Assembly (NCBI GenBank): GCA_963722305.1
Contig: CAVRKE010000001.1
Span: 12,312-76,311, forward strand
Length of the DNA stretch: 64,000 bases
Direction of reading: 5' to 3'
Source of the DNA: Candidatus Levyibacteriota bacterium
GTDB taxonomy: Bacteria > Patescibacteriota > Microgenomatia > Levybacterales > UBA12049
Part shown: positions 1 to 64,000 of the stretch, piece after piece
How the letters are laid out: each line of letters starts with the position of its first letter
How positions within the stretch are numbered: the first letter of the stretch is position 1
Made by a program: the position numbers and the translations under genes
Notes under the pieces: model-generated
Database searches by the model: none
What the model saw: the letters and a program-made list of their open reading frames with translations, nothing else
What the model was told of the DNA's origin: nothing

Positions 1-780
1 AATTATTTCCAATATTTTACCGGTGATTTTTTGTTTATTAAAGGCGGGTTGCCGCTACTTCTAAGAGTGCCGAACATGGGTTTAGTTTACATTGTCGAAC
101 TGCCATTTATTCTGTGGGGGGTAATTAATTTGGTTAAAAGCAAAAATAAGTTTTCTAAAATTGCCCTGCTTTGGCTTTTGGTGGCTCCGGTGGTTTCCGC
201 GATTACGGTAGACGACAGCCCGAATGTCAGAAGAGCGCTGGTGATGTTTCCTGCGGTGGAAATGATTGCTGCCTACGGTTTCTTGATTTTCTTGGAAAAT
301 TATAGAGAGAATAAAAAGATTATTGTTTCACTAATATTTGCTTTATTTTTAGTTTTTAACTTTGCCTACTTTATGCACCAATACTTTATCCACGCCCAGA
401 TTAACAAGAACTGGTACCGTAACGTTGGTTTCAAAGAAATGGTGATGGATGTTAAAGCTTCCTTGGCAAATTATGACAAAGTAATCGTCACCAAAGCGGA
501 AAGCGGTGTGGGAATAATCACCCTTTTTTATATGCAGTATGATCCGGCTACTTACCAAAAGGAGGGTTCGCATCAGGATAAGGCTTATACCGGTTTTGGC
601 AAGTTCTTTTTTACCAACGCTTTTTGTCCGTCGGCCCAACCTGATCCCAAATATCCCAAAGCCAAGAAGATTATTTATGTTGATGACGGTACTTGTCCGG
701 ATTCGGCGATGCTTGGCTTAAAACATACCGACATCGTCAGAAAAGATGATACCCGGGTGTTTAGAATTGTCTATGACTAG
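1..780 (+). CDS. C-terminal part of a Pmt/ArnT-like (GT39-type) GT-C glycosyltransferase; 5' end lies outside the window
   Basis: The frame is open from base 1. The C-terminal domain aligns with the C-termini of the 773-2419, 19829, 21439 and 23055 paralogs (YxQYDPxxYQK, FGKF motifs). A TM segment precedes it. Confidence 0.6.
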   Translation, partial: NYFQYFTGDFLFIKGGLPLLLRVPNMGLVYIVELPFILWGVINLVKSKNKFSKIALLWLLVAPVVSAITVDDSPNVRRALVMFPAVEMIAAYGFLIFLENYRENKKIIVSLIFALFLVFNFAYFMHQYFIHAQINKNWYRNVGFKEMVMDVKASLANYDKVIVTKAESGVGIITLFYMQYDPATYQKEGSHQDKAYTGFGKFFFTNAFCPSAQPDPKYPKAKKIIYVDDGTCPDSAMLGLKHTDIVRKDDTRVFRIVYD

Positions 781-2419
781 ATTTTTAAAATGGAATTTCA
801 TTATTCTTGCATTAATTTTGCTACTGGGATTTTGTTTAAGGTTCTATCAGTTGGGTAGTAATCCGCCAAGTCTTGACTGGGACGAAGCCTCTTTGGGTTA
901 CAATGCCTATTCAATCTTAAAGACGGGGGCAGATGAATATGGCAATTTTTTGCCCTTAAGCTTTAGGTCTTTCGATGATTATAAACCGCCTTTGTATGTA
1001 TATCTGGATGTGCCAAGCATCGCCGTGTTTGGTTTAAATGAATTAGGAACAAGATTTCCTTCGGCCTTCCTTGGCTTTTTAAGCATCATTGTTGTTTATT
1101 GGTTAGTCAAAGAAATTTTCGATACGCTGGAGGATGATAAAAAAGAAAAATTGGCTTTAATCTCGGCTTTTTTCTGGGCAGTTTCTCCCTGGAGTTTACA
1201 GTTTTCCCGGACAGCCTTTGAGGCCAATGTCGGTTTATTTTTCTGCTTGTTGGGGTTTTTATTATTCCTAAAAGCTTTGCGAAGCCCCAAAATTATTTTT
1301 ACCTCGGTGGCTTCTTTTGCTTTAAGCATGTATTCGTATCACAGTTTTAGATTGGTTGTACCGCTATTTGCAATAGCATGTCTTATTTATTTTTGGAAAA
1401 ATGTTTGGGCAAACAAAAAATATTATTTAGTGGCGTTTATTTTTGCTTTGTTGGTTTCACTGCCGATTTTTTTGAGTTTTTTCGGGGCGAGCGGTTCGGC
1501 AGCCAGGTTAGATATGGTTTCGCTTTTTTCCGACCAAAGTCTAATTAAGGAGTCTACAAAAACAGTGCAATACGATCTGGTTCGCCATGACTACATTGGT
1601 GCGGCCCTCAATAATAGAAGGATTGTCTACGCAGTAGCCGCAATTAAATCATATTTTGTTCATTGGAATCCCGATTTTCTTTTTTTGCACGGCGACGGCG
1701 GAGTTCAACATCATGCCTACAACATGGGGATGCTTTATCTGTGGGATTTGCCCTTTATTTTAATCGGTATATTTGCACTTCTTATTAAAAACAGAACAAA
1801 AAAAACATGGCTTTTAATCGTCATGTTCTTATTGGCTCCCTTACCGGCCGCGGTTTCAACCGGTGCTCCGCATCCGGTCAGAGCAATTACGATGGCGCCG
1901 GTATTTTCCATCTTTGCGGCTTTTGGAGTATACTATCTTTTTTTTAACCAGACAAAAATTCAAAGAAGAGTTCTTTTAACCATTATGGCGCTTCTTTTTA
2001 TTGCAAACTTCGGTTATTATCTTTATCAATATTATGTTCAAACGCCGATTAAGTATGGCTATTTCTGGCAGTATGGAAATAAACAGGCAGTCCAGGCAGC
2101 CAGGTCTTTGGAAAGGAAGTACACAAAAATTATTTTTACCTACGCCTACGACCAGCCTTACATTTACTATTTGTTCTACAATAAAATTGACCCGGCTTGG
2201 TACCAAAAGCACTGGAATTATTTGGGCAACGGCCAAGTGGAAAGGTTTAAGAGAATTATTGGTAAATACGAATTCAGAAATATTAACTGGGGAGTTGACA
2301 GTAAACTCGAAGATACTTTATTAATCGGCAGTCCGGCGGAAATTCCGGCTAATGCAACCATAATTAAGACAATTTATTATCTTGACGGGACGGTTGCTTA
2401 TAGAATTGTCGGTACATGA
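773..2419 (+). CDS. Pmt/ArnT-like GT-C glycosyltransferase (GT39/PMT_2-like), polytopic
   Basis: N-terminal loop 'PPSLDWDEASLGYNAYSIL..GADEYGNFLPL..FDDYKPPLY' is the DE/first-loop motif typical of Pmt/ArnT-type enzymes. There are many TM helices. The C-terminal soluble domain has the WQYGNKQAV..PYIYYLFY motif. The start is probably the ATG at 773, overlapping the upstream stop. Confidence 0.75.
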   Translation: MTRFLKWNFIILALILLLGFCLRFYQLGSNPPSLDWDEASLGYNAYSILKTGADEYGNFLPLSFRSFDDYKPPLYVYLDVPSIAVFGLNELGTRFPSAFLGFLSIIVVYWLVKEIFDTLEDDKKEKLALISAFFWAVSPWSLQFSRTAFEANVGLFFCLLGFLLFLKALRSPKIIFTSVASFALSMYSYHSFRLVVPLFAIACLIYFWKNVWANKKYYLVAFIFALLVSLPIFLSFFGASGSAARLDMVSLFSDQSLIKESTKTVQYDLVRHDYIGAALNNRRIVYAVAAIKSYFVHWNPDFLFLHGDGGVQHHAYNMGMLYLWDLPFILIGIFALLIKNRTKKTWLLIVMFLLAPLPAAVSTGAPHPVRAITMAPVFSIFAAFGVYYLFFNQTKIQRRVLLTIMALLFIANFGYYLYQYYVQTPIKYGYFWQYGNKQAVQAARSLERKYTKIIFTYAYDQPYIYYLFYNKIDPAWYQKHWNYLGNGQVERFKRIIGKYEFRNINWGVDSKLEDTLLIGSPAEIPANATIIKTIYYLDGTVAYRIVGT

Positions 2420-4062
2420 AAAAAACTTTACTTTATTATTTCGGAATACTAATTTTGGCGGTAGTGGTTTGTTTGCCTTTGATTTTGCCTTATTTCAGAA
2501 CCGGTTTTTTCCCAAGCCATGACGGGGAATGGACAGTAGTCAGGTTGTCGGACATGTACCGGGAAATCAAAGACCTGCAGTTCCCTCCGCGTTACAGCGG
2601 GTATTTAAACTTCCAGTATGGGTATCCGCTGTTTAACTTTACCTATCCTTTACCATATTATTTTGGTTTATTTTTCGTTTTTCTTAAAGCCGGATTTGTA
2701 AACAGTATTAAAATTTTATTTTCCCTAAGCGTTATTCTGTCGTTTTTCTCGATGTTTATCCTTTCGGCTTCTGTCTGGAAAAACAAATGGGCGGGTTTGG
2801 TCAGCGCTATTTTTTACGCTTATGTTCCTTATCGAGTTGTTGACTTATATGTCCGGGGTTCGATTGGTGAATCGTTGTCGTTTGTGCTTTTTCCACTAAT
2901 ATTTTTGAGCATAAAAAGAATCTACGAGAAAAGACAGTTTAGCGATATGGTCTGGCTGGGAGTTTTGTATGCTCTGCTGATTGCCACCCATAATATCATG
3001 ACGGTGCTGTTTGGAATTGTAGTTTTACTTATCATGTTGGCCGCTTTATTTAAAAAAGAAATCGAGTTTATCGTCAAGCTCGTTTTGTCATTAATGCTGT
3101 CTTTGTGCTTTTCGGCCTTTTTCTGGATTCCTGCCATTTTTGAAAAAAATTTAATCCATTTATCAATAATTCCGATTGCGGATAGGAGTTTGTATTTTGT
3201 CAAGCCATTGCAGCTAATTCTGCCGCAATGGGGATACGGAACGCCGACCGACCCAAACCCTTTTGGCTATCAGGTCGGAATTCCTCAGTTAATAATTTTT
3301 GTTTTGGCGGCAGTATTTATTCTGATAAATATCAAAAAGGATAAGCTTGCCAAGACCGGGCTTTTTCTGGTTGTGTCAACGCTTTTGATCTCAATTTTGC
3401 TTTTTTCTCCAACAGCCATCATCTGGAGTAAAACGCCCTTACTTTCGGAAATAAATTATCCCTGGACGCTTCTGGGAGTGATAATGTTTTTGGTCGGTTT
3501 AACCGCCGGATATTTAACTAAATTAGGCAAAACTTTTATTGCTTTAAGCATATTCTTAAGTATTTTTGCCATTATTTTTGTGATGCCTCACTCCCGACCC
3601 CAATATTTTGTCAACAGGGGAGATGCTTATTATTCCACAAATCAGGGTACGACAACTTCGTCAAATGAACTGATGCCTTTATGGGTGAAGGAGTGGCCGG
3701 TTAGTTCACCGCTTGAAAAGGTGGTTATCAATTCAGGCAAAGTCAAAGATGTTGCTTATAACTCCCGGAAAATAACTTTTACTGTTGATTTACCAAAAAC
3801 TGAAATAGTCAGAATAAATATAATCTACTATCCCGGATGGGTGTTCACGGTTGACGGACAACCGGCAAAAATTAATTATGCCAATCCCACCGGGGTGATG
3901 GATTTGCGGATTGCCACCGGAAAACATGCTGTCAAAGGAATTTTTACGGAAACCCCCCTGAGGCTTCTCAGCGATTTAATCTCGCTAGTTGCCATTATTG
4001 GGTTTTTCCTGGGATTAATCTATCGATTAATCTATAATAATATTTTGAGATTAAGAAAATGA
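2416..4062 (+). CDS. Polytopic membrane protein, putative GT-C glycosyltransferase ('family D', YfhO-like C-terminus)
   Basis: 548 aa with about 12 TM helices. N-terminal loop 'FFPSHDGEWTVVRL...FPPRYSGYLNFQYGYPLFNF'. C-terminal 'YYPGWVFTVDGQPAKI' resembles the YfhO C-terminal YxPxWxAxVDG motif. ATGA overlap with the upstream gene. Confidence 0.55.
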   Translation: MKKTLLYYFGILILAVVVCLPLILPYFRTGFFPSHDGEWTVVRLSDMYREIKDLQFPPRYSGYLNFQYGYPLFNFTYPLPYYFGLFFVFLKAGFVNSIKILFSLSVILSFFSMFILSASVWKNKWAGLVSAIFYAYVPYRVVDLYVRGSIGESLSFVLFPLIFLSIKRIYEKRQFSDMVWLGVLYALLIATHNIMTVLFGIVVLLIMLAALFKKEIEFIVKLVLSLMLSLCFSAFFWIPAIFEKNLIHLSIIPIADRSLYFVKPLQLILPQWGYGTPTDPNPFGYQVGIPQLIIFVLAAVFILINIKKDKLAKTGLFLVVSTLLISILLFSPTAIIWSKTPLLSEINYPWTLLGVIMFLVGLTAGYLTKLGKTFIALSIFLSIFAIIFVMPHSRPQYFVNRGDAYYSTNQGTTTSSNELMPLWVKEWPVSSPLEKVVINSGKVKDVAYNSRKITFTVDLPKTEIVRINIIYYPGWVFTVDGQPAKINYANPTGVMDLRIATGKHAVKGIFTETPLRLLSDLISLVAIIGFFLGLIYRLIYNNILRLRK

Positions 4063-5804
4063 AGCTCATAAAACAATTTTTACCGTTAATTTTTATTTTG
4101 TTGTTAGCCCTTCCGGCGGCCATTCCGCTTTTCCATCCCGGTTTTTTCCCGATGCACGATGATGAACAAATAGCCAGACTCCAACAACTGACGATAGCGA
4201 TTAACAATTGGCAGATTCCGCCCCGTTGGATTCCTGATTTGGGATTTGGTTACGGCTTTCCGTTGTTTAATTTTTACCCTCCACTGGTTTACTACCTAGG
4301 GTATCTGTTTCATTTTATCGGATTTTCTTTTATTAACTCCACAAAGCTGGTCATGGGTTTGGGGTTTATCTTGTCGGCTTCGTTTATGTTCCTTTGGGTA
4401 AGAAAGCACTACGGAACGCTTGCGGGTATTTTTGCAGCCCTTCTATATACGTACGTTCCTTATCATGCAGTCGATTTATACGTTAGAGGTGCACTTTCCG
4501 AATTTTTTTCTTTCGTTTGGATTCCGGCGGTTTTTTGGGCTTTTGACCGCCTTTCGGAAAAAAAGACTTTGGGAAACGCCATACTGGCGGGGATTTTTTT
4601 AGCGTTTGTTATATTAACCCATAATTTAGTTTTTATTCAATTTATTCCCTTTTTGGCAATCTATCTAATCTATCTGCTTTATCTTGAAAGAAAAAATCTC
4701 AAAAATTTTTTGCCTTTCATAGTTCTTTCCTTAAGCTTAAGTGTCGGATTAACTTTATATTTTACGCTTCCCGCACTTTTGGAAAAACAATATACACTGG
4801 TAGATAAAATTCTTACGGGAGAATTGGCGAGTTATAAATTGTATTTTGTTTGTCCGGGGCAATTTTTCAATTCTCCGTGGGGTTACGGCGGATCAATTCC
4901 GGGGTGTATCGACGGGATGTCATTTCAAATCGGTAAAATTCAGCTATTTGTTTCTATTCTTAGCTTGATTTTTATAGTTTTTGCCGCCGCTTTTAGAAAA
5001 ATCTTTGCGTTTAAAAATCTTAAATTGCCGATTGTCGCGTTTATTCTATTGGTCTTTTCTCTGTTTATGGCAACATCTTACTCGGAATTTATTTGGAATG
5101 CGATACAACCTTTATCCTACATTCAATTTCCCTGGAGATTCCTGCTTTTTACGGCAGTCTTTTCATCATTTTTGGGCGGATTTGTCATCGCTTTTTTGGG
5201 AAAATATGTAAATAAGTATATTGTTATTTTTATTCTCGTAATCTTAGCCGGAGCTTGTTTGTATTCGATAAGATTGGATTTTAAACCATCCGCCTATCTA
5301 GCGGTGACGGATTCTACTTATACTTCAAAGCAAGATATTCAATGGCGGGTTTCCAAGATGTCCTATGAATATGTGCCTAAAGGAGTAGCAACAAAGCTTT
5401 CCGATTTGGGGACCACCATTTTGGATATATCCGAGAGTGATCTTCCCAAGAAGAGTTTCGCAGTCATAGTTGGAAAAATGACTGTGGGTGAAAAAGTAAA
5501 TATCCCCCAACGAAAAATATATTCAGTCAACGTTATTGACGCCGGACAGCTGCGTATTAATACATTTTCTTTTCCAGGCTGGATTGTACTTGTGGACGGT
5601 AAAAAAATAACATACAATGACAACAACAAATTAAAATTAATTACAATTTATTTGACAAAAGGCGAACATAAAGTAGAGATTTTATTTAAGGATACTTTGC
5701 CAAGAACAATAGGTAACAGCGTAAGCATAATCACTGTTTTGGTTTTAGTCATTCTGGGACTAATTTTAGTCAGGAAAAAGATAAAGCATGAAGAAAATAA
5801 ATGA
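4059..5804 (+). CDS. Tandem paralog of 2416-4062 (family D polytopic membrane protein, putative GT-C)
   Basis: Same motifs: 'FFPMHDDEQIARL..IPPRWIPDLGFGYGFPLFNF' and a C-terminal 'FPGWIVLVDGKKI'. Architecture is collinear with the upstream gene. Confidence 0.55.
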   Translation: MKLIKQFLPLIFILLLALPAAIPLFHPGFFPMHDDEQIARLQQLTIAINNWQIPPRWIPDLGFGYGFPLFNFYPPLVYYLGYLFHFIGFSFINSTKLVMGLGFILSASFMFLWVRKHYGTLAGIFAALLYTYVPYHAVDLYVRGALSEFFSFVWIPAVFWAFDRLSEKKTLGNAILAGIFLAFVILTHNLVFIQFIPFLAIYLIYLLYLERKNLKNFLPFIVLSLSLSVGLTLYFTLPALLEKQYTLVDKILTGELASYKLYFVCPGQFFNSPWGYGGSIPGCIDGMSFQIGKIQLFVSILSLIFIVFAAAFRKIFAFKNLKLPIVAFILLVFSLFMATSYSEFIWNAIQPLSYIQFPWRFLLFTAVFSSFLGGFVIAFLGKYVNKYIVIFILVILAGACLYSIRLDFKPSAYLAVTDSTYTSKQDIQWRVSKMSYEYVPKGVATKLSDLGTTILDISESDLPKKSFAVIVGKMTVGEKVNIPQRKIYSVNVIDAGQLRINTFSFPGWIVLVDGKKITYNDNNKLKLITIYLTKGEHKVEILFKDTLPRTIGNSVSIITVLVLVILGLILVRKKIKHEENK

Positions 5805-6504
5805 ACTTTCAATTTTTTTCCCGTTTTGGAACGAAGGGGAAAACATACAGAAGGTCGTCAGTAAAGCCATGCCGGTGGCTAAAAAAGTGGCTGAAAAATG
5901 GGAGATTATCATGGTTGACGACGGCTCGTCCGATAATACAGCCAAGGTCGCCAAGGAACTTTTGTCAAAGAATTTAAGCCTGCGGTTCGTTTCGCATCAG
6001 CCAAACCGAGGCTACGGTGCGGCACTTAAAGAGGGATTTGACAGCGCAAAATATGAGTATATTGTTTTTACCGACGGCGACGGACAGTTTGATTTTTCGG
6101 AAGTAACTAAGTTTTTAGACAAGATTAAAGATGCAGATATTGTCATCGGGCACAGAAAAAGGCGGGTTGACAATCCTTTCCGGCATATCTTAATGAATTT
6201 GTTGAAGCTTTGGGATTTGGTCTTATTCGGCTTTTACTTTAAGGACATTGATTGTGGGTTTAAACTTTTCAAAAAAAGTGCGCTTGATAAAATAGAACCT
6301 TTAAAATCGGAAGGAGCAATGATTACCACCGAAATTTTGGCAAAAGCCAAAAAAGCCAAATTAACCATTCTTCAAGTCGAGGTTAACCATTACCCCAGGA
6401 AATACGGGGACCAAAGCGGCGGAAATCTAAGAGTAATTCTAAGAGCGGTTAAGGAGAGTCTGCTTTTGTGGAAAGACCTTAATCTTAATTTCGGGAGTAA
6501 TTAA
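5788..6504 (+). CDS. GT2 glycosyltransferase, DPM1-like polyprenyl-phosphate sugar synthase type
   Basis: 'MVDDGSSDNT' and 'VFTDGDGQFD' (DxD). It is about 240 aa and soluble, matching the DPM1/DPG-synthase-like architecture. Confidence 0.75.
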   Translation: MKKINELSIFFPFWNEGENIQKVVSKAMPVAKKVAEKWEIIMVDDGSSDNTAKVAKELLSKNLSLRFVSHQPNRGYGAALKEGFDSAKYEYIVFTDGDGQFDFSEVTKFLDKIKDADIVIGHRKRRVDNPFRHILMNLLKLWDLVLFGFYFKDIDCGFKLFKKSALDKIEPLKSEGAMITTEILAKAKKAKLTILQVEVNHYPRKYGDQSGGNLRVILRAVKESLLLWKDLNLNFGSN

Positions 6505-6506
6505 TT

Positions 6507-7961
6507 ATGGAAGAGATTGATATTGCGGTAGTGACCAAGCGGTCAATTAAAGGAATATTTGCGCTTACTTCGCGAACGTTTGTTATTCAGTTGGTCAGTT
6601 TTGCCAGCAATCTTTTACTGACTATTTTCCTTTCACCGGCAGTTTTTGGCGTCTACTTCGTGGTCTCGGCGGCAATTGCCTTTCTTTCCTACTTTTCGGA
6701 TATCGGCTTAGCAGCCGCACTGATTCAAAAAAAGGAGGAAATTACCCAAGAGGAGCTACGAACCACCTTTACTATCCAACAGGTTTTGGTCGGAACAGTG
6801 GTTATAATCGCGCTTTTATTATCGCCGTTTATTGCCAAATTTTACAACCTGAAAAGCGAAGAGATACTTTTATATCAAGCTTTGGCCATCTCATTCTTCC
6901 TTTCTTCTTTAAAAACAATCCCCTCGATTATTTTGGAAAGAAACCTGCATTTTGAAAAATTGGTCATACCGCAGATAGTTGAAATATTCTTTTTTAGCGT
7001 TACGGCGGTTGTTCTTGCTGCATCCGGATTTGGTGTCACCAGCTTTACCCTGGCAGTTTTAGCCAGAGGAATTTCCGGGCTAATTGCAATTTATATTATC
7101 CAGCCCTGGAAAATCGGTTTTGGTTTTTCCAAGGCATCGGCCCGAAGGTTATTGTCTTTTGGAATTCCCTTTCAGGCCAATAGTTTTTTGGGCCTAATCA
7201 AAGACGATCTGTTTGTGGCATATCTTGGGAAAGCCCTACCGATTGCCCAAGTCGGCTATATCGGCTTTGCCCAAAAATGGGCTTATATGCCCTTAAGGCT
7301 GATTATGGATAACGTTATCAGAATTACTTTTCCGTCTTTTTCCAGATTGCAGCACCAAAAAGACGTTTTGACAAAAGCCCTCGAAAAGGCGCTGTTTGCG
7401 TCCTGCTATATAATCTTTCCGGCTGTAACGGGATTGGTGATTACAGCGCCTTATTTCGTCCACTTTATTCCCAAATATCTAAAGTGGGAGCCGGCGATCT
7501 TGTCGCTGATGTTTTTTTCCGTCAATGCCGCTTTTTCCTCCATCTCAACGCCTTTGACCAATGCGCTTAACGCCATTGGTAAAATAAAAGTTTCTTTATA
7601 TTTGATGGTTTTTTGGACGATTGCCACTTGGGTTTTAACTCCGATTTTGATTGTGATTTATGGATTCAATGGGGTGGCAATTGCTTCGGCGTTAATATCT
7701 TTATCGGTGGTAGCAGTGGTCATAATTACAAAAAGATATATCAATTTCAGCATCGTGCTTACAACCGCTGTTCCGGTAATCAGCTCAATAGTGATGGGCG
7801 TAATCGTCTATTTCTTAGGCGGAATATTTGTTAAGGGTCTAATTTCCTTACTGGTAATGTGTCTGATTGGTGCTTTGCTATACTTTGCCGTAAGTTTTAT
7901 AATTGCTAAGGAGCAGATAATTGCCGATATTAAATTGGTAAAGGAGAATTTAAGACAATGA
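6507..7961 (+). CDS. Wzx-like polysaccharide/oligosaccharide flippase (MOP superfamily)
   Basis: 484 aa, with about 12-14 TM helices throughout. Its composition is typical of 'polysaccharide biosynthesis protein' flippases. It sits between GT2 genes. Confidence 0.7.
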   Translation: MEEIDIAVVTKRSIKGIFALTSRTFVIQLVSFASNLLLTIFLSPAVFGVYFVVSAAIAFLSYFSDIGLAAALIQKKEEITQEELRTTFTIQQVLVGTVVIIALLLSPFIAKFYNLKSEEILLYQALAISFFLSSLKTIPSIILERNLHFEKLVIPQIVEIFFFSVTAVVLAASGFGVTSFTLAVLARGISGLIAIYIIQPWKIGFGFSKASARRLLSFGIPFQANSFLGLIKDDLFVAYLGKALPIAQVGYIGFAQKWAYMPLRLIMDNVIRITFPSFSRLQHQKDVLTKALEKALFASCYIIFPAVTGLVITAPYFVHFIPKYLKWEPAILSLMFFSVNAAFSSISTPLTNALNAIGKIKVSLYLMVFWTIATWVLTPILIVIYGFNGVAIASALISLSVVAVVIITKRYINFSIVLTTAVPVISSIVMGVIVYFLGGIFVKGLISLLVMCLIGALLYFAVSFIIAKEQIIADIKLVKENLRQ

Positions 7962-8875
7962 GTAAAGTAACAGCTGTAATTTCCGCTTTTAATGAGGAAA
8001 AAAACATTGAGAGATGTCTTCAGTCCTTATCTTTTGCAGACGAGATTGTCGTCGTTGATAATTCTTCATCTGATGATACGGCAAAAATCGCTAAAAAATA
8101 TACCAAGAAAGTTTTTTCCCAAGAAAATGACCCAAGCAAAATTGATATTCAGAAGAATTTAGGCTTTGAACTGGCGTCTTCCGAGTGGATTTTGAGCATT
8201 GATGCCGATGAAGAGGTTTCCGAAGGGCTGGTGAGGGAAATAGAAGAGGCCATCAATAAAAAAGATAATACGGTTAACGGTTATTGGATCCCCCGAAAAA
8301 ATATAATTTTTGGTAAGTTTATTGAATATACCGGCTGGTATCCCGATCCGCAATTAAGGTTGTTTAAGAAAGGAAGCGGAAAATTTGTCAAAACCCACGT
8401 TCATGAGCCAATTAAGCTGGAAGGGAAATCGGCCTATCTTAACGAACATTTAATTCATCATCATTACAGCACAATCTCCGAATTTGTTAACCGAACAATA
8501 AATGTCTATGCGCCAAATGAAGCACAAAATTACGTCAGTAAAGGCTACCGTTTTTCTTACTTTGACGCCATCAGGTTTCCCTTGAATGAATTTATCAGCC
8601 GGTTTTTTGCCAGAAAAGGCTATAAAGACGGGTATCATGGCCTAATGCTTTCGCTTCTGATGGCTTTTTATCACTTCATGGTTTTTGCTTTACTTTGGGA
8701 AAAACAGGGCTTTAAGGAATATGATAAAGAAGATTTTCTGACGGATACGGAGAGGGAATTTAGGCGAAGCGGACGGGACATTCTATTTTGGTTTTCAAAA
8801 GAAAAGCTGGAATCATTGAAAGGTCCATTAAGAAAGAATCTGCAAAAAATATCAAATAAACTCCACGGAATATAA
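7958..8875 (+). CDS. GT2 glycosyltransferase (WaaE/KdtX-like beta-glycosyltransferase type)
   Basis: 'VISAFNEEKNIERCL..DEIVVVDNSSSDDTAKIA' and 'SIDADEEV'. It is a paralog of 11071-11829 and 27555-28331. Confidence 0.8.
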   Translation: MSKVTAVISAFNEEKNIERCLQSLSFADEIVVVDNSSSDDTAKIAKKYTKKVFSQENDPSKIDIQKNLGFELASSEWILSIDADEEVSEGLVREIEEAINKKDNTVNGYWIPRKNIIFGKFIEYTGWYPDPQLRLFKKGSGKFVKTHVHEPIKLEGKSAYLNEHLIHHHYSTISEFVNRTINVYAPNEAQNYVSKGYRFSYFDAIRFPLNEFISRFFARKGYKDGYHGLMLSLLMAFYHFMVFALLWEKQGFKEYDKEDFLTDTEREFRRSGRDILFWFSKEKLESLKGPLRKNLQKISNKLHGI

Positions 8876-8877
8876 AT

Positions 8878-9786
8878 ATGCTAAAAGTGTTGGTTTCGTT
8901 GGTTAATTTCAATGGTGCAGAAGATACACTGTCATGTCTTGATTCTTTAGACAAGGTGACAGTTCAAGATTTCAAACTGAGTGTCGTGGTAGTTGATAAT
9001 GCCTCAAAAGAGAGTTTTCAAACGGACCGGAAGTATGGTAATTTCGAACTAAAAATAATCAGAAGCGACACGAATCTTGGATTCGCCGGCGGACAGAATT
9101 TAGGGATTAGGTATGGTTTGGAAAACGGGGCGGATTACTTTGTAGTATTAAATAACGACGTTTTGCTGGATAAAGATTTTCTGGTAGAGCTGTTAAAAAC
9201 ATTTGCAGAGGAAAAAGATTGCGGGATAGTTTCGCCTAAAATCTACTTTGCCAAAGGACATGAGTTTCATAAAGATAAATATCAAGAAAGTGAGCTGGGT
9301 AAAGTCATTTGGTATGCCGGCGGGAGAATTGATTGGCAAAATATCATTGCCTCACATCGGGGAGTAGACGAAGTTGATAAGGGACAGTTTGACAAATTGG
9401 AGAAAACCGGTTTTGCCAGCGGTTGCTGCGCAATGCTAAAAAGGACAGTTTTGGGAAAAGCAGGACTATTCGACGAAAGATATTTCCTTTACTATGAAGA
9501 TAACGATTTGTCGCAAAGGGCAAAAAAAGCGGGCTTTACAATTTACTACCAACCAAAAGCAATTATTTGGCATCTCAATGCCGGTTCAACCGGCGGCTCC
9601 GGTTCTCAATTACACGATTATTACATTACTCGAAACAGGCTTTTGTTCGGCTTCAAATTTGCTCAATTTAAGACTAAGCTGGCTTTAATTAGAGAAAGTC
9701 TCAGGTTAATTTTTAGTGGCAGGGAATGGCAAAAAAAAGGCGCAATTGATTTCTATTTAGGCAGATTTGGGAAAGGAAGTTTTTAA
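8878..9786 (+). CDS. GT2 glycosyltransferase (RfbF/rhamnosyltransferase-like subfamily)
   Basis: 'VSLVNFNGAEDTLSCLDSL', 'VVVDNASKE', 'LNNDVLL' and 'YYEDNDL'. Confidence 0.8.
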   Translation: MLKVLVSLVNFNGAEDTLSCLDSLDKVTVQDFKLSVVVVDNASKESFQTDRKYGNFELKIIRSDTNLGFAGGQNLGIRYGLENGADYFVVLNNDVLLDKDFLVELLKTFAEEKDCGIVSPKIYFAKGHEFHKDKYQESELGKVIWYAGGRIDWQNIIASHRGVDEVDKGQFDKLEKTGFASGCCAMLKRTVLGKAGLFDERYFLYYEDNDLSQRAKKAGFTIYYQPKAIIWHLNAGSTGGSGSQLHDYYITRNRLLFGFKFAQFKTKLALIRESLRLIFSGREWQKKGAIDFYLGRFGKGSF

Positions 9787-9787
9787 T

Positions 9788-11074
9788 ATGTCTCCTCAGG
9801 ATTTGGAAAAGATTTTAGATAAGGATGAGCAGGACTTTGTTTATCCGCGCTATGACGGTTATTCTCTTTATAACGTTGTCCCGACGATATTTAAGCTTTT
9901 CGGGCTTAATAGCGAAAGGAAAACATTACCGGAAAAGATTTGGAAAAAATATATCAGTGGTAATCAAAAAATAGTCTTATTTTTGACCGATGGGTTTGGC
10001 TATAACCAGGCCAAAGAGATAAAAGAGCAGCCGGTTTTACTAAAAAAACTTTTTAACAGTAACAGCTTTTTTCCGATTACCTCGGTTTTTCCGTCAACCA
10101 CCGCCGCATCTTTGGCAACCTTGTCAACCGGCTTAACGCCTCAAGAGCACGGACTTTTTGAATGGAATCTTTATTTTGAGGAGATAGACCAGATTATTCA
10201 AACGCTTCCTTTCTCCCACGTCGGCAAACAGGCAAAAGCAGACGAATTACTTAACGAAGGAGCTGTGCCAAGTATGCTTTTAGACAAGGAGACAATTTAT
10301 GAGCAGCTGGGGAGAATGGGAATAAACAGTTATATTTTTACGAGCGATTTCTTGGGTCACAGTGCTTACTCATCTGTATCCGCAAAAGGAGCAAATACGG
10401 TTACTTACCGATATTTTTCGGATTTGGTTGTGAGCCTTTTGGACATTCTGGAGAATACAGACGGTCCCAGTTTCTCATTTGTTTATTGGCATAATATTGA
10501 TGGTCAAGGGCATATTTATGGCCCGCAGTCCAAGCAATACGCTACGGAAGTACAAATCTTTTTTACCAATTTGCAAAAGTTCATTATCGAAAAAGTCAGT
10601 CCGAAAAATCTCGAAAACACACTTTTCTTGCTAACTTCCGACCACGGACAAACCACAATTTATCCCGACGAAACAATTTATTTAACTGATGATAATACGC
10701 TTGTTTCGGCCTTAAGCTTAAGCAGAAACGGTAAGCCAATCCTTCCTTACGGAAATCCAAGGGACGTTTTTCTTAATGTGGAAGAGGAGAAAATAGAAGA
10801 AATAATTTTGTATTTAAAGCAAAAGTATAGTAAGTTTACTTCGGTTTTTAAGACAGAAGACATGATTAAAAAGGGTTTGTTTGGAATAGGCAGCCCTAGC
10901 GACAGATTTTTGCAAAGGGTTGGGAATGTGTTGCTTTTGCCCAGCAAAAATAACACAGTGTGGTATGAATATATTAAAGGCGAAAAAGTAGTATTTAAAG
11001 GGAATCATGGTGGGTTATCAAGTAACGAGATGCTAATTCCTTTTGCAATAGCCAGGTTTAGTGAGTTGATATGA
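9788..11074 (+). CDS. Alkaline-phosphatase-superfamily protein (type I phosphodiesterase/nucleotide pyrophosphatase-like), soluble
   Basis: 'LFLTDGFGYNQ', 'FPSTTAASLATLSTGLTPQEHGLFEWN' and 'LLTSDHGQT' match the metal-binding and Ser/Thr-nucleophile motifs of the Phosphodiest family. No TM segments. The start is taken at ATG 9788, immediately after the upstream stop. Confidence 0.6.
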   Translation: MSPQDLEKILDKDEQDFVYPRYDGYSLYNVVPTIFKLFGLNSERKTLPEKIWKKYISGNQKIVLFLTDGFGYNQAKEIKEQPVLLKKLFNSNSFFPITSVFPSTTAASLATLSTGLTPQEHGLFEWNLYFEEIDQIIQTLPFSHVGKQAKADELLNEGAVPSMLLDKETIYEQLGRMGINSYIFTSDFLGHSAYSSVSAKGANTVTYRYFSDLVVSLLDILENTDGPSFSFVYWHNIDGQGHIYGPQSKQYATEVQIFFTNLQKFIIEKVSPKNLENTLFLLTSDHGQTTIYPDETIYLTDDNTLVSALSLSRNGKPILPYGNPRDVFLNVEEEKIEEIILYLKQKYSKFTSVFKTEDMIKKGLFGIGSPSDRFLQRVGNVLLLPSKNNTVWYEYIKGEKVVFKGNHGGLSSNEMLIPFAIARFSELI

Positions 11075-11829
11075 GTAAGCTTTCAGGGATAATTATCGCT
11101 AAAAACGAAGAAGAGATGATTGGGGAGGCTTTGGATAGCTTGGCTTTTTGTGATGAAATTATTGTGGTGGATAACGGCTCAACAGACAAAACCAAACAAA
11201 TAGCGGAAAAAGCAGGTGCAAAAATTTATGAAATAGAAACAAATGATTTTTCCGAGCTTCGGAATTTGGGTTTAGAAAAAGCCACAGGGGACTGGATTTT
11301 ATATCTGGATGCCGACGAGAGAATAAATGACGCCTTAAAAGAGTCAATTAAAAAAAATATTTCAAGTGAAACCAAATATTCTGCATTTCTAACCAAAAGA
11401 AAAAATTATTACCTGGGAAATCACGAATGGCCGTATGTGGAGAAAATGGAAAAATTGTTTAAAAAAGATAAGTTAAAGGCATGGAAAGGAAGACTGCATG
11501 AGAGTCCGGTCTTTGAAGGCGAAGTCGGGACGCTTGATGGATATATCTTGCATTTTACCCACCGAGACCTTGAAAGCATGCTAAATAAGACAATTGAATG
11601 GTCAACGACCGAAGCAATTTTAAGGTACAACAGCGGTCATCCCAAAATAACCTGGTGGAGATTCCCAAGAGTAATGATTACAGCATTTGTGAATTCTTAT
11701 ATTAAACAAAGGGGGTATAAGGCGGGGGCAGTCGGGTTAATCGAAAGTATCTACCAGTCATTTAGCATGTTTGTGACCTACGCCAAACTTTGGGAACTGC
11801 AAAGACTGAATGAGATTAAGAAGAAATGA
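11071..11829 (+). CDS. GT2 glycosyltransferase (WaaE/KdtX-like)
   Basis: 'IIAKNEEEMIGEALDSLAFCDEIIVVDNGSTDKTKQIA' and 'LYLDADER'. Confidence 0.8.
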   Translation: MSKLSGIIIAKNEEEMIGEALDSLAFCDEIIVVDNGSTDKTKQIAEKAGAKIYEIETNDFSELRNLGLEKATGDWILYLDADERINDALKESIKKNISSETKYSAFLTKRKNYYLGNHEWPYVEKMEKLFKKDKLKAWKGRLHESPVFEGEVGTLDGYILHFTHRDLESMLNKTIEWSTTEAILRYNSGHPKITWWRFPRVMITAFVNSYIKQRGYKAGAVGLIESIYQSFSMFVTYAKLWELQRLNEIKKK

Positions 11830-11831
11830 GG

Positions 11832-12059
11832 CTATTTTTTTCCCCAGAACTTTAATTCCTTTAAGCTTAACTTTTTCTTCGCAAAGAAAAATAGGTAAAC
11901 AATTTCAAGAATACCGACAGTATTTAAGATAAGAATGGCGATGAACCAATTCCTCTGTTCAAGCTTGGCGGACCGCCAAAGAGCAATTCCTTTCCAGGCA
12001 ATCGACCAGACATACAAAACAAGCAGGGCAATAGTTGGAATTTGATTTAATGAATTCAT
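11832..12059 (-). CDS. Small 2-TM membrane protein of unknown function
   Basis: About 75 aa with two hydrophobic helices ('IPTIALLVLYVWSIAWKGIALW' and 'WFIAILILNTVGILEIVYLFFF'). It is the only minus-strand gene in the first 43 kb. A near-consensus promoter lies directly upstream. Confidence 0.45.
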   Translation of the reverse strand: MNSLNQIPTIALLVLYVWSIAWKGIALWRSAKLEQRNWFIAILILNTVGILEIVYLFFFAKKKLSLKELKFWGKK

Positions 12060-12066
12060 CAATAAA

Positions 12067-12095
12067 ATTATATCTTGTTCGGCTGTTCAATGCAA
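12067..12095 (-). promoter_or_regulatory. Sigma70-like promoter (TTGCAT-17-TATAAT) for the small minus-strand gene; leaderless-like
   Basis: On the minus strand, TTGCAT (+ strand 12090-12095), a 17-nt spacer and TATAAT (+ strand 12067-12072). The start codon lies about 7 nt downstream of the -10 element. Confidence 0.4.
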
Positions 12096-12124
12096 GTAAG
12101 ACTAAAACTTGCTAGAATAAAGAG

Positions 12125-13198
12125 GTGAGAGTTGGTATCTTTGATCCATATCTTGACGATCTCGGCGGGGGAGAAAAGTATATGCTGACAATTGCCGAGT
12201 GTCTTTCGGAGGATAATTTAGTCGATGTTTTTTGGGACAATGAAGATGATCTGCAAGCACTTTTGGAACGTTTTCCTCTAAATCTTTTTAAAGTTAATCT
12301 TGTTCACAATATTTTTTCAGCAAGAACGTCAACCTTAACAAGACTAATCGAAACCAAAAAATACGACGTAATTATTTTTCTAAGTGATGGCAGTTTGCCG
12401 TTGGTTTTAGCAAAAAAGCTGTTCGTGCATATCCAGCAGCCTTTAACAACAATGCAGACCAGCGGTTCAATTATTAACAAGATAAAAATTGACAGAGTAA
12501 ATGGTTTTTTCTGCAATTCCGAGTTTACGAAATCGTTTATCGACAAACGGTTTCATCTAAAAACCACGATTCTGTATCCACCGGTTGTCCTGTCTCCTAA
12601 AAAGGTAGAAAAAGAAAATATTATTTTGCATGTTGGCAGGTTTAGAATAAAAAATATTAAAAACGACGATTATAAAAAGCAGGCAGTGATGCTTAATGCT
12701 TTCAAGAGCATGGTTAAGAATGGTCTTAAGGATTGGAAGTTTGTTTTGGCGGTAAGTATTCAGGAAAAAGATAAAGACGCGTTTGAAAGTATGAAAAAAA
12801 GTGCTGTCGGATTTCCGATAGAATTCCTGGTTAACAAAAATAACGACCAGCTTTGGGATATTTATTCTAAAGCAAAAATTTACTGGCATGCTTCAGGTTT
12901 TGGGGAAGACCTGGTTGCTTATCCGGAGTTTGCTGAGCATTTTGGAATTTCCACAGTTGAAGCCATGGGAGCGGGGGCTGTGCCGGTGGTAATTAACGCG
13001 GGAGGGCAAAGAGAAATTGTCAACGAGGGCATAAATGGTTTTTTTTGGGATACAATTGAAGAGCTTAAGGCAAAAACTTTAAGATTAGTCAATGATGATA
13101 TGTTGCTTAACAAGCTCTCGGAAAAAGCAAGGCAATCCGCACAGGGATTTAGTAAAGAAAAATTTTGTCAGGCAGTTAACAGTTTAATTTCTCAATGA
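12125..13198 (+). CDS. GT4 glycosyltransferase
   Basis: 'EFAEHFGISTVEAMGAGAVPVVINAGGQREIV' (E-x7-E). N-terminal Gly-rich 'DDLGGGEKY'. GTG start at 12125. Confidence 0.75.
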   Translation: MRVGIFDPYLDDLGGGEKYMLTIAECLSEDNLVDVFWDNEDDLQALLERFPLNLFKVNLVHNIFSARTSTLTRLIETKKYDVIIFLSDGSLPLVLAKKLFVHIQQPLTTMQTSGSIINKIKIDRVNGFFCNSEFTKSFIDKRFHLKTTILYPPVVLSPKKVEKENIILHVGRFRIKNIKNDDYKKQAVMLNAFKSMVKNGLKDWKFVLAVSIQEKDKDAFESMKKSAVGFPIEFLVNKNNDQLWDIYSKAKIYWHASGFGEDLVAYPEFAEHFGISTVEAMGAGAVPVVINAGGQREIVNEGINGFFWDTIEELKAKTLRLVNDDMLLNKLSEKARQSAQGFSKEKFCQAVNSLISQ

Positions 13199-15486
13199 AA
13201 AAGTTATTACCGCTTATTTTGATTGGTGGAGTAATTCTAATTTTCTTTTGGCAGTTTCTGCTGAAAGGTTTTTTGCCTATCCCATCGGACACAATCGTCG
13301 GACTTTACTATCCATTTCGGGATGTCTATTTTCAGACCAATCCAAATGGGCTTCCCTACAAAAATTTTTTAATTACCGATCCCGTCCGGCAACAAATTCC
13401 CTGGAAGAATTTGGTGGTTGAGGCGGAAAAAAGACTGACTCTTCCGCTTTGGAATCCCTATAATTTTGCCGGTACACCACTTCTGGCCAATTTCCAGTCG
13501 GCGGCTTTTTATCCTTTAAATCTTCTATTTTATTTTCTGCCTTTTGAGCTTTCCTGGAGTTTGCTTATCCTTCTTCAGCCGCTTCTTGCAGGTATATTTT
13601 TGTACTTATATCTTAGAAACTTAAAGCTTAAAAAAATAGCCAGCGTTTTTGGCGCAATTTCGTTTTCACTCTGCGGATTTTTTGTTGCTTGGCTGGAGTG
13701 GGGGACAATACTGAATACTGCTCTCTGGCTGCCCTTGATTTTGCTCTCAATCGATAAGATTTTCCAAATCAAAAATAATAAATCTCCTTCGACCCTGAGC
13801 TCAGGACCGAAGGGAAAAATCAAAAATCTTCTTTGGCCGTTGGTTTTCATTTTATCCTTAGTCTGTGCTTTTTTTGCCGGACATTTACAGACGTTTTTCT
13901 ATCTGGCCGTGATTGTTCTAGCTTATTTTCTGGCACGTTGGTTTCAACATCGGTCGGAAATTAAATCCCTGCTGTTGTTTATTGTTATTTGCTTTGTGCT
14001 TATTTTATTAGTTTTGCCCCAGCTGATTCCGACACTTCAGTTTATTGCTCTTTCAGCCAGAAATCTCGACTTTCCTGCTTGGCAAACAAACCCGGGTTGG
14101 TTTATTCCCTGGCAAAATTTAATTCAATTCTTGGCTCCGGACTTTTTTGGCAATCCCGCGACCTTGAATTATTACGGAATTTGGAATTACGGAGAGTTTA
14201 GCGGTTACATCGGAATTTTGCCCTTGGTAATGGCTTTTTTCGCCCTTTTTTTCCGGAAAGATAAAAAAACGTTGTTTTTTGGTTCGGCTTTTTTTGTCTC
14301 GCTTTTATTTGCGCTGCCGACTATTTTTGCCAAACTTCCGTTTCAGTTTAATCTGCCTTTCATTGCTACCGCTCAGCCTACGAGGCTTCTCTTCATTACG
14401 GATTTTTCCTTAAGCGTATTGGCGGCTTTTGGTTTAGATTACTTTTTGCTTTCAAAGAACAGGAAATATATTTTGCCGATTCTGATAATTTTTGGTCTGG
14501 GTTTTGTCGGCCTTTGGAGTTTTGTTTTAAGATTTGACGCAGAGATTTTATCCCCGGTAAATTTGACAGTTGCCAAACAAAATTTAATATTACCAACATT
14601 AATCTTTATTCTAATTTCGATCCTGATTCTAATTGTGGTTTTTTACCAAAGAAACGAAAAGCTTTCAAAACTACTGTTCGGAATATTGGTTTTAATTACA
14701 ATTGGAGAGCTTTTAAGATTTGGTTGGAAGTTTGAGCCGTTTACCAATCAAGCCTATTTTTTCCCCTCAACTTCGGTAATGGCCTTTTTACAAAAGCAGG
14801 AACAGCCGTTCAGAATTATGGCAACGGATTCAAGAATTCTTCCCCCTAATTTTTCGTCCAGCTATAAATTGCAAACTCTTGACGGTTACGATCCTTTATA
14901 TCTGCAAAGGTTCGGAGAGTTGATGGCAGCCTTAAAAAGAGACAGACCGGATATTACACCGCCGTTTGGCTTTAACAGAATAATTACTCCGCAGGATCCT
15001 TCATTAAAGATAATCGATTTGCTGGGAGTTAAATATGTGCTAAGCTTGGATAAGCTTAGCAGTCCAAAGCTCAAGCCCGTTTTTACAGACGGCTTTGTGC
15101 AAGTTTATGAAAATCAGGAGGCCTTTCCCCGTGCTTTTTTTGTCAAGCATACGCTAATAGCAGATTCAAATCAGCAGGCAATCGACAAACTTTTCAGTTC
15201 GGAAAATATTTTGCATGATACCGCGGTGGTAGAAAATGTGCAAAATTTCAAAGCCAATTGGAGCTTGGGGCAAGCAAGGATCATAAAGTATGAGCCAAAT
15301 ATAATTGACATCCAAACAACTAACGCCGGCGAAGGGTTTTTGGTTTTAACCGATAGTTTCTATCCAACCTGGCATGCAACCATCGACGGAAGGGAAGCTA
15401 CTATTTATCTGACTGATTATAATTTTAGAGGAATAATTATTCCAAAGGGGAAACATCTTGTCGAATTTTATGATACCCTTTTTTAA
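13195..15486 (+). CDS. YfhO-family-like GT-C membrane glycosyltransferase
   Basis: 763 aa and polytopic. N-terminal 'LWNPYNFAGTPLLANFQSAAFYPLNLLFY'. C-terminal 'FYPTWHATIDGREATIYLTDYNFRGIIIPKGKHLVEF' matches the YfhO C-terminal signature. Confidence 0.65.
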   Translation: MKKLLPLILIGGVILIFFWQFLLKGFLPIPSDTIVGLYYPFRDVYFQTNPNGLPYKNFLITDPVRQQIPWKNLVVEAEKRLTLPLWNPYNFAGTPLLANFQSAAFYPLNLLFYFLPFELSWSLLILLQPLLAGIFLYLYLRNLKLKKIASVFGAISFSLCGFFVAWLEWGTILNTALWLPLILLSIDKIFQIKNNKSPSTLSSGPKGKIKNLLWPLVFILSLVCAFFAGHLQTFFYLAVIVLAYFLARWFQHRSEIKSLLLFIVICFVLILLVLPQLIPTLQFIALSARNLDFPAWQTNPGWFIPWQNLIQFLAPDFFGNPATLNYYGIWNYGEFSGYIGILPLVMAFFALFFRKDKKTLFFGSAFFVSLLFALPTIFAKLPFQFNLPFIATAQPTRLLFITDFSLSVLAAFGLDYFLLSKNRKYILPILIIFGLGFVGLWSFVLRFDAEILSPVNLTVAKQNLILPTLIFILISILILIVVFYQRNEKLSKLLFGILVLITIGELLRFGWKFEPFTNQAYFFPSTSVMAFLQKQEQPFRIMATDSRILPPNFSSSYKLQTLDGYDPLYLQRFGELMAALKRDRPDITPPFGFNRIITPQDPSLKIIDLLGVKYVLSLDKLSSPKLKPVFTDGFVQVYENQEAFPRAFFVKHTLIADSNQQAIDKLFSSENILHDTAVVENVQNFKANWSLGQARIIKYEPNIIDIQTTNAGEGFLVLTDSFYPTWHATIDGREATIYLTDYNFRGIIIPKGKHLVEFYDTLF

Positions 15487-15487
15487 G

Positions 15488-16423
15488 ATGAAAATAAGTA
15501 TTGTTATCCCAAATTATAACGGGGAGGCACTGCTCAAGAATAACTTGCCAAAAGTTTGCGAAGAGCTAGAGACTCTCAGAGCAGAAGAATTCGAAATAAT
15601 TGTCATAGATGACGCGTCTTCGGATGAAAGCTTGTCACTACTTAAAAAACTGGCGGAAAAATATAGAAACCTAAAAATTTTCAGTAATGAAAAAAACCTA
15701 GGGTTTTCTCCAACTATCAATAAAGGTGTAAAGGCGGCCGGCGGGGAGATAATAATTCTTTTAAACACCGATATTTATCCGGAAAAAGGCTTTCTGGAAC
15801 CGTTACTGGTTCATTTCGCAGAAGACGAAAAAGTTTTTGCCGTGGGCTGTCTTGATAAAAGCATTGAAGGAGAAAAAACAGTTTTAAGAGGACGAGGTTT
15901 GGGTGAATGGAAAAGGGGTTTTCTTGTCCACCGACGCGGCGAAGTTGATAAAACCGACACGCTTTGGGTAAGCGGAGGAAGCGGTGCGTTCAAAAAGTCA
16001 ATCTGGGACAAGCTTTCGGGGTTTAATGAGCTGTTTACGCCTTTTTATTGGGAGGACATCGATATTTCCTACCGGGCTTTAAAATTGGGTTACACTGTCG
16101 CATTTGAGCCCAAAAGTGTCGTTGTGCACGAACACGAAAAGGGAGCAATCAAAAACAAATATTCCCCTTCCCAAGTAAAAACGATTGCTTACAAAAACCA
16201 ATTTATTTTTGTTTGGAGCAACGCGGACTCAAATCTGATTTTTGTTCATCTGCTGTGGCTACCATACCATTTTGCCAAAGCCTTGCTAAGATTTGACTGG
16301 CTATTTTTCGTAGGTTTCTTCAGGGCTTTTATTTTACTGCCAAAAATTATAAAATCAAGGGCAAAATCTCAACCCCTTTTTGTCAAAACAGATAGCCAGG
16401 TTATCGATGAACTAGGTAAATAA
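15488..16423 (+). CDS. GT2 glycosyltransferase
   Basis: 'ISIVIPNYNGEALL', 'IIVIDDASSDESL', 'LNTDIYPE' and 'YWEDIDISYRA'. The start is taken at ATG 15488, one nt after the upstream stop. Confidence 0.8.
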   Translation: MKISIVIPNYNGEALLKNNLPKVCEELETLRAEEFEIIVIDDASSDESLSLLKKLAEKYRNLKIFSNEKNLGFSPTINKGVKAAGGEIIILLNTDIYPEKGFLEPLLVHFAEDEKVFAVGCLDKSIEGEKTVLRGRGLGEWKRGFLVHRRGEVDKTDTLWVSGGSGAFKKSIWDKLSGFNELFTPFYWEDIDISYRALKLGYTVAFEPKSVVVHEHEKGAIKNKYSPSQVKTIAYKNQFIFVWSNADSNLIFVHLLWLPYHFAKALLRFDWLFFVGFFRAFILLPKIIKSRAKSQPLFVKTDSQVIDELGK

Positions 16424-16424
16424 A

Positions 16425-18395
16425 ATGAACATCCTAAGCGTCTCTTTCTGGTTTTACTTTGCATATTTTTGGTTAACAGTCTTTATTGCATTTTACATAC
16501 CTGGCATTTTTTTTATAAAGAGGTTCAACTTAACTACATTTCAAAATTTTGTCTTGGGGACAATTGTCGGAATGGTTTTTTGGGGTGTCCAAGGATTTAT
16601 TTTTGGTTATCTTAACCTCAGGCTCCTTTCGTATATTTACTTGTTGTTTTTTCTATTAGCCTGGTTTAGGACAAAACCAAAACTGCCTAAAATACACATC
16701 GCAAGAAAGAAATTTGACCTATTATTAATTATAATAATTACAGTTGGAGTTTTTATCCAACTTACTTCTGTTTGGTTTACCGGCGTAATGACAAAAAACG
16801 GATTATATTTTTGTTGCGGTTCCCAAATGGACAACATTTTGCAGATATCAATTACAGATCAAATTGTAAAAAATTTTCCACCGCTAGAACCCGGGATGTA
16901 TCCGGTTGTTATGCAAAATTACCATTATTGGGATAGTCTGGTGATGGGAGAGTTGATTAGAGTTTTTAAATTACCACTGATAGCGACAGATTATCAGTAT
17001 ATGACTATTCTTCTTTCTTTGTTTTTGGGTTTGTCGGCAATAGTCTTTTCACAAGTGTTAAGGCTTAAAAAAACCTTTATGCGTTGGCTGATCTTTTTTC
17101 TTTATTTTGGTGGAGATTTTATTTGGATACTAATAGCAATTTTCCGAGGAAAAGATTTTTTTGGGATGACTCCCATGGAAAGCGGCCAGCAGTTTCTAGA
17201 AAATATTCCAAGAGCAACAGCCGTTTTGGTCTTTTTTTCATTTGCCTCAATTTTTACGTTATGGATTAAAAGAAAAGATAGGTGGAGTGGATTTCTAATG
17301 GCAGTTACTGCGGCAACTTTACTTGGATTTAAGATCTATTTAGGAATTTTTGTCTTCTGCGGACTATTTGTATTGGCGCTTTATTATTTTATCAAAAAAA
17401 AATATTCGCTGTTAAGCCCGATCGTTTTTGCAATAATTTTAGGGTTAGTAATATACTTACCGGTTAATTCGGGGGCAGGGGGGTTGTTCTTTACCGGAAC
17501 ATGGCGATTTGAAAACTTTATAGTCCAACCTTTTTTCGGCACATTAAATCGGTTGGAGCTTGCTAGGGTAATATATTCACAACACCACAACATTTTAAGA
17601 GTTATAGAATACGAGTCGATATACGCATTGCTCTTTATATTTGCTATTTTTGGTACGAAGTTATTGGGGTTTTTCCAAAACAAAAAGTCCTTATCATTAT
17701 TGCCCAAAGAGTTAAATATACTATTAATTTCCGGTATTACCGTAAGTGCTGTTGCTGGTTTATTCTTTAATCAAACGACCGGAAACTCAAATACCTTCAA
17801 TTTTTTGGTGAATGTTTTCATCATTGGTTCAATCTACACAGCTCTTGCATGCTACTATTGGTTTGAAAAAAAACGTGGGATTTTGGTAAATTTTTTAATA
17901 CTTATAATAATTGTTCTGACTATCGCCAGACCACTGAATCAAACTTATAAAAACTTAAATTACCTTATTAACGGGACAGGCTTTTTAGTTTCAGATAACG
18001 AATTATCAGTAATAAATTTTCTTACTAAACAAAAAGACGATTCCAAGTTTGTGATAGTTGATCCTAAGATAACAATGAGTTTAAAGGCACCGTATCTTAG
18101 TTTTTTGACAGGAAAAAAAATATTTTTGTCAGGCCAAAGCGAGGAATTGGAAACTCATGGTGTAAATTTTTCAAGCAGGCAAAAAATACAGGATACTATT
18201 TTTTATGGATTAAATCCTGCTGCGGTCAGCGCTTATCTGCTTAAAAATAATATCGGATATATTTATATGCGCAGTGAAGATATGCTTACCAGTACAGATT
18301 CGGCAATGTTTTTCAATGAAATCATCAGCAATAAAGAGGTAAAAATATTAGAAGTGGATCCGGCTAAAGCAAAGTTATATTTAGAACAGCATTGA
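16425..18395 (+). CDS. Polytopic membrane protein 'family C' (putative GT-C/polymerase-like), paralog of 48017-49951
   Basis: 656 aa with more than 12 TM helices. Shared loop motif 'FPPLEPGMYPVVMQNYHYWDSLVMGELIRVFKLP' (compare 'FPPNEPGLFGIALINYHFWFHLVTAELIRVFHLP'). Confidence 0.5.
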   Translation: MNILSVSFWFYFAYFWLTVFIAFYIPGIFFIKRFNLTTFQNFVLGTIVGMVFWGVQGFIFGYLNLRLLSYIYLLFFLLAWFRTKPKLPKIHIARKKFDLLLIIIITVGVFIQLTSVWFTGVMTKNGLYFCCGSQMDNILQISITDQIVKNFPPLEPGMYPVVMQNYHYWDSLVMGELIRVFKLPLIATDYQYMTILLSLFLGLSAIVFSQVLRLKKTFMRWLIFFLYFGGDFIWILIAIFRGKDFFGMTPMESGQQFLENIPRATAVLVFFSFASIFTLWIKRKDRWSGFLMAVTAATLLGFKIYLGIFVFCGLFVLALYYFIKKKYSLLSPIVFAIILGLVIYLPVNSGAGGLFFTGTWRFENFIVQPFFGTLNRLELARVIYSQHHNILRVIEYESIYALLFIFAIFGTKLLGFFQNKKSLSLLPKELNILLISGITVSAVAGLFFNQTTGNSNTFNFLVNVFIIGSIYTALACYYWFEKKRGILVNFLILIIIVLTIARPLNQTYKNLNYLINGTGFLVSDNELSVINFLTKQKDDSKFVIVDPKITMSLKAPYLSFLTGKKIFLSGQSEELETHGVNFSSRQKIQDTIFYGLNPAAVSAYLLKNNIGYIYMRSEDMLTSTDSAMFFNEIISNKEVKILEVDPAKAKLYLEQH

Positions 18396-18433
18396 GGCTT
18401 TAATTTTCAAATAAAAAGTTATAAAATTGTTTA

Positions 18434-19144
18434 ATGAAATTGTCGATAATTATTCCGGTCTATAACGAAGAGAAAACAATCCTGGAAATTTTAGACCGGG
18501 TTATAAAAGAAGCAATCCCCGGAGTAGAAAAAGAAATTATTGTGGTTGACGATGGTTCTACGGATTTAACTCGCCAAAAATTAAAAACAATAAAAGGGGA
18601 TAATTTAAAGATAATTCTACATCAAAAAAACGGCGGGAAGGGGATGGCGGTCAGAACGGGAATTGAAAACGCCAGCGGCGAATACATTATTATTCAGGAT
18701 GCGGATTTGGAATACCATCCGAAATTTATAAAGAACTTAGTCCAGCCGATTCTTCAAAAACAGGCGGAGGTTGTCTACGGCACCAGACTTAACAGGTTAC
18801 CCCACCTTCAGGGGGAAGAAAAGAAAAATTTATTTATTCTTCATTATTTCGGTAACCGGTTTTTAAGTTTGGTAACCAGTCTTTTGTACGGTCAGTGGAT
18901 TACTGACATGGAAACCTGTTATAAGCTTTTTCCCAAAAAAGCTTTCGCAGGAGTAAAGCTTAACGCCAGGGGGTTTGAATTAGAACCGGAAATCACCGCA
19001 AAGCTCTTAAAACGAGGCTATAAAATTAAGGAAATTTCCATATCGGTTACTCCAAGAGGCTATAATGAAGGAAAGAAGCTGAATACCGCCAGAGATGGAC
19101 TAAAAGCGTTATGGTCTTTGGTCAAATACCGCTTCTCGGACTGA
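18434..19144 (+). CDS. GT2 glycosyltransferase, DPM1-like polyprenyl-phosphate sugar synthase type
   Basis: 'LSIIIPVYNEEKTI', 'IIVVDDGSTDLT' and 'IIQDADLEYHP'. Confidence 0.8.
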   Translation: MKLSIIIPVYNEEKTILEILDRVIKEAIPGVEKEIIVVDDGSTDLTRQKLKTIKGDNLKIILHQKNGGKGMAVRTGIENASGEYIIIQDADLEYHPKFIKNLVQPILQKQAEVVYGTRLNRLPHLQGEEKKNLFILHYFGNRFLSLVTSLLYGQWITDMETCYKLFPKKAFAGVKLNARGFELEPEITAKLLKRGYKIKEISISVTPRGYNEGKKLNTARDGLKALWSLVKYRFSD

Positions 19145-19223
19145 AAGTAAACAATGACAAAATTTTTTTTAACCTCAGCAAATTTTTGCTCAATTTCCAA
19201 AAAGATGTTAAGGAAAATGTTTT

Positions 19224-19832
19224 ATGAAGCAAGTAAAAATTAGTTTAACCAGAGGTTTTGGGCTACTGGAAAATTATTTAGCTAAGAGAAGAGCCGATAT
19301 GGCCAACAAATTGATGCGGGAAGACCATAAAAAGGGAAGAGTGCTTGATATCGGTTGCGGAACTTTTCCTTATTTTCTCGTATCTTCGGAGGCTAGGGAA
19401 AAGTACGGAATGGATCCGTCTCTCAATCTGGCTTTATTAAAAGGGCAAAAAAGTAAGATAATTCTCAAAAAAATAAAAGCCGGGGAAGGAAAATTACCGT
19501 TTGCAGATGGTTATTTTGATTCCGTCACCATGTTGGCTGTTTTTGAACACATCGAGAACGATAAGCTGCCAAGGCTTCTAGAAGAAATTAATAGAATTTT
19601 GCGGAAAGACGGGATCTTTATTATCACTACACCTGCTCCCTGGTCGGATAGGCCTCTGCATTACTTTGCCAACTTCGGGTTAATCAGTAAAGAGGAGATT
19701 CATGAACACAAACACAATTTGACACACAAAAAGATTAAAGAGTATCTTAAAGATGCGGGGTTTTCCAAAAGCAAGGTCAAGAATGGTTTTTTTGAGTTTT
19801 ATTTAAACATGTGGTTTAAAGCGGAGAAATGA
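19224..19832 (+). CDS. Class I SAM-dependent methyltransferase
   Basis: 'VLDIGCGTFPYF' (motif I) and 'FDSVTMLAVFEHIEND'. AAGGA Shine-Dalgarno 8 nt upstream. Confidence 0.8.
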   Translation: MKQVKISLTRGFGLLENYLAKRRADMANKLMREDHKKGRVLDIGCGTFPYFLVSSEAREKYGMDPSLNLALLKGQKSKIILKKIKAGEGKLPFADGYFDSVTMLAVFEHIENDKLPRLLEEINRILRKDGIFIITTPAPWSDRPLHYFANFGLISKEEIHEHKHNLTHKKIKEYLKDAGFSKSKVKNGFFEFYLNMWFKAEK

Positions 19833-21442
19833 AAAAAATACTGAACTGGAAATTGGCTTTAATCTTAGTTGTTTTACTGGCTGCGACTTTAAGGTTTTAT
19901 GCCTTGGACAAAATTCCGGCCAGTTTAAACCCCGACGAAGTCGCTTTGGGCTACAACGCTTTTTCGCTATTGCATACAGGTGCGGACGAACACGGTGTTT
20001 TCCTTCCCTTGGCGCTGCAGTCTTTTGGTGATTGGAAGCTTCCCGGATATTCATATGTTAGCATACTTCCAATTGCGCTATTTGGGCTTAACGCTTTTTC
20101 CGTGAGAATTACCAGCGCTATCGCCGGAGTGGTCGGTGTAATCTTAATCTATTTCATCACTTTCCGGCTTTTTAAAAGGAAAAGTTTAGCATTACTGACT
20201 GCTTTACTTTTTGCTTTATCTCCGTGGAGTATTTATTTTTCCAGAGCCGCCTACGAGGTGAATTTGGCGACGACCTTTTTTCTGGTTGGACTATTTAGTT
20301 TTCTTAAGTTTCTCGATGTAGAAAAAAATAGAATTTGGTGGAGCATTTTGTCGGTGATTTTCTTTGGAATGACCGTATTCACCTACAATTCTTACATCAT
20401 CTTCACCCCGCTTTTCCTGCTTGGCTTAGGTTACTTTTTTAGAAAAGAGATTAAATTTAATTGGCGTCTGTTAGCGCCGCTTGCAATGCTTGTAATATTT
20501 GTGGGAGCATCTTTCTATTCTTCTATTTTTACCAGTACCAATAAAACCTCAACACTGCTGGTTTTTAACGACCCAAATACTATTTATAACCGGGTTGAAA
20601 AAATAAGAGGTGACAAGGCTTCGACCAACCCGTTGGAAAAAGTGATTTACAATAAATTTACCGGCGGTCTCTATCAATTCGGACAAAATTATTTAAGTGC
20701 TTTTTCTCCGTCATTTCTGTTTGATAAAGGCGGGGATAAATTGGTAGATAACTTGGGATACTTTGGAAATATCTACTTGATTGATGCTTTGTTTATTTTC
20801 ACCGGTTTTGCCGGTTTATTTCTGCAAAAGGAAAAAAACCTGAAAATACTGTTGCTGTGGTTATTTTTGTCCCCCATTCCGGCTGCTTTGACAAAATCAC
20901 CGCAAAGTTCAACCAGGTTATTTTTACTGATGCCGATACTGGTAATCATTTCAGCTTACGGTGCTGTTCAAATTATTGAGTTTCTGAAAGGAAGAAACCT
21001 GATAAACTATTGCCTGAAGCTGCTCGTTCTCGTTCTATTTATTTATAACGTGGCGTTATTTATGGATGGTTATTTTGTGCATTTAAATGTACAAAGAGCC
21101 AGGTTTTGGGATTACGGATACCAGCAGGCAGTAGAGCTTTCGCAAAAATATCCCGATTATAAAGTAGTGATGCGGGGCCCGGAAAATTTTCCCTACATCT
21201 ATTTTCTTTTTTACAACCAATACGACCCAAATAAGTTCAGAAAAGAGGTTAAGTATTATCCCTTGACCAGCGAAGGTTTTTTATATGTTAAAAGTTTTGG
21301 AAAATTTAGTTTTCCCGAAACAATTGATAATCTTCGGTTGGAGCCCAAGACAATTTATATTGACGATAATTACCTAAGATATAAGGATAAAATTTATCTT
21401 CCTTCAGGTGACGCCGTTCTGTCGTATCTAATCAATAAATGA
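19829..21442 (+). CDS. Pmt/ArnT-like GT-C glycosyltransferase (paralog 1 of a tandem triplet)
   Basis: 'IPASLNPDEVALGYNAFSLLHTGADEHGVFLPL..FGDWKLPGY'. C-terminal 'WDYGYQQAV..FPYIYFLFYNQYDP'. Confidence 0.75.
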   Translation: MKKILNWKLALILVVLLAATLRFYALDKIPASLNPDEVALGYNAFSLLHTGADEHGVFLPLALQSFGDWKLPGYSYVSILPIALFGLNAFSVRITSAIAGVVGVILIYFITFRLFKRKSLALLTALLFALSPWSIYFSRAAYEVNLATTFFLVGLFSFLKFLDVEKNRIWWSILSVIFFGMTVFTYNSYIIFTPLFLLGLGYFFRKEIKFNWRLLAPLAMLVIFVGASFYSSIFTSTNKTSTLLVFNDPNTIYNRVEKIRGDKASTNPLEKVIYNKFTGGLYQFGQNYLSAFSPSFLFDKGGDKLVDNLGYFGNIYLIDALFIFTGFAGLFLQKEKNLKILLLWLFLSPIPAALTKSPQSSTRLFLLMPILVIISAYGAVQIIEFLKGRNLINYCLKLLVLVLFIYNVALFMDGYFVHLNVQRARFWDYGYQQAVELSQKYPDYKVVMRGPENFPYIYFLFYNQYDPNKFRKEVKYYPLTSEGFLYVKSFGKFSFPETIDNLRLEPKTIYIDDNYLRYKDKIYLPSGDAVLSYLINK

Positions 21443-23058
21443 AAAAAATTTATTTGCTGTTGTTTGCCATAATACTGCTTGCCGGGTTTTTAAGGCTCTA
21501 TAGCTTAGGGTTTAATCCGCCTTCCTTGGATTGGGATGAAGCCGCCTGGGGATACAACGCTTATTCCCTGGGTCTTGACGGAAAAGACGAATTCGGAAGG
21601 TTTTTGCCCATTACTTACTTGGAATCTTTTGGCGATTACAAACCACCACTATATGCATATTTGGATATTGTTCCCGTCAAAGTGTTGGGACTAAACGAAT
21701 TTGCAACCAGATTCCCCTCGGCCTTGATTGGAACATTGGCGGTGCTTTTAACTTTTTTCCTGGTTAAAAGGTTATTCTGGAAATCTAAAAATGCAAATGC
21801 ATACGCTTTAACGGCCAGTTTTTTCCTGGCCATTTCCCCCTGGCATATTTTATTATCGCGGGCGGCTTTCGAAGCCAATGTCGCCAGTTTTTTGATAATG
21901 TTCGGGGTTTGGGCGTTTTTAGCCGGTGTACAGGATAAAAAGTGGTATCTTATCTTATCCGCCATTGCTTTTGCGCTCTCTTTTTACACCTTTAATACCG
22001 CCAGAGTTGTTTCGCCGATTTTAGTACTGCTTCTGGCGATTTGTTTTAGAAAAAAATTATGGGAAATAAAAAAAGTGGCGTTTTTCGCCGTTTTAGTCGG
22101 ATTTCTAATTTTTCTTCCGACTGCCAAATTCTTACTTAGTCCGCAAGCAGGTACCAGATTTCAAGAAGTAAACATTTTTTCGGACCCAGATATAGTCAAG
22201 ACTTCAAACCAGGAAATCGCCAATGACTCAAATGCTGTCTGGTCAAAAGTTATCCATAACCGCAGATTCCTTTACGGACTTGATTATCTGCAGCATTTTT
22301 TTGATAACTTAAATCCGAGCTTTCTATTTATAAGCGGTGACAATAATCCTAAATTTTCGACCCAAAATGTCGGTCAGATGTATATTTGGGATATCCCATT
22401 TTTTGTTTGCGGCATTCTGCTTTTACTGAAAAAAAAGGAGAAGAACTGGTGGTTAATCCCTTTGTGGCTTTTAATCGGAATTATCCCCGCCGCCACCGCC
22501 AAAGAAACGCCTCATGCCTTAAGAATAGAATCTTCTTTGCCGACTTTTCAAATACTGGCCGCATATGGCTTTGTCCAATTAGCTGACGCTATTAAGAAAT
22601 ATAAAAAAGCGATAGTTGGTTGTTTATTGTTTCTGCTGTTTTTAAATTTTACTTATTTTTGCCATGATTATTTCACTAACTATATTTCCCAATACTCCGG
22701 TGAATGGCAATACGGTTATAAGCAATCAATCGATTATGTCAAATCCGTCGAAAAGAATTATGATTTTGTGCAGATTACAACTTACTTTGGCAGGCCCTAC
22801 ATTTACTATCTTTTCTATACCAAGACCAATCCCGGGTATTTTCGAGAAACTGCCAATGTCACCAGAGACGTTTTTGGTTTTGTGTCGGTTAACGGCTTTG
22901 GTAAATATCTGTTCCCGCAAAATTATAACTATAACTTAAGCGCTACCAAGAAGGTTCTTTATCTAAACACTTCCGATAGTGTGCCAAAAGGCGCTAAAAT
23001 TTTGCAGAGATTTTATTTATTAAACGGTAAGGAAATCATGGATGCCTATACAATATGA
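21439..23058 (+). CDS. Pmt/ArnT-like GT-C glycosyltransferase (paralog 2)
   Basis: 'PPSLDWDEAAWGYNAYSLGLDGKDEFGRFLPI..FGDYKPPLY'. C-terminal 'WQYGYKQSI..RPYIYYLFY'. Confidence 0.75.
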   Translation: MKKIYLLLFAIILLAGFLRLYSLGFNPPSLDWDEAAWGYNAYSLGLDGKDEFGRFLPITYLESFGDYKPPLYAYLDIVPVKVLGLNEFATRFPSALIGTLAVLLTFFLVKRLFWKSKNANAYALTASFFLAISPWHILLSRAAFEANVASFLIMFGVWAFLAGVQDKKWYLILSAIAFALSFYTFNTARVVSPILVLLLAICFRKKLWEIKKVAFFAVLVGFLIFLPTAKFLLSPQAGTRFQEVNIFSDPDIVKTSNQEIANDSNAVWSKVIHNRRFLYGLDYLQHFFDNLNPSFLFISGDNNPKFSTQNVGQMYIWDIPFFVCGILLLLKKKEKNWWLIPLWLLIGIIPAATAKETPHALRIESSLPTFQILAAYGFVQLADAIKKYKKAIVGCLLFLLFLNFTYFCHDYFTNYISQYSGEWQYGYKQSIDYVKSVEKNYDFVQITTYFGRPYIYYLFYTKTNPGYFRETANVTRDVFGFVSVNGFGKYLFPQNYNYNLSATKKVLYLNTSDSVPKGAKILQRFYLLNGKEIMDAYTI

Positions 23059-24686
23059 ATAAAAAACTAATTTGGATAATCTTAATTGCAATTGTTGTTC
23101 TTGGAGGGGTTTTGCGACTTTGGCAGCTTGGACAGACGCCGGCTTCTCCGGATTGGGATGAAGTGGCGCTCGGCTATGACAGCTATTCGATTCTTACTAC
23201 CGGCAGGGACCAGTTTGGTCAGTTTTTGCCGGTGGTGCTTCGCTCATTGAATGATTACAAGCCGGCGCTTTATGCCTATCTGACTATTCCCTCAATTGCC
23301 GCTTTTGGTTTAAATATTTTCGCCGTAAGGCTTCCTTCGGCAATTTTTGGGATATTGTCGATTATAGGAGTTTTTTACCTGGTCCAAGAACTTTTCGAAA
23401 ACCATAAATTTAAAAATTGGCTGTCCTTAATTGCCAGTTTTTTATTTGCAATATCGCCGTGGTCAATTCAGTTTTCCAGAGTTGCCTTTGAGTCAAACGT
23501 CGGAACCGCTTTAAATATTTTTGCCGCGTTGTTTTTCTTAAAAGGTCTTAAAAAACCGTGGTGGTTGTGGCTTTCGGCAATTTTGGCCGGATTATCCATT
23601 TACGCTTATCAAAGCGAAAAAGTATTCACGCCGCTTTTAGCTCTAGTTTTGCTGCTAATTTTTAGAAAACAGCTGTTTTCTAAAAAAAAGCAATACCTTA
23701 TTTCTGCTTTTATCATCGGGGCAATAGTGGTGCTGCCAATGTTATTTTACACGTTTACCGATAAATCATCTCTGGCAAGATTGCAAGGAACCAGCGTTTT
23801 TGCCTCTCAAACAGAGCTCTTAAAGGCAAATTTACAAAAACTTAGTCGGGACCAGCTAAATAATGATAAGCTGGGGCTTATTTTAGACAACCGGAGGATT
23901 GTTTATGCCAAGACAATTTTGCAGAATTATTTATCGCATTTTGACCTAAACTGGTTGTTTATTACCGGCGATATTGCCAGGCACCACGCCCACGACATGG
24001 GAATTTTATATTTATTCGACCTGCCGTTTATTTTCCTTGGGATATATTGGCTTTTGTTTGGAGAATTCGACAAAAAAACAAAATTGGTCATCTTCTCCTG
24101 GATTTTGCTTGCTCCAATTCCTGCGTCGATTACCACCGGAGTTCCCAGCGCGGTCAGAACGCTTAATTTTCTGCCGGCTTTACAGATTTTAACGGCAGTG
24201 GGAATTTTAGCGGCGTTTACGACGGTTCAGAAATACAAACAGGGAAAATATGTTCTACTTACGGTTTGCGGGTTATTATTCTTGTTTAATTTTGCTTATT
24301 ATTTAAATCAGTATTTTGTGCAGGATAATTACTATGATTCGGCTTACTGGCAATACGGTTATAAACAAGCTGTAGCGGAAGCAAAATTGATTGGAAATAA
24401 CTACAAACAGATTGTGGTTTCCGATAAATATCCTATGGATAACTCACAGGAATTCTTCCTTTTTTATCTTCAGTTTTCGCCAAGTGAGTATCAAAAGAGA
24501 GGAGCATATTCTCTAAATCACTCTTTTGGAAAATATACCTTCAGGGCAATTAATTGGCAAAAGGATTCTGCAAGTAAGGATATTCTATATATTGGTTCTC
24601 CGGGAGAATTTCCGCAAAATAGCCAAAGCCTAAAAACAATTTACAATTTGGGCGGTTCAGCGGCCATAAAAATAGTTGGAACATAA
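23055..24686 (+). CDS. Pmt/ArnT-like GT-C glycosyltransferase (paralog 3)
   Basis: 'PASPDWDEVALGYDSYSILTTGRDQFGQFLPV..LNDYKPALY'. C-terminal 'WQYGYKQAV', 'GSPGEFPQN' and 'IKIVGT'. Confidence 0.75.
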   Translation: MNKKLIWIILIAIVVLGGVLRLWQLGQTPASPDWDEVALGYDSYSILTTGRDQFGQFLPVVLRSLNDYKPALYAYLTIPSIAAFGLNIFAVRLPSAIFGILSIIGVFYLVQELFENHKFKNWLSLIASFLFAISPWSIQFSRVAFESNVGTALNIFAALFFLKGLKKPWWLWLSAILAGLSIYAYQSEKVFTPLLALVLLLIFRKQLFSKKKQYLISAFIIGAIVVLPMLFYTFTDKSSLARLQGTSVFASQTELLKANLQKLSRDQLNNDKLGLILDNRRIVYAKTILQNYLSHFDLNWLFITGDIARHHAHDMGILYLFDLPFIFLGIYWLLFGEFDKKTKLVIFSWILLAPIPASITTGVPSAVRTLNFLPALQILTAVGILAAFTTVQKYKQGKYVLLTVCGLLFLFNFAYYLNQYFVQDNYYDSAYWQYGYKQAVAEAKLIGNNYKQIVVSDKYPMDNSQEFFLFYLQFSPSEYQKRGAYSLNHSFGKYTFRAINWQKDSASKDILYIGSPGEFPQNSQSLKTIYNLGGSAAIKIVGT

Positions 24687-25976
24687 ATGAAAAAAGTTTT
24701 CAAGAAGGCTTTAAAGTTCATTTTACAGCACAAAGCTACAATTTTTGTCCTGTTGATTTTTTTATGCGAACTTTTCTTAAGGTTTTACCAATTCGACCAA
24801 AAAAATCCATTCGGTTATGACCAGGTTGACAACGCCTGGGCGGCTAAAAACCTAATCGTCAATCACCAGTTTCCGTTGGTCGGTATGGTCGCCAAAGGCA
24901 ATAGCGGGATTTATATCGGGCCGCTTTATTATTATTTAATCGCTATCTTTTATTGGCTATTTAATTTAAACCCGATTGCTTCGGGAATTTTCGCCGGCGT
25001 GACCAGCATTTTTACTTTTTGGGTATTATTTTACTTTGTCAGAAAACTGTTCAATACCGAAGTGGCTTTAATCGCAGTGCTAATTAATACTTTTATTTTC
25101 TCCGGAATAATGTTTGACCGGGTACAGTGGCCTGTTGCTTTTATTCCTTCTGTTTCGTTAATAATTTTCTACCTTCTTTATAAAGTCTTGCTGGGACAAC
25201 CCAAATACCTGGTTTGGTTGGCCGTGGCGGTAGGTTTTATGTTCAGCGTCCATTTTACCGTGATATTTTTTCCGATTATTATTCTACTGACCCTGCCGCT
25301 TTTTCCAAGAACTAAAGAAACCGTAAGATATTTATTGTTATCTGTTCCGGTCCTTATTTTATTTTTAGCGCCAAATATTATTTATCAGCTAGTTCACAAG
25401 GGTGCAAGCGGAACGTTGGTTGAATATATCAAGGACAATTTGCACGGTTTCCACTTAAGAAGAGTTCTCCAACTAACGGATGATGCTTTAATCCAGTTTA
25501 ACAATTATTTGGGTTGGACCTTTGGAAAATATCTTAAATATCTCGTTCTGCCAATATTTTTCGTTTTATATTTATATAATTCAGTCAACAAGAAAAAGTT
25601 GATTTTCGTTTATCTAATTTTACTCTGGTTTATTGTTCCATGGTTAGTTTTTGCCTTATATAGGGGAGAGATTAGCGACTATTATTTTTCAATTAATCGG
25701 TTTATTGCCTTAGCAACTTTAGCTTATCTTATTTACAGAGTTTGGAATTTGAAATTTGTATTAACAAAAGCAGCGGTAGTGGTGGGGCTTGTAGCCTTAT
25801 GTCTATTTAACTTAGGGCTTTTCTGGCCTTATCAGAATGAAACCAGTCTTCAGGTTAAGGAAAAAGAGGCCTTAAGTAAAATCAGCTTGGGCGAAAAAAT
25901 TAACTATCAGCAGGGGGTTCCGGAAGCTTACATTTACTATTATTTAACAACGCAGAAGGATAAGAATGTTCACTAA
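24687..25976 (+). CDS. Polytopic membrane protein 'family B' (putative GT-C glycosyltransferase, DxxRD loop motif)
   Basis: 'FGYDQVDNAWAAKNLIVNHQFPLVGMVAKGNSGIYIGPLYYYL' followed by about 10 TM helices. Confidence 0.5.
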   Translation: MKKVFKKALKFILQHKATIFVLLIFLCELFLRFYQFDQKNPFGYDQVDNAWAAKNLIVNHQFPLVGMVAKGNSGIYIGPLYYYLIAIFYWLFNLNPIASGIFAGVTSIFTFWVLFYFVRKLFNTEVALIAVLINTFIFSGIMFDRVQWPVAFIPSVSLIIFYLLYKVLLGQPKYLVWLAVAVGFMFSVHFTVIFFPIIILLTLPLFPRTKETVRYLLLSVPVLILFLAPNIIYQLVHKGASGTLVEYIKDNLHGFHLRRVLQLTDDALIQFNNYLGWTFGKYLKYLVLPIFFVLYLYNSVNKKKLIFVYLILLWFIVPWLVFALYRGEISDYYFSINRFIALATLAYLIYRVWNLKFVLTKAAVVVGLVALCLFNLGLFWPYQNETSLQVKEKEALSKISLGEKINYQQGVPEAYIYYYLTTQKDKNVH

Positions 25977-27432
25977 ATTATTTAAGCAAGCTGCTACTCA
26001 GTTTTTTAAGCATCAGAAGCTCATTTTCTATGTATTGTTATTATTGCTATTGTTTCTTGCTTTATTCCCTAGATTAATAGTGTTATTGAACCAAAATCCG
26101 GTTTTTGGTTTTGATCAGGGTCGGGATTACCTGGCGGTGAAAAGCATCATCGTTGACCATAAACTGACTCTAATTGGGGAAGAGCTTGGTGCGGGGGCTG
26201 CGGGAATTTCCGGAATTTTTCAGGGACCTTTTTATTATTACCTTCTCACCATCCCGTTTATTTTGTTCAACGGAAACCCCGTCGGCGGTGTTTATGTGAT
26301 GATTGCCTTAAGTTTATTGACCATTCTAGCCGGATATTATTTGGGAAATAAGTGTTTTGGCAGATGGGGTGGGTTGTTAACAGGTTTGTTAATTGCTATA
26401 TCACCAATTTTAATCGGTGAGGCAAAATTTATTTGGAACCCGCACTGTCCGCCGTTTTTTATCCTTTTGACTTTTATTTTTCTCTACCTATTTATGATTA
26501 AGAAGAAAGGTTTATTTATTTTCCTGACAGCATTTTTTGCCGGATTTATTTACAATTTCGAAATTGCCGTTTCCGTGCCGGTATCGTTAACCTTAGTTAT
26601 TTTTAGTATTTTCTTGTTTGGAAAAAGCTTAAAATATTACTTTTATTTACTGTTGGGACTTTTACTGGCGTACTCACCGGCAATGCTGTTTGAAGTACGT
26701 CACCACTTTATGGCCATGCATAGTTTCGCTGCGTATCTTACCAACCACAACCAATTAGGCAACATTCCAAATTCTTTTTATGTTGTTAATCATTTGAGGG
26801 CATTTGTTGATATTTTTTCGGAAAGTCTTCAGATAACAAACTTTGATGTTGCCTTATTTTGTCTTTTGGCCGTTATTTTGCTAAGCGTTTTCTTGCTACT
26901 TAAAGAAAAGAATCAATCTCTCAAGAAAATGGTTATTTTTATGCTGCTGCTAATACCTGTCAATTATGTTGTTTTTTATTTTTTGAAAAACTGGCTGTGG
27001 ACTTATTATTTAACCGATTTAACCATCGCTTACATATTTTTACTTTCTTATATTATTTATACATTCTGCAAAAGAAAATATTATAAATCTAGCGCATTGC
27101 TCCTCCTGGTCGTTGGTTTTCTGGTTTTGGTTGGTTTGGTAAACTCGATTCAGACTTCCATCCACGATTATTCCGATTACGGTGGTACTGCCAAATTAAA
27201 AGGTAAGGAGGATGCCATAGATTATATTTATAAGCAAGCGAAAGGCAAACCGTTTGGAATGTTTGTTTTTTCACCGCCAATTTATACTTACCCTTATGAT
27301 TATTTGATTTGGTGGTATGGAGAAAGAAAATATGGTTATGTTCCTTATGCAGAAAAAAAAGACAGGTCTTTTTACTTATCGAAAAAGATCCATATCAGCC
27401 CTGGACTTATCAGGGGTGGCTGCAAACAGTAA
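25966..27432 (+). CDS. Family B polytopic membrane protein (putative GT-C)
   Basis: 'FGFDQGRDYLAVKSIIVDHKLTLIGEELGAGAAGISGIFQGPFYYYL'. It is a paralog of 24687, 46472-48017 and 51562. Confidence 0.5.
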   Translation: MFTKLFKQAATQFFKHQKLIFYVLLLLLLFLALFPRLIVLLNQNPVFGFDQGRDYLAVKSIIVDHKLTLIGEELGAGAAGISGIFQGPFYYYLLTIPFILFNGNPVGGVYVMIALSLLTILAGYYLGNKCFGRWGGLLTGLLIAISPILIGEAKFIWNPHCPPFFILLTFIFLYLFMIKKKGLFIFLTAFFAGFIYNFEIAVSVPVSLTLVIFSIFLFGKSLKYYFYLLLGLLLAYSPAMLFEVRHHFMAMHSFAAYLTNHNQLGNIPNSFYVVNHLRAFVDIFSESLQITNFDVALFCLLAVILLSVFLLLKEKNQSLKKMVIFMLLLIPVNYVVFYFLKNWLWTYYLTDLTIAYIFLLSYIIYTFCKRKYYKSSALLLLVVGFLVLVGLVNSIQTSIHDYSDYGGTAKLKGKEDAIDYIYKQAKGKPFGMFVFSPPIYTYPYDYLIWWYGERKYGYVPYAEKKDRSFYLSKKIHISPGLIRGGCKQ

Positions 27433-27517
27433 TCAAAACGGGTACAATTGTTAAAACAACTACGCTGCCAAGCGGGTTTATCGTCCAGCAAAGAACCTTC
27501 TAGTTTCCTCACTTAGT

Positions 27518-27546
27518 TTGTAAATTCAGGGCTTTGTTGTTATGAT
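27518..27546 (+). promoter_or_regulatory. Candidate sigma70-like promoter (TTGTAA-17-TATGAT) upstream of the GT2 gene at 27555
   Basis: TTGTAA 27518-27523, a 17-nt spacer and TATGAT 27541-27546. The ATG is 8 nt downstream. Confidence 0.3.
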
Positions 27547-27554
27547 ATTTAGGC

Positions 27555-28331
27555 ATGGCAAGAAAAACTTTATCCGTCGTGTTGGCCACTTATAACGAAG
27601 AAGCAAATTTGGCAAGTTGTTTAGATAGTGTTAAGGATTTGGCCGATGAGATAATCATTGTTGATGGAAGCTCGACCGATAAAACCGTCGAAATTGCCAA
27701 AAAGTATGGCGCAGTTGTGAAAGTCACTACTAATAAGCAAAACTTCCACATCAATAAGCAAATGGCTATTGACATGGCAACGAAGGATTGGGTTTTGCAA
27801 CTTGATGGTGATGAGCAGGTGTCAAAAGAACAAGCAGAAGAAATTGCAGAAGTTTTGGAGAAAGATTCAAACGAGTTTAACGGCTATTGGATGCCGAGAA
27901 AAAACTGGTTTTTGGGAAGGTTTTTACTAAAAGGCGGACAGTATCCGGACTATACTTTAAGGTTTTATCGAAACGGTAAGGGCAGGCTTCCGCAAAAGGA
28001 TGTTCATGAACAGGCGGTAGTTGAGGGGAAAGTCGGCTATCTGAAAAATGCTCTTTTGCATTACCCATACAAAAATTTTTCGCACTATTTAAATAAATGG
28101 AACAGATATAACGTGTTTTTTGCAGGGCAAATTAAAGAAGAGCAACGAAGCAAAAATATCCTGCAAAGGTTATTTTATGCTTTTCTTTATTTATTTATTA
28201 AACCGGCGCACTGGTTTTTGACAACCTTTTTTAGGCATAAAGGATTTGTCGATTCGTGGCAGGGTTTTGTGTTTTCACTCTTTTCAGCTCTAAGATTTCC
28301 GGTTTCATATATAATATACTTAACAACATGA
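27555..28331 (+). CDS. GT2 glycosyltransferase (WaaE/KdtX-like)
   Basis: 'LSVVLATYNEEANLASCLDSVKDLADEIIIVDGSSTDKTVEIA' and 'LQLDGDEQV'. Confidence 0.8.
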   Translation: MARKTLSVVLATYNEEANLASCLDSVKDLADEIIIVDGSSTDKTVEIAKKYGAVVKVTTNKQNFHINKQMAIDMATKDWVLQLDGDEQVSKEQAEEIAEVLEKDSNEFNGYWMPRKNWFLGRFLLKGGQYPDYTLRFYRNGKGRLPQKDVHEQAVVEGKVGYLKNALLHYPYKNFSHYLNKWNRYNVFFAGQIKEEQRSKNILQRLFYAFLYLFIKPAHWFLTTFFRHKGFVDSWQGFVFSLFSALRFPVSYIIYLTT

Positions 28332-29293
28332 AAATTTTAGTCACCGGTGGTGCGGGATATATCGGCAGTATAACCGTAAAATTACTGCAGGACAAAGGAC
28401 ATCAGCCGGTTGTATTTGATAATTTAATTTATGGGCATAAGGAAGCAGTTAGTTGTCCGCTGATTGTCGGGGATTTATTGGATAAAGACTTTCTTTTTAA
28501 GAGCTTTGCAGAGGAAAAATTTGATGCCGTAATTCATTTTGCCGCTTACGCTTTGGCCGGAGAGTCAATGGAAAATCCTTATAAGTACTTTTATAACAAT
28601 ATTCAGGGAGGATTGAATCTACTTGATTTGATGAGGCAAAATAACATTCCAGACATAATTTTTTCTTCAACTTGTTCTATTTATGGCACGCCAAAAGTTT
28701 TACCGGTAAGTGAAGATGAAGCGAAGAAACCGGAAAGCGTTTATGGCGAGTCTAAGCTGATGTTTGAAAAAATTCTTGATTGGTACGACACAATTTACAA
28801 AATAAAGCACATAAGCCTTCGCTATTTTAATGCCGCGGGCGCGGCCTTAGATGCAAGTCTAGGAGAGGATCATAATCCCGAGAGCCACATCATCCCGGTG
28901 GCAATAAAAGCGGCAATTAATAATCAGCCGTTTAATCTTTTTGGAGACGATTATTCCACCAAAGACGGCACTTGTATTAGAGATTATATTCATGTCCAGG
29001 ATTTGGCCGAAGTGCACATTCAGGCAATAAATAAGCTAAAGGAGACTAAAACCAGTGACGCCTTCAATCTGGGTACAGGCAATGGTTATTCTAACCTTGA
29101 GGTGTTAGAGATGGTCAAGAAAGTAAGCGGCATAAATCTTCAGATTGTCAAGAAACCAAGAAGAGCAGGGGATCCGCCAATGATTTTTGCCGATAACAAA
29201 AAAGCCAAAAAAGAGTTGGGTTTTAACCCTCAGTACTCAGATCTTGAGACAATTGTCAAAACCGCTTGGCAATGGCACAAAAAACAAAGTTAA
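28328..29293 (+). CDS. galE: UDP-glucose 4-epimerase (NAD-dependent epimerase/dehydratase, GalE-like)
   Basis: 'MKILVTGGAGYIGS' Rossmann motif, 'YGTPKVLPVSEDE' and 'YGESKLMFEKIL' (YxxxK). About 320 aa. The ATG at 28328 overlaps the upstream stop (ATGA). Confidence 0.8.
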   Translation: MKILVTGGAGYIGSITVKLLQDKGHQPVVFDNLIYGHKEAVSCPLIVGDLLDKDFLFKSFAEEKFDAVIHFAAYALAGESMENPYKYFYNNIQGGLNLLDLMRQNNIPDIIFSSTCSIYGTPKVLPVSEDEAKKPESVYGESKLMFEKILDWYDTIYKIKHISLRYFNAAGAALDASLGEDHNPESHIIPVAIKAAINNQPFNLFGDDYSTKDGTCIRDYIHVQDLAEVHIQAINKLKETKTSDAFNLGTGNGYSNLEVLEMVKKVSGINLQIVKKPRRAGDPPMIFADNKKAKKELGFNPQYSDLETIVKTAWQWHKKQS

Positions 29294-30453
29294 AAGTGCA
29301 TAAAGTTATAAAGTTCATAAAGTCAAAATTATTCAAGAGAATTATTTTTGTAATTCTTTTGGCCGTAATTGTTTTTAACGTCGGTTCGACGGTCTGGAAA
29401 CTTAGGTCAACTTATTTTTCATCCAATTATAATGCAAGTTTTTTATCTCTTCAAAAAATTTATTATGATTCCATTTATAAAAACAAACACGGCGGTTTTG
29501 TTCCAGACGAAGTCCTATACTCGTATATTGGCGGGGCTTTAATGAAAGGTAAAAGCCCAATTTTTCTAAATCCTGAAGTTCCACCTTTGGGGACATATAT
29601 TATCGGCTTATCGACAGTTGTTTTTAATAATCAGTATATTGTAATTGTTTTATTTGCAGCCTTGTCATTGTATCTAATATATCTAGTGGGATTACAAATT
29701 TATTCATCGAGATTTCTTGCTTTGATTCCGCCTTTATTGTTTTCCTTTGAACCGATTTTTAAAAATCAATTGGTATACGCTCCTTTGTTAGATATTATCC
29801 AATTAACTTTCTTGCTTTCAATCTTCTATTTTTTCAACAAAGCATTGCACAGTAAGAATAATTTTCTACTTTATATTGTACTAGTAAACATATTTTTCGA
29901 TTGTTTCATTTCCACAAAATTTTTCGGCACAGGAATAACAGTTGCATTTGCTGTTTTATTTCCATTAGCTATTCACAAAGAATGGAGAAGGCTAATGACA
30001 ACTTTAATTACCATGCCAATTGCTGTGATTATACTTTATGCCAATTATCTAAAAGTTCTTATAGACGGTTATCCGTTAAACAAATTTTTGGGAATTCAAA
30101 AATGGATCTTAATTTACAATGAAGGCCATTTAATGAAACCGTTTAGTATTTGGCCTCTTTTGTTATTTAACAAATGGTATCAGTCGTTTGGTAAACAATC
30201 CGTATCCTCCGATCCGCAATGGTTAATTTCGTGGCCATTTATTACAATTATTTCCCTTATTACAATTGTGATTTCTTTTATAAAGAAAATATCTAAAAGA
30301 GAAGTAGAGATAATGTTTTTTTGGATAATTTCATACTTACTACTAATGAGTTTTGTAGATGCCAGTACTCGTTACTTTGTTATTCTTATTCCAATATTGT
30401 ATATGATTGCTTTATACGGGATAATAGAATTTGTAAAGGTGATAAAGAAATGA
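29266..30453 (+). CDS. ArnT/Pmt-like polytopic membrane protein (putative GT-C)
   Basis: 'FVPDEVLYSYIGGALMKGKSPIFLNPEVPPLGTYIIGLS' resembles the ArnT first-loop and 'EKPPL' region. About 10 TM helices. The start is uncertain: ATG 29266 overlaps galE, and GTG 29296 is an alternative. Confidence 0.5.
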   Translation: MAMAQKTKLKVHKVIKFIKSKLFKRIIFVILLAVIVFNVGSTVWKLRSTYFSSNYNASFLSLQKIYYDSIYKNKHGGFVPDEVLYSYIGGALMKGKSPIFLNPEVPPLGTYIIGLSTVVFNNQYIVIVLFAALSLYLIYLVGLQIYSSRFLALIPPLLFSFEPIFKNQLVYAPLLDIIQLTFLLSIFYFFNKALHSKNNFLLYIVLVNIFFDCFISTKFFGTGITVAFAVLFPLAIHKEWRRLMTTLITMPIAVIILYANYLKVLIDGYPLNKFLGIQKWILIYNEGHLMKPFSIWPLLLFNKWYQSFGKQSVSSDPQWLISWPFITIISLITIVISFIKKISKREVEIMFFWIISYLLLMSFVDASTRYFVILIPILYMIALYGIIEFVKVIKK

Positions 30454-31490
30454 AGATTGCGATTGATGTTTCACCGCTTAAGACAGGCCACAGAGTAAGA
30501 GGGGTTGGCTTTTACCTTGAGCATCTTAAAAATGCCTTAGTTAAATATTTTCCGGAGAATGAGTATGTTTTTTTCGAAAGCGGGGAAAAGCTGCCTATGG
30601 ATATTGACTTAATTCATTTCCCCTATTTTGAACCCTTCTTTCTGGCGCTGCCTTTATACAAAAAATTTAAAACCGTAGTCACAGTACACGATTTGACACC
30701 GATAGTTTTTCCCCAGGCCTTTCCACGAGGCATCAAAGGTGAATTAAAATGGCAGATGCAAAGATATGCCCTCCGGCAGGCGGACGCCATCATCACAGAT
30801 TCAGAGTCTTCAAAAAAGGACATTGTTAAATATGTCGGAGCCAATTCTAATAAGATAAACGTCGTCTATCTCGCAGCGGGAGAGCAGTTCCGAAGACTTA
30901 AGACTGAAGACTTAAGACTGAAGACAGAGTACCAACTTCCCGAAAAATTTGTTCTGTACGTCGGAGATGTTACCTGGAATAAAAATCTTCCCAGGTTAAT
31001 GGGAGCGGTTAAGGAGTTGAATATTACATTGGTCATGATTGGAAAAAGCTTGGCTCAGGTGGACTACGACCGAAATAATCCCTGGAATGCCGATTTAAAC
31101 AGGGTTAACGAGCTGGCAAAAGAAAATGAAAAAATTATCAGACTAGGCTTTGTTCCGACGGAGGACTTGGTAGGTATCTATAATTTGGCCAGTGTATTTG
31201 CTATGCCTTCTTTGTATGAGGGATTTGGATTGCCTGTTTTGGAGGCGATGGCCTGTGGTTGTCCCGTTATCACTGCCAAACAAGGTTCACTGTTGGAGGT
31301 CGCCGGTAGCGCCGCCTTTTACGTCGATGCCTATGACGTTACAAGTATTTCCTCCGGCATCCAAAAAGTATTGGGCGATGAAAAATTGCAACAGGAATTA
31401 AGAGAAAAAGGCTTGGAAAACGCAAAAAAATTTTCCTGGAAAAAGACGGCCGGAGACACAGTTAAAGTTTATGAGAGGGTTTTTGGGTAA
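30450..31490 (+). CDS. GT4 glycosyltransferase
   Basis: '[28 protein letters not shown]' (E-x7-E). The ATG at 30450 overlaps the upstream stop. It contains a 14-bp tandem duplication at 30892-30926. Confidence 0.8.
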
Positions 31491-32759
31491 ATGAATTTTT
31501 TGAAAAGGTTAATCAGGCATGAACTGATTACCGGCAGTTTTTATATTTTTATCGGCTCAACGATAACCAATTTCTTGGCTTTCCTCCTAAATCTTTTTTT
31601 TGCCAGAAGCCTTTCTTATGCCGACTACGGAGTCTTTGCCAGTCTCGTATCGGTGGTTACACTTGCCTCTATTCCGGGAAGTTCCATCAATACAATTTTG
31701 GTGAGGTTCGCAACCGATTATTACAGTAAAGGGCAACTAGACCATCTAAAGAATTTTTACAAAAAGGCCTTTAAATATATTTTAGCTTTCTCTTTATTAA
31801 TACTTACAGCTTTTGTACTTTTATCTCCTTTCATGCAGGCGTTTCTCCATTTAGATAATTCTTGGTATGTGGTGTTTGTCGGAATTTGCGTTTTTATGGG
31901 TTACATCCAGATTTTGAATGCCGGATTTTTGCAGGGATTGTTAAAATTTGGTTTTCTGTCATTTGTCAACACAGTCGGAGCCCTAGTAAAACTAATTGTA
32001 GGTATAACACTCGTTTTTCTTGGCTTTCGGGTTTTTAGCGGACTGGGGGCGCTATTTTTTATGGCTTTAAGCTCGTTTATTCTCGGATTTCTTCCGCTTC
32101 GGTTTATTTTTTCCAAAAAGACGGAGAGTGATGTTCACATTCCAACCAGGCAAATACTAAACTATGCCTTGCCGGTATTTATTGTCATTTTGTTTATGAC
32201 ATCTTTTACGTCAACGGACATTATCTTGGTAAAACATTTCTTTAATCCACATCAGGCCGGATTTTACGCAGGACTTTCCCTTATCGGTAGGGTAATTTTT
32301 TATTTTACAATTCCGATTCCGGGCGTGATGTTTCCACTTCTGATTAGAAGACACAACCTCGGTAAGAATTTTAACAACCTTTTTTATCTGGCGCTTGGGT
32401 TAGTTTTAATACCGTCGTTGGCGATAACCGGATTTTATTTTCTTTTTCCAAAATTTGTCGTCAGTCTCTTTTTAGGAGGAAGGGATTACCTGGCTATTGT
32501 TCCATACGTTGGTTTTTTTGGCATAAACTTGACGATTTTTAGTTTGATAAACGTTTGTATAAATTTCTTTTTATCTTTAAATAAAACCGGAATAGCTCCG
32601 CTGGTGGTGGTAGCCGCTATAGCGCAAATTCTGCTCATTTATATTTTCCACGCAAATTTTTATCAAGTTATTACAGTCTCAATTTCAGTGTCATCGGTAC
32701 TTCTATTAGCTCTAATGGGTTACTACTTAAAACTATTTGTTCGTCCTCTTAAATCATAA
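31491..32759 (+). CDS. Wzx-like flippase (MOP superfamily polysaccharide biosynthesis protein)
   Basis: 422 aa, hydrophobic throughout with about 12 TM helices. N-terminal 'GSTITNFLAFLLNLFFARSL' is typical of flippase N-termini. Confidence 0.65.
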   Translation: MNFLKRLIRHELITGSFYIFIGSTITNFLAFLLNLFFARSLSYADYGVFASLVSVVTLASIPGSSINTILVRFATDYYSKGQLDHLKNFYKKAFKYILAFSLLILTAFVLLSPFMQAFLHLDNSWYVVFVGICVFMGYIQILNAGFLQGLLKFGFLSFVNTVGALVKLIVGITLVFLGFRVFSGLGALFFMALSSFILGFLPLRFIFSKKTESDVHIPTRQILNYALPVFIVILFMTSFTSTDIILVKHFFNPHQAGFYAGLSLIGRVIFYFTIPIPGVMFPLLIRRHNLGKNFNNLFYLALGLVLIPSLAITGFYFLFPKFVVSLFLGGRDYLAIVPYVGFFGINLTIFSLINVCINFFLSLNKTGIAPLVVVAAIAQILLIYIFHANFYQVITVSISVSSVLLLALMGYYLKLFVRPLKS

Positions 32760-32769
32760 ATCAGAGAGC

Positions 32770-32798
32770 TTAACTCCCATCTCAATCTGTGTTATACT
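32770..32798 (+). promoter_or_regulatory. Candidate promoter (TTAACT-17-TGtTATACT extended -10) upstream of the cupin gene
   Basis: TTAACT 32770-32775, a 17-nt spacer, and TATACT 32793-32798 preceded by TG. The ATG at 32805 is 7 nt downstream. Confidence 0.3.
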
Positions 32799-32804
32799 TT
32801 AGCT

Positions 32805-33248
32805 ATGGATTTTATTACTTTGGAGAATTATCAGACCGCAAAATTGATTAAAGACGTCGTTATTCATCCGTATAAAGTAAACCAAGACGCCTCCGGAGTA
32901 TTGGTTGAGACATTGAGAAGGGACTGGGCTGATATCTACAATAACGGCCGTGAATTTTTTATGCAGTACTATTCCGAGACTCCTTCGGGGTTGGCCAGAG
33001 ACGAGGATGTTTGGCATTATCATCCGACTGTCCAGGATGACCGATTTTCGGTGGTTAAGGGAGAAATTGTGGTAGCAATAGCGGATAACAGGCAGGATTC
33101 GGAAACAAAAGGACTGTTGAACCTTTTTTATATCAATGCTAGGAAAAACCCTTATCTTGTTTTAATTCCGCAGAAGAACCTTACACGGTTTTATGGTAGT
33201 CTCCAAAGAACCGGCAATTCTTATAAATTTTCCGACCGGCCTTTATAA
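32805..33248 (+). CDS. Cupin-fold protein, RmlC/FdtA-like sugar-nucleotide epimerase/isomerase superfamily
   Basis: 147 aa. 'DEDVWHYHPTVQDDRFSVVKGEIVV' (cupin HxH...E motif) and 'DASGVLVETLRR', similar to the RmlC-type GVLRGLH region. Confidence 0.4.
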   Translation: MDFITLENYQTAKLIKDVVIHPYKVNQDASGVLVETLRRDWADIYNNGREFFMQYYSETPSGLARDEDVWHYHPTVQDDRFSVVKGEIVVAIADNRQDSETKGLLNLFYINARKNPYLVLIPQKNLTRFYGSLQRTGNSYKFSDRPL

Positions 33249-33359
33249 TACGGCTGAAGAGGGAAGAGTTCCTTACGCTCAGGAAAATATAAAAACCGAT
33301 AACGGGGAAATTTTTAATTGGGATTTGGTCAGAAAAGAATTCCCGAATTTATCTTCTCG

Positions 33360-34118
33360 ATGATGGGAAAAATAAAATCACTATCTCTTGTTGTACCTGC
33401 CTATAAGCAAGAAAGAACAATTGTAAAAGACCTACAGAACTTGGATAAAGTTTTATCTTCGTTGCCTTATAAACATGAAATAGTGGTGGTGGCGGACGGG
33501 TTTCTTGACAAAACTTACGGAAAAGTTTTATCTCTTAAATCAGAAATCAGAAATCTTAAGGCATATGGTTATAAGGAGAATATAGGAAAAGGTTCGGCGA
33601 TTAAATTTGGAGTGGAAAAAGCAAGCGGAGACGTGATTGGATTTATTGACGCGGGAATGGATATCGACCCATCGGAAATATCCCTAATGCTTGATTTAAT
33701 GGACTGGAATAAGGCGGATATAATTTTGGCCAGCAAGCTTCACCCGGAATCAAAAGTAAATTATCCTTTTTGGAGAAAAGTTCTTTCCTGGGGATACCGG
33801 ATGTTGGCACATGCTTTATTTGGTTTTAATGTTAAGGATACCCAGGTTGGATTTAAAATTTTCCGCAAAAAAGTCGCCAAAGAAGTATTCGCAAGAATTA
33901 TCGTCAAGCGGTTTGCTTTTGACATAGAAGTTTTAACTGTGGCATATAAATTAGGGTACCGGCGGATTTTTGAAGCGCCGGTAAAATTGGATTTTCGGCA
34001 GGCAAGCAGTATTACCTCTACAAATTTTTGGAGAACAATTTTTTGGATGCTGTGGGACACGGCAGCTGTTTTCTATCGTTTGAAAATCTTACATTTTTAT
34101 GATAAGCAAAAGAAATGA
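33360..34118 (+). CDS. GT2 glycosyltransferase (DPM1/DPG-synthase-like)
   Basis: 'LSLVVPAYKQERTI', 'EIVVVADGFLDKT' and 'IGFIDAGMDIDP'. ATG at 33360, with TTG alternatives upstream. It contains (AAATCAG)x2. Confidence 0.7.
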   Translation: MMGKIKSLSLVVPAYKQERTIVKDLQNLDKVLSSLPYKHEIVVVADGFLDKTYGKVLSLKSEIRNLKAYGYKENIGKGSAIKFGVEKASGDVIGFIDAGMDIDPSEISLMLDLMDWNKADIILASKLHPESKVNYPFWRKVLSWGYRMLAHALFGFNVKDTQVGFKIFRKKVAKEVFARIIVKRFAFDIEVLTVAYKLGYRRIFEAPVKLDFRQASSITSTNFWRTIFWMLWDTAAVFYRLKILHFYDKQKK

Positions 34119-35213
34119 ATATTTTAATTCTTAATTGGCGTGACCCCAAAAACCCAAAAAGTGGAGGAGCGGAGATTGTAACATTGGAGCATGCCAGAGC
34201 GTGGGCCAAAGGCGGACACGTAGTGACGTGGTTTACATCGAGATTCAAAAATGCCAAGAAGCAGGAGAATATCGAAGATGGTGTAACCATTGTGCGACGT
34301 GGTAATTTCATCACCGTTTATTTGCTGGCCCCGCTATTTTATTTATTTTCCAAACAAAAATTCGACTTGGTAGTTGATGAAATCCACGGTCTTCCATTCT
34401 TCACGCCGCTTTTTGTCAGAGTTCCTAAAATCGCTTTTATTCATGAAGTGGCCGGAGAGATTTGGGATTACATGTTTCCTTTTCCGGTTAACAAAATTGG
34501 CAAAATTGCAGAGCCTTTATATTTTAGGCTTTACAGAAATGTCAGATTTTGGACCGACGCCAACTCTACTGTTGACGATCTGGTGAATAAAGGGATAAAA
34601 AGAAAGAATTGCGTCGCGATTAATTGCCCAATCAGCCATCCGTCTTTGAATATGCTTCCCAGAAAAGAGAAAACCCCGACTTTTATTTTTGTTTCCAGAG
34701 TGGTCAAAATGAAAGGCATTGAGGAAGTCATCAGGGCCTTTTTCTATATTTTAAGAGAGCTGAAAGACGCCAAGCTTTGGATAGTGGGAGACGGAGACCG
34801 AAGGATATATCCAAGACTTAAGAGAAACGATAAGTACTTACGCCATTAGTTCTAAGGTCAAATTCTTCGGCCGGGTTTCGGAAAAAGAAAAATTTGCATT
34901 ATTAAAAAGAGCCAATCTGCTGCTGCATGGTTCGGTGAAAGAAGGCTGGGGATTGGTGATAATCGAAGCGGCGAGCCAGGGGACTCCGTCGGTGGTTTAT
35001 AATGTGGCTGGTCTTCGCGATTCGGTCAAGAACGGAAAAACGGGAATTGTTTTGAAAGAGAATAATTGTAAAGAAATGGCCAGAGAGGCAATCAATCTTT
35101 ACCAAGACAAAAAAAGATATCAGCTTTTCCAAAAGAATGGGTTGGTTTGGGCGAAAAGCCTAAATTGGAACGACGCGACCAGAAAAAGTTTAGCCCTCAT
35201 TAATTCACTATGA
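34115..35213 (+). pseudogene. GT4 glycosyltransferase interrupted by a single frameshift near 34785-34846
   Basis: The N-domain ORF 34115-34849 ends '..KLWIVGDGD'. The C-domain continues in another frame from about 34785: '..ISSKVKFFGRVSEKEKFALLKRANLLLHGSVKEGWGLVIIEAASQGTPSV' (E-x7-E). The two halves are collinear with an intact GT4. Confidence 0.5.
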
Positions 35214-35899
35214 AAAACATCTTGAATCAGAAACCCAATAGTAAATTAACTGGGAGATTAAAGTTCTCAACGCTACTTGTCGAAGATAAGGATTTAAGAA
35301 ATAAGAGATTATTAGATATTGGCTGTGGGTTCGGATGGTTTGAGCTGAACGTATTAAAAAGAGGTGTAAAGCAGGTTGTAGGAGTAGAAATAAGTTCGGA
35401 GGATTTAAGAACTGCTAAAGATAATATTAAAGATAAGAAAGCAATTTTTAAGATTGGAGGCGCTTTAAAGTTGCCTTTCCAGGATAATTATTTTGATACG
35501 GTTGTTGCATGGGAAGTAATTGAGCATATACCAAAAAGTACGGAGAATAAAATGTTCAAAGAAATAAAAAGAGTGCTCAAAACAAAGGGAAAATTTTATC
35601 TATCTACGCCATACAATTCATTTTGGTCTACCGTGTTCGATCCCGCGTTTTGGTTAATTGGCCACAGGCATTATTCAAGCGAAAAATTGATAAAACTCGG
35701 AAAGGAAAACAATTTTAAAATTATATCCGTATATACGAAAGGTGGTTGGTGGAATCTGCTGGGTTTATTGAACATGTATTTTTCAAAATGGGTTTTGAGA
35801 AGACAGTTATTGTGGAAAACACTTTTTGAAAAAAAAGATAATGAAGAATATGCAAAAAGAGAAGGGTTTATGAATATTTTTGTAAAATATGAGAAATAA
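35210..35899 (+). CDS. Class I SAM-dependent methyltransferase
   Basis: 'LLDIGCGFGWF' and 'FDTVVAWEVIEHIPK'. Confidence 0.8.
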   Translation: MKNILNQKPNSKLTGRLKFSTLLVEDKDLRNKRLLDIGCGFGWFELNVLKRGVKQVVGVEISSEDLRTAKDNIKDKKAIFKIGGALKLPFQDNYFDTVVAWEVIEHIPKSTENKMFKEIKRVLKTKGKFYLSTPYNSFWSTVFDPAFWLIGHRHYSSEKLIKLGKENNFKIISVYTKGGWWNLLGLLNMYFSKWVLRRQLLWKTLFEKKDNEEYAKREGFMNIFVKYEK

Positions 35900-36713
35900 G
35901 ATTGTCGTATCAATTATAATTCCAACCTTTAATAGTGAAGCGCATATCGGCAGATGCTTAACTTCCATAAAAAAACAAACTTATAAAAATATTGAGGTTT
36001 TAGTCGTCGACCAGGATAGTAAGGATGCTACCGAGAAAATTGCTCATGATTTTGGAGCAAGAGTTATTAGAGTAAAAAAACCAAAATTTTATTCTCCTCC
36101 TTCCAAATCGAGAAATATTGGAGCGAAAGAAGCGAAAGGACAAATATTTTATCATCTTGACAGTGACATGCAGTTATCAAAAGGTTTAATTAAGGAAGCT
36201 GTAGAATTTTTTGATAAACAACAAAATATTGGAGCTCTCATAGTTCACGAAGAAGACTTGACTAATGGATTTACGAGTAAATGTAAGGCACTTGAGAGGA
36301 GATGTTATTGGGGAAATGATAATATTGAGTCGGCGAGAATAGTGAGAAGAACAATTTTCCAAAAAATTCATGGGTATGATGAAAATATAAGCTCAGGTGA
36401 AGATTTCGATATTCATAGAAGATACAAAAAATATTGCGATATTGGATTCTGTAAGAATGTTGTCTATCATGATTTAAGAAACCTAAGTTTTACAAAAACA
36501 CTGATGAAGAAATTTAATTATGGTAAAACAGCGAGTACTTATTTTAAAAAATCAGGACAAAGTGGCTCTTCAGTTCTAAAAGAGGAGCTATTTTGCTATC
36601 TAAAGAATTACAGGTTGTTGCTTAGGGAACCTATTGAGGCGGTGGGGATGATTGTTATGAAATTCACGGAAGTGTTCGTTGGAGAATTGGGAATAATAAG
36701 AAGTAGAGTATAA
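35889..36713 (+). CDS. GT2 glycosyltransferase
   Basis: 'VSIIIPTFNSEAHIGRCLTSIKKQTYKNIEVLVVDQDSKDAT' and 'HLDSDMQL'. Confidence 0.8.
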   Translation: MRNKIVVSIIIPTFNSEAHIGRCLTSIKKQTYKNIEVLVVDQDSKDATEKIAHDFGARVIRVKKPKFYSPPSKSRNIGAKEAKGQIFYHLDSDMQLSKGLIKEAVEFFDKQQNIGALIVHEEDLTNGFTSKCKALERRCYWGNDNIESARIVRRTIFQKIHGYDENISSGEDFDIHRRYKKYCDIGFCKNVVYHDLRNLSFTKTLMKKFNYGKTASTYFKKSGQSGSSVLKEELFCYLKNYRLLLREPIEAVGMIVMKFTEVFVGELGIIRSRV

Positions 36714-36717
36714 GCTT

Positions 36718-37812
36718 ATGAAAATTGGCGTTAATTCCAGAATTTTTCAAACCAGCAAAACAGGTATTCCATACTACGTGGAGCATTTATATAAAAATTT
36801 ATTAATACTGGATAAGGAAAACAAGTATATTTTTTTTCAGACAGAGAAGAAAAAAAAATTAGGGAAAACGGTCACTATTAATTTGCCAAACAATTCCCTG
36901 GGCGCATTCCTATTCGATAATTATTTTGTTGAAGGCATTATTCAAAAAGAAAAAATTACTGTTTTTCATGGGCCGGCAAATTTACTTCCTTTAAAAAAAA
37001 ATAGTGGCGTAAAATACGTTGTTACTATTCATGATTTATCCTTTTTAGCTTTAAAACAGAACAGTGGACTAATTTTTAGAACATATTATAAATATTTTGT
37101 AGGATGGTCCTTAAATCGCGCCGACATTATTGTGGCCGATTCGTTGAATACGAAAAAAGATATCGAACGTTTTTACAAGATACCGCCAGGGAAAATAAAG
37201 GTAGTATATCTTGGTGTTAATGATATATATTTTCATTCAAAGCCCAGAGAAAAGATTATTAAAGAAAAATATTATTTTTCTATCACGACTCACCAGAAGA
37301 GAAAAAATATAACAGGCGTATTAGATGCAATAGCGCTTACTCCAAGATTGCGGGAATACAAATATGTCATTGCTGGCCTAATCCCAGAGAATCAGTTAAA
37401 AGAATTAAAACAACAAATTGCAAAACTTAAGCTTCAAAATTGTGTTATTTTACTGGGATATGTAAGCGAACATCAGCTTGTAAGTTTGTATCAGAATGCG
37501 GAATTTTTCATATACCCCTCATTGTATGAAGGATTTGGTTTTCCTGTTTTGGAAGCTATGGCATCTGGATGCCCGGTGATTACTTCCAATAACAGTTCGC
37601 TCACAGAAATTACTCCAGACAAAAAATGGTTGATCAATCCGTTAAACGTTGATGACATGGCGAAAAAAATGAAGGAGATAATTAGTCTATCCGAAGAAGG
37701 CATAAAATCATTGAAGGAGCGTAATCGTGTTTTTGCGCAACAATTTACCTGGGATAAAACGGCCAAAGAAATGCTGGATGTTTTTAATTCATTGAAGCCA
37801 AAAAGTGTCTAG
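36718..37812 (+). CDS. GT4 glycosyltransferase
   Basis: 'EGFGFPVLEAMASGCPVITSNNSSLTEI'. Confidence 0.8.
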   Translation: MKIGVNSRIFQTSKTGIPYYVEHLYKNLLILDKENKYIFFQTEKKKKLGKTVTINLPNNSLGAFLFDNYFVEGIIQKEKITVFHGPANLLPLKKNSGVKYVVTIHDLSFLALKQNSGLIFRTYYKYFVGWSLNRADIIVADSLNTKKDIERFYKIPPGKIKVVYLGVNDIYFHSKPREKIIKEKYYFSITTHQKRKNITGVLDAIALTPRLREYKYVIAGLIPENQLKELKQQIAKLKLQNCVILLGYVSEHQLVSLYQNAEFFIYPSLYEGFGFPVLEAMASGCPVITSNNSSLTEITPDKKWLINPLNVDDMAKKMKEIISLSEEGIKSLKERNRVFAQQFTWDKTAKEMLDVFNSLKPKSV

Positions 37813-37847
37813 GCTAAGTTAAAACGTTAGAGTTTTATTTACAGGAT

Positions 37848-37876
37848 TTGTGAGATTTAGTAGTTACGTTTATAAT
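37848..37876 (+). promoter_or_regulatory. Candidate sigma70-like promoter (TTGTGA-17-TATAAT) in the 116-bp gap before the methyltransferase at 37929
   Basis: TTGTGA 37848-37853, a 17-nt spacer and TATAAT 37871-37876. Confidence 0.35.
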
Positions 37877-37928
37877 GCTAATAAGAAAAATCTATTTGAC
37901 TGTCGTTATTATCTAGAATTTTACTATT

Positions 37929-38603
37929 ATGTCAGACCGCTCTCATCAGCAATATAATAAAAATTATTTTAACGATACTACTGAAAAGGGGGACAGGGTT
38001 TTAAGCATATACAAGACATTCCTTGCAGAACAGGGAGTTAACCTTTCTGGAAAGAAAATTTGCGATATTGGCTGCGCCAGAGGGTCTTTTTTTGAAGGCC
38101 TTGTTGATAAAAATACTTGTTATGGTTACGATGCTTCTGAATTTGCTATTAATTCTTGCAAAAAAATTTTTGGACCAAACGCCTATTTTCATTGTTTGGA
38201 TTTAAACACGGAATCACTCCCTCCGGAGAAGAAATTTGACGTAATAACTTTATTTGATGTGATTGAACATTTGAATAATTTTACTAATCTTAAAAAAATT
38301 ATCAATAATAACCTTAAGCGTAGAGGTATTTTAGTTGTGACAACCCCCAATGCCAATAGCTTTATGAGATTTATTGCTGGTCATACAAAATATACAGGCG
38401 AATTAGACTCAACTCACCATATGCTTTTTACTCCTTATACATTAGATTTCTTCCTGAGAAAATGCTCTTTAGTAAAAAAATGCCTTGCGACACCGTATAT
38501 ATTTTATTTTAAAAATAATCCATTAACCCAAAAAATTTTGTTTGGCGGACAAATTTTTGCAATTTATAAAAACACTTCTGTAACCAAAAACCTGATAAAA
38601 TAA
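37929..38603 (+). CDS. Class I SAM-dependent methyltransferase
   Basis: 'ICDIGCARGSF' and 'FDVITLFDVIEHLNNF'. Confidence 0.8.
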   Translation: MSDRSHQQYNKNYFNDTTEKGDRVLSIYKTFLAEQGVNLSGKKICDIGCARGSFFEGLVDKNTCYGYDASEFAINSCKKIFGPNAYFHCLDLNTESLPPEKKFDVITLFDVIEHLNNFTNLKKIINNNLKRRGILVVTTPNANSFMRFIAGHTKYTGELDSTHHMLFTPYTLDFFLRKCSLVKKCLATPYIFYFKNNPLTQKILFGGQIFAIYKNTSVTKNLIK

Positions 38604-38612
38604 TTAAGCAAT

Positions 38613-39778
38613 ATGCAAACTGAAATTTTAGTCTCTCCTCTTCAGATAAGCGTTATCAGTGACACCGGCAGTGAGTTCGTTTGGTCAAGCATATTTCGGG
38701 AATCTTTGCGCGATTATTTCAAAAATAAGGGTTTAAAATTTGTCGTTGGCTTTGATGAAGAAAAATCAGCTAAGGATACAACTTCTTATCTAAAAAAGCC
38801 GTTAACGCCTTTATCCATATCTAATAAATCTTATTATAATTTTTCAATATTTTACAACCTTTACAACTGTCTTCAAGTTTTTGGCCGACCAAAGATTTTA
38901 TGGCATTTCCTGCTGTTTTCTTTTGGGCGAACATTTAACTTAGGAATTATTTTCAGATTAGGCCAGAAGTGTGTTATCGGACCCATTCAACCGACCTTAT
39001 CTGTTCAAGATTTAAACCTTTCAAATAAAGCAGATTCAAAAGACTTATTAGTATCATTGGTCTTAATATTTAATCGGTTATTTTTTTACCTTTCAGTATT
39101 AACGCTTAAGAGAGCCGACATAATTTTTGTTGTACCCAAGAACAAAAAAATCAAATGGCTAAATTTGGCGTTGATAAAAACAGAATTAAGACTGTTGGAT
39201 ATGGAACAGTTTTATTAAATAGAAAACCAAGTCGAAATAACGAAAATAAGGTTAAGTTTATTTGCTCGGGGTGGTTTACAAATAGGAAAAATCAGCTGGA
39301 GATAATAGAGGCAGTCAATAATTTGCCTGAAGATATTGTTAATAATATAGAAATAAGCTTCTACGGGGAAGGTCCGTTACTAAAAGATGTTATTCAAAAA
39401 TGTAACCCCAGAATAAAAAAGGCAGTCAGGTTTATGGGGAAAAAACCTCGGGAAGAGGTGTTGGCTGCGCTTTCCGAGTCTGACGTGCTCTTATCGACAA
39501 GCATGTCTGAAGGATATTCTCAGTCGGCATTGGAAGCCGTTGGTGCGGGAGTAGCTTTAGTCTCCACGCCTGTGGGTGGATTTAAGGAAATAATTGCAGA
39601 AGCAAAAAACGGAGTGATTCTAGATTACAGGTCGGAGTCAGTAGAAAAAGTGATAATGGATTTAGTTTTAAATAAAGACCTTCTTACTATTTATAAACAG
39701 AGATCGCGTCGTTTTGCAGCCTCGCATACATGGGAAAAGCAAGTAAAAAAAATGTTGCATTTTATAAATAATGACTAA
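38613..39778 (+). pseudogene. GT4 glycosyltransferase with a frameshift in an A7 run near 39150-39175
   Basis: The N-part (38613-39218) ends '..RADIIFVVPKNKKIK'. The C-part (39155-39778) starts 'AKFGVDKNRIKTVGYG' and carries 'SEGYSQSALEAVGAGVALVSTPVGGFKEII' (GT4 C-domain). The junction lies at 'acaaaaaaatcaaatgg'. Confidence 0.5.
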
Positions 39779-40519
39779 GTTTGATAACACATATTATCGG
39801 AAAATAATAATTATTCGGAATTTTTAGATAATCAGAATCCTGAATCTTTTATAGATACGTAGATTTTATAACAAAATATTCCAAGAAGGGTGGTCGGTTT
39901 TTGGATGTTGGCTGCGGAACCGGGTTAGTACTGAAAATGCTTAAAGATAGGGGAGTTGAAGCGGTTGGTATAGAAGTTTCCAAAACCTCAGTTAACAAAT
40001 GCAAGAAAAAGCAGCTGAATTGTTTTTATTATGATGGAAGAAGGGTCCCTTTTAAAGATAAGTGTTTTGATGTGGTGGGTTCTTTTAATGTTCTGGAGCA
40101 TACAGATAACGCTATTGAATTTCTTAATGAACAATACCGGGTATTAAAAATTGATGGATATTTAATTGTTGTTTGCCCAAATTTTCTTTCGGTCACAAAT
40201 GGTTATCACTGGCATACCAGTGGATTTTTAAAACAAAATAAAAAATTCTATACAGATAGTGAAGAAATTTTTTTCCTCGGATGCGTATTTTGACAAAATG
40301 GATATCATTGAAAGAGAAAACTTCCAAGTAGACGATGATGCTTGTAACGTAACAAATCCAATCGATATTCTTAAATGGGCCAGAAAAATGAATTTAAAGC
40401 TAATATATTGGTCATCCCAGGAACAGGATGTAAGCGGCATAAAGAAAGTTCTTGATAGAGGTTTATTGAGGTACCTTTTAGGAGCTTCCTTTATGGTATT
40501 TTATAAAAATAGAACATGA
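39772..40519 (+). pseudogene. Class I SAM methyltransferase with three or more frameshifts
   Basis: Frame a reads 'MTKFDNTYYRKIIIIRNF*' at 39772. Frame b reads '..YFRYVDFITKYSKKGGRFLDVGCGTG..' through 40293. Frame c reads 40259-40519 ('..ILKWARKMNLKLIYW..'). The pieces are collinear with the intact methyltransferase at 37929. Confidence 0.5.
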
Positions 40520-43500
40520 AGAAAATCCCAATCATATTTCTCATCGTGATTTCCTTTATATCTAATTTTGCCTGGATAAGCAGCCTGTCGATTCTTACTA
40601 GCGGAGATCGGCTATATCAGCAGCCGGCTACACTAAAAGAATTGGTAAAGTTGACCGTCAATTTGGTTCACCACGTCAATCGGCGGAATAAACATTGCTG
40701 GCTCATTTTATCCTTTTGAGCTGATGTTTGGACTATTGGCTAAGTTAGGTTTTAGTTTTGGGTTGATTGAAAGAGTTGTCTTTATGTGGCCAGTTCTTAT
40801 TGCATTACCAGTATTTAGCTACATACTTATCAAAAAGAATGTTAATAACACACTTGCCGCGGTTATAGGGTCATTGATTTATTCATATAACACTTATTTT
40901 TCCGAAAATGAAAACCGGACAGTTAACGCTATTAATGGCGTATGGTCTTGCGCCCTTAGTTTTCCTGTTTTATCAGAAAGCTTTGGAAAAAAAAGAAATT
41001 AAATATGTTTTGCTGGCGGCAATATTTGGATTTATTGTTAGCTTTTACGAGTTCAACAAACATTTTTACATCTATGCATTGTTTTTATTTCTTTATTTTT
41101 TTTAATTTATTGATGTACTTTTTTGTTGAAACAGAAAAAAACAGTAGGTAAGGTTATAAAAGTTTGTTTAATTGCGGGTGTAACAGTATTGATAGATTTA
41201 TTGCTAAATTTATATTGGTTATTGCCATTAGAGAAGGTAGGAGCATTAAGCACAAACGCAATATTTATAATAGAAGTTTGTTTTGTAATGAGTTTTTGAA
41301 TATCAAATTATGCGATTACACTGTTTCATCCCTTCTGGACGGGGAAGTTTGCCCTCAGCCTTTATTGTTCAGAATATTCCTTCATATTTTTGGTTAATTC
41401 CTATATTCGCATTTTTGGGTTTATATTTGAATCGGAAAAACAAAAATGTCTTATTTTTTGGAATTATTACTTTGCTTGGAATATTTTTGACAAAACAAGT
41501 TGCAATACCTTTTACGGGGGTTTATGGATGGTTATTTGCTCATTTCCCCGGCTTTAACGCATTCAGGGAAGCCAGTAAGTTCTATTTCTTAGTAGTGTTT
41601 GGTTACTCTGTTTTGATTGCAGGTTTTGTAGATTGGGTCTGGAAAAATTGTACTAGAGAGTTACGGATATTGGGAAAATATATTTTAGTATTCGTAATTG
41701 CAGTGATTTTCCTATGGAATGTAAAACCGTTCATCACCGGAGAAATCGGTACACTGTTTGTACCAAGGGAAATTCCGGCGGATTATCTGGTATTAATAAT
41801 TTTATTTTAAAGCAAAACGATTACTTTAGAACTCTTTGGCTTCCGACGAATTCCCGCTGGTTGGTTTACACGAATGATCGTCCCGAAGTAAGTATGGCAG
41901 ATGTTCTTCAGGCCAATTGGCAGGGATATAAGCAATATAGCCAGATTACCGCAAAGGAAATGGTTAATTTTTTGCATTATCAATATGCTAGCGACCTATT
42001 AGATATGTCTTCAATTAAATACGTAATAATTCCTTTGCAAGACAAGATTAACGCTGATGATTTTTTTGTTTATTATGGAGAACCACGGCAATATTACATT
42101 AATGACCTAAATCAGATTAAATATTTGCATAAAATCAATGTCGGCACAAAAAACATTGTCGTTTACAAGAACGAGAATTACAAACCTCTATTATACAACC
42201 AGCAATCAAGAATCAATAAACAAGGAACAAGATTATCAAACTGTAGATTTTAAATTTATCAATCCGACTGTATAAAATCAGATTAACGAATATCTCAAAA
42301 CCCGTTTATCTGAACTTCTCCGAAAGCTATCATCCCGATTGGAAAATAAGAGTTGGGCATTTTAAATGGCTTGACGCTTTGACCAAAAAGAACTATTTCC
42401 TTCCCGATAAATTTCATCTTGAGAATGACGCTGGTTTGAATTCATTCTATATTAATTCAAGCCAATTTTGTGAAGTTGAGAACGGATGCGTTCGAAACAA
42501 AGGTGGTTCTTATGATATCAACCTGACTCTATATTTTATGCCACAAAGCTACTTGTATTTAGGATTAATAATTAGCGGTGGAACTTTAATTATTGTTTTG
42601 GGATACCTATTGTTTATTTTTTCCAGCTGGGCTGGATCTCGTTTCTCTCGAGGTAAACATGTATGAAAGAAAAAATTAAAAAATTTCGGAAAGATAAAAA
42701 ACTGATGAAACACGTAATCGCTATCTTATTACTTTTAGGGCTTTGGGTGTTGTTGACAATTTTATACGTTGTAAATTTTGATACAAGTTTTTCGATATGG
42801 TCGTATAACCATCAGAGTACCGATATTAAAAATCTTAATTATAATTTGATTTATAAAGGCGAAACTTTTAAGGGCGAATTTATGGCACAAGACAATAATT
42901 TAGGGATTGTTTCTTTAAGATTTCAAACATACATTAGACCTCCTTATAGCCTTGAAGACCAATATCTATTTAAGATAAAAGAGTCAGGCGCTAAAAATTG
43001 GTATTACCAGAACACTTACAGAAACGGGTTAATTTATGATGTTCCTCTTTTCCCGTTTGGTTTTCCGCAAATCCCAGATTCCAAAGGAAAGACTTATGAT
43101 TTCGAAATTACAGCTCTTAATACGAATTCCGTTAACGCATTATCTATAAGTACCAGATATCCGGTTCTTCAATCAAAATATAAATATTCCGGGCCTGAGC
43201 TTTTGCATAACAAAAAGGAACTTATCAGCTTTCTAGTTATTAAATTTTCCAATGCTTTTAAAACACCTGACGTAATTTTTACTTCATTTATCTATTTTTT
43301 ACCTTTTCTTTTTTATCTTATTTGGATTTCCTTCTTGAAAAAATCATGCGTCCGGTTACCACTAGAATTGAAGAAACAATAGAAAGGTTAGAGAAAACTT
43401 TTCTTGGGCCATTTATAATTTTGTTAAAAAAATTTATTTATAATTTGGATATATTTCTTATATTCATAGTTTTAGTAGATATTTTAATAATTCAGTTGAC

Positions 43501-43633
43501 CAACGATTTAGTTTATCTTGTTATTGCAGCTCTTTGGATAGCGACGTTAAGAGTTTATAAAGAAGATAGTAAAGAGACATTTATTGTAGGTTTAGCATTT
43601 ATTGCTTTGTGTCCTCTGTTTTACTGGCTTTAA
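40516..43633 (+). pseudogene. Large YfhO-like polytopic membrane protein gene fragmented into nine or more ORF pieces by frameshifts
   Basis: Pieces at 40516, 40724, 40908, 41164, 41310, 41714, 42379, 42663 and 43322 change frame 1>2>0>1>0>2>1>0>2. Translations are collinear with the intact YfhO-like gene at 13195, for example 'SGDRLYQQP' and 'IGGINIAGSFYPFELMF' versus 'FAGTPLLANFQSAAFYPLNLLF'. The junctions lie in homopolymer runs. Confidence 0.45.
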
Positions 43634-43715
43634 AATCCGGACCAACAGCCGAGCAATTCGGAGCGTGGGCGTTTATATTTTTTTAGTTGCCGGAACTATC
43701 CAAGCCTTACTAGAA

Positions 43716-46419
43716 TTAAAGTCCTCGAAGGAAGTTAACTAATTTATGGAGTTTAGCCTTTTTACGGTGAATAAAGCTTAAGCGTAGTATAAAAATGATG
43801 AACAAAACAAAAGAAGTAGCGGATAGAAATAGACAAAATCTATAGATGATATTAACCGGGTATGATATTGAAGAAATCTTTTTGTCAGTTGCGATGAATG
43901 TCATTCCATACCCGTCGCTGATGTATTTTACTGAAGGATTGTTGCTTTTCCATTGCTCTCCCCAGGTAAATTTATAAGTAATATATTTAGTTCGTTTATC
44001 GACAGAAATAAAGTCAAAATTGGAAGTACTAAAATTATTTTCCGCGTTTTCTTTTTTGTAAGCTATTTAAGTTTAGTGGACTCATACTGGCTAAAATGTT
44101 GGAGATATTGGACTCAGCTTTTACCAGTTGTTGGTCAGGCACCAATAATAATGAATCTATTATGAAGCTAATTCCTTTATTGGAAAACAAGTAAATGTTA
44201 TTTGTCGGTGTATCTATAGTCACAATTCCTAAATCTTGCCAGATCAATTTGCCATTTGTATTTAAATACCGATCTATTTTTTTGATATTATATTTGAATT
44301 GTGAACTTTGTATTAGAGTTTACGGTTAAGGCCTTAATTAGTATGTGATATTTCCCTTTTAAATTTGTGACTGGAACCTTAAGAACACCCGTTTCAGGCA
44401 ATGACTGGACAGATGCCCCGCTTGTAAAAAGATTTCCTGCCTGTTGAATATCCCGCATTTTATACGGTTCATAATTTATATAAGTTTTATCCCAGTCCCA
44501 TGCCGGAGTTAAAATGTCTACAGAATACCTAGAAATTAGAGATTCAGCGGTTAAAGTTAGGATTGGATTTTTTACATCGAAGAATATGTTTTCTCCTTTT
44601 AGGATGGATGGATCAATTAAACCAGAGTTGACATCTTGATTTAGTAAAATAACCGGTAAATTTTGATTGATTTTCTTTATCTTATTTACAGTGTTAAAAT
44701 CCCCAATGGCAAAAATAGGTTTTTGAGTTGTCATAAGGGAGGAAGCATTAATTACTTTAAACAAAAGAAGATTTTTTGTTCTTGAATATAAAGATAGATC
44801 TTTATTCCCCAGTAGCATTTTCGCCGATTCGGTAGCAATATCTTTTTCCGCCTGGAGAGAAATAATTGAGGTATCAAGCAATAAGTACTTTACAGCTAAA
44901 GGAGCAAGATAAGTAGTGTCGTAATTATTTAAAAACGAGTTATAGGCGAAAGAACTGAATTGATTAGAATAATTATCCGGATAATTGGTGCTGTCAGCCA
45001 AGGGCAGGGATAAAGGAATTGCCATGTCAAAAATTGTAGATGAGGATTGGGGAGAGATATTATCGTAGAATGGATAGCCCCGAGAGTCCTTGAGTGTTTG
45101 GGATGGTGAGTATTCTTTCTCCATTTGACGATAGCTTGCTAATAGTCTTTTGCATTTGGACGTATCCTTCGGGGATAAAAGTCGGTCTGATTGTTTTTTG
45201 AAATCCACAGTAATCAACTGCCAAGCCAACATGAGTAGTGCCAGGAAAGAAATTAAAATAATAATTGTACTCCAGAGAATTTTCTTTTTGGTTCCGGAGA
45301 ACGATGCAATTATCAAGAAGATGAGAATAGGGCAATTCCGGCGATAAAACGTGTTGGGTCTCTAAAAAAATGTAAAAAGGGAATGTATTTATAAAGTAAT
45401 ACGCTAATCTGCGCAAAAGGCTCATTAAGGCCTTTTGCCAAAAAAATAAAAATTAATAAACAGGTAAAAAATAGCCAACGCCTTTTTTTATTTAGGCAGA
45501 ATAAGATAAATGTAGCAATAATACGGGATAAATTGAAGATAATTAATTAAGCTCCAGGGAGTAAATTTATAAGGAAAGCTAACAGGAGCAAACCTTAGGA
45601 TATTTTCAAGTTGGGCGCCAGAACCGTTAAAGCGAACGGTCCCGAGAGAGAAATATTGGTTTGGAGCTGTGAAGAGTTTTTCTGGGTAGAGAATGGACGG
45701 AATAAAAATATAGGCGTTTAATAGAATAAAAATGAGCCCTGTCAGAAAATAAAATCTAAATAAAACAAAAAACTGTTTTCTGGATTTGAAGAATAATAAA
45801 CATAGATAAAAAAAATTAAATAAGAAGGTGATAATTAAGAAGTGCGGCTGCGCAAATGTGACCAGGCTTATTAAGATTGCGTAGGTTCCACAATATAATA
45901 ATATTTTTTTTTGGGTAAAGATTGTCTGTTTTAAGTAATTAAGGGGAATGGTAATGATAAAAGGCATTAATGCGTAAACGAGATTTAGCTGCCAGAAGCC
46001 GGTTATAATTCTGTCTAAAATCCAATAGTTGAGAGAGAAAAATAATGCCCCGATTATTACATAAACGTCGATTTTCTTAATTAGCCTTAATGCCAGGATA
46101 AAACATAAAAAAGGGAGAATAATGCTAAAAACTTCATAAAATTTATACCAGTTATAGCCAAAGACATCTTTAAATAATCCTAGGAATATTGCTACAGGTA
46201 AGCTTCTGGCTCCGGAATCGGTTCCCAAATGAAGTCAATTGTATTCTGCGAGGCGATACCTTGGAAATAAGTCCCAAGCCCTGTTAGGTTAGTTAGAATA
46301 TTAAGTTTTTGTAAAATTAATGCTAAGAAATTGTTAGTATCAATAAATTCCCCAAACAGTAGTAGTCTTAACATAGCAGCATTATACAGAATATTAACAA
46401 ATAAATATCGGTTTCTCAA
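43716..46419 (-). pseudogene. Second large membrane-protein gene (YfhO-like N-terminus) on the minus strand, fragmented into six or more pieces; convergent with the previous pseudogene
   Basis: Minus-strand pieces at 46192-46419, 45488-46228, 45060-45425, 44288-45316, 44035-44247 and 43716-43904. The N-terminus reads 'FGEFIDTNNFLALILQKLNILTNLTGLGTYFQGIAS'. The C-terminal pieces resemble the + strand gene's C-terminus weakly. Confidence 0.4.
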
Positions 46420-46471
46420 GCGTAGTTGAAAGAATATTTAACATGGACTATATTAGAACAAGAATTATTTA

Positions 46472-48017
46472 ATGAAAAAGCTTAAATGGGTTTTATTATT
46501 CCTTATTCTCTTTCTCGCATTTTTGCTTGGGGCAAGAATCATTTTATCCGGTGACTTTTTTTACCTCTACGACCAGGCCAGAGACTACCTGCTAGTCAAA
46601 AATGTTGTCGTTAACCACAGTTTAATCTTAATCGGCAACCGCAGTGGCTTGGGAGGGTTTTTCCATGGGCCAATCTGGATTTACCTGCTTGTTCCGGTAT
46701 ATATCTTAGCCAAAGGCAGTCCTTTTGGCTTGGCTTATTTTTACGTCGGGCTTGAGCTTTTTACAGTTTTTGCGCTTACTTAATCGGTGCAAAACTCTAT
46801 GGCAAAAAAGCAGGATTGTTTATCTCATTGTTGACGGCATTGTCTCCCGCTGTTTGGTCGACGGTCAAAAATACGGTCAGTGCCAACATCAGCCGTTGGT
46901 TTATCTTGGACTGTTTTATTTTCTGGTTCAGTTTTTTCGGGGCGACAAAAAAGCTTTTATTTTCGCGGCTTTTCTGGCGGGTCTGGCTCTCCAATTTGAA
47001 ACAGCTTTTTCTTTAGTGCTATTTCCGACCGTCATCGTGTTTTTTGTTTTAAATAAAATCGCCATCGAAGATTTGAAAATAATCTGCTTAAGTCTTATTT
47101 CTTTCGTCTTAAGTCTTACATCTTTTATCTTGTTCGATCTTCGCCACAGATTTTTAATGACCCACGCCATTATTAGTGCTTTCGGTGGTGGGCAAAAGGG
47201 GAGCGGTTACCTTGGTTTTACGGATAGACTGATAAGCCATCTCAACGGATTAATCGGAGTATATAAAGATCCGGTATTTAGTCAGGATTTATTATCAGTA
47301 TTGTTTTTGGCGGCGATTTTTATCTTTGGCTTAGTGCTAGTTTTAAAAAACAAAAAAGAAAAGTATCGAAAAGAGTTTATCTTTTTGCTATTTTTTCCGG
47401 CTGTTTTCTTTGGATTTACTATGTTTTACCCCTATCCGGTTTGGCCGGAATATGTTTTTGGGTTACTTGTTCCGGTCGCGTTCGCCTTCTACCTGGCAGT
47501 TAGAACTGTTTGGAAAAACTCTTTTGGTAAAGTCTTAATTACTTTATTTTTTCTGATTACTTTTTTTCATGTTTTTGTCTTTCTACAAAATCAGTACTTA
47601 ACAAAATACACCAGACTTAACTCGGCCGGCTCTTATCAAAACCAAAAAGCAGTGGTCGAATGGGTCTATCAAAATGCCGGACGAGACGCTAGTCGAAGCG
47701 GAAACTTTGGCTATTTTGTTTATACTCCGGAAGTTTTTACCCACGGGATGGATTATTTGTTTTATTGGTACGGCAAAAAAAATCCAACGGTGACTTTTGA
47801 GAGCAAAAAGGACGTAACGACCTACTTGATTTTATATCCGCATTTGGCAAACGATAACGGAGCTTATGATTTTTGGAAGAAAAATGTTTTGCATACCCAG
47901 GGGAAAGTGATTTTGACAAAAACATTTTACGGAGGAATAACAGTGCAAAAGCTATCAATTACTGCTTCCGAACCGCCGGTTGACCCGAATTATTATCAAG
48001 GTTTAATTTTTAGATAG
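46472..48017 (+). pseudogene. Family B membrane protein (DxxRD motif) with two frameshifts, near 46760-46785 and 46870-46900
   Basis: ORF 46472-46783 ('YLYDQARDYLLVKNVVVNHSLILIGNRSGLGGFFHGPIWIYL') continues in a second frame ('AYLIGAKLYGKKAGLFISLLTALSP', track ORF 46816-47016). It then continues in a third frame, 46725-48017. All three segments are collinear with the intact paralogs at 25966 and 51562. Confidence 0.5.
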
Positions 48018-49951
48018 TGAATATTTTATTATTTTTACCGCTTTTTATTTTGGTCGTATTGGTCACATTTTATATACCCGGAAGAGTGATTTTGGGACAG
48101 CAGAAAAACCTTTCCGGTTTAGGAAATTTTGCGGTTTCAATCATTTTGGGAATTGTTTTGTGGGGTTGGCAGGGATATATATTCGGTTTTTTGCATCTTC
48201 GAAATTTAAGTTACGTTTATCTTCTGATATCTTTAGGGCTTTTCATCTACAAGAAATACTATTCTTTTAGAATACCCAAAATTAATCTTCGAAAGTTCGA
48301 TTGGATAGCAATCGTAATTGCGACTGTTGGGGTTTTTGGCCAAATCATTCCATATGCCAAGAATGGTCTGATAACTAAGATGGGTTTATTTATTAGCAGT
48401 TACAATAACGTGGATCAGGTTTGGCACGCGACATTAATAGAAGAATTGGTAAGAAGATTTCCGCCTAACGAACCCGGTTTATTTGGAATTGCTCTTATCA
48501 ATTATCATTTCTGGTTCCATTTAGTGACGGCAGAATTAATCAGGGTTTTTCATTTGCCATTATTCCAGACACAATTTATAGGAATGTATGCACTTGGGCC
48601 GATTTTATTAGCTTTAATCGCTTATCCATTAGCGGCAGCAATATATAATTCGAAATTATTTATAAGGTTAGTTTTCTTTTTTCTTTTCTTTTCAGGAGAT
48701 GCTGCGGGTTGGGTTATGCTCTTATTGCACCATAATTTTGCATTTCGCGTGGAAGGATTATTTGAAAATGCTACAACTTTTATGGATGCGCCGGGGAGAG
48801 GATTCGCCGTTATTATTGCCTTGGCCGGTTTATATCTTCTTTTTAAGCATAAGGACAAACTGTCTTGGAGATTAATTGTAATTACCGGTTTATTGTTTGG
48901 CAGTCTTGCGATGTTTAAAATCTATATTGGCATACCTTTTATGCTCGGCCTGTTTTTCTTAAGTCTTATCAAAGGGCTAAAAAGAAGTTTTTCCGTACTT
49001 TGGTCGTTTATAATCGCCAGCATACTCTCTTTAATTCAATTTTTGCCGTTTAATGCTTCTTCCGGTGGTTTGTCCTTTCTTCCGGTTGAAGTACCGCGTG
49101 AGTTTATCGCCCAAAAAGCCTTAAATTTGGGTTTTATTGACCAACGCTGGACAATTTACATGACGCACCATAATTATCTCCGACTTTTAGAATACGGGAT
49201 TTTAATGACGGCCATTTATTTATGCGTTGTGTTCGGATTAAAAATTTTGGCTGTCATCCCGTTTAAAAAAACGATTAAGGTTTTGGGACAAAATTATTTT
49301 CTCTTTCTATATTTTATTTTATTATCTTCACTTGTGTTAGGACTTTTCTTCTATCAAAGAGTTGGAGGTGCAAATATCTGGGAATTTTTTATGGCCAGCT
49401 CGCTTATTTTAAGTATCCTTTTCTCGTTAAGTCTGTCTGTATTGTTGGCCAAATTTAATAAAGTAGTTGCTGTTTTGGTTGTGATTATAATCATTGTCTT
49501 TACGATCCCACGCTGGATTTATTCAGTTAATTATTATTTGCAAGCAGATTATTTTTCTGCTTTTCATGGAGTTTCTAATTCGGAGCTTAGGGTATACGGC
49601 TTTCTTGAAAATAATACGCCGAAAAACAGCACTCTTTTATTTATAGATCAACCAACTTATATAGCTTATTCTTCTTTGGCCAGTGTTCTAACTGAAAGAA
49701 ATTTGTTTTTTTCGGGAACCGGCGTTAGCCAAGTTGTTACACTGGAATATCTGAAAAGAGAGGAAGATGTAGCCTTCATAAAAACGAGTAAAGATTATAA
49801 AAAGGTGGAGCGAGTCTTTAAAAAAGATCAAATCAATTATGTTATTTTATATGAAAATACTCTAGCCGGTACAACCAGCGCTTTGCTAAACGATAAATTT
49901 CTTAAAGAGGCATTTTCCAACAGCACCGCGAAAATATTCAAGGTTAATTAA
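48017..49951 (+). CDS. Family C polytopic membrane protein (paralog of 16425-18395)
   Basis: 644 aa. Its N-terminus and 'FPPNEPG..NYHFW..ELIRVFHLP' loop are shared with 16425. Confidence 0.5.
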   Translation: MNILLFLPLFILVVLVTFYIPGRVILGQQKNLSGLGNFAVSIILGIVLWGWQGYIFGFLHLRNLSYVYLLISLGLFIYKKYYSFRIPKINLRKFDWIAIVIATVGVFGQIIPYAKNGLITKMGLFISSYNNVDQVWHATLIEELVRRFPPNEPGLFGIALINYHFWFHLVTAELIRVFHLPLFQTQFIGMYALGPILLALIAYPLAAAIYNSKLFIRLVFFFLFFSGDAAGWVMLLLHHNFAFRVEGLFENATTFMDAPGRGFAVIIALAGLYLLFKHKDKLSWRLIVITGLLFGSLAMFKIYIGIPFMLGLFFLSLIKGLKRSFSVLWSFIIASILSLIQFLPFNASSGGLSFLPVEVPREFIAQKALNLGFIDQRWTIYMTHHNYLRLLEYGILMTAIYLCVVFGLKILAVIPFKKTIKVLGQNYFLFLYFILLSSLVLGLFFYQRVGGANIWEFFMASSLILSILFSLSLSVLLAKFNKVVAVLVVIIIIVFTIPRWIYSVNYYLQADYFSAFHGVSNSELRVYGFLENNTPKNSTLLFIDQPTYIAYSSLASVLTERNLFFSGTGVSQVVTLEYLKREEDVAFIKTSKDYKKVERVFKKDQINYVILYENTLAGTTSALLNDKFLKEAFSNSTAKIFKVN

Positions 49952-49961
49952 CCTGCAAAGT

Positions 49962-51533
49962 CTACTTACGAACAGGTGTTACAAAAGAATAGTGGTAGAA
50001 GTTTAATTCTTCTTTTTGTTTAGGGGTAATTTCACTGACTTTAGTATTTAATACAAATAACCGGCTCCCTTTATTGTCTCTGTCAAGTTCCTGATACCTA
50101 TCGGCGTAATTTCCTAAAGCATATGGTACATAGTTTTGCCAAAGGCACTCACAGTAGACAAAAGTCGGAGGACTCCTTCGGAACATATCATCAATCGCTT
50201 TTGAAAGTTCCGGTACTCTGTCTACCCAGGCATAATCATAGGTCAGCGCCGAAGCATGCTTAATGCCGGCCTGCCAGTAAATAAGTGATTGGGCGGGTTT
50301 GATAAAAAGCGTGTCATTGTCGTTTTTCAGCATCTTAATTATCTGACCAATGTCTGTTTGTCTAGAATAATTAATATATAAATCTAAGGAAATATTTCTT
50401 TTGGAAGTAAGAGTTGGAAATATCGCGAAAATTAATACTCCCAGCCAAACCAGCAGGACTGAAGAAATGATTATTCTTGCCCTTTTTTTCGCTTCCGGCA
50501 ATAACGGAATGCAAAAGTAACCCGTGAAGGTAAGCAACAGCCCAAACCACGGCAATAGATGAAAGCCACTATAAATTTCTCCGCCAGCCGGGACATATCG
50601 CAGATTGGTCAGCCAAAGAAAAAGATATATCAGCAGGATTTCCAAATATTTTTTCTTCTTAATTAAATAGTAGGTAGCAATAAATAAACAGACTAGGAAA
50701 AATCTGATGACCCATATGATGTGGGTTTGGGGAGCACTCGGCAAGAAAGCCAAGATGGGAGAAAACATCCCCTGTAGATAAGAAATGACTCCGGTGTTTG
50801 TTACAGGAACGTAATATTTAAGATTTATAAATATGGCATCATGAATATAGCCGCCAAGCGAAGAAAACAGCAAAACCGGAATAATCACCGGCAGTAATCC
50901 AATGACAAAGGGAAGAATAAATTCGAGAATTTTTTTCCTCTGGTTATAGATTAAAAGAGCGGTGATTAACAACAGAAGCGGCCATAACGGAGCCAGCATA
51001 AAGAAAACAAAACCAACCAAAAATCCAAGAAAACAGTTTTCTATCGTCTGAAGTTTTCTTTGCCGTTCCAAAACAATTAGGGTAAGATAAACTGTCGGAT
51101 AAACGGCAAAAGTTTCCGCCAGAAAAAGATTACCAAACATCAGTATTTTTGTTAGCTCGTAAGTGACTATGAATGGTAATACCCGGTATTTGAAACGCAG
51201 GAAAAGCAAGATATCCCAAAGAATCGAAAAAAGAATGATTGCTTCTCTGTGCCTTCTAACTAATGAATGAATGCTGCTGGGATGTGTTACCTTTTCTATA
51301 CCTAGGCTAATGATGTATGTCAATGGCTGGTGTTGGGAAAAGACGTTGGAATATAATTTTTCTCCCTGGAGCAGAAAATTACCGACCGTAAAATTATCGT
51401 CTTCGTCGATGAATTGGATAGCAAAAATATTTCTTTCATAAAACAGAATAATTGCCAGAAAAAAAAGCAGAAAAAGTCCGATTATGAGAATATTCTTTTT
51501 GGAAGTGAATAATGTAGAAAGAGTTTGTTTCAC
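49962..51533 (-). CDS. Polytopic membrane protein with a C-terminal soluble domain, putative GT-C glycosyltransferase
   Basis: 523 aa. 'FIDEDDNFTVGNFLLQGEKLYSNVFSQHQPLTY' is an acidic first-loop motif plus an HPPL-like motif. About 11 TM helices. GTG start at 51533. Confidence 0.45.
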   Translation of the reverse strand: MKQTLSTLFTSKKNILIIGLFLLFFLAIILFYERNIFAIQFIDEDDNFTVGNFLLQGEKLYSNVFSQHQPLTYIISLGIEKVTHPSSIHSLVRRHREAIILFSILWDILLFLRFKYRVLPFIVTYELTKILMFGNLFLAETFAVYPTVYLTLIVLERQRKLQTIENCFLGFLVGFVFFMLAPLWPLLLLITALLIYNQRKKILEFILPFVIGLLPVIIPVLLFSSLGGYIHDAIFINLKYYVPVTNTGVISYLQGMFSPILAFLPSAPQTHIIWVIRFFLVCLFIATYYLIKKKKYLEILLIYLFLWLTNLRYVPAGGEIYSGFHLLPWFGLLLTFTGYFCIPLLPEAKKRARIIISSVLLVWLGVLIFAIFPTLTSKRNISLDLYINYSRQTDIGQIIKMLKNDNDTLFIKPAQSLIYWQAGIKHASALTYDYAWVDRVPELSKAIDDMFRRSPPTFVYCECLWQNYVPYALGNYADRYQELDRDNKGSRLFVLNTKVSEITPKQKEELNFYHYSFVTPVRK

Positions 51534-51561
51534 ACGACTAGTATGCTAGGAGCGTTAAGGA

Positions 51562-53124
51562 ATGTCAATAATCGCTAAAAATCTATGGTATTATAGTGAC
51601 AGAATGTTCTCCAAAAGATTTTTGAAATTATTTCTTGTCTTTTTTATTTTAATTAATTTATGTTTCTGTGCTTATCCGGTTTTGCACAATGATGTTGGGT
51701 ATAATACCGATACAGCCAGAGATCTTTTAATACTTCAAGACGTTGTTAGTACCCACAAATTACCTCTCATCGGACCTCACAGCGGCTTGACAGGACTTTT
51801 CCACGGTCCTTTGTGGGTCTACATTAATTTACCCGCTTTTATCTTGGGCAATGGTAATCCTGTTGTAGTCGGTTGGTTTTGGGTGTTTCTGATTGCGTGT
51901 GCAGTATGTTCCACTTACTATGTTGGGAAAAAGTTGTTTAACGATTACGTAGGGCTTTTAAGTGCTTTGGTAGTTACTCTAATGAGCATAAGCTATTCCA
52001 GTGGGCTGCTTAATCCTTTTGGCGCCGTAATATTTTCTCCCTTGTTTTTTTACTTTTTCTATAGATACGTTAAATCAGGAAAGCCTATTTATTTAGTATT
52101 GTCATTTTTTGTCACGGGTATTCTTATCCAGTTTGAAATTGTTTTTGGTGGGCCGATTTTAATTTTGTCCTTACTATTTCTGTTGTTCTTCCTTTTCAAA
52201 AAGAAAAAGCTAAAGCATTTATTTTCTGCATTTATTTTAATTATTCCATTGTCTACGTATATTGTATTTGAGCTAAGACATAACTTTTTGCAACTAAGGT
52301 CCATCATCGCCCAGGCTGGTTCCCACACCGGTGGCGCTAAAATGGCATTTTGGGCATTATTGCAGACACGAGTTGAGGGATTAGCGAATTCACTTTTATC
52401 TATTCCCAATGCTCCTTTTCTTTTGACAATATCCGTAATGTTGTTATTCATTTATATTGGTGTGAAAGCCTATAGGGATAAAAAACTCAAGAATAGGGAA
52501 TTCTATTTGTTATTTTTATATTTTTATCTGGGGTTTTGGCCACTGACGTTCTATCTTAACGGAGAAGTGATGGGCTATCACGTTTTGCCGTTTGTGCCGG
52601 TTGCTTTAATAATCTTATCTTCGAGTTATCTTTTGCTACGCAAGGAAATCCTGGCGGTGATTTTTGGTTTCGTGCTCTTTTTTAATTTCATCGTAGCACA
52701 AAATTCGTTACAGGCTTTTTCGGCAATGACGGGGCAAGGCACCGGCTCATGGAAGTTTATCCACCAGCTTGCCGAGTCGGTATTTAAAAATGCTCCTGCG
52801 CGGTTTGGCTATTTTTCTTTTACAGCCGACGAATTTGGCTATGGACCAAGATATGCGATGATTTTTACGAACAAAGAGTATCCGAAAAACTTAGCGCTAG
52901 CCAATACCAAAAGTTATGTTACTTATGCAATTATGGCGCCGACGGAAAACGGGGCAAACAACAACCGGGAGTGGTGGGTTAAGAATAAGGTAAGAATCGA
53001 CAATGCTCCGGTTAGTGTAAAAAATTACGCTAACGGGTACGAGGTAAACAAATACTCGTTAACCGACCAAGATATAAAAATTCCCTCAGACCCAAATTTA
53101 CTGAACGGGCTTTTCTTTCGCTAA
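51562..53124 (+). CDS. Family B polytopic membrane protein (putative GT-C)
   Basis: 'GYNTDTARDLLILQDVVSTHKLPLIGPHSGLTGLFHGPLWVYI'. AGGAG lies 9 nt upstream of the ATG. Confidence 0.5.
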   Translation: MSIIAKNLWYYSDRMFSKRFLKLFLVFFILINLCFCAYPVLHNDVGYNTDTARDLLILQDVVSTHKLPLIGPHSGLTGLFHGPLWVYINLPAFILGNGNPVVVGWFWVFLIACAVCSTYYVGKKLFNDYVGLLSALVVTLMSISYSSGLLNPFGAVIFSPLFFYFFYRYVKSGKPIYLVLSFFVTGILIQFEIVFGGPILILSLLFLLFFLFKKKKLKHLFSAFILIIPLSTYIVFELRHNFLQLRSIIAQAGSHTGGAKMAFWALLQTRVEGLANSLLSIPNAPFLLTISVMLLFIYIGVKAYRDKKLKNREFYLLFLYFYLGFWPLTFYLNGEVMGYHVLPFVPVALIILSSSYLLLRKEILAVIFGFVLFFNFIVAQNSLQAFSAMTGQGTGSWKFIHQLAESVFKNAPARFGYFSFTADEFGYGPRYAMIFTNKEYPKNLALANTKSYVTYAIMAPTENGANNNREWWVKNKVRIDNAPVSVKNYANGYEVNKYSLTDQDIKIPSDPNLLNGLFFR

Positions 53125-53136
53125 TGAGCACTTAAT

Positions 53137-53166
53137 TTGGCTAAGAGGCTTCAAAAATGGTAAAAT
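53137..53166 (+). promoter_or_regulatory. Candidate sigma70-like promoter (TTGGCT-18-TGgTAAAAT) in the 157-bp gap upstream of the GtrB-like gene
   Basis: TTGGCT 53137-53142, an 18-nt spacer, and TAAAAT 53161-53166 with TG extended -10. Confidence 0.35.
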
Positions 53167-53281
53167 CAGACCAGGGATAAGTTATAAGACATAAGATTTA
53201 AGAGAAAGGATTAAGCACATTTTCAGGATTAAATAATATATCTTTCATAAATCTTAAGTCATAGGTCTTAATTCTCTAAAT

Positions 53282-54214
53282 ATGATTAGCGCAGTAATTC
53301 CGGTTTTTAACGAAGAAGAAAGTCTTAATAAATTTTATTCCGTATTAACACTTGCTCTCTCAAAGCTTGGTGCTTACGAAATTATTTTCGTCGATGACGG
53401 TTCCACCGATTCTTCGTTGACGCTCATGAAAAAACTGGCTGCGAAAGACAAGAAAATCAGAATTTTTTCATTCCGGACAAATCATGGAAAAGCCGAAGGT
53501 TTAACTTTGGGTTTTCAAATGGCTAAAGGCGATTATATCGTCACGTTGGACGCGGATTTACAGGACAGGCCGGAAGAAATAAAAAATCTTCTAAAGAAAC
53601 TTAAAGAAGGCTATGACCTGGTTTCCGGCTGGAGAAAAAACAGGAAAGACGCGTTGAAAACCAAGCTTTCTTCAAAGCTTTTTAACTACGTCATGAATTC
53701 TTTTTGGGGAGTGCATTTGCACGATTACAATTGCGGTTTAAAAATTTATACAAAGCAAGCTGCCAAGAGTCTAAATATGTACGGAGGAATGTATCGTTTT
53801 ATTCCGCTTTTAGCCGCGGAAAAGGGTTTTGAGGTTACGGAAGTACCGGTGGTGCATGAAAAAAGACAATACGGTAAATCGAAATACGGATTTTCAAAAA
53901 TTTTCAGAGATGTCCCGGATATGTTTACGATACTTTTCCTTTCGCGATACGCCAAACGCCCCTTACATTTTTTTGGGTTTATCGGCGGGGTAGCTACATT
54001 GGCTGGCTCAATTATTCTTTTATATCTGTATATTTTGCGGTTGATGGGGCAGAGAGTGGGAACAAGACCGCTTTTGACTTTCGGGATGCTTTTAGTGCTA
54101 GCTGGTTTTCAGGTTTTGTTTACGGGATTCCTGGCGGATTTAATTTTACACATCACACAAAAAGACAAAGATGGCGATTCATACGAAAACGAGTTGAAAT
54201 ATAAAACTAAATGA
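53282..54214 (+). CDS. GtrB/ArnC/DPM1-like polyprenyl-phosphate glycosyltransferase (GT2 with C-terminal TM anchor)
   Basis: 'ISAVIPVFNEEESL', 'IIFVDDGSTDSS', 'TLDADLQDRPEEI' and 'VSGWRKNRKD', plus two C-terminal TM helices ('FFGFIGGVATLAGSIILLYLYIL..LLVLAGFQVLFTGFLADLIL'). This is the classic GtrB/ArnC layout. Confidence 0.85.
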   Translation: MISAVIPVFNEEESLNKFYSVLTLALSKLGAYEIIFVDDGSTDSSLTLMKKLAAKDKKIRIFSFRTNHGKAEGLTLGFQMAKGDYIVTLDADLQDRPEEIKNLLKKLKEGYDLVSGWRKNRKDALKTKLSSKLFNYVMNSFWGVHLHDYNCGLKIYTKQAAKSLNMYGGMYRFIPLLAAEKGFEVTEVPVVHEKRQYGKSKYGFSKIFRDVPDMFTILFLSRYAKRPLHFFGFIGGVATLAGSIILLYLYILRLMGQRVGTRPLLTFGMLLVLAGFQVLFTGFLADLILHITQKDKDGDSYENELKYKTK

Positions 54215-54780
54215 AAATAGGAATTGATATTTCACAATTAGCATATCCTAATACAGGAGTTGCAAATTACCTGCAAAAGCTCGTTAATAACCTCATCGAA
54301 ATGGACAAGAAAAACCAGTACGTGTTATTTTTCTCAAGTTTGAGAAAAACAATTCATAATTCACAATTCATAATTCACAATTCTAACGTCAAAATAAAAA
54401 CTTTTAAGATTCCTCCGACAATTTTGGACATTCTTTGGAACAAGCTGCATATTCTAGCGATTGAAAATTTTATTGGTCCAGTTGATGTGTTTATTACTTC
54501 GGACTGGACAGAACCACCAGTCAAACATGCCAAGAAAGCGACCATTCTTTATGACTTGATTGTTTATAAATATCCGGAAGAAACTCACAATAAAACCAGT
54601 TTTAATCCTCTTAAGTTGATTATTTCACCAAATATTGTCGCTTCACAAAAAAGAAAACTCAACTGGGCGAAAAAAGAATCGGCGATGTTTTTCTGTATTT
54701 CAGAGGCGACTAAAAAAGACGCCGTTCAAATTCTTGGTATCTCTGAAAATAAATTAGCTGTGATAAACGCAGGAATTTGA
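54211..54780 (+). CDS. GT4 N-terminal domain only (truncated glycosyltransferase remnant)
   Basis: 189 aa: 'MKIGIDISQLAYPNTGVANYL' ... 'NKLAVINAGI*'. It stops at the N/C domain boundary. No C-terminal E-x7-E domain follows. It contains (AATTCATAATTCAC)x2. Confidence 0.5.
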   Translation: MKIGIDISQLAYPNTGVANYLQKLVNNLIEMDKKNQYVLFFSSLRKTIHNSQFIIHNSNVKIKTFKIPPTILDILWNKLHILAIENFIGPVDVFITSDWTEPPVKHAKKATILYDLIVYKYPEETHNKTSFNPLKLIISPNIVASQKRKLNWAKKESAMFFCISEATKKDAVQILGISENKLAVINAGI

Positions 54781-54855
54781 ACAAGTTATAAAGTTTGTAA
54801 AGTACGGAGTTCATAAAGTACTTTACAACTTTAAACATTATAACTTTATAAACTT
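54781..54855. repeat. Palindromic intergenic repeat R1 (centre AAAGTACTTT; arms AAGTTATAAAGTT / AACTTTATAAACTT)
   Basis: Read directly from the sequence. It is an imperfect 75-nt inverted repeat ending at the ATG of 54856. It is related to the repeat at 56529-56604. Confidence 0.55.
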
Positions 54856-55971
54856 ATGTTGATTGGCATCGACGGGAACGAAGCAAATGTACAAAAGCGG
54901 GTGGGTATCGGCGAGTATGCATACGAACTGCTGACGCAGTTCGAGAGATTTAAGATTAATGATTTAAGATTTAAGATTTATCTCAAGAATGCCCCGATGG
55001 GGCATATGCCGAAGGAAAGAGAAGGGTGGAAGTACCAGGTATTTGGCCCGAGGAAAATGTGGACCCAATTTGCTTTGCCTCTGAATTTGTTTTTAAGCAG
55101 GCCAAAACCGGTTGTATTTTTTAGTCCCAGCCATTATGCTCCGCGGTTTTCTCCGGTTCCGACCGCGATTTCAATTATGGATTTGTCCTATATCCATTTT
55201 TCCGAGCTTTTTACCAAACACGATTTATATCAATTAATCAATTGGACCAAATACTCCGCAAAAAACGCTCGGAAAATATTCACAATCAGTAATTTTAGTA
55301 GGGATGATATAATCAAAACATACGAGAAAAGACCGGAGGACGTGGTCACGACGTATCTTGGGATAAAGGAGATTAAAGATTCAGGATTAAAGATTAAAGA
55401 TATGGACGAACTAGAAAAAAAGTTCAAGATTACAAAACCTTACATTCTGTTTGTTGGTACTTTGCAGCCCCGAAAAAACATTGTCAGACTAATTGAAGCC
55501 TTCTCCAAAATTAAAGACAAAACAGTCAAATTAATAGTTGTTGGTAAAAAGGGCTGGTTGTGGGAAGAGATTATTCAGGCTCCGGAAAAGTTTGGGGTTT
55601 TAGAAAGAGTCAAGTTTCTGGATTTTGTCAAAGATGAAGACCTCCCGGGGCTTTATAAAAATGCGCTTTGTTTTGTTTTGCCCAGTCTTTATGAAGGTTT
55701 CGGCTTGCCGGTTCTGGAAGCGATGAAATACGGCTGCCCGGTTTTAGTCAGTAATGTCTCCAGTCTTCCCGAAGTTGGAGGAGATGCTGCTGTGTATTTT
55801 AATCCGCAAAACACGGATGAGATTACTCAACAGCTGGATAAAGTTCTGTCCGATGAAGAGCTAAGGAAAGAAATGGTTAAAAAAGGTTATAATCAGGTTA
55901 AGCAGTTTTCTTGGGAAAAAGCGGCGTCCGAAACGCTTCGCGTTTTGGAGGAATTAGGAGGTAAGAAGTAA
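54856..55971 (+). CDS. GT4 glycosyltransferase
   Basis: '[28 protein letters not shown]'. It contains two heptad-periodic repeat tracts (54946-54980 and 55371-55405). Confidence 0.8.
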   Translation: MLIGIDGNEANVQKRVGIGEYAYELLTQFERFKINDLRFKIYLKNAPMGHMPKEREGWKYQVFGPRKMWTQFALPLNLFLSRPKPVVFFSPSHYAPRFSPVPTAISIMDLSYIHFSELFTKHDLYQLINWTKYSAKNARKIFTISNFSRDDIIKTYEKRPEDVVTTYLGIKEIKDSGLKIKDMDELEKKFKITKPYILFVGTLQPRKNIVRLIEAFSKIKDKTVKLIVVGKKGWLWEEIIQAPEKFGVLERVKFLDFVKDEDLPGLYKNALCFVLPSLYEGFGLPVLEAMKYGCPVLVSNVSSLPEVGGDAAVYFNPQNTDEITQQLDKVLSDEELRKEMVKKGYNQVKQFSWEKAASETLRVLEELGGKK

Positions 55972-55976
55972 GAATT

Positions 55977-56528
55977 ATGAATAGAGTCGCCAGGAGGATA
56001 AAAACGGTATTTTGGGAATTAGTCTGTTGGAAATTAGCAGTTACAGGTTATATTCCCTCGCATTATTTAAGAAGATTTGTTTACCGTTTTTGGGGAGTAA
56101 AGATTGGTAGTGGTTCAACCATGCATATGCACGCCTCTTTTTATTATCCGCCGAACGTCACAATTGGTGAAGACACGATAATCGGTGAGAAGGTGGTTTT
56201 AGACGGAAGAGCTAAGCTTGTAATCGGTAACCACGTTGATATCGCCAGCGAAGTGATGATTTATAATTCCGAACATGATCTAAACGACGAAAACTTTAAA
56301 GCCATTTCCGAACCGGTGACAGTTGAGGATTATGTGTTTATCGGGCCAAGAGCAATTATTCTACCCGGGGTCACAATTCACAAAGGCGCGGTGGTTGCCG
56401 CCGGTGCGGTGGTCACCAAAGATGTACCGGAATTTGTGGTTGTCGGGGGAGTACCGGCTAAAGAAATTGCCCAAAGAGAAAATAAAAATCCTAATTATAA
56501 ACTTGGTAGAGCCGCTTGGTTTCGATAA
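55977..56528 (+). CDS. Hexapeptide-repeat (left-handed beta-helix) sugar O-acetyltransferase (WcaF/maltose-acetyltransferase-like)
   Basis: 'IGEDTIIGEKVVLDGRAKLVIGNHVDIASEVMIYN' and 'VFIGPRAIILPGVTIHKGAVVAAGAVVTKDV'. Confidence 0.75.
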   Translation: MNRVARRIKTVFWELVCWKLAVTGYIPSHYLRRFVYRFWGVKIGSGSTMHMHASFYYPPNVTIGEDTIIGEKVVLDGRAKLVIGNHVDIASEVMIYNSEHDLNDENFKAISEPVTVEDYVFIGPRAIILPGVTIHKGAVVAAGAVVTKDVPEFVVVGGVPAKEIAQRENKNPNYKLGRAAWFR

Positions 56529-56604
56529 CGAAGTTCATAAAGTTAAAAGTTCATGAGTGTAATAAAGTACTTTATAGACTTTTGACTTTACAAACTTTTA
56601 ACTT
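56529..56604. repeat. Palindromic intergenic repeat R2 (same family as R1)
   Basis: 'GAAGTTCATAAAGTT...AATAAAGTACTTTAT...ACTTTACAAACTTTTAACTT' ending at the ATG of 56605. It shares GTTCATAAAGT and ATAAAGTACTTTA with R1. Confidence 0.55.
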
Positions 56605-57483
56605 ATGACAGACTTGTCAATAATTATTTTAAATTACAATACCAAAGATTTAACCGTTGAGTGTATAAATTCCATCGTTTCGCAATATAAAGAAGAATTG
56701 GATAAAGGGATTTTTGAAATTATCTTGGTTGATAATGCCTCAAGCGACGGAAGTATCGAAAAACTGGCAAGACTTAAAACACAAATTCCAAATCTAAATT
56801 TAAGCGAAAGCCAAGAAAACTTGGGGTTTTCGAAAGGCTGTAATTTGGGGGCAAATAGCGCAAAAGGGGATTATCTATTATTTTTAAATTCGGACACCGA
56901 AATTAAGGACCAGGGACTAAAAAAAATGGTTGAGTATCTGAAAAAAAATAAAAAAATCGGCATTTTAGGTGCCGCATTGAAAAATGAGGACGGCACCACC
57001 CAGCCCTCAACCGGAAAATTTTATAATCTTATAAATCTTTTTTTAATGTTGTTGGGTTTTGAGCGCTTAGGATTTTTAAGAGACAGTCCGAAAGAAATTA
57101 AAAAAGTCGATTGGGTCAGCGGGGCAGCGCTAATGATAAAGAGGAAAATTTTTAAGATAATCGGGGGATTTGAAAAAGAGCTGTTTATGTACGGAGAAGA
57201 CATGGAGCTTTGTTTTAGGGCCAACAAAAACGGTTTTCCGACTTTTTTCTATCCAGAAATTATTTTATTCCATAAACAAAGAGGCAGCAGTAATCGCACT
57301 TTTGCCATAGTCAATATTTATAAGTCATTGCTCTTTTTTTACAAAAAATATAAACCGGGTTGGCAATACGAAATTGCCAGGTTTCTATTACACTCAAAAT
57401 CTTCTATACTTAACACGGTTGGACTCTTAACCAATAATAAGTACTTAAAAGAAACTTATGGGCAAACTCTGGAACTGTTTTAA
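56605..57483 (+). CDS. GT2 glycosyltransferase
   Basis: 'LSIIILNYNTKDLTVECINSI', 'IILVDNASSDGS', 'LNSDTEI' and 'YGEDMELC'. Confidence 0.8.
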   Translation: MTDLSIIILNYNTKDLTVECINSIVSQYKEELDKGIFEIILVDNASSDGSIEKLARLKTQIPNLNLSESQENLGFSKGCNLGANSAKGDYLLFLNSDTEIKDQGLKKMVEYLKKNKKIGILGAALKNEDGTTQPSTGKFYNLINLFLMLLGFERLGFLRDSPKEIKKVDWVSGAALMIKRKIFKIIGGFEKELFMYGEDMELCFRANKNGFPTFFYPEIILFHKQRGSSNRTFAIVNIYKSLLFFYKKYKPGWQYEIARFLLHSKSSILNTVGLLTNNKYLKETYGQTLELF

Positions 57484-57507
57484 AATTTATTCGTCAACAT
57501 CAAGAAT

Positions 57508-60500
57508 ATGAAAAAGATTTTTTCTTGGATAAAAAGTAATATTTTATTTGTTGAAACTTTAATTCTTTTAGCCTTTATCCCTCTGTATCCCAAATTGCCC
57601 TTGATAAATGTCAGAAATACTTGGGTTTATGTCAGAGCAGAAGATTTTTTAATCGTGATTGTTTTAATTTCGTGGGCAATACTGCTTCTTCGAAAGAAGA
57701 TTTCTCTTAGGACTCCTCTGACTATCCCCATACTCATTTTTTGGCTGATTGGTGCAGTTTCCACCATTCATGGAGTGTTTTTAATCTTTCCAACCATTGC
57801 GAATGTTTTTCCAAACGTCGCCTTTTTAACGCTTTTAAGGCATATCGAATACCTTAGCTTATTCTTTATTGCTTTCCAGGGAATGAAGGACAAAAGCTAC
57901 CTGAGAAGTGTGATAGCAGTGCTGGTCCTGACTCTTTTAGGAGTTATTTTTTATGGTTTTGGGCAGAGGTATTTAGGTTTTCCGGCATTTCTAACCGGCA
58001 ATGAACAATTTGCTAAAGGAATTCCTCTTCAACTTTCGCAACTTTCCCGGATTCCCTCTACTTTTGCCGGAGACTATGATTTGGCAGCCTACTTAGTTTT
58101 AATTATTCCAATTATTGTCAGTCTTATTTTTGGAATAAGAAATTATTTAATAAAAGGACTGCTGTTTGCAACTTCTATTTTGGCATTCATTCTGCTTTTT
58201 ATGACTGTATCGCGAGTATCATTCTTCGCTGTTTTTGTTGCCTTACTAATAATCTTATTTTTTCAAAAAAGAAAAGTATTATTTGTCATTGTGCCATTAG
58301 TAGTGATTGCCCTAGTTCTAGTGTTGAGCTTTAAACCGGCGCTACTGAATAGATTTAATAGTACGGTAAAAGATGTCAATGTTTTAGTGGATGCCAAAAC
58401 AGGGGCATCAATAGGGAGTGTGGAGTATGTTCCAAATAGCTTATTTAAAAACGGAATCGTTTTGCAAACAAGGGTTAGCGACGTGAATGAACTTGCCGGT
58501 GCGATGTCAGGACAACTTGGTGCGCCCACAGCTTCTTTACCGGCAGTCCTTTCCTTTGATTATATCCCACCGGAAGTGCCCTTAGTACATGCGATTAATG
58601 TTTCAAACGGAGAGAGTCTTCCCCAGGGGACAGCTTATATTAATCTGCCGCTTTCACCGGTGGTTAAGCGGGTGGAAAATTTCTTCTATGAGTTTTCTCC
58701 AAATATTAAAGCCTCTTCTTCTGCCCGATTTATTGATATACACGGTAACTTTATTATTAAGAAAGCGGCGGCTTATGATTTATCTTTTACCACCAGATTT
58801 CAGGGTGAATGGCCAAGAACAATCGCCGCTTTTGAGAAGGATGTCATCTTCGGCAGTGGTTACGGCTCAGTCAGTTTGGCAGTAGACAACAATTATCTAA
58901 GAATGCTTGGCGAAATAGGCCTTTTAGGCTTGAGCGCTTTTTTTGCGATCTTTATTTCTTTTGGCATTTACCTAAAAAAAGGCTGGCCGGACATTCATTC
59001 TTCCCTTGAGAAAAGTTTTGTTCTCGGATTTGTCGCCGGACTGATAGGATTAGGGCTGAACGCAATCCTGATTGATGTTTTTGAAGCCTCAAAAGTCGCT
59101 TATACGTTATGGCTTTTAACTGGAGTGACCCTGGGAATTGTGGCTTTAAATATGAAGAGTAGAGTAGATTTATTGTCAGAGCTGAAGAAGCTGGTTACTT
59201 CTGTCTACGCTGTAATTATTGCTCTCTTCGGTCTTGCAACAGTGATGTATATTTCCATGCTAAATAATTTTTTTGTGGCAGATGATTTTACGTGGCTGAG
59301 ATGGGCGGCTCAAGCGCCGGCTAATCTGTTAACTTATTTCACCCAGGCAGACGGATTCTTCTACCGACCGGGCACTAAACTTTATTTTTATTTAATGTAT
59401 CAATTTTTCTGGTTAAATCCGGTTGCCTATCATCTTGTTTCATTTGTTTTGCATTTTGCCATGTCTGTTCTTTTCTTTGTTCTGGCTAAAAAGATTTTTA
59501 AGAGTAAATTGCTGGCAACACTGTGTGCAATTCTCTTTTTAGTAATGAGCGGATTCACGGAAAACATCTTTTGGATTGCCGCCACCGGACACATGATTAA
59601 TGCCGTATTGGGTCTTTTAGGTCTGCTTCTGTTTATCCAATGGGAAGAAAAAAAGAATAAATATTATTATCTTTTGTCATTGGGAAGTTTTGCGCTGGCG
59701 CTGTTCTTTCATGAGCTTGGTGTTATATTCCCTCTTTTGATTTTGGCTTATAAAGCCAAAGACGGATGGAAATCGGTTAAGAATATGCTTTTAAGAAAAG
59801 ATTGGCTTTTCCTGTTTGTACCGGTAATTGGCTATTTAATTTTAAGATTTTTGGCCAACAGTCACTGGCAAGGTGGGGACTATAGCTATAACTTATTTAA
59901 GCTGCCGTTTAACTTTATCGGCAACGCTTTGGGCTATGCAGCTTTAGTGCTGGTTGGACCATCGTCGCTTAACTTTTATGCAAAATTAAGGACACTGACC
60001 AGTGGGCATTTGGCTATTCTGCTTGGTGGTGTTATTGTCTTACTAGCTTTACTGGCGCTTTTATATCTGGCGTTTAAGAAATTTTTAGGCAAAGAGGAAA
60101 AATCAATTGTCGTATTTGGCTTAAGCTTTTTCGTAGTTGCGCTTTTACCTTTCTTGGGGCTTGGTAATATCACTTCCAGGTACTGTTATTTGGCTTCTTT
60201 GGGTTTAATAGTAATTGTAATAATGCTTCTTAAAAAAGTTTATTACTATCTTCGGTTTGACAGCGGTAAGGAGATTTCATTGGCAGTGGTTGTCCTTTTG
60301 TTTATGGTTTATTCGTTCTTCCAGGTTATTTCCGTACAGCAGAGCGCTTCCAATTGGGCTGGGGCGGCAAGCGAAACCAATAACTTTTTTATCTCCTTTG
60401 ATGCTTCTTATACCGATTCCTGGACGACCCAAGCGACAAAGTTCCATTTCATAAACGTTCCTACCAAGGTTGGTGATGCTTGGGTATTCCCGGTCGGACT

Positions 60501-60666
60501 GAGTGACGCCGTCTGGCTGGCGGTTAAAAGCGACAAGGCCTTGGTTTACATAGACAGTAATGTCAGTACTGCGCTTATTGACGTCGGTACTTCTAAAACA
60601 GACAAGATATTTATATTTAATTCTGACGGTAGCCTTACAGAGGTCACCAAAAGAATTATAAAGTAA
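57508..60666 (+). CDS. 1052-aa fusion membrane protein: N-terminal O-antigen-ligase/Wzy_C-like domain plus a C-terminal second polytopic domain
   Basis: Wzy_C-like signature 'DNNYLRMLGEIGLLGLSAFFAIFIS' at about aa 460, after about 10 TM helices. Another roughly 500 aa follow with about 10 more TM helices ('FVADDFTWLRWAAQAP..FFYRPGTKLYFY') and a C-terminal soluble tail. Confidence 0.55.
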   Translation: MKKIFSWIKSNILFVETLILLAFIPLYPKLPLINVRNTWVYVRAEDFLIVIVLISWAILLLRKKISLRTPLTIPILIFWLIGAVSTIHGVFLIFPTIANVFPNVAFLTLLRHIEYLSLFFIAFQGMKDKSYLRSVIAVLVLTLLGVIFYGFGQRYLGFPAFLTGNEQFAKGIPLQLSQLSRIPSTFAGDYDLAAYLVLIIPIIVSLIFGIRNYLIKGLLFATSILAFILLFMTVSRVSFFAVFVALLIILFFQKRKVLFVIVPLVVIALVLVLSFKPALLNRFNSTVKDVNVLVDAKTGASIGSVEYVPNSLFKNGIVLQTRVSDVNELAGAMSGQLGAPTASLPAVLSFDYIPPEVPLVHAINVSNGESLPQGTAYINLPLSPVVKRVENFFYEFSPNIKASSSARFIDIHGNFIIKKAAAYDLSFTTRFQGEWPRTIAAFEKDVIFGSGYGSVSLAVDNNYLRMLGEIGLLGLSAFFAIFISFGIYLKKGWPDIHSSLEKSFVLGFVAGLIGLGLNAILIDVFEASKVAYTLWLLTGVTLGIVALNMKSRVDLLSELKKLVTSVYAVIIALFGLATVMYISMLNNFFVADDFTWLRWAAQAPANLLTYFTQADGFFYRPGTKLYFYLMYQFFWLNPVAYHLVSFVLHFAMSVLFFVLAKKIFKSKLLATLCAILFLVMSGFTENIFWIAATGHMINAVLGLLGLLLFIQWEEKKNKYYYLLSLGSFALALFFHELGVIFPLLILAYKAKDGWKSVKNMLLRKDWLFLFVPVIGYLILRFLANSHWQGGDYSYNLFKLPFNFIGNALGYAALVLVGPSSLNFYAKLRTLTSGHLAILLGGVIVLLALLALLYLAFKKFLGKEEKSIVVFGLSFFVVALLPFLGLGNITSRYCYLASLGLIVIVIMLLKKVYYYLRFDSGKEISLAVVVLLFMVYSFFQVISVQQSASNWAGAASETNNFFISFDASYTDSWTTQATKFHFINVPTKVGDAWVFPVGLSDAVWLAVKSDKALVYIDSNVSTALIDVGTSKTDKIFIFNSDGSLTEVTKRIIK

Positions 60667-60669
60667 AAA

Positions 60670-62145
60670 ATGAATGCGGGAATTTTAAAAAAAATAGAAA
60701 TTGTTTTGTTGGCGGTTATTTTATTGGTAGGTTTTGCCGTCAGGCTTTACAGATTTAACGGTCCGGTGGCGGATTGGCATTCCTGGCGTCAGGCGGATAC
60801 TTCGGCAGTTTCCCGGAACTTTGTGCAAAACGGCTTTGACCTTTTGCATCCGAAATTTGAAGATTTATCAAACGTTCCTTCGGGCTTGGATAATCCAAAC
60901 GGTTACCGCTTTGTGGAATTTCCGATTTATAATCTTTTGCAGGCCGGATTTTTCAAAATTATCGGAGTGCTGACACTGGAAGAATGGGGAAGGCTGGTGA
61001 CAATCTTCGCTTCACTTTTTTCTTCTTTGTTTTTGTTCGCATTGGTTAAAAAAAGATTTGGCCGCGTGCCGGCATTTTTGACAACTTTCTTCTTTTTAAT
61101 TATTCCTTTTAACATTTACTATTCAAGAACGATTTTACCCGACCCTTCAATGGTGACTGCTATTTTGGGAGGAACGTTTTTTTTTGATAAATGGCTCGAT
61201 AATAATTCAAAATTCAAAATTCAAAATTCAAAATTAAAGAGTGCTGTTTATTTTCTTTTGTCACTTTTTCTTACGGCAGCGGCTCTGCTTTTAAAGCCTT
61301 ACGCTTTGTTTTTTACCCTGCCAATGATTTATCTGGCGTTTGAGAAATTCGGATTCGGATTGCTTAAAAAATGGCAGTTGTGGCTATTTTTAATCGTTTC
61401 AATTATACCCTTGGCTTTCTGGCGAGTGTGGATGACGCAGTATCCGGCCGGAATTCCCGCCAGCGCCTGGCTTTTTAACGAAGGAAATATCCGCTTTAAA
61501 GGGGCTTTCTTCTATTGGATTTTTGCCGACAGGATTGGCAGGCTAATTTCGGGATTTTGGGGAGTGGCCCTTATTATCCTTGGCTTTTTGGCAAAATCGA
61601 AAAAGAAAGACCTGCTGTTTCTGCTTTCTTTTGTTGTCTCATCTTTGCTGTATGTGACGGTTATCGCACGGGGCAATGTTCAGCACGATTATTACCAAAT
61701 ATTAATTATTCCAACCTTGGCAATTCTAATGGGCGTTGGAGCAGCCGGTCTTTTGGAAAGAGCCGAAACATACAAAATGTTTATAAATTATGCGATTGTG
61801 ATTGTTTGCACTTTATTTACAATTTTCTTCGGCTGGTATTTCGTCAGGGATTACTTTAATATCAACAATCCGTCAATAATTGTGGCAGGAGAGGCAGTGG
61901 ATAAATTGACTGCCAAAAATGCCAAGGTCATTGCCAATTATAACGGGGATACCTCGTTTCTTTATCAGACTAAAAGAAGCGGTTGGGCAAGCTTTGAAAA
62001 ACCGTTGCCGGAAATGATAAACATGGGCGCAGATTATCTGGTGTTGGCAAATCCGACCACGGTTGATTTAGGTTTGGGGAAGACCTACAAAATAATCGCC
62101 CAAACTTCACAATACGTAATTTTTGATTTAAGACAAAAACCATGA
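60670..62145 (+). CDS. ArnT-like (GT83/GT39-type) GT-C glycosyltransferase
   Basis: 'RLYRFNGPVADWHSWRQADTSAVSRNFVQNGFDLLHPKFEDL..NPNGYRFVEFPIYNLLQA'. It is polytopic. A (TTCAAAA)x4 repeat and a T9 run lie inside the coding sequence. Confidence 0.7.
   Translation: MNAGILKKIEIVLLAVILLVGFAVRLYRFNGPVADWHSWRQADTSAVSRNFVQNGFDLLHPKFEDLSNVPSGLDNPNGYRFVEFPIYNLLQAGFFKIIGVLTLEEWGRLVTIFASLFSSLFLFALVKKRFGRVPAFLTTFFFLIIPFNIYYSRTILPDPSMVTAILGGTFFFDKWLDNNSKFKIQNSKLKSAVYFLLSLFLTAAALLLKPYALFFTLPMIYLAFEKFGFGLLKKWQLWLFLIVSIIPLAFWRVWMTQYPAGIPASAWLFNEGNIRFKGAFFYWIFADRIGRLISGFWGVALIILGFLAKSKKKDLLFLLSFVVSSLLYVTVIARGNVQHDYYQILIIPTLAILMGVGAAGLLERAETYKMFINYAIVIVCTLFTIFFGWYFVRDYFNINNPSIIVAGEAVDKLTAKNAKVIANYNGDTSFLYQTKRSGWASFEKPLPEMINMGADYLVLANPTTVDLGLGKTYKIIAQTSQYVIFDLRQKP
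61206..61233 (+). repeat. Perfect heptanucleotide tandem repeat (TTCAAAA)x4 inside the ArnT-like CDS, flanked by degenerate copies
   Basis: Read directly: aataa ttcaaaa ttcaaaa ttcaaaa ttcaaaa ttaaaga. It encodes '..NSKFKIQNSKLK..'. A T9 run lies 20 nt upstream. Confidence 0.8.
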
Positions 62146-63332
62146 AAATTTTAATGGTTTCCTCATATCTTCCTTATCCCCTTTATTCGGGCGGTCACGT
62201 TCGTTTGTATAATCTAATTAAGCATCTTTCGGAAAAGCACGACATCACTTTAGTTTGTGAAAAAAGGGATAATCAAACGGCTGAAGACGTCAAGGAGGTA
62301 GAAAACATTTGCCGGAAAGTAATTACCGTGCAAAGACAGAAACAGTGGAGCATCAAAAATATCCTCAGAACCGGTTTTTCGCTGCAGCCGTTTTTAGTCG
62401 TTGGCCATACCAGCGAAGCAATGCGGTTGGCGATCAAAGATGAGCTGGTAAGGGAAAATTACGAATTAATCCACGTTGAGACTTTTTACGTAATGCAAAA
62501 TTTACCGCGGGTTTCAATTCCGGTGGTTCTGGTCGAGCATAATGTTGAGTATCTCGTTTATGACAGGTTTGCCAAACTGGCAAAGCCTCTCTTAAAGCCG
62601 TTTCTCTATATCGATGTTGCCAAGCTTAAGCAGGCGGAAATTAGTACTTGGCAAAAAGCGGATAAACTGATTGCCGTCTCGAATGCGGAAAAAAGAGTGA
62701 TGAAAAGAGCAGACGTTGAGGTTGTTCCCAATGGTGTTGACACCAAGGCTTTTCAGTTCAGAAGCTCGGAAGTAATTCCCAATGAAAAAAGAATTCTGTT
62801 TATTGGCGATTTCAAATGGCTACAAAATATTGATGCGGCCGAGACTATTCTTAAAAATATCTGGCCAAGCCTTTGCCTAAAGCTGTCGGAAACAAAAGAA
62901 AAAACAGCGGTCAAGCTATGGTTGGTGGGCAGAAATATGCCGTCTAAAATCAAAAATTTGGCCACAGGGAAAAATATCATTGTGGATGAAAATAACAAAG
63001 ACGAAACCCCGGAGCTTTTCCGCAAAGCTTACGTGCTCTTAGCTCCAATTAGGGCCGGAGGCGGAACCAGCTATAAAATTATCGAGGCAATGGCAGCGGG
63101 AGTGGGTGTGGTGACGACTAATTTAGGTATCGAAGGATTGGAAGCAAAAAATAATATCCACGTTCTGGCTTCGCAGTACGAGGATGAAATGAGCGAACTG
63201 GTGCTTAATTTAATTCAAGACCATAGTCTTTACCGAAAGCTGACCTTAAATGCCAGGAAGTTGGTAGAAGAAAAGTACGACTGGAAAATAATTGCCGATA
63301 AATTAAACGAAGTTTATTTATCTTCCTTATGA
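62142..63332 (+). CDS. GT4 glycosyltransferase
   Basis: 'YKIIEAMAAGVGVVTTNLGIEGLEA'. N-terminal 'MKILMVSSYLPYPLYSGGHVRLYNL'. Confidence 0.8.
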   Translation: MKILMVSSYLPYPLYSGGHVRLYNLIKHLSEKHDITLVCEKRDNQTAEDVKEVENICRKVITVQRQKQWSIKNILRTGFSLQPFLVVGHTSEAMRLAIKDELVRENYELIHVETFYVMQNLPRVSIPVVLVEHNVEYLVYDRFAKLAKPLLKPFLYIDVAKLKQAEISTWQKADKLIAVSNAEKRVMKRADVEVVPNGVDTKAFQFRSSEVIPNEKRILFIGDFKWLQNIDAAETILKNIWPSLCLKLSETKEKTAVKLWLVGRNMPSKIKNLATGKNIIVDENNKDETPELFRKAYVLLAPIRAGGGTSYKIIEAMAAGVGVVTTNLGIEGLEAKNNIHVLASQYEDEMSELVLNLIQDHSLYRKLTLNARKLVEEKYDWKIIADKLNEVYLSSL

Positions 63333-64000
63333 TTGAGCTTTCAATAGTAATTGTTTCATATAACACTAAAGACGTTCTAAAAGAATGTCTTGAGTCAATT
63401 TACAAAACTGCCGGAAATTTAAGTTTTGAAATTATAGTGGTCGATAATGCTTCAAAGGATGAATCAGTATCAAGTATTAAGAATTATGTATCAAGCGCAA
63501 AAACGGAAAACCTAAAACTTATTGAAAATAATGAAAATCTCGGTTTTTCCAAAGCCAATAATATTGGTATTAAAAAGTGTAGCGGCAGGTACATTTTGTT
63601 TTTAAATCCCGACGTGGTGGTTCACTCCGGCACACTTTCGGGTATGGTTAAATTTATGGACGCTGACGCGCATCAAGATGTTGGCGCCGCGACTTGCAGG
63701 GTAAATTTGCCAAACGGAAAAATAGACGATGCTTCCCACCGCGGTTTTCCGACTCCCTGGAATGCCTTAACGCATTTTTCAGGATTGGCAAAACTGTTCG
63801 GGAAAACAAAACATTTCGGCGGATATAATTTAAAACATTTAGACCTCTCGACGATGCATGAAATAGAGGCTTTGGCCGGCGCGTTCATGATTGTCAGAAG
63901 AGAAGCGGGGGAAGTGGTTAAATGGTGGGATGAGGATTATTTTTTCTATGGTGAGGATATTGACTTTTGTTATATGTTAAAACAGGCAAATTGGAAAGTA
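63329..64000 (+). CDS. GT2 glycosyltransferase (RfbF-like); 3' end lies outside the window
   Basis: The frame is open from ATG 63329 (ATGA overlap) to the window end. It is not in the ORF track because no stop is reached. It reads 'LSIVIVSYNTKDVLKECLESI', 'IIVVDNASKDES', 'LNPDVVV' and 'YGEDIDFCY'. Confidence 0.75.
   Translation, partial: MIELSIVIVSYNTKDVLKECLESIYKTAGNLSFEIIVVDNASKDESVSSIKNYVSSAKTENLKLIENNENLGFSKANNIGIKKCSGRYILFLNPDVVVHSGTLSGMVKFMDADAHQDVGAATCRVNLPNGKIDDASHRGFPTPWNALTHFSGLAKLFGKTKHFGGYNLKHLDLSTMHEIEALAGAFMIVRREAGEVVKWWDEDYFFYGEDIDFCYMLKQANWKV

Follow-up and report, generated by a model that had tools for sequence, protein, structure and literature searches.

A Probable Cell-Envelope Glycan Gene Island with About 18 GT-C-Type Membrane Sugar Transferases in a Levybacteria-like Bacterium

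Introduction

Mycobacteria assemble arabinogalactan and LAM with many GT-C enzymes that draw on a few lipid-linked donors; the logic of the island described here comes closest to this system and to Gtr/YfhO/ArnT-type decoration. A three-component system with a flippase of the MOP/MATE type has been published before (PMC11127046). Here, we analyzed a 64-kb stretch of DNA (the window) from a Levybacteria-like organism (Microgenomates, Patescibacteria/CPR), the kind of CPR-like host that the initial annotation had expected. A 608,320-bp contig carries proteins identical to those of the window, which alone accounts for 10.5% of that contig. The island continues past both window ends and is at least 64 kb long.

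Results

Glycan-biosynthesis genes fill nearly all of the window, and the gene map from Pfam and profile searches over the 64 kb confirms what had been claimed from the sequence at first reading (Table 1). The genes are densely packed, lie nearly all on the plus strand and frequently share 4-nt start/stop overlaps. The window holds 18 GT-C genes (one edge-cut and one frameshifted), 12 GT2 genes, eight GT4 loci (five intact, two disrupted, one N-domain-only), two Wzx flippases, GalE, one hexapeptide acetyltransferase and four methyltransferases, one of them truncated. The earlier count of “at least 20” GT-C proteins was slightly generous, if essentially right: two decayed GT-C-like remnants (40.66-42.66 kb, plus strand; 44.3-46.2 kb, minus strand) are counted separately. 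Pfam search of the window found no gene for a priming transferase, an LCP-type ligase or a GtrA flippase, nor any teichoic-acid gene.

Table 1. Genes and gene remnants of the window (genes are named in the text by their start coordinate)
Coordinates	Strand	Feature	Evidence
1..780	+	GT-C family A (PMT_2-type) paralogue, C-terminal part only, edge-cut	BLAST; 4 TM helices; no Pfam match
746..2419	+	GT-C family A (PMT_2), 557 aa, DWDE after TM1	PMT_2 43.7 bits
2416..4062	+	GT-C family B (PTPS_related/YfhO-like), HDGE motif	PTPS_related 19.7 bits, sub-gathering
4059..5804	+	GT-C family B (PTPS_related), HDDE motif; opens GT-C/synthase/Wzx triad	PTPS_related 26.0 bits
5788..6504	+	GT2, candidate DPM1-like polyprenyl-phosphate-sugar synthase, soluble, 238 aa	Glycos_transf_2 90.8 bits
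6507..7961	+	Wzx/MOP-family flippase, ~12+ TM helices	Polysacc_synt_3 164.8 bits
7958-8875, 8878-9786, 11071-11829	+	Three cytoplasmic GT2 genes	Pfam, NCBIfam, PDB
9767-11074	+	NPP-type phosphodiesterase	Pfam, NCBIfam, PDB
12125..13198	+	GT4, opens conserved GT4-YfhO-GT2 triad	Glycos_transf_1 75.4 bits
13195..15486	+	GT-C, YfhO family, 763 aa	YfhO 85.5 bits (gathering score 28.5)
15458..16423	+	GT2, one C-terminal TM helix (275-294), closes triad	Glycos_transf_2 97.5 bits
16425..18395	+	GT-C family C, 656 aa, C-terminal globular domain	
18434..19144	+	GT2, DPM1/DPMS-like polyprenyl-phosphate-sugar synthase, soluble, 236 aa	PDB, NCBIfam
19224..19832	+	SAM-dependent methyltransferase	Methyltransf_23, _11, _25
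19829-21442, 21439-23058, 23055-24686	+	Three tandem GT-C family A (PMT_2) genes	PMT_2 43-46 bits
24687-25976, 25966-27432	+	Two GT-C family D genes, DQxRD/DQVDN motif	PMT_2 39.6, 23.9 bits
27555..28331	+	GT2, C-terminal TM helix	Glycos_transf_2 90.4 bits
28256..29293	+	UDP-glucose 4-epimerase (GalE)	PDB 8wxk 3.4e-100, full length
29266..30453	+	Short GT-C (PMT_2-like), 395 aa, ~10-11 TM helices	
30321-31490	+	GT4	Glycos_transf_1 103.4 bits
31491-32759	+	Second Wzx flippase	Polysacc_synt 57.7 bits
32805	+	Cupin/dTDP-sugar-isomerase-like gene	Pfam
33318-34118	+	GT2, possible PpgS/PgfS-type	Pfam, NCBIfam
34115+34935	+	Disrupted GT4	Pfam
35210; 35889; 36718; 37929	+	Methyltransferase; GT2; GT4; methyltransferase	Pfam
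38613+39155	+	Split GT4	Pfam
39901	+	Truncated methyltransferase (block 32805..40293)	Pfam
40658..42663	+	Pseudogene, ~724-733-aa polytopic GT-C-like (YfhO/PTPS-like) protein, 4 frame segments	
42702..43681	+	Frameshifted gene, ~359-aa membrane protein	L047 359-aa orthologue
44288..46234	-	ORFs 45488-46228 (8 TM helices) and 44288-45316 (1 TM helix, external domain)	No Pfam match
46472..48017	+	GT-C family D, two frameshifts (frames 2, 1, 3)	Profile, BLAST, tblastn with L047 proteins
48017..49951	+	GT-C family C, second paralogue, 644 aa	32% identity, full-length, to 16425
49962..51533	-	GT-C of a Patescibacteria family without Pfam model, FIDEDDN motif	
51562..53124	+	GT-C family D, 520 aa	BLAST to 25966, 46725, 24687; no Pfam match
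53282..54214	+	ArnC/GtrB-type polyprenyl-phosphate glycosyltransferase, 2 C-terminal TM helices	PDB, NCBIfam
54211; 54856; 55977; 56605 (54211..57483)	+	GT4, N-domain-only; GT4; hexapeptide acetyltransferase; GT2	Pfam
57508..60666	+	1052-aa fusion: N-terminal O-antigen-ligase/Wzy_C-like, C-terminal GT-C domain	
60670..62145	+	GT-C (PMT_2), DWHSWRQADT motif	PMT_2 28.4 bits
62142-63332	+	GT4	Pfam; orthologues in L044, L045
63332-64000	+	GT2, edge-cut	Pfam; orthologues in L044, L045

The assignment of the polytopic proteins to GT-C, proposed at the outset, is upheld by Pfam, profile and BLAST evidence and by acidic loop motifs that are invariant within families. PMT_2 reaches its gathering score in 746, 19829 (which also matches Pfam PMT at 33 bits), 21439, 23055, 24687 and 60670, while 4059 and 2416 fall slightly under the PTPS_related cut-off (26.4) and 25966 slightly under that of PMT_2. 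In BLAST, the fragment at 1..780 matches 746, 19829, 21439 and 23055 in their C-terminal halves at 28-31% identity. The Pfam-negative genes 51562-53124 and 46472-48017 are tied by BLAST and profile to the weak-PMT_2 family D, so that 51562 and 46725 (an ORF of the latter gene) are GT-C by paralogy; 29266, itself without a Pfam match, is assigned via a single orthologue, L008:452-1609 (240 bits to it), which matches PMT_2 at 36.1 bits. Family C has no Pfam or NCBIfam model, and the YfhO protein covers profile positions 75-656 of 835. In hhalign comparisons, family D aligns with family A at 99.5% and family B with YfhO at 99.7%, whereas the control Wzx profile stays below 3% probability against every GT-C family.

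The invariant first-loop motifs are DWDE in family A, DQxRD in family D and HD[GD]E in family B; in the DEDDN motif of the 49962 family, D43 and E44 are nearly invariant, and D136 is invariant in family C. Lys/Arg residues precede TM1, so that by the positive-inside rule these first-loop motifs are predicted to lie outside the membrane. The PMT_2-type proteins of the window lack MIR and PMT_4TMC domains and are therefore not bona fide Pmt protein O-mannosyltransferases.

Three DPM1/GtrB-like GT2 enzymes had been named at first reading, and three are firm (53282, 18434, 5788), with a possible fourth (33318). Full-length PDB matches link 53282 to ArnC (9bhc, 9.9e-48) and GtrB (5ekp, 8e-28), with an NCBIfam ArnC score of 179.9 bits under the equivalog cut-off of 529. 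The 18434 protein matches P. furiosus DPMS (PDB 5mlz, 1.1e-18) over residues 1-232 and AglJ at 121.6 bits. The NCBIfam matches of 5788 (AglJ, 2-196 of 293; ArnC, 3-216 of 316; PpgS, 4-196 of 226) span most of the protein and are all below equivalog cut-offs, and 33318 matches more weakly. Synthases neighbor GT-C genes: a PTPS-type GT-C, a DPM1-like GT2 and Wzx adjoin at 4059-7961, the YfhO gene lies near 18434, and 53282 lies upstream of the fusion and PMT_2 genes.

The fusion protein has a large external loop in its N-terminal domain and invariant D592, D593, R620 and P621 in its GT-C domain. The Wzy_C scores of the fusion and its homologues (19.9-26 bits) are always under the gathering score of 31.7, and the N-terminal half has no PDB sequence match; the C-terminal half aligns by hhalign with family A (95.6%) and family D (93.7%). 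Its homologues number over 1000; those among the top 120 listed are 54-73% identical, nearly all of them along the full length.

Conservation was assessed in 42 related loci (L numbers) from independent Levybacteria and Gottesmanbacteria MAGs, and the synteny suggested as a check was found, with gene order kept in many of them. Orthologues of each paralogue outscore the paralogues within the window by a wide margin. Clear orthologues occur, in the same order, in three (19829), 17 (21439) and 12 (23055) loci; 4059 has them in seven, the two family D genes 24687 and 25966 in 10-11, the YfhO gene in 26 and family C in 31, with separate orthologues of 48017 in L026, L037 and L039. At least eight GT-C genes lie inside 22 kb in 17 loci. 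The genes of the GT4-YfhO-GT2 triad adjoin one another in 18-19 loci (GT4 beside YfhO in 19 of 42, GT2 in 18), and in L031, L040, L025, L027, L042 and L012 the orthologues of 4059 stand beside a Wzx gene, a 5788-like GT2 or both. Family C co-occurs with the 18434-type GT2 in 19 loci, adjoining it in seven, and stands alone, with none of the neighbors, in nine of the 42. The phosphodiesterase has an orthologue in none of the 42. The right-hand module has collinear counterparts in L044 and L045: the genes of 54211..57483 keep their order, the short GT4-N gene (177-185 aa) being separate there also, and 60670 orthologues directly follow the fusion gene. There it continues with GT4, GT4, NTP_transferase, Bac_transf and DUF4012 genes, the NTP_transferase and the Bac_transf priming gene lying a few kb to the right of the position equivalent to the right end of the window.

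Variability is limited to the center (33-53 kb), a block in partial decay, and conserved core modules make up the flanks (1-32 kb and 53-64 kb). GC content is lowest in the center, all seven disrupted genes lie inside 34.1-48.0 kb, and gene content differs from that of a close relative whose DNA is 84% identical across the stretch that both have (46.5-53.2 kb). The halves of split genes within 32805..40293 occupy different reading frames. Intact orthologues in L047 (724 aa) and L045 (733 aa) are collinear with 40658..42663 in frames 2, 3, 2 and 1, where YfhO/PTPS profile matches are collinear but weak (best E 3e-6); the L047 359-aa protein aligns to 42702..43681 in frame 3, then 2. The minus-strand stretch 44288..46234 is possibly a decayed GT-C gene, given weak collinear PTPS/YfhO profile matches (E ~1e-3) and a 50-aa match at 46% identity to the 733-aa protein of L045; the close relative L047 lacks these ORFs and has a DegT aminotransferase in that place. 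The family D profile scores 98 bits on 46457-46780, BLAST links the gene at 46472-48017 to 25966 and 51562, and its L047 copy is split too.

Discussion

The initial annotation saw a massively diversified locus making variable glycans. For most of the island this does not hold: paralogue-specific orthologues and conserved gene order argue that the GT-C duplications are ancient and that the copies have been retained in distinct roles. The idea of variability survives for the center alone, whose genes probably modulate fine details of the glycan. Rather than a recent diversification, the island resembles an assembly line with a fixed series of steps. The proposed three-component logic stands insofar as synthases, flippases and GT-C enzymes are present, with synthases and GT-C genes as neighbors, but a predicted classical lipid-linked oligosaccharide route is interleaved with this system. 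With a probability of roughly 0.6, we consider the window to belong to a supercluster for a cell-envelope glycan, in which two coupled routes form one composite assembly line. Alternatively, the two routes may yield separate products, because the right-hand module in L045 is not contiguous with a GT-C array.

In the coupled assembly line, we infer for both routes which donors and sugars are used, what the acceptor is and in which order the enzymes act. In the first, a lipid-linked oligosaccharide would be assembled on the cytoplasmic face, primed by a phosphoglycosyltransferase that the layout of relatives would place outside the window, a few kb beyond its right end. GT4 and GT2 enzymes would elongate it, with O-acetylation, O-methylation and UDP-Gal from GalE, and Wzx flippases would export it, after which the Wzy_C/O-antigen-ligase-like half of the fusion would polymerize it or pass it to an acceptor. 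In the second route, where the enzyme classes are evident and we infer the chemistry, three to four DPM1/GtrB/ArnC-type GT2 enzymes would load single sugars onto polyprenyl phosphate. A few flipped lipid-linked donors would thus supply ~18 GT-C enzymes, each of them responsible for one defined residue or linkage on the outer side of the membrane. Candidate products are a secondary cell-wall polymer, a glycolipid and the glycan of a surface glycoprotein.

The genome is tiny (~0.6 Mb), and at least one-tenth of its DNA is given to this single island. These findings suggest that this bacterium builds an elaborate surface glycan with ~18 membrane sugar transferases acting outside the cell.

Gene content and layout

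The window carries about 60 tightly packed ORFs, many with start/stop overlaps of 4 nt, and all but three substantial ones lie on the plus strand. A Pfam scan of every ORF confirmed the initial annotation in that the window is almost wholly occupied by glycosylation genes, and the inventory it had listed was recovered: 12 GT2 genes, 8 GT4 loci (5 intact, 2 disrupted, and 1 encoding the N-domain only), two Wzx (MOP) flippases, a clear GalE epimerase (PDB 8wxk, 3e-100), one hexapeptide acetyltransferase and four methyltransferases, one of them truncated. One cupin-type sugar-isomerase-like gene is present in addition. The claim of at least 20 GT-C enzymes was essentially real, although the strict count is slightly lower, at 18 genes plus two decayed GT-C-like remnants. 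A CPR-like host was likewise borne out, the named relatives of the window proteins belonging to Candidatus Levybacteria, Roizmanbacteria, Gottesmanbacteria and “Patescibacteria group.” The features with coordinates are collected in the table below.

A GT-C paralogue is truncated at the left edge of the window and a GT2 gene at the right, thus the island exceeds the window. One 608,320-bp contig encodes proteins 100% identical to three of the window, which amounts to 10.5% of that contig. The GC content is 32–40%, and GC skew is positive in every 2-kb window but one. Neither tRNA genes nor Rfam matches were found across the 64 kb, and promoter and terminator scans gave no informative result. 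The near-total strand bias, broken by the three substantial minus-strand ORFs, and the positive skew span all 64 kb; unusual strand compositional asymmetry is on record for another Microgenomates genome (PMC7143001). A TM-free phosphodiesterase of the NPP/alkaline-phosphatase superfamily, flanked by two GT2 genes, has a counterpart in none of 42 related loci and looks like a lineage-specific insertion.

Features of the island with their coordinates (a single number is a gene start; coordinates refer to the window unless a related locus, L044 or L045, is named)
Coordinates	Strand	Assignment	Evidence
746		GT-C, PMT_2	Pfam, at or above curated threshold
2416		GT-C, PTPS_related	Pfam, slightly below threshold
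4059		GT-C, PTPS_related	Pfam, slightly below threshold (26.0 vs 26.4 bits)
5788-6504		DPM1-like GT2	like 18434, weaker
6507-7961		Wzx (MOP) flippase	Polysacc_synt_3, 164.8 bits; about 12 or more TM helices
9767-11074		NPP-type phosphodiesterase	
13195-15486		GT-C, YfhO	85.5 bits vs threshold 28.5; model positions 75-656 of 835
15458		GT2 adjacent to YfhO gene	
16425		GT-C, family C	
18434-19144		DPM1/DPMS-type GT2	residues 1-232 vs P. furiosus DPMS 23-249, 1.1e-18; AglJ 2-216 of 293, 121.6 bits
19829		GT-C, PMT_2 and PMT	Pfam, PMT_2 at or above curated threshold
21439		GT-C, PMT_2	Pfam, at or above curated threshold
23055		GT-C, PMT_2	Pfam, at or above curated threshold
24687		GT-C, PMT_2	Pfam, at or above curated threshold
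25966		GT-C, PMT_2	Pfam, slightly below threshold
29266		GT-C, PMT_2	via an orthologue scoring 36.1 bits
31491-32759		Wzx (MOP) flippase	Polysacc_synt, 57.7 bits; about 12 or more TM helices
33318-34118		possible donor synthase	marginal
34115-48017		stretch with all disrupted genes	
44288-45316	minus	342-aa ORF	
48017		GT-C, family C	
49962-51533	minus	GT-C, 49962 family	
53282-54214		ArnC/GtrB-like GT2	residues 2-291 vs ArnC 10-298 (9.9e-48) and GtrB 28-315 (8e-28)
54211-54780		GT4 N-domain only	Glyco_transf_4
56605		GT2	
57508-60666		ligase-like/GT-C fusion, 1052 aa	Wzy_C-like match at positions 222-295 and about 418-478
60670		GT-C, PMT_2	Pfam, at or above curated threshold
63332		GT2	
L044 7552-8109		GT4 N-domain only	Glyco_transf_4
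L045 6855-7388		GT4 N-domain only	Glyco_transf_4
L044 21220-23159		DUF4012 protein	
L045 21646-23165		DUF4012 protein	

GT-C families

Besides the Wzx pair, a hydropathy scan found 18–19 polytopic proteins, and all 18 GT-C candidates contain 7–19 hydrophobic segments each by this crude count, which over-splits long segments. All-against-all BLAST sorted the polytopic proteins into family A (five PMT_2-type copies and the distant 60670), family B (a PTPS_related pair), family C (two copies of ~650 aa) and family D (four copies, one frameshifted), the remainder being singletons. Profiles were made from the window proteins and their relatives and compared by hhalign. Family A matched family D at 99.5%, family B at 95% and 60670 at 97%, and family B matched YfhO at 99.7% and family D at 98%, against less than 3% for the control, Wzx, with every GT-C family. 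AlphaFold models of high confidence match GT-C folds only, as predicted for members of this superfamily.

Acidic first-loop motifs (DWDE, DQxRD, HDxE, DEDDN, D136, and D592/D593) were read directly and are invariant or nearly so in the family alignments. Lys/Arg clusters precede the first TM helix, which by the positive-inside rule would place these motifs outside the membrane. Membership in the Pmt family (GT39) was considered and rejected. The proteins match PMT_2, with one weak PMT match, and MIR and PMT_4TMC domains are absent from every protein at E ≤ 0.01; family A is therefore not Pmt.

Two of the families escape Pfam. Family C gives only faint DUF6541 matches, in 7 of 32 members, has no match to Pfam STT3, and returned nothing meaningful in PDB sequence and profile searches. 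Its predicted fold resembles AglB, PglB and STT3, the C-terminal domain included. The invariant and near-invariant residues listed from its 32-sequence alignment, considered by themselves, do not spell a WWDxG-type motif, and with this defining motif unseen among them, oligosaccharyltransferase membership was provisionally set aside. In nine loci (L005, L007, L010, L011, L023, L026, L033, L036, and L038) family C occurs without a homologue of any window protein within 10 kb, thus it also exists outside the island context. The other is the 49962 family, named after a minus-strand gene, in which none of 32 aligned members matches a GT-C Pfam model. It has few source-named homologues, nearly all labelled Patescibacteria; strong matches amount to 1218 of 1.84 billion representative clusters, and among these strong matches of an exhaustive search no named family bridges to it. 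In NCBIfam, nine of ten polytopic proteins scanned had no match and the tenth matched IctB weakly.

Donor synthases

The gene 53282 aligns end to end with ArnC and GtrB, and its product has two C-terminal TM helices (228–256 and 262–291), as in GtrB/ArnC-type enzymes. Its NCBIfam ArnC score of 179.9 bits is far under the equivalog cut-off of 529, thus it is a member of the family and was rejected as an ArnC orthologue. The alignment of 18434 with the archaeal DPMS covers the whole catalytic domain, in the manner of DPM1/DPMS-type enzymes. All three DPM1-like proteins (18434, 5788, and 33318) score under equivalog cut-offs. Judged by these alignments, ~18 GT-C enzymes would be served by three firm synthases and a possible fourth. 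The co-location of GT-C genes with DPM1/GtrB-type synthases suggests that the GT-C enzymes use polyprenyl-phosphate-linked sugar donors.

Ligase-like/GT-C fusion and the right-hand module

The N-terminal half of the fusion protein 57508-60666 resembles Wzy_C. In the protein and its homologues the match recurs at 19.9–26.2 bits, against a gathering score of 31.7, and in 57508 it is broken by a large external loop; the insertion measures roughly 170 residues. Some homologues carry the NCBI name “O-antigen ligase family protein.” By hhalign, a 41-sequence profile of the C-terminal half matches family A (95.6%) and family D (93.7%), and D592, D593, R620 and P621 are invariant just past a TM helix. 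PDB sequence and profile searches, with the protein alone and with its homologue alignment, gave no meaningful match. More than 1000 homologues were found, and the best 120 listed are 54–73% identical and nearly all full-length. No other gene of the island comes near it in conservation; ~170 residues are invariant in 33 sequences. No other Wzy_C-like/GT-C fusion surfaced in the database and literature searches, which were not aimed at such fusions.

The order of the window from 53.3 to 64 kb is shared with two loci from other genomes, L044 (fusion 72% identical) and L045 (60% identical, on an 863-kb contig): ArnC/GtrB-like GT2, short GT4-N, GT4, acetyltransferase, GT2, fusion, PMT_2, GT4, and GT2. 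L044 lacks the counterparts of the GT2 genes 56605 and 63332. Beyond this block, both loci continue through one or two unrelated genes into a pair of GT4 genes followed by NTP_transferase, Bac_transf (221 aa) and DUF4012, the Bac_transf lying about 5–8 kb past the equivalent of the window’s end. On sequence grounds, the module in these relatives is the signature of a putative lipid-linked oligosaccharide pathway. No initiating phosphoglycosyltransferase, Bac_transf or WecA-type, was found by Pfam within the 64-kb window. Given the continuation in the relatives, the missing primer is predicted several kilobases past the right end. The DUF4012 protein (about 650 aa), directly after Bac_transf in both loci, is possibly part of this pathway too, and its gene is expected just outside the window.

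A short gene for the GT4 N-terminal domain only (177–189 aa) is found in the window, L044 and L045, in each case separate and directly upstream of a full-length GT4 gene. A pseudogene fragment was ruled out by this retention in relatives; the protein could be an Alg14-like partner subunit.

Conservation in related genomes

Synteny in relatives, the check that the initial annotation had proposed, was found. GTDB species-representative genomes were scanned with a family C profile, which gave 42 loci with 10-kb flanks, and the ORFs called there were matched to the window proteins. The source genome is outside this set, where the best match is 59% identical. A recurrent gene order comes out of the comparison, single loci having parts of it rather than the whole: PTPS-type GT-C, DPM1-like GT2, Wzx, and then GT2 genes; GT4, YfhO, and GT2; DPM1-like GT2 with family C; two or three PMT_2 genes; family D genes; and GT2, GalE, and GT4. 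The GT4–YfhO–GT2 adjacency is seen in 18–19 loci, and 17 loci hold at least eight GT-C genes within 22 kb.

Clear orthologues were counted in 31 loci for family C, 26 for YfhO, 17 for 21439, 12 for 23055 and 10–11 for family D genes. The orthologues of single paralogues outscore any paralogue within the window by a wide margin, and the paralogues within the window are just 24–45% identical, thus the duplications are ancient. Paralogue-specific orthologues and low paralogue identity together argue for an expansion that is ancient and maintained, with no recent or hypervariable burst.

Public MAG records with the locus are often titled “uncultured Gammaproteobacteria” or “Pseudomonadales” (L001, L003, L006–L009, L014–L017, L019, L020, L022, L026, L029, L031, L032, L034, L036, L038, and L042), though the locus is clearly of Patescibacteria type. 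These titles look like placeholders or mistaken taxonomy in the deposits.

Variable center

GC content is lowest in the region from 33 to 53 kb, which also houses all three minus-strand genes. All seven disrupted genes of the window fall within 34.1–48.0 kb. They include two frameshifted GT4 genes, a truncated methyltransferase gene and a minus-strand remnant; a 724-aa polytopic GT-C-like gene lies in four frame segments, one frameshift interrupts the gene for a 359-aa membrane protein, and a family D gene has two. A close relative, L047, has 84% DNA identity over 46.5–53.2 kb. There, the 724-aa and 359-aa genes are intact, the family D gene is split as well, and a DegT aminotransferase stands in place of the minus-strand remnants. 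With this gene decay and turnover, the 33–53 kb region behaves like the variable center of an O-antigen or capsule locus. Random sequencing error was rejected as the cause of the frameshifts, given the confinement of 7/7 to one stretch and the two genes intact in L047. A pseudogene cluster is unexpected for a streamlined 0.6-Mb genome; the alternative is a collapse of strain variants in the assembly.

The product of one minus-strand ORF of this region, 44288-45316, is anchored in the membrane at its N terminus, and its external part is rich in Ser, Thr, Asn and Tyr. Neither a Pfam match nor a homologue in any fetched locus was found for it. It could be a surface protein, or what is left of the C-terminal domain of a decayed GT-C enzyme.

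Comparison with known systems

The decoration systems of the Gtr, YfhO and ArnT kinds, and the mycobacterial arabinogalactan and LAM pathways, are the close functional analogies. In Gtr (GtrA/GtrB/Gtr*) systems and in the MATE-flippase/GT136 pentofuranose systems (Kelly et al. 2024, PMC11127046), as in the island, a GtrB/ArnC/DPM1-class synthase, a flippase and a GT-C enzyme are encoded side by side, and sugars would be added outside the membrane to a glycan of Wzx-type or other origin. Unlike Gtr systems, the island sets 3–4 synthases against ~18 GT-C enzymes and has no GtrA/SMR flippase but only Wzx/MOP candidates; its GT-C genes are a conserved core rather than serotype-converting accessories, and its host is a monoderm-like CPR bacterium. 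The mycobacterial likeness is one of few donors and many GT-C enzymes. Emb, AftA-D, PimE and related enzymes of mycobacterial and corynebacterial AG, LM and LAM synthesis use decaprenyl-P-arabinose and polyprenyl-P-mannose. The island has no Emb, Aft or GT87 sequence membership and no DprE or UbiA-type donor pathway, and its genes lie in one place in a 0.6-Mb genome, whereas the mycobacterial ones are scattered over 4.4 Mb.

As in CsbB/YfhO of Bacillus and GtlA/GtlB of Listeria, a true YfhO GT-C gene stands amid GT2 genes, with a DPM1-like synthase gene 3 kb downstream, and the GT4–YfhO–GT2 triad recalls the csbB-yfhO operon. In contrast to that operon, the GT2 next to the YfhO gene (15458) cannot be assigned clearly to the polyprenyl-P type, and Pfam found no GtcA/GtrA, Glyphos_transf or other teichoic-acid genes within the window. 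The likeness to ArnC/ArnT lies in the full-length match of 53282 to ArnC structures (1e-47) and in PMT_2, the ArnT-type GT-C family; the score, however, is 180 versus 529 bits, and ArnA, ArnB and ArnD are absent. CPR bacteria are not known to have an outer membrane or lipid A. Wzx/Wzy O-antigen and capsule loci with WaaL/PglL-type proteins share with the island GT2 and GT4 genes, Wzx, acetyl- and methyltransferases, GalE, a Wzy_C-like protein, the Bac_transf primer (in the island’s relatives) and a variable central block, but in the island the Wzy_C-like domain is joined to a GT-C domain in a conserved protein and GT-C genes dominate. The GT-C fold, the DE motif in loop 1 and the weak PMT match of 19829 are shared with Pmt (GT39), whereas MIR and 4TMC are missing and most copies match PMT_2 only.

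A proposed envelope-glycan assembly line and its alternatives

We propose, tentatively and with a probability of about 0.35, that Levybacteria and related Microgenomates make a mycobacterium-style extracytoplasmic heteropolysaccharide or glycoconjugate on an ancient, syntenic line of ~18 GT-C enzymes, with at least two Pfam-less families and a ligase/GT-C fusion not described before, that takes up at least 10% of a 0.6-Mb genome. The broader reading, in which we place moderate confidence, is a composite assembly line with two routes, which may contribute to one product on a presumed envelope acceptor. Along one route, cytoplasmic GT2 and GT4 enzymes would build a primed lipid-linked oligosaccharide, which would be acetylated and methylated; Wzx would flip it, and the Wzy_C-like half of the fusion would polymerize or ligate it. 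Along the other, DPM1/GtrB/ArnC-type enzymes would make a few polyprenyl-P-monosaccharide donors, to be flipped and then used outside the membrane by the ~18 GT-C enzymes, each adding one defined residue. Enzyme classes, folds, motifs, adjacencies and conservation come from direct observation here; the donors, the order of steps, the assignment of flippases, the acceptor and a common product of both routes are inferred. A MATE-type flippase in a three-component system has published precedent (PMC11127046).

The initial annotation had seen a massively diversified version of Gtr-like three-component systems. The three-component logic is present as synthases, flippases and GT-C enzymes; it counted three DPM1/GtrB-like enzymes, and the analysis has three firm synthases with one more possible; its acidic first-loop motifs are conserved within families. 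Massive diversification into variable glycans holds for the central block, but the rest is a conserved lineage trait with an interleaved PGT/Wzx/ligase-type pathway. We consider it unlikely that the paralogues as a whole serve strain-variable glycans for host interaction or for phage or host evasion. The many GT-C paralogues, several synthases, the low GC and seven disrupted genes of the 33–53 kb region, and the different content of the 84%-identical relative (DegT versus minus-strand remnants, the 724-aa gene intact versus fragmented) would be expected of such a locus; however, for most GT-C paralogues separate orthologues occur in many genomes with order kept, their divergence points to ancient duplications, the ORF map showed no repeats, invertible elements or recombinases, and the PGT/Wzx/ligase-type route is present too.

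It is also improbable that the island serves mainly protein glycosylation, in which PMT_2-type enzymes and the Wzy_C (PglL/PilO-like) fusion would O-glycosylate S-layer proteins or pilins and family C would transfer glycans en bloc. PglL/PilO O-oligosaccharyltransferases contain Wzy_C domains, CPR cells bear pili and S-layers, and 19829 matches the PMT model too. Against this stand the absence of MIR and PMT_4TMC from family A, the listed conserved residues of family C, which as listed spell no WWDxG-type motif, and the absence of a candidate acceptor gene from the window; moreover, the known targets of YfhO and ArnT relatives are teichoic acids and lipid A, not proteins. That the region is a chimera or mis-assembly within the MAG, or that hydrophobic ORFs were over-read as glycosyltransferases, could be suspected from the seven frameshifted or truncated genes and the several Pfam-negative families. 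This artefactual reading is largely refuted, as dozens of independent assemblies repeat the gene order, an identical fusion protein is coded on a short-read 4.6-kb Logan contig (run ERR11594402), the high-confidence models match no fold other than GT-C, and the disruptions sit in one 14-kb stretch rather than evenly spread. The two-route assembly line is the reading that we prefer.

Significance

All the component classes are known already. What is new is the scale relative to genome size, the synteny kept across Microgenomates, the two Pfam-less putative GT-C families with fold-level support from models, and the conserved ligase-like/GT-C fusion. These families, at least two in number, are probably missing from CAZy as well. 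Abundant glycosyltransferases are mentioned in passing for CPR genomes (PMC7143001, “29 genes of glycosyl transferases”; PMC4736985), and no description of the island was found in the literature searched. The island may serve as a conserved genomic marker for Microgenomates, and it supplies enzymes that can be expressed and assayed: synthase/GT-C pairs, the two Pfam-less GT-C families and the ligase/GT-C fusion.

A stripped-down CPR genome nevertheless devotes a single island to ~18 extracytoplasmic and ~20 cytoplasmic glycosyltransferases. Mycobacterium tuberculosis has a roughly equal number of GT-C genes in a genome about seven times larger. Retention on this scale speaks for an elaborate surface glycan that these cells cannot do without. 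The finding is relevant to envelope construction and partner recognition in ultrasmall bacteria that probably depend on a host. If the proposed assembly line is true, the genome investment would imply a surface glycan central to the CPR lifestyle, which may be the layer of host attachment or recognition.

Follow-up and report, generated by a model that had tools for sequence, protein, structure and literature searches.

Three consecutive genes of the 64,000-nucleotide stretch of DNA analysed here (the window), which comes from a Levybacteria-like genome of a candidate phylum, together with two further copies at its start, encode what their sequences identify as a lineage-specific subfamily within an established class of enzymes, the PMT/ArnT-type GT-C glycosyltransferases. 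We consider it probable, at roughly 0.7, that these proteins are competent PMT_2 (GT39/GT83-like) GT-C enzymes that transfer a lipid-linked sugar outside the membrane, likely onto an envelope glycopolymer.

The triplet lies on the + strand and consists of G1 (19829..21442, 537 aa, C-terminal domain at about 21065-21439), G2 (21439..23058, 539 aa, C-terminal domain at about 22666-23055) and G3 (23055..24686, 543 aa), the copy used for modelling. As a first-pass annotation had described, the genes stand back to back with ATGA overlaps at 21439 and 23055; a further ATGA overlap, at 19829, joins G1 to the methyltransferase gene upstream. The two additional paralogs that it had placed at the window start, also on the + strand, were found as well. 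G0b (773..2419) is complete, with 548 aa from the ATG at 773 (an alternative ATG is at 746) and a C-terminal domain at ~2027-2416; its closest paralog is G3, with 45-49% identity by region. G0a (1..780), the most divergent copy, is what the window start leaves of a fifth paralog, namely its C-terminal 259 codons; frame 1 runs from base 1 without interruption until a stop at 778-780. Its coding part comprises the final four membrane helices as well as the C-terminal domain (about 391-777), and it can be aligned with the other copies from FLFxxGD onwards (26-33% identity).

The first-pass description of these genes as Pmt/ArnT-like agrees with the profile searches. In a Pfam scan of the window that took in ORFs of at least 150 aa, PMT_2 matched all four complete paralogs above the gathering threshold (G0b 4.3e-11, G1 5.4e-11, G2 4.1e-11, G3 6.7e-12), and G1 also matched PMT (PF02366) with 33.1 bits for a cut-off of 22.7. 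When the family profile was compared with PDB sequences, ArnT was the sole match (E 0.0034 over helices 2-7). Family members carry the NCBI name 'glycosyltransferase family 39 protein'. Eleven membrane helices are predicted in each of the four complete proteins, and the AlphaFold2 model of G3 (pLDDT 84.4, pTM 0.86) adopts a GT-C fold: loop 1 contains two juxtamembrane helices, helix 3 of the 11 membrane helices is broken at the conserved P135, a long loop follows helix 7, and the C-terminus forms an alpha/beta domain. The conserved GT-C features seen in this model are listed in the AftD preprint (10.1101/2019.12.22.885152). Searched with Foldseek, the model matched STT3, AglB, ArnT and PglB with E values from 4e-7 to 2e-5, the best TM-scores (0.55/0.55) coming from ArnT. 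Since Lys/Arg abound in each of the predicted cytoplasmic loops, the C-terminus is placed outside. In the predicted architecture, the N-terminus is cytoplasmic, an invariant Asp-Glu pair occupies the first external loop, and a long flexible loop after helix 7 and an alpha/beta domain of about 115-125 aa lie outside the membrane.

The N-terminal loop motif noted at first pass for all the copies is present in the four complete proteins, in the form D(W)DE..GY(N/D)(A/S)(Y/F)S...G.D(E/Q).G.FLP; the N-terminus of G0a falls outside the window. In G3 the codons at 23151..23162 (+ strand) specify D33-W34-D35-E36 and with it the Asp-Glu motif, which lies in external loop 1 and is the predicted catalytic site. 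Among 227 family members, D35 and E36 are each 99% conserved, and all the predicted catalytic residues (R21, D35, E36, R92, R142, E146 and R368) reach 95% conservation or more. The loop 1 DE motif has been called a GT-C hallmark and is needed for Pmt activity (PMC8698208). The N-terminal regions had been called quite divergent; on the contrary, residues 1-235 are the most conserved region of the paralogs, with 41-49% pairwise identity (compare 26-45% for the C-terminal domain and 18-38% for loop 236-315), and this N-terminus is the conserved, predicted catalytic core.

The C-terminal domain proved to be common to all five proteins, as had been proposed, but its soluble part covers about 115-125 aa after the last helix, not about 150. 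Its motif list held only in part, GSP.E.P being found in G3 and G0b only and WQYGYKQAV being degenerate in G0a. The similarity holds statistically: BLASTP of the soluble tails, run with a database size of 1e9, gave 1e-23 for G0b-G3, 2e-10 for G0b-G2, 2e-5 for G1-G2 and 1e-4 for G2-G3, and only G0a was weak (E 0.5-3). With a profile of the five tails, 2691 cluster representatives were retrieved at E<=1e-3 out of 1.84 billion proteins; in all of the best 150 of these 2691 matches the domain was at the extreme C-terminus, the full-length ones measuring 513-604 aa. The MIR domain of eukaryotic PMTs is located in a loop between helices. The domain described here follows the last membrane helix and gave no MIR match, in keeping with the initial view that it is something else. 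Nor did our searches tie it to a known family: we found no match in Pfam, NCBIfam or PDB sequences, and the best E of the isolated domain against the PDB with Foldseek was no better than 0.24. In G3, the codons for aa 418-543 (24306..24683, + strand) cover the end of membrane helix 11 and this extracytoplasmic alpha/beta domain, whose pLDDT is mostly about 90 or above; WQYGY is encoded at 24348-24362. The residues that the domain keeps throughout the family are chiefly aromatic ones and prolines. A soluble domain on the periplasmic side is described as a feature of every solved GT-C enzyme, and its variability has been ascribed to differing substrates (10.1101/2019.12.22.885152). By position and alpha/beta make-up, the domain fits this variable part of the solved enzymes, and is probably the usual outward-facing soluble GT-C domain in an undescribed, lineage-specific sequence form. 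To call it an acceptor-recognition module, as was first suggested, is a reasonable analogy.

We compared the G2 and G3 orthologue groups, counting the sites that are conserved within each group and differ between them. The long external loop that connects membrane helix 7 to helix 8 (aa 236-315; codons 23760..23999 of G3, + strand) holds 9 of the 28 such sites, the highest density (11.2 per 100 aa, compared with 4.0 in the C-terminal domain). By this count it is this loop, and not the C-terminal domain, that most sets the two groups apart. The loop is flexible in the G3 model (pLDDT 50-77), and its place corresponds to that of PL4 in ArnT and EL5 in PglB, loops that become ordered upon substrate binding (10.1101/2019.12.22.885152).

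The synteny sample comprised 80 fetched loci, mostly from Levybacteria or unclassified Patescibacteria. Orthologues of G2 (67 at 45% identity or more) and of G3 (71) stand side by side, their order unchanged, in nearly all of them, with G2 nearly always directly 5' of G3. In most of the 65 loci where the junction was compared, the two genes overlap or are at most 10 bases apart, the 4-base ATGA overlap being the commonest arrangement. G1 has orthologues of 49-58% identity in L007, L020, L062 and L067, and of 86% in L082, a close relative. G2 and G3 each have orthologues at 50-73% identity that keep their order, whereas identity between G2 and G3 is only about 35%, which argues that the duplication is not recent; the array is, by this measure, ancient. 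Against the close relative, dN/dS was 0.107 for G1, 0.073 for G2 and 0.081 for G3, and remained within 0.07-0.11 for all three paralogs and every region (dS 0.58-0.82). Each paralog is maintained under purifying selection. The idea of diversification following duplication thus stands insofar as the paralogs have diverged while each is constrained, but not as a recent event.

Upstream of the array, GT2u (18434..19144, + strand) encodes a soluble GT2 enzyme of 236 aa, a predicted polyprenyl-phosphate sugar synthase that would supply the lipid-linked donor. It matches Pfam Glycos_transf_2 at 2.7e-35; its best PDB match, over the full length, is the Pyrococcus dolichol-phosphate mannose synthase 5mlz (1.1e-18), with GtrB and ArnC ranking next, and its best NCBIfam models are AglJ, dolichyl-phosphate hexose transferase and PpgS, each under its cut-off. 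Of the fetched loci that extend far enough for it to be seen, most have a GT2u-like gene (46-77% identity) upstream of the array. We propose that this enzyme puts a sugar on polyprenyl phosphate at the cytoplasmic face, that the loaded lipid is flipped to the other side of the membrane, and that each paralog would then pass the sugar to a cell-surface acceptor, distinct paralogs serving distinct acceptor sites, linkages or donors. The C-terminal domain, taken as the counterpart of the soluble domain that lies beside the active-site cavity in solved GT-C enzymes, would most likely help to form or cover the acceptor site. The array sits inside a very large surface-glycan island: because the window codes for Wzx-type flippases, for numerous GT2 and GT4 enzymes and for about 17 membrane proteins that are GT-C-like, the acceptor is most likely a cell-envelope glycopolymer built or branched outside the membrane.

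This reading has to be weighed against four others. The paralogs could be true protein O-glycosyltransferases, equivalents of the actinobacterial and eukaryotic Pmt enzymes (GT39; yeast Pmt1/Pmt2/Pmt4), acting on Ser/Thr of secreted, S-layer or pilus proteins, with a separate set of protein substrates for each paralog. We regard this as unlikely, even though G1 exceeds the PF02366 threshold, loop 1 reads (W)DE(A/V)xxGY, which we take to resemble the WDEAHFGK-type loop of yeast and human PMTs, and the adjoining GT2, with its dolichol-phosphate mannose synthase best match, presumably mirrors the actinobacterial Ppm1-Pmt pairing. The 11 helices are also the number predicted for Streptomyces Pmt (PMC8698208). 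Against it, the paralogs have neither a MIR domain nor a PMT_4TMC match, the profile search of PDB sequences hit ArnT and not Pmt1, Pmt2 or Pmt4, Foldseek ranked Pmt4 and Pmt1 (E 1.7e-3 to 5e-2) well under STT3 and ArnT, and the island resembles one for polysaccharide biosynthesis. Moreover, we know of no PMT that ends in a soluble domain like that of the paralogs. Still more doubtful is the proposal that G2 and G3 (with G1 in some genomes) are subunits of one machine, an obligate hetero-oligomeric GT-C complex. Precedents exist in yeast Pmt1-Pmt2 and mycobacterial EmbA-EmbB, both with PDB entries in the Foldseek match list, and the conserved adjacency, order and tight junction of G2 and G3 would suit such a complex, as would the retention of all predicted catalytic-site residues in both. 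However, compact Patescibacteria operons commonly show adjacency and stop/start overlap, the junction between the methyltransferase gene and G1 overlaps likewise, and copy number differs among close relatives (four copies in L082, three in this array).

An ArnT-like modification of the head group of a membrane lipid or glycolipid, and not of a polymer or protein, seems very improbable. ArnT (lipid A 4-amino-4-deoxy-L-arabinose transferase; GT83; PDB 5ezm/5f15) is the closest solved relative by sequence, TM-score and length (537 aa, compared with 543 for G3); like the paralogs, it has an acidic loop 1 residue and a C-terminal soluble periplasmic domain, and its donor is a polyprenyl-phosphate monosaccharide (10.1101/2019.12.22.885152; PMC8698208). 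In contrast, it has 13 membrane helices (10.1101/2019.12.22.885152) and not 11, its C-terminal domain shares no detectable sequence similarity with theirs, and no ArnT chain is among the 50 Foldseek matches listed for the isolated domain. The NCBIfam ArnT equivalog gave 20-24 bits for a cut-off of 567, and other ArnT-pathway genes were not recognised within the window. Patescibacteria are not known to have lipid A biosynthesis, and the lipid A acceptor of ArnT is not expected in them. We give equally little credence to the paralogs being distant relatives of oligosaccharyltransferases (STT3/AglB/PglB), with W(Q/D)YGY as the counterpart of the WWDYG acceptor-peptide motif. The motif (FWDYGYQQ in G1, EWQYGYKQ in G2, YWQYGYKQ in G3) does come right after helix 11 and ahead of an alpha helix, the top full-length Foldseek matches are STT3 and AglB, and among 994 ORFs of at least 150 aa in the fetched loci W[DQ]YG[YHN] is confined to family members or their fragments. 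But the Trp-Trp-Asp residues critical in these enzymes are not those conserved here, the Asp being found only in the G1 of this window and other paralogs reading Y(S/R)Q(Y/E)GYK; no DK or MI motif was recognised; neither Pfam STT3 nor, in the profile search of PDB sequences, any oligosaccharyltransferase matched; no oligosaccharyltransferase soluble domain is among the 50 Foldseek matches listed for the isolated domain; and the latter measures about 115-125 aa, compared with 152-181 aa for the oligosaccharyltransferase core unit.

For the preferred glycopolymer reading, the mycobacterial Emb/Aft/Mpt enzymes and the three-component glycan-modification systems would serve as models. The mycobacterial sets (EmbA/B/C, AftA-D, PimE) likewise comprise several paralogous GT-Cs, which build and branch an outside polymer from polyprenyl-phosphate sugars; they have no detectable sequence relationship to the paralogs beyond the fold, and their soluble domains, which vary with the acceptor, are larger and include carbohydrate-binding modules (10.1101/2019.12.22.885152). 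As in the three-component systems (GtrA/GtrB/GtrC-type; ORF12/GT136 of Citrobacter), a concept of extracytoplasmic glycosylation set out in PMC11127046, a GT2 polyprenyl-phosphate glycosyltransferase gene here adjoins GT-C genes, in a polysaccharide locus with Wzx flippases. However, the GT-C proteins of those systems belong to another sequence family, no small flippase was recognised among the ORFs of at least 150 aa scanned in the window, and the array has three to four or more GT-C paralogs per GT2 gene instead of one.

Two more distant PMT_2-type GT-C genes with shorter C-terminal tails, D1 and D2 (24687..27432, + strand), stand directly 3' of G3. D1 (24687-25976, 429 aa) matches PMT_2 at 8e-10, and D2 (25966-27432, 488 aa) at 5.4e-5 with 23.9 bits, under the 26.1 cut-off; the close relative L082 is without them, but many fetched loci have D1- and D2-like genes after G3. 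On the other side of the array, MTu (19224..19832, + strand), whose stop codon overlaps the G1 start, encodes a SAM-dependent methyltransferase (Pfam Methyltransf_23 and Methyltransf_11) and separates GT2u from the array in at least 11 related loci, and also in L082.

G1 (19829-21442), G2 (21439-23058) and G3 (23055-24686) are plus-strand ORFs of 537, 539 and 543 aa that encode membrane glycosyltransferase paralogs. As the first-pass annotation had stated, they form a back-to-back triplet with ATGA overlaps at the G1/G2 and G2/G3 junctions, and the same overlap also links G1 to the preceding methyltransferase gene (MTu, 19224-19832). The pair of further paralogs proposed at the window start is present as well: G0b occupies positions 773 (or 746) to 2419, and G0a, incomplete at the window edge, has an uninterrupted frame 1 between base 1 and a stop at 778-780. 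Five-way alignment of the paralogs gave identities to G1 of 29-35%, and the loop motif D(W)DE..GY(N/D)(A/S)(Y/F)S...G.D(E/Q).G.FLP was recovered in all four complete proteins. When the soluble tails that follow the last membrane helix (the C-terminal domain) were compared alone by BLASTP, with an effective database size of 1e9, their similarity proved to be above chance (1e-23 for G0b-G3, 2e-10 for G0b-G2, 2e-5 for G1-G2 and 1e-4 for G2-G3), the tail of G0a being the only weak one of the five; a profile search of 1.84 billion proteins led to the same result. Other points of the annotation had to be revised. The C-terminal domain measures about 115-125 aa instead of roughly 150, and the supposedly common motif GSP.E.P occurs in G3 and G0b and is missing from the remaining paralogs. 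Residues 1-235, described as divergent, share 41-49% identity between paralogs; the corresponding figures are 26-45% in the C-terminal domain and 18-38% in the loop spanning residues 236-315 (G3 numbering).

We then looked at the enzyme family to which these proteins belong. G0b, G1, G2 and G3 matched PF13231 (PMT_2) with 43-46 bits (threshold 26.1), and G1 also matched PF02366 (PMT) with 33.1 bits (cut-off 22.7); the PMT_2 region of G0a is removed by the window edge. The NCBIfam matches were all below threshold: G1 and G2 scored 35 and 41.4 bits against Agl23 (TIGR03663, cut-off 126.25 bits), and 20.4 and 24.2 bits against the ArnT equivalog NF009784 (cut-off 567), for which G3 and G0b gave no match. 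The sole PDB sequence detected was that of Cupriavidus ArnT, with an E value of 0.37 for G2 alone and of 0.0034, over helices 2-7, for a 36-sequence family profile. The AlphaFold2 model of G3 (pLDDT 84.4, pTM 0.86) contains 11 membrane helices, as compared with the 13-helix architecture of ArnT, and the paralogs thus fall outside GT83/ArnT. According to the AftD preprint (10.1101/2019.12.22.885152), the conserved GT-C core comprises 11 membrane helices, a juxtamembrane helix pair in loop 1, a proline-broken helix 3, a long loop following helix 7 and a soluble domain on the extracytoplasmic side. All five features are present in the model, in which two helices lie within the first external loop, helix 3 is broken at P135 (97% conserved), a long and poorly ordered loop of about 80 aa, helical in character, follows helix 7 (residues 236-315, pLDDT 50-77), and a well-ordered alpha/beta domain forms the C-terminus. 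A Foldseek search of the PDB with the full model retrieved STT3, AglB, ArnT and PglB (E values of 4e-7 to 2e-5, probability 1.00); ArnT gave the best TM-scores (0.55/0.55) and is the closest in length, whereas Pmt4 and Pmt1 ranked lower. The N-terminus and every predicted cytoplasmic loop of G3 are rich in Lys and Arg (MNKK, ENHKFKN, GLKKPW, FRKQLFSKKKQY, EFDKKTK and VQKYKQGKY), which assigns the DE loop, the C-terminal domain and loop 236-315 to the outside of the cell. The paralogs look like conventional lipid-sugar-dependent GT-C enzymes and reveal no new mechanism.

Conservation was measured over 227 family members. It reaches 99% at both D35 and E36, and an acidic motif in the first external loop has been described for GT-C enzymes (PMC8698208). 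The positions conserved in at least 90% of the members include these two together with R21, P29, P59, Y75, R92, P135, W136, R142, E146, G316, R368 and G383, and the membrane core with its external loops harbours this R21-to-G383 set. The C-terminal domain contributes only Y420, F470, P476 and F496 at the same level; by column entropy this domain is the most variable part of the protein, family-wide as well as within the G2 and the G3 orthologue groups. Twenty-eight sites are at least 85% conserved within G2 and within G3 orthologues and differ between the two groups (for example R309-H310-H311 in G3, K-F-S in G2). Per 100 aa, loop 236-315 contains 11.2 such sites and the C-terminal domain 4.0. 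This loop occupies the position of PL4 in ArnT and of EL5 in PglB, both of which become ordered upon substrate binding (AftD preprint, 10.1101/2019.12.22.885152). If the paralogs do differ in specificity, the 236-315 loop is at least as good a candidate determinant as the C-terminal domain.

The C-terminal domain itself has no Pfam or NCBIfam match, and its profile found nothing among PDB sequences but a photosystem I subunit at chance level (E value of 1.1). Modelled in isolation (pLDDT 84.5), it is composed of a helix, a strand, two helices split by the conserved P476 and four strands; the best Foldseek match of this model in the PDB had an E value of 0.24 and a TM-score of 0.34. Profile comparison with the soluble domain of E. 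coli ArnT gave no alignment, a weak test with a single target sequence, and the ArnT tail escapes tblastn detection even within proteobacteria (the Ralstonia and Cupriavidus matches end at residue 320). Nor were the tails of three other proteins of the window significantly related to the domain, namely those of D1 (24687-25976) and D2 (25966-27432), the more distant PMT_2-type GT-C proteins encoded downstream of G3, and of U1 (16425-18395), with E values of 0.009, 0.18 and 0.1, respectively, and probabilities below 5%. These non-significant alignments display a helix-strand-loop-helix pattern around PYIYYLFY, SYIYYY and PYLSFL that is suggestive in appearance. The D2 family (orthologues in L002, L009, L010 and other loci) has its own strongly conserved tail motif directly after the last membrane helix, DYxDYGGxAKxKGKxDAIDYIYKDAKGKxFGxxVFxPPVYTYPYDYLxWWYG, loosely parallel to the start of the domain studied here (QYGYKQAV...KIVV...PYIYYLFY); here again the profile comparison was not significant.

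In the search of 1.84 billion proteins, the five-tail profile matched 2691 cluster representatives at E<=1e-3, of which 1021 reached E<=1e-10. The domain formed the extreme C-terminus in all of the 150 top matches, the full-length ones being 513-604 aa long. Most of the shorter matches inspected start at internal methionines, or within or close to the last membrane helix, and therefore look like fragments of full-length genes, and we saw neither a stand-alone form nor another scaffold among the matches inspected. One 217-aa protein, P0123, has a GT2-type N-terminus of about 55 aa, immediately followed by the last membrane helix and C-terminal domain typical of the family; a deletion, a chimeric assembly or an erroneous gene call may account for it. 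From its position, topology and secondary-structure make-up, we treat the domain as a putative lineage-specific form of the GT-C soluble domain; its sequence form is undescribed, though a domain at this place is expected in GT-C enzymes.

The closest homologues are metagenomic proteins, assigned, where a source is named, to Candidatus Levybacteria or to the 'Patescibacteria group' and annotated as 'glycosyltransferase family 39 protein'. Scanning for the C-terminal domain, with one genome per species, yielded 80 loci whose titles are mostly Levybacteria/Levyibacteriota, Patescibacteria or generic. Many contigs with the array (L005, L006, L019 and L021 among them) are titled 'uncultured Gammaproteobacteria bacterium'; their gene content is that of the Levybacteria-titled contigs, and the titles look like placeholders or wrong taxonomy. 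When the ORFs of the 80 loci were classed by their best BLASTP match to the window proteins, a G2 orthologue (42-73% identity) was directly followed by a G3 orthologue (44-69%) in nearly all of them, usually with a gene like the GT2 gene of the window (GT2u) upstream, often accompanied by a methyltransferase gene, and with D1- and D2-like genes downstream. G1 orthologues (49-58%) were found in four loci. Since G2 and G3 are about 35% identical to each other, less than either is to its orthologues, their duplication is older than the divergence of these genomes. At the G2/G3 junction, examined in 65 loci, most show an overlap or a gap of a few bases, the 4-base overlap being the commonest (17 loci). 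L082 (ENA contig_72208, 3751-11632, the counterpart of window positions 16425-27432), a close relative with proteins about 90% identical to those of the window, has the gene order GT2u, methyltransferase, extra paralog, G1, G2, G3. It thus has four tandem paralogs, the extra one being 27-31% identical to every window copy, and lacks D1, D2 and U1, the latter a 656-aa multi-helix membrane protein. The core of the array is therefore stable, and GT-C genes are gained or lost at its periphery. As synonymous sites are expected to be saturated between paralogs with 26-49% amino-acid identity, we rejected the dN/dS comparison across paralogs proposed in the first-pass annotation and computed dN/dS against the L082 orthologues instead: the ratios were 0.107, 0.073 and 0.081 for G1, G2 and G3 (dS 0.58-0.82) and 0.07-0.11 for the C-terminal domains. 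G1, G2 and G3 are under purifying selection in all their regions. We found no relevant literature on such arrays in Levybacteria, Microgenomates or the candidate phyla radiation.

We give a probability of about 0.7 to the general mechanism in which each paralog takes a sugar from a polyprenyl-phosphate donor and passes it to an acceptor on the extracytoplasmic side. The Asp-Glu motif of loop 1 would serve in catalysis, the 236-315 loop and the C-terminal domain would together set the choice of acceptor, and the most likely acceptor would be a glycopolymer of the wall or surface whose assembly or branching takes place outside the membrane. For the 236-aa GT2 product of GT2u (18434-19144), the best full-length PDB match is the dolichol-phosphate mannose synthase of Pyrococcus (1.1e-18); GtrB and ArnC come next. 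Enzymes of this class charge polyprenyl phosphate with the sugar that GT-C enzymes use, three-component systems being an example (PMC11127046); such systems combine a GT2 polyprenyl-phosphate glycosyltransferase, a small flippase and a GT-C enzyme. GT2 and GT-C genes are adjacent here, an arrangement that recurs in related loci. The likeness of this neighbour to dolichol-phosphate mannose synthase would also suit a PMT-type reading, in which the paralogs would O-glycosylate proteins as PMTs do, by moving mannose from polyprenyl-phosphate mannose to Ser/Thr; however, the Pfam scan detected at E<=0.01 neither the MIR domain that eukaryotic-type PMTs carry in their large lumenal loop nor their C-terminal four-helix region (PMT_4TMC), which argues against a eukaryotic-type PMT, and we regard protein O-glycosylation as conceivable but unlikely. 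Modification of lipids by the paralogs appears very improbable.

An oligosaccharyltransferase (OST) reading was suggested by the sequences found directly after helix 11, FWDYGYQQ in G1, EWQYGYKQ in G2 and YWQYGYKQ in G3, which recall the WWDYG motif of OSTs (GT66; STT3/AglB/PglB; motif definitions from PMC3703281). The Asp occurs only in the G1 of this window, and other paralogs have Y(S/R)Q(Y/E)GYK, with neither the Trp nor the Asp conserved, so the residues functional in OSTs are not those conserved here. We rejected OST membership given this degeneracy, the lack of an STT3 match in Pfam and the absence of any OST from the family-profile search of PDB sequences; no DK or MI motif was recognised in the paralogs either. 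We regard the resemblance as superficial and a relationship through it as very unlikely. The conservation of the G2-G3 pair across loci and its tight coupling raised yet another idea, a G2-G3 heteromer, which is compatible with the other readings and which we find doubtful. Improbable, too, is its elaborate form, a heteromeric GT-C machine whose C-terminal domains, with their W(Q/D)YGY motifs, would together form one common acceptor-binding site, for a wall polymer or for surface proteins; if true, it would represent a Patescibacteria-specific glycosylation apparatus having an acceptor-recognition fold without a solved counterpart. Overall, the paralogs belong to a known enzyme class, within which they make up an uncharacterised subfamily restricted to this lineage and organised as an ancient and conserved array; mechanistically they hold no surprise, but they are of use for understanding the envelope of these organisms. 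Members of the Patescibacteria (the candidate phyla radiation) have small genomes, are for the most part uncultured and probably live in attachment to other cells, a lifestyle that their surface chemistry probably shapes. For work on their cell envelope, the family is now defined with its conserved catalytic residues, loop 236-315 is the best discriminator of the G2 and G3 orthologue groups, and the C-terminal domain stands out as having no Pfam model or detectable solved homologue.

Nearly the whole window is devoted to glycan biosynthesis. About 17 polytopic GT-C-like proteins are encoded in 64 kb, a striking density for a genome of likely about 1 Mb. They include the five paralogs, D1 and D2, the others being encoded at 2416-4062, 4059-5804, 13195-15486 (YfhO), 16425-18395, 46725-48017, 48017-49951, 49962-51533 (minus strand), 51562-53124, 57508-60666 and 60670-62145 (PMT_2); YfhO-like, PTPS-related and further PMT_2-like types are represented among the membrane proteins. 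The window also holds many GT2 and GT4 genes, an epimerase/dehydratase gene, methyltransferase genes, a phosphodiesterase-family gene and, among the ORFs of at least 150 aa scanned against Pfam, Wzx-type flippases of the large type only (6507-7961 and 31491-32759).

Between 38613 and 48017, several genes have a split or decayed appearance: a GT4 gene is divided into two parts (38613-39218 and 39155-39778), as is a methyltransferase gene (39901-40293 and 40259-40519), membrane-protein fragments occupy 40724-42253, and the N-terminus of a D2-like GT-C gene (46725-48017) lies in a different frame (46472-46783). Either pseudogenes or frameshifts in the assembly could explain this. The ORF at 57508-60666, which has no match in Pfam, encodes a protein of 1052 aa for which about 22 membrane helices are predicted. 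The proteins encoded at 16425-18395 and 48017-49951 are paralogous (32% identity), with about 13 helices and soluble tails of about 150 aa; they have no Pfam or NCBIfam match, their orthologues adjoin a GT2 gene in many related loci, and they probably constitute another unrecognised GT-C family. Finally, the ORF at 29266-30453, between an epimerase and a GT4 gene, encodes a 395-aa protein with about 9 membrane helices, without a Pfam or NCBIfam match; this candidate for a polymerase- or ligase-like function has a 388-aa homologue in L082.

Follow-up and report, generated by a model that had tools for sequence, protein, structure and literature searches.

The operon around R1 and R2

The window analysed here, a stretch of 64,000 nucleotides (64 kb), contains an operon with the gene order GT2, GT4 N-domain protein, GT4, acetyltransferase, GT2, Wzy-like, PMT_2 and GT4. 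Two related imperfect palindromes, R1 and R2, lie within this operon, each directly in front of a start codon. The features referred to in the following are these:

53137 to 53166, plus strand: sigma-70-like promoter of the operon, TTGGCT-18-TAAAAT with an upstream TG, kept in the related loci L002, L003 and L004
53177 to 53271, plus strand: analogous leader palindrome built from another unit of about 7 nt (TAAGA/TCTTA)
54211 to 54780, plus strand: stand-alone GT4 N-terminal-domain protein of 189 aa, upstream neighbour of R1, conserved in relatives
54781 to 54855, plus strand: R1, imperfect palindrome of 75 nt, subtype AAAGTAC-GGAGTTCATAAAGTAC ... ACATTATAAC; left arm of AAAGT units 54781 to 54819, right arm of ACTTT units 54820 to 54855
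54856 to 55971, plus strand: GT4 glycosyltransferase, its ATG abutting R1
55977 to 56528, plus strand: hexapeptide-repeat acyltransferase, upstream neighbour of R2
56529 to 56604, plus strand: R2, imperfect palindrome of 76 nt; left arm 56529 to 56568, right arm 56569 to 56604
56605 to 57483, plus strand: GT2 glycosyltransferase, its ATG abutting R2

R1 fills the gap from the stop codon TGA (54778-80) plus 2 nt to the ATG at 54856, and R2 occupies the gap from the TAA (56526-8) to the ATG at 56605; both elements begin 2 nt behind a stop codon and run up to an ATG. In both elements the arms contain four to five AAAGT(T) units each, which are spaced by 7-9 nt and inverted about TAAAGTACTTTA. The centre of the palindrome is AAAGTACTTT, and this exact 10-mer occurs at just those two places in the window. 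R1 and R2 can be aligned with each other in both orientations with a mean column identity of 75%. The original prediction, which had described two related 75-nt palindromes ending at an ATG, is thereby confirmed with R2 being 76 nt long, and all the sequences quoted in it were found where it had placed them. Both elements, when folded as RNA as had been proposed, were more stable than their shuffled sequences (R1 -19.0 kcal/mol, z -2.8; R2 -22.2 kcal/mol, z -3.7), with A/U-rich stems.

A profile built from 25 family members retrieved R1 with 57.6 bits and R2 with 51 bits; the third and last match in the window, at 29283-29323, was of half length (21 bits, E 1e-4). Rfam gave no match at the gathering threshold over the whole window, and near R2 the E values of 0.14-0.74 are at chance level. 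In a consensus scan of positions 52900-57000 neither a sigma-70 promoter (-35/-10 with 16-18 bp spacing) nor a terminator composed of a G+C stem and a T-run was found inside R1 or R2, so that the suggested role as promoter or attenuator hairpin found no support. The palindrome at 53177-53271 (fold z -1.3) is located between the promoter of the operon and the GT2 start at 53282. In L002 there is nothing at this position and the first gene of the operon is leaderless (TAGAAT-7 nt-ATG), whereas the same place is taken by an 85-nt AAGT element of the AAAGT type in L003 and by the 95-nt palindrome of the other unit in the window.

Two further sites had been assigned to the same motif family, one at the junction of galE with a membrane-protein gene and one in front of a GT2 gene:

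29286 to 29328, plus strand: direct array of five AAAGT units, without an inverted arm
18414 to 18430, no strand assigned: single AAAGTT upstream of the GT2 gene at 18434, not a member of the family

At the first site the repeat array is real, since five same-strand AAAGT units within 45 nt (at 29286) were reached in 0 of 300 first-order Markov simulations, which had a maximum of 3 or 4. The array is, however, coding and not intergenic, because the membrane glycosyltransferase-like protein starts at the ATG at 29272 (reading frame to 30453) and its orthologues begin with MAQTKLKVNKVIKFIK. The array encodes the Lys-rich N-terminal tail MAQKTKLKVHKVIKFIKSKL of this protein and shares sequence with the 3′ end of galE, including its final codons and its stop (29291-29293). 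Its DNA is identical to that of L230 at 34 of 36 positions, with the proteins being just 65% identical, and the region 29294-29330 has a fold z of +1. A variant N-terminus seen in P0121/L229 is uninformative, as this contig is chimeric with high-G+C DNA joined at the array. The second site, 18414-18430, is a chance resemblance; it holds one unit alone, has no match to the 13-mer at two mismatches or to the profile, and does not fold. Among the four sites of the proposed family it is thus R1 and R2 that remain.

Single units are not enriched in the window (AAAGT 121, ACTTT 142), and the 13-mer AAGTTMATAAAGT has 17 matches with up to two mismatches compared to 10.7 +/- 3.1 expected, 8 of the 17 falling into the three loci. 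The repeat signal is the clustering of units and not a single motif: measured against chance the unit by itself is ordinary, but its clustering exceeds the simulations. A DNA uptake sequence was rejected on the background counts of the single units and the chance-level matches of the 10-mer.

Distribution, position and turnover of the family

A search of 185,579 species genomes with a pattern consisting of the centre and the right arm alone yielded 23 loci (about 21 also carrying the left arm, which the pattern did not specify), nearly all of them from CPR/Patescibacteria of several classes. The family is essentially confined to this group, and the unit, the centre and the two-arm architecture recur in about 17 genomes of different CPR classes. 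There were 0 matches of the same pattern in 2.9 million viral contigs; a pattern for direct arrays matched at least 120 times there, including repeats of giant viruses, and was discarded as unspecific. The elements are about 70-90 nt long with 18-29% G+C, have the ends (T/G)AGTT...AACT(A/T) and contain no ORF. Units are spaced by 9 nt in 63 cases, by 8 nt in 31 and by 7 nt in 12, and the spacing is not mirrored between the arms. Half elements with a single arm are found at the same kind of site.

None of the papers searched contains the array strings. The palindromic repeat element of about 75 bases appears to be undescribed, and it would be the first described interspersed repeat family of CPR/Patescibacteria. 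Some carriers are MAGs labelled 'Gammaproteobacteria'; one of these, L022, is nearly identical to the Patescibacteria MAG L017 at rplB|rpsS, and the label is therefore doubtful. The repeats also break assemblies, with the contigs L001 and L229 ending or becoming chimeric at them, and they mislead gene callers on start codons.

Each of the 26 full copies stops 0-15 nt short of an ATG, with 36-54 nt from the centre to the ATG. Copies are located between co-directional genes, such as rplB|rpsS, groES|groEL and miaB|miaA, or just downstream of a promoter. They also precede rpsC, rpsG, rplJ, trpS, dnaX and trxB, and the downstream genes share no common function. Where a copy is linked to a promoter, an extended -10 box (TGTGGTATAAT) is positioned just 5′ of the left arm; in L230 the -10 box lies within the centre of the element and in L050 within a remnant of it. 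For 14 of the 17 intra-operon copies the upstream stop codon is inside the left arm or not more than 5 nt away from it. A leaderless-promoter geometry of the terminal unit (TAnnnT 5-8 nt before the ATG, judged by eye) was considered and rejected, as it applies to about 10 of the 26 copies and to neither R1 nor R2.

Close relatives differ in the presence of the elements. Both R1 and R2 are absent from L002 and L004 at the junctions which are filled in the window and in L003, and an element occupies the miaB|miaA junction of L006, L231 and L232, whereas in the equally close L233 the two genes overlap. The R1 subtype is also present in L230, at a different junction, and in L003 a paralogue (copy 1) is 90% identical to the R2′ of that genome. 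Pieces of 6-64 kb contain two to three copies (window, L003, L230, L011 and L024), and the mean identity is 0.80 within a genome compared to 0.74 between genomes (permutation p 2e-4). A candidate target-site duplication, possibly a 5-nt ATGGA repeat, occurs at one filled site, miaB|miaA; comparison with L002 gave no recognisable duplication at R1 or R2, and TA flanks are seen in just about 10 of 24 copies. Neither a transposase domain nor a RAYT-like gene was found among the 40 scanned proteins of the window. Like MITEs, the elements are short, non-coding and palindromic overall, have multiple copies per genome and show filled and empty sites among close relatives. The suggestion of small MITE-like palindromes is supported by the empty sites, the paralogous copy and the higher similarity within genomes.

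Orthologous copies are 83-98% identical (R1 in L003 86-90%, R2 in L003 83-86%), compared to 49-66% at third codon positions and 41-58% at fourfold sites. Differences between orthologues amount to 22/150 in the left arms and 11/164 in the right, start-proximal arms, which are better conserved and in some cases near-invariant (1/43 and 1/45 differences). The start-proximal arm also avoids ATG, giving the element a polarity: right arms contain this trinucleotide only 5 times, compared to 31 occurrences of its mirror CAT among the left arms (sign test p 5e-4). Most genes in the genomes examined have no Shine-Dalgarno (SD) sequence; cores of this sequence precede 8 of 36 starts in the window and 6 of 43 in relatives, so that SD-independent initiation is the norm here. 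Several operon-first genes in these genomes appear to be leaderless.

Proposed mechanism and alternative explanations

The reading that we consider best, with a probability of roughly 0.45, is that the elements may be copy-and-paste palindromes of the MITE or REP-like type which are co-transcribed and, as the leader for translation initiation of the following gene, are kept under constraint. It builds on the membership, distribution, position, conservation, gain and loss, and polarity observed for the family. The elements would spread as non-autonomous copy-and-paste insertions and would be placed immediately 5′ of a start codon in the gap between stop and ATG within an operon or, alternatively, between the transcription start and the ATG where relatives have a leaderless gene. 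An element inserted at either place would be co-transcribed and would become the whole leader or the intercistronic spacer. The start-proximal arm with its (A)ACUUU repeats, which is A/U-rich and AUG-free, would then have to serve as an SD-independent initiation region. The distal AAAGUU arm could pair with it to an imperfect A/U-rich hairpin whose base would juxtapose stop and start. We infer transcription through the element as well as this means of spread, and translation or mRNA stability may be affected by it. Several points count against the leader reading: SD-independent initiation should be hampered, and not favoured, by a hairpin directly at the AUG, a host factor that is itself conserved could explain why the unit is kept across CPR classes, and the near-invariance of the right arm is stronger than expected of a tolerated passenger.

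An operator array is an unlikely competitor. A DNA-binding oligomer would sit on each duplex AAAGTT unit in the manner of MraZ, omega, MetJ or ParG, which are ribbon-helix-helix or AbrB-like proteins polymerising on short repeats, nucleation of the two inverted arrays would begin at the central palindrome, and RNA polymerase would be stopped at the promoter or beyond it. The cores of 5-6 bp do form direct and inverted arrays about a perfect palindrome of 12 bp, and at least 8 copies directly follow or surround a recognisable -10 box. Some unit variants are specific for a genome (e.g., AAAGTC in both copies of one Magasanikbacteria genome), as would be expected if they co-evolved with a factor encoded there. 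As a precedent, MraZ of M. genitalium binds AAAGTGT-N3 repeated four times (PMC12957436). However, the unit spacing is variable (7/8/9 nt) and unmirrored, whereas known cooperative arrays are of fixed period, and most copies are intercistronic and promoterless in housekeeping operons with functionally unrelated downstream genes. The unequal conservation of the arms and an ATG content following the direction of the downstream gene also argue against an operator, and in L026 the canonical MraZ boxes before mraZ (GTGG, 10-bp period) are unlike the AAAGTC arrays which that genome carries. The operator for a dimeric regulator, as originally suggested, is therefore disfavoured.

It is rather improbable that the hairpin evolved in the host as an RNA structure, selected either as a signal for processing or stability between cistrons (RNase III or REP-like) or as a stem for translational coupling, which a ribosome finishing the upstream gene would melt. 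This explanation fits the folding of R1 and R2 beyond shuffles, and with the stop at or near the left arm in 14 of 17 intra-operon copies and the ATG past the right arm a terminating ribosome would open the base of the stem. One stem position of the R1 subtype reads G-C, A-U or G.U among the window, L003 and L230. On the other hand, native arm pairs fold no better than chimeras (-19.15 versus -20.53 kcal/mol, permutation p 0.97), the sense strand has no advantage (-19.15 versus -20.41), and RNAalifold did not report a single consensus pair in the family alignment; RNA covariation was given up on these grounds. Half elements are found at comparable sites as well. An ancient host signal would also be hard to reconcile with the patchy presence of the elements and with close relatives whose sites are empty.

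Functionless, immobile low-complexity products of replication slippage in an A+T-rich genome are a very improbable source of the family. Many other 7-14-nt tandem arrays do exist in the linkers and intergenic gaps of these genomes, with units that differ by genome, and slippage may account for the heptanucleotide arrays, which are unrelated. In the case of R1 and R2 this explanation is contradicted by the one unit, centre and two-arm plan in about 17 genomes of different CPR classes, by orthologous copies conserved far above synonymous sites and by the inability of slippage to create the inverted arm. Phase variation of the heptanucleotide arrays was dismissed as well, as near-identical contig pairs showed no difference in copy number.

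Finally, cassette movement of the GT4 plus acetyltransferase module by recombination at R1 and R2 (attC-like or MITE-mediated) can practically be dismissed: two related palindromes do flank a two-gene module and the R1 junction is an indel hot spot, carrying a Fic-domain gene or other short repeats in other lineages, but the module and its neighbours keep a constant order in relatives with or without the elements, the genes at the R1 junction abut in most of 80 orthologous loci, and the family also occurs in ribosomal-protein and chaperone operons. The bracketing of the module is incidental, since L003 carries three copies, the third outside the module. Integron attC sites have the cores 5′-RYYYAAC ... 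GTTRRRY-3′, are located 3′ of promoterless cassettes and come with an intI gene. The ends of the elements, 5′-AAGTT...AACTT-3′, are in the reverse of the attC core order, and together with the conserved synteny and the absence of an integrase domain among the 40 scanned window proteins this led us to reject an attC site.

Significance and comparison with known systems

To our knowledge almost nothing is known about how transcription and translation start in CPR/Patescibacteria. A multi-copy, sequence-defined element directly before starts, including those of ribosomal-protein and chaperone genes, which is near-invariant where synonymous sites are saturated, offers a handle on SD-independent initiation or coupling in these organisms. 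Going beyond the leader reading, we regard it as doubtful that the AACUUU/AAAGUU arrays might be a portable module for SD-independent ribosome recruitment or translational coupling, which would spread as a mobile cassette across CPR lineages. A conserved RNA-binding protein with several domains, e.g. ribosomal protein S1, would then recognise the units of 8-9 nt, one domain per unit. If this were true, a selfish element would at the same time provide essential genes (rpsS, rpsC and groEL among them) with their translation-initiation region.

The arrays of a short core resemble MraZ boxes, omega heptads and MetJ metboxes; omega arrays have a period of 7 bp and MetJ arrays one of 8 bp. The MraZ operator consists of 3-4 direct GTG(G/T) boxes with a 10-bp period upstream of mraZ (PMC12957436). 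The elements differ by their GTT/GTC core and by an irregular period of 7-9 bp as opposed to the fixed 10, 7 and 8 bp, and their arrays are inverted and not upstream of mraZ, on which grounds an MraZ operator was rejected. TIGR arrays lie beside a tas gene and are made of units of about 36 nt, in which two spacers are flanked by a box C and a box D (bioRxiv 10.64898/2026.09.09.750476). The elements have neither TGATGA/CTGA motifs nor a Nop-domain protein among the scanned neighbours, and their period is 8-9 nt, so this candidate was dropped, too.

With REP/BIME, ERIC, RUP and BOX, which are often intercistronic and transcribed, the elements have in common that they are multi-copy intergenic imperfect palindromes resembling each other within a genome. 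REP sequences are 20-40 nt long, G+C-rich and species-specific, have a conserved GT(A/G)G head, usually follow genes or separate convergent ones, and come with a RAYT gene. Unlike these, our elements are rich in A+T and without exception precede a start codon, and with 18-29% G+C, 70-90 nt and no GTAG head they were not assigned to REP/BIME. MIRU (mycobacterial interspersed repetitive units) are direct tandem units of 46-101 bp with small ORFs overlapping the flanking genes, for which a link to the translation of the downstream cistron has been proposed. The occupation of operon gaps from stop to start is similar, but each of our elements is one palindromic unit without a bridging ORF.

Correia elements (NEMIS/CREE) of Neisseria, which are limited to this one genus, are 100-155 bp long, with terminal inverted repeats of 26 bp and a TA duplication; they occur near gene starts, are co-transcribed, can form mRNA hairpins, sometimes carry promoters and differ in presence between strains. 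By description, the CPR elements are likewise small palindromic non-autonomous repeats near gene starts. They differ in that their arms are arrays of a unit of 8-9 nt, that a TA duplication is not evident, that the family extends over several CPR classes and that the copies are fixed 0-15 nt from the ATG.

The T7 gene 10 epsilon sequence is a translational enhancer consisting of one 9-mer, which works in combination with a Shine-Dalgarno sequence. Right-arm units of the form (T/A)(T/A)AACTTTA just upstream of the ATG are similar to it. The epsilon sequence, TTAACTTTA, can be read from the pET primers given in PMC9324987, and it is present exactly in several copies of the family (L014 and L025). 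The elements are distinct in having four to five copies of the unit, no SD and a complementary upstream arm; the resemblance may nevertheless serve as a lead.

The palindromes R1 and R2 and related arrays in the window

The motif sequences originally quoted are present at the coordinates given, and R1 and R2 are indeed imperfect palindromes ending at an ATG. Together with one coding array they are as follows.

54781-54855, R1, imperfect palindrome of 75 nt
56529-56604, R2, imperfect palindrome of 76 nt
29286-29328, direct array of five AAAGT units with no inverted arm, coding

Both palindromes begin 2 nt past a stop codon, and their arms contain four to five AAAGT(T) units each (ACTTT in the right arm), 7-9 nt apart, around TAAAGTACTTTA. 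R1 aligns with R2 in both orientations, both fold better than shuffled sequences (z -2.8 and -3.7), and the exact sequence AAAGTACTTT is found in the window only at these two places. Single units occur at background frequency, whereas their clustering is above chance, five AAAGT in 45 nt being reached in 0 of 300 simulations. A family profile built from 25 members had three matches in the window: R1, R2 and a half-length one at 29283-29323. The site at 18414, which had been counted with them, gave no profile match and is a chance resemblance.

The site at 29294-29330 had been placed at an operon junction. The array there is genuine and resembles the family, but it lies in coding sequence. Orthologues of the membrane protein downstream of galE begin MAQTKLKVNKVIKFIK..., and therefore the gene in the window starts at the ATG at 29272, overlapping the end of galE (stop 29291-29293). 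The array, in which we looked for an inverted arm and a fold and found neither, codes for the Lys-rich N-terminal tail of this protein. In a locus from another genome (L230) its DNA is identical at 34 of 36 positions and the encoded protein just 65% identical.

Shorter repeats also lie within coding regions.

30892-30925, 33537-33555, 47087-47131, 54349-54383, 54946-54980, 55370-55401 and 61204-61235, heptanucleotide tandem arrays of about 33-35 nt and 4-5 units
54211-54780, stand-alone GT4 N-terminal-domain protein of about 190 aa ending ...YPGI, with orthologues in the related loci L002-L004

Among the sites of these arrays are the GT4 interdomain linker, residues ~31-42 of GT4 and, in the GT4 N-domain protein, residues ~47-58. 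This protein, kept directly 5' of a complete GT4 across Levybacteria, ends at the interdomain linker position of full-length GT4. In orthologues the arrays occupy the same protein positions with a unit differing by genome (AGATTTA, AAATTTC, AAATATC, AAAGTGC, CAATTTA and others), and near-identical contig pairs showed no copy-number change. The arrays look like a DNA-level periodicity that is read in three frames and evolves in concert.

The window (G+C ~37%, from a 608-kb contig) has nearly all genes on one strand, with glycosylation functions (GT2, GT4, PMT_2-like, YfhO, Wzy-like, flippase, galE, methyltransferases), and its proteins match most closely Candidatus Levybacteria and other Patescibacteria. 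It contains no tRNA genes and no match to any Rfam family. Several genes look split or frameshifted (34115-35209, 38613-39778, 41310-42253): the C-terminal half of one GT4 runs on into 'intergenic' 34850-35209, and a second GT4 breaks up into overlapping ORFs, with an A7 run nearby at ~39145. Pseudogenes, assembly errors or switching may account for these genes. G+C drops to 0.32-0.34 at ~36-46 kb.

Distribution and placement of the family

Using a pattern of the centre and right arm only, we scanned one genome per species for 185,579 species and obtained 23 loci, about 21 of which also show the left arm absent from the pattern. These loci come from Saccharibacteria, Levybacteria, Yanofsky-, Doudna-, Magasanik-, Parcu- and Peribacteria, and from MAGs that carry the label Gammaproteobacteria; one or more of the latter (L022) matches a Patescibacteria MAG (L017). 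The same pattern had no match in 2.9 million viral contigs, nor did the array strings in the literature searched.

The suspected bias towards gene starts holds throughout: all 26 full copies precede the ATG of an ORF of at least 60 codons, with a centre-to-ATG distance of 36-54 nt, that is 0-15 nt past the right arm. The genes on either side are co-directional. Judged from their first residues, the downstream genes include rpsS (after rplB), rpsC, rpsG, rplJ, groEL, trpS, dnaX, trxB, miaA, GT2 and GT4, which is no coherent regulon. At least six copies have, about 7 nt 5' of the left arm, an extended -10 box such as TGTGGTATAAT, and there the element would therefore be the whole 5' leader. In one member (L230, 6083-6178) a 29-nt insert with a perfect extended -10 box (TTGTATAAT) takes the place of the centre; the right arm alone would be transcribed, as leader of a dTDP-sugar isomerase gene.

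The first gene of the operon offers alternative leaders behind one promoter, TTGGCT-17/18-TAnAAT, common to L002, L003 and the window.

53137-53166, operon promoter
53177-53271, leader palindrome of 95 nt after the promoter, with TAAGA/TCTTA units of ~7 nt

In L003 the promoter is followed by an 85-nt AAAGT element and in L002 by 7 nt and the ATG, a leaderless geometry. The arrays at 30892 and 47087 inside genes use the TAAGA/TCTTA unit as well, and L084 has it at its R1 junction as (GTCTTAN)x3, an array absent from the close relative L086. Boxes resembling -10 elements (TAGAAT, TATGAT, TGTTATACT, TAGAAT) lie 6-9 nt 5' of start codons at window 12125, 27555, 32805 and 37929 and at L002 4496, which suggests that mRNAs at such starts may be leaderless. 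For the L002 gene, a GT2, the gene-caller start at 4639 appears wrong and the ATG at 4496 suits the protein family. Shine-Dalgarno (SD) cores precede 8 of 36 window starts and 6 of 43 in relatives, only about one fifth of starts, and SD-less initiation is therefore normal in these genomes.

Gain, loss and constraint

Gene order around R1 and R2 is kept in relatives. L003, whose GT4 is 77-79% identical, carries a near-identical palindrome at each of the two junctions and a third before the first GT2; in L002 (79% identical) and L004 the genes abut or have short unrelated spacers. Since the same order is found with and without the elements, R1 and R2 do not delimit a mobile cassette of GT4 and acetyltransferase of the kind that had been proposed. 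Among 80 orthologous metagenome loci the R1 junction mostly reads ...YPGI* TAAT ATG; L050, L071 and L076 have the right arm alone, and a few have other short tandem repeats, likewise ending at the ATG. The junction is an insertion hot spot. In L004/L005 (5019-5996) it is occupied by a Fic/HTH_DeoR-domain gene, also found upstream of GT4 in L029, L031, L034, L036, L039 and L052.

At the miaB|miaA junction the element is present in L006, L231 and L232. In L233, which is no more distant from L006 than L231 is (third-position identity 0.71 versus 0.66), the genes overlap by 14 nt. Copy 1 of L003 is 90% identical to R2', the L003 orthologue of R2, exceeding the orthologous pair R2/R2' (86%). The R1 subtype, recognised by its irregularities (AAAGTAC-sGAGTTCwTAAAGTAC ... 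ACATTATAAC), recurs in L230 at another junction (GT4|flippase); in both L230 and L011 a second copy lies within a few kb. Copies are more alike within than between genomes (0.80 versus 0.74, p 2e-4). No transposase was found among 40 window proteins scanned, and no clear target duplication at the sites compared. Both AAAGT and heptanucleotide repeats break or mislead assemblies: a short public contig (L001, window 54351-56646) begins inside the 54349 array and ends just after R2, and in the chimeric contig L229 (1-332) foreign high-G+C DNA is fused on where the AAAGT array from 29.3 kb ends.

Identity between the window copies and those of L003 is 83-86%, or 86-90% with end gaps ignored, compared with 49-59% at third codon positions and 41-58% at fourfold sites of the four flanking genes. 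Right arms differ at 1 of 43 positions in L017/L022 and 1 of 45 in L006/L231, with third positions 53% and 66% identical; summed over four orthologous pairs, left arms show 22 differences in 150 and right arms 11 in 164. Native arm pairs had no folding advantage over chimeras from different copies (-19.2 versus -20.5 kcal/mol, p 0.97), nor the sense over the antisense strand, and RNAalifold found no consensus pair in the family alignment. Selection does not act on hairpin complementarity beyond what the shared units provide. Units are spaced 9, 8 and 7 nt apart in 63, 31 and 12 cases, and the spacing of one arm does not mirror that of the other. The commonest spacer in left arms is CAT, with 31 occurrences; right arms have its mirror ATG just five times (15 copies versus 1, p 5e-4). 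The polarity of the palindrome is set by the downstream gene, and the scarcity of right-arm ATG is as expected if upstream AUGs are selected against in a transcribed leader.

Interpretation and comparison with known systems

That the AAAGT family exists, and how it is distributed, placed and conserved, is secure; the mechanism is the least secure part. The data fit a family of small palindromes, specific to CPR, that would spread by copy and paste and persist only immediately 5' of start codons. The elements would be transcribed together with the gene that follows and constrained as its initiation region, the start-proximal AACUUU arm bearing most of the constraint. The distal arm may act via an imperfect hairpin, by coupling, masking or end protection.

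A less likely reading is an operator, bound as duplex DNA by an oligomeric repressor; the irregular unit spacing, the asymmetry of the arms, the location between cistrons and the variety of downstream genes all speak against it. Tested for membership, the elements fell outside terminators, promoters, attC, TIGR and Rfam families, and they do not qualify as uptake sequences. For the reading as initiation regions, the resemblance of the right-arm unit to the T7 gene 10 enhancer TTAACTTTA is a lead only. The closest sequence precedent is the MraZ box, and one element-bearing genome, the Magasanikbacteria L026, has separate canonical MraZ-type boxes (AAAGTG ... AAGTGGGG-A-AAGGTGGGG) upstream of mraZ (7880-7960, minus strand), with GTGG at a 10-bp period flanking a TATATAAT box.
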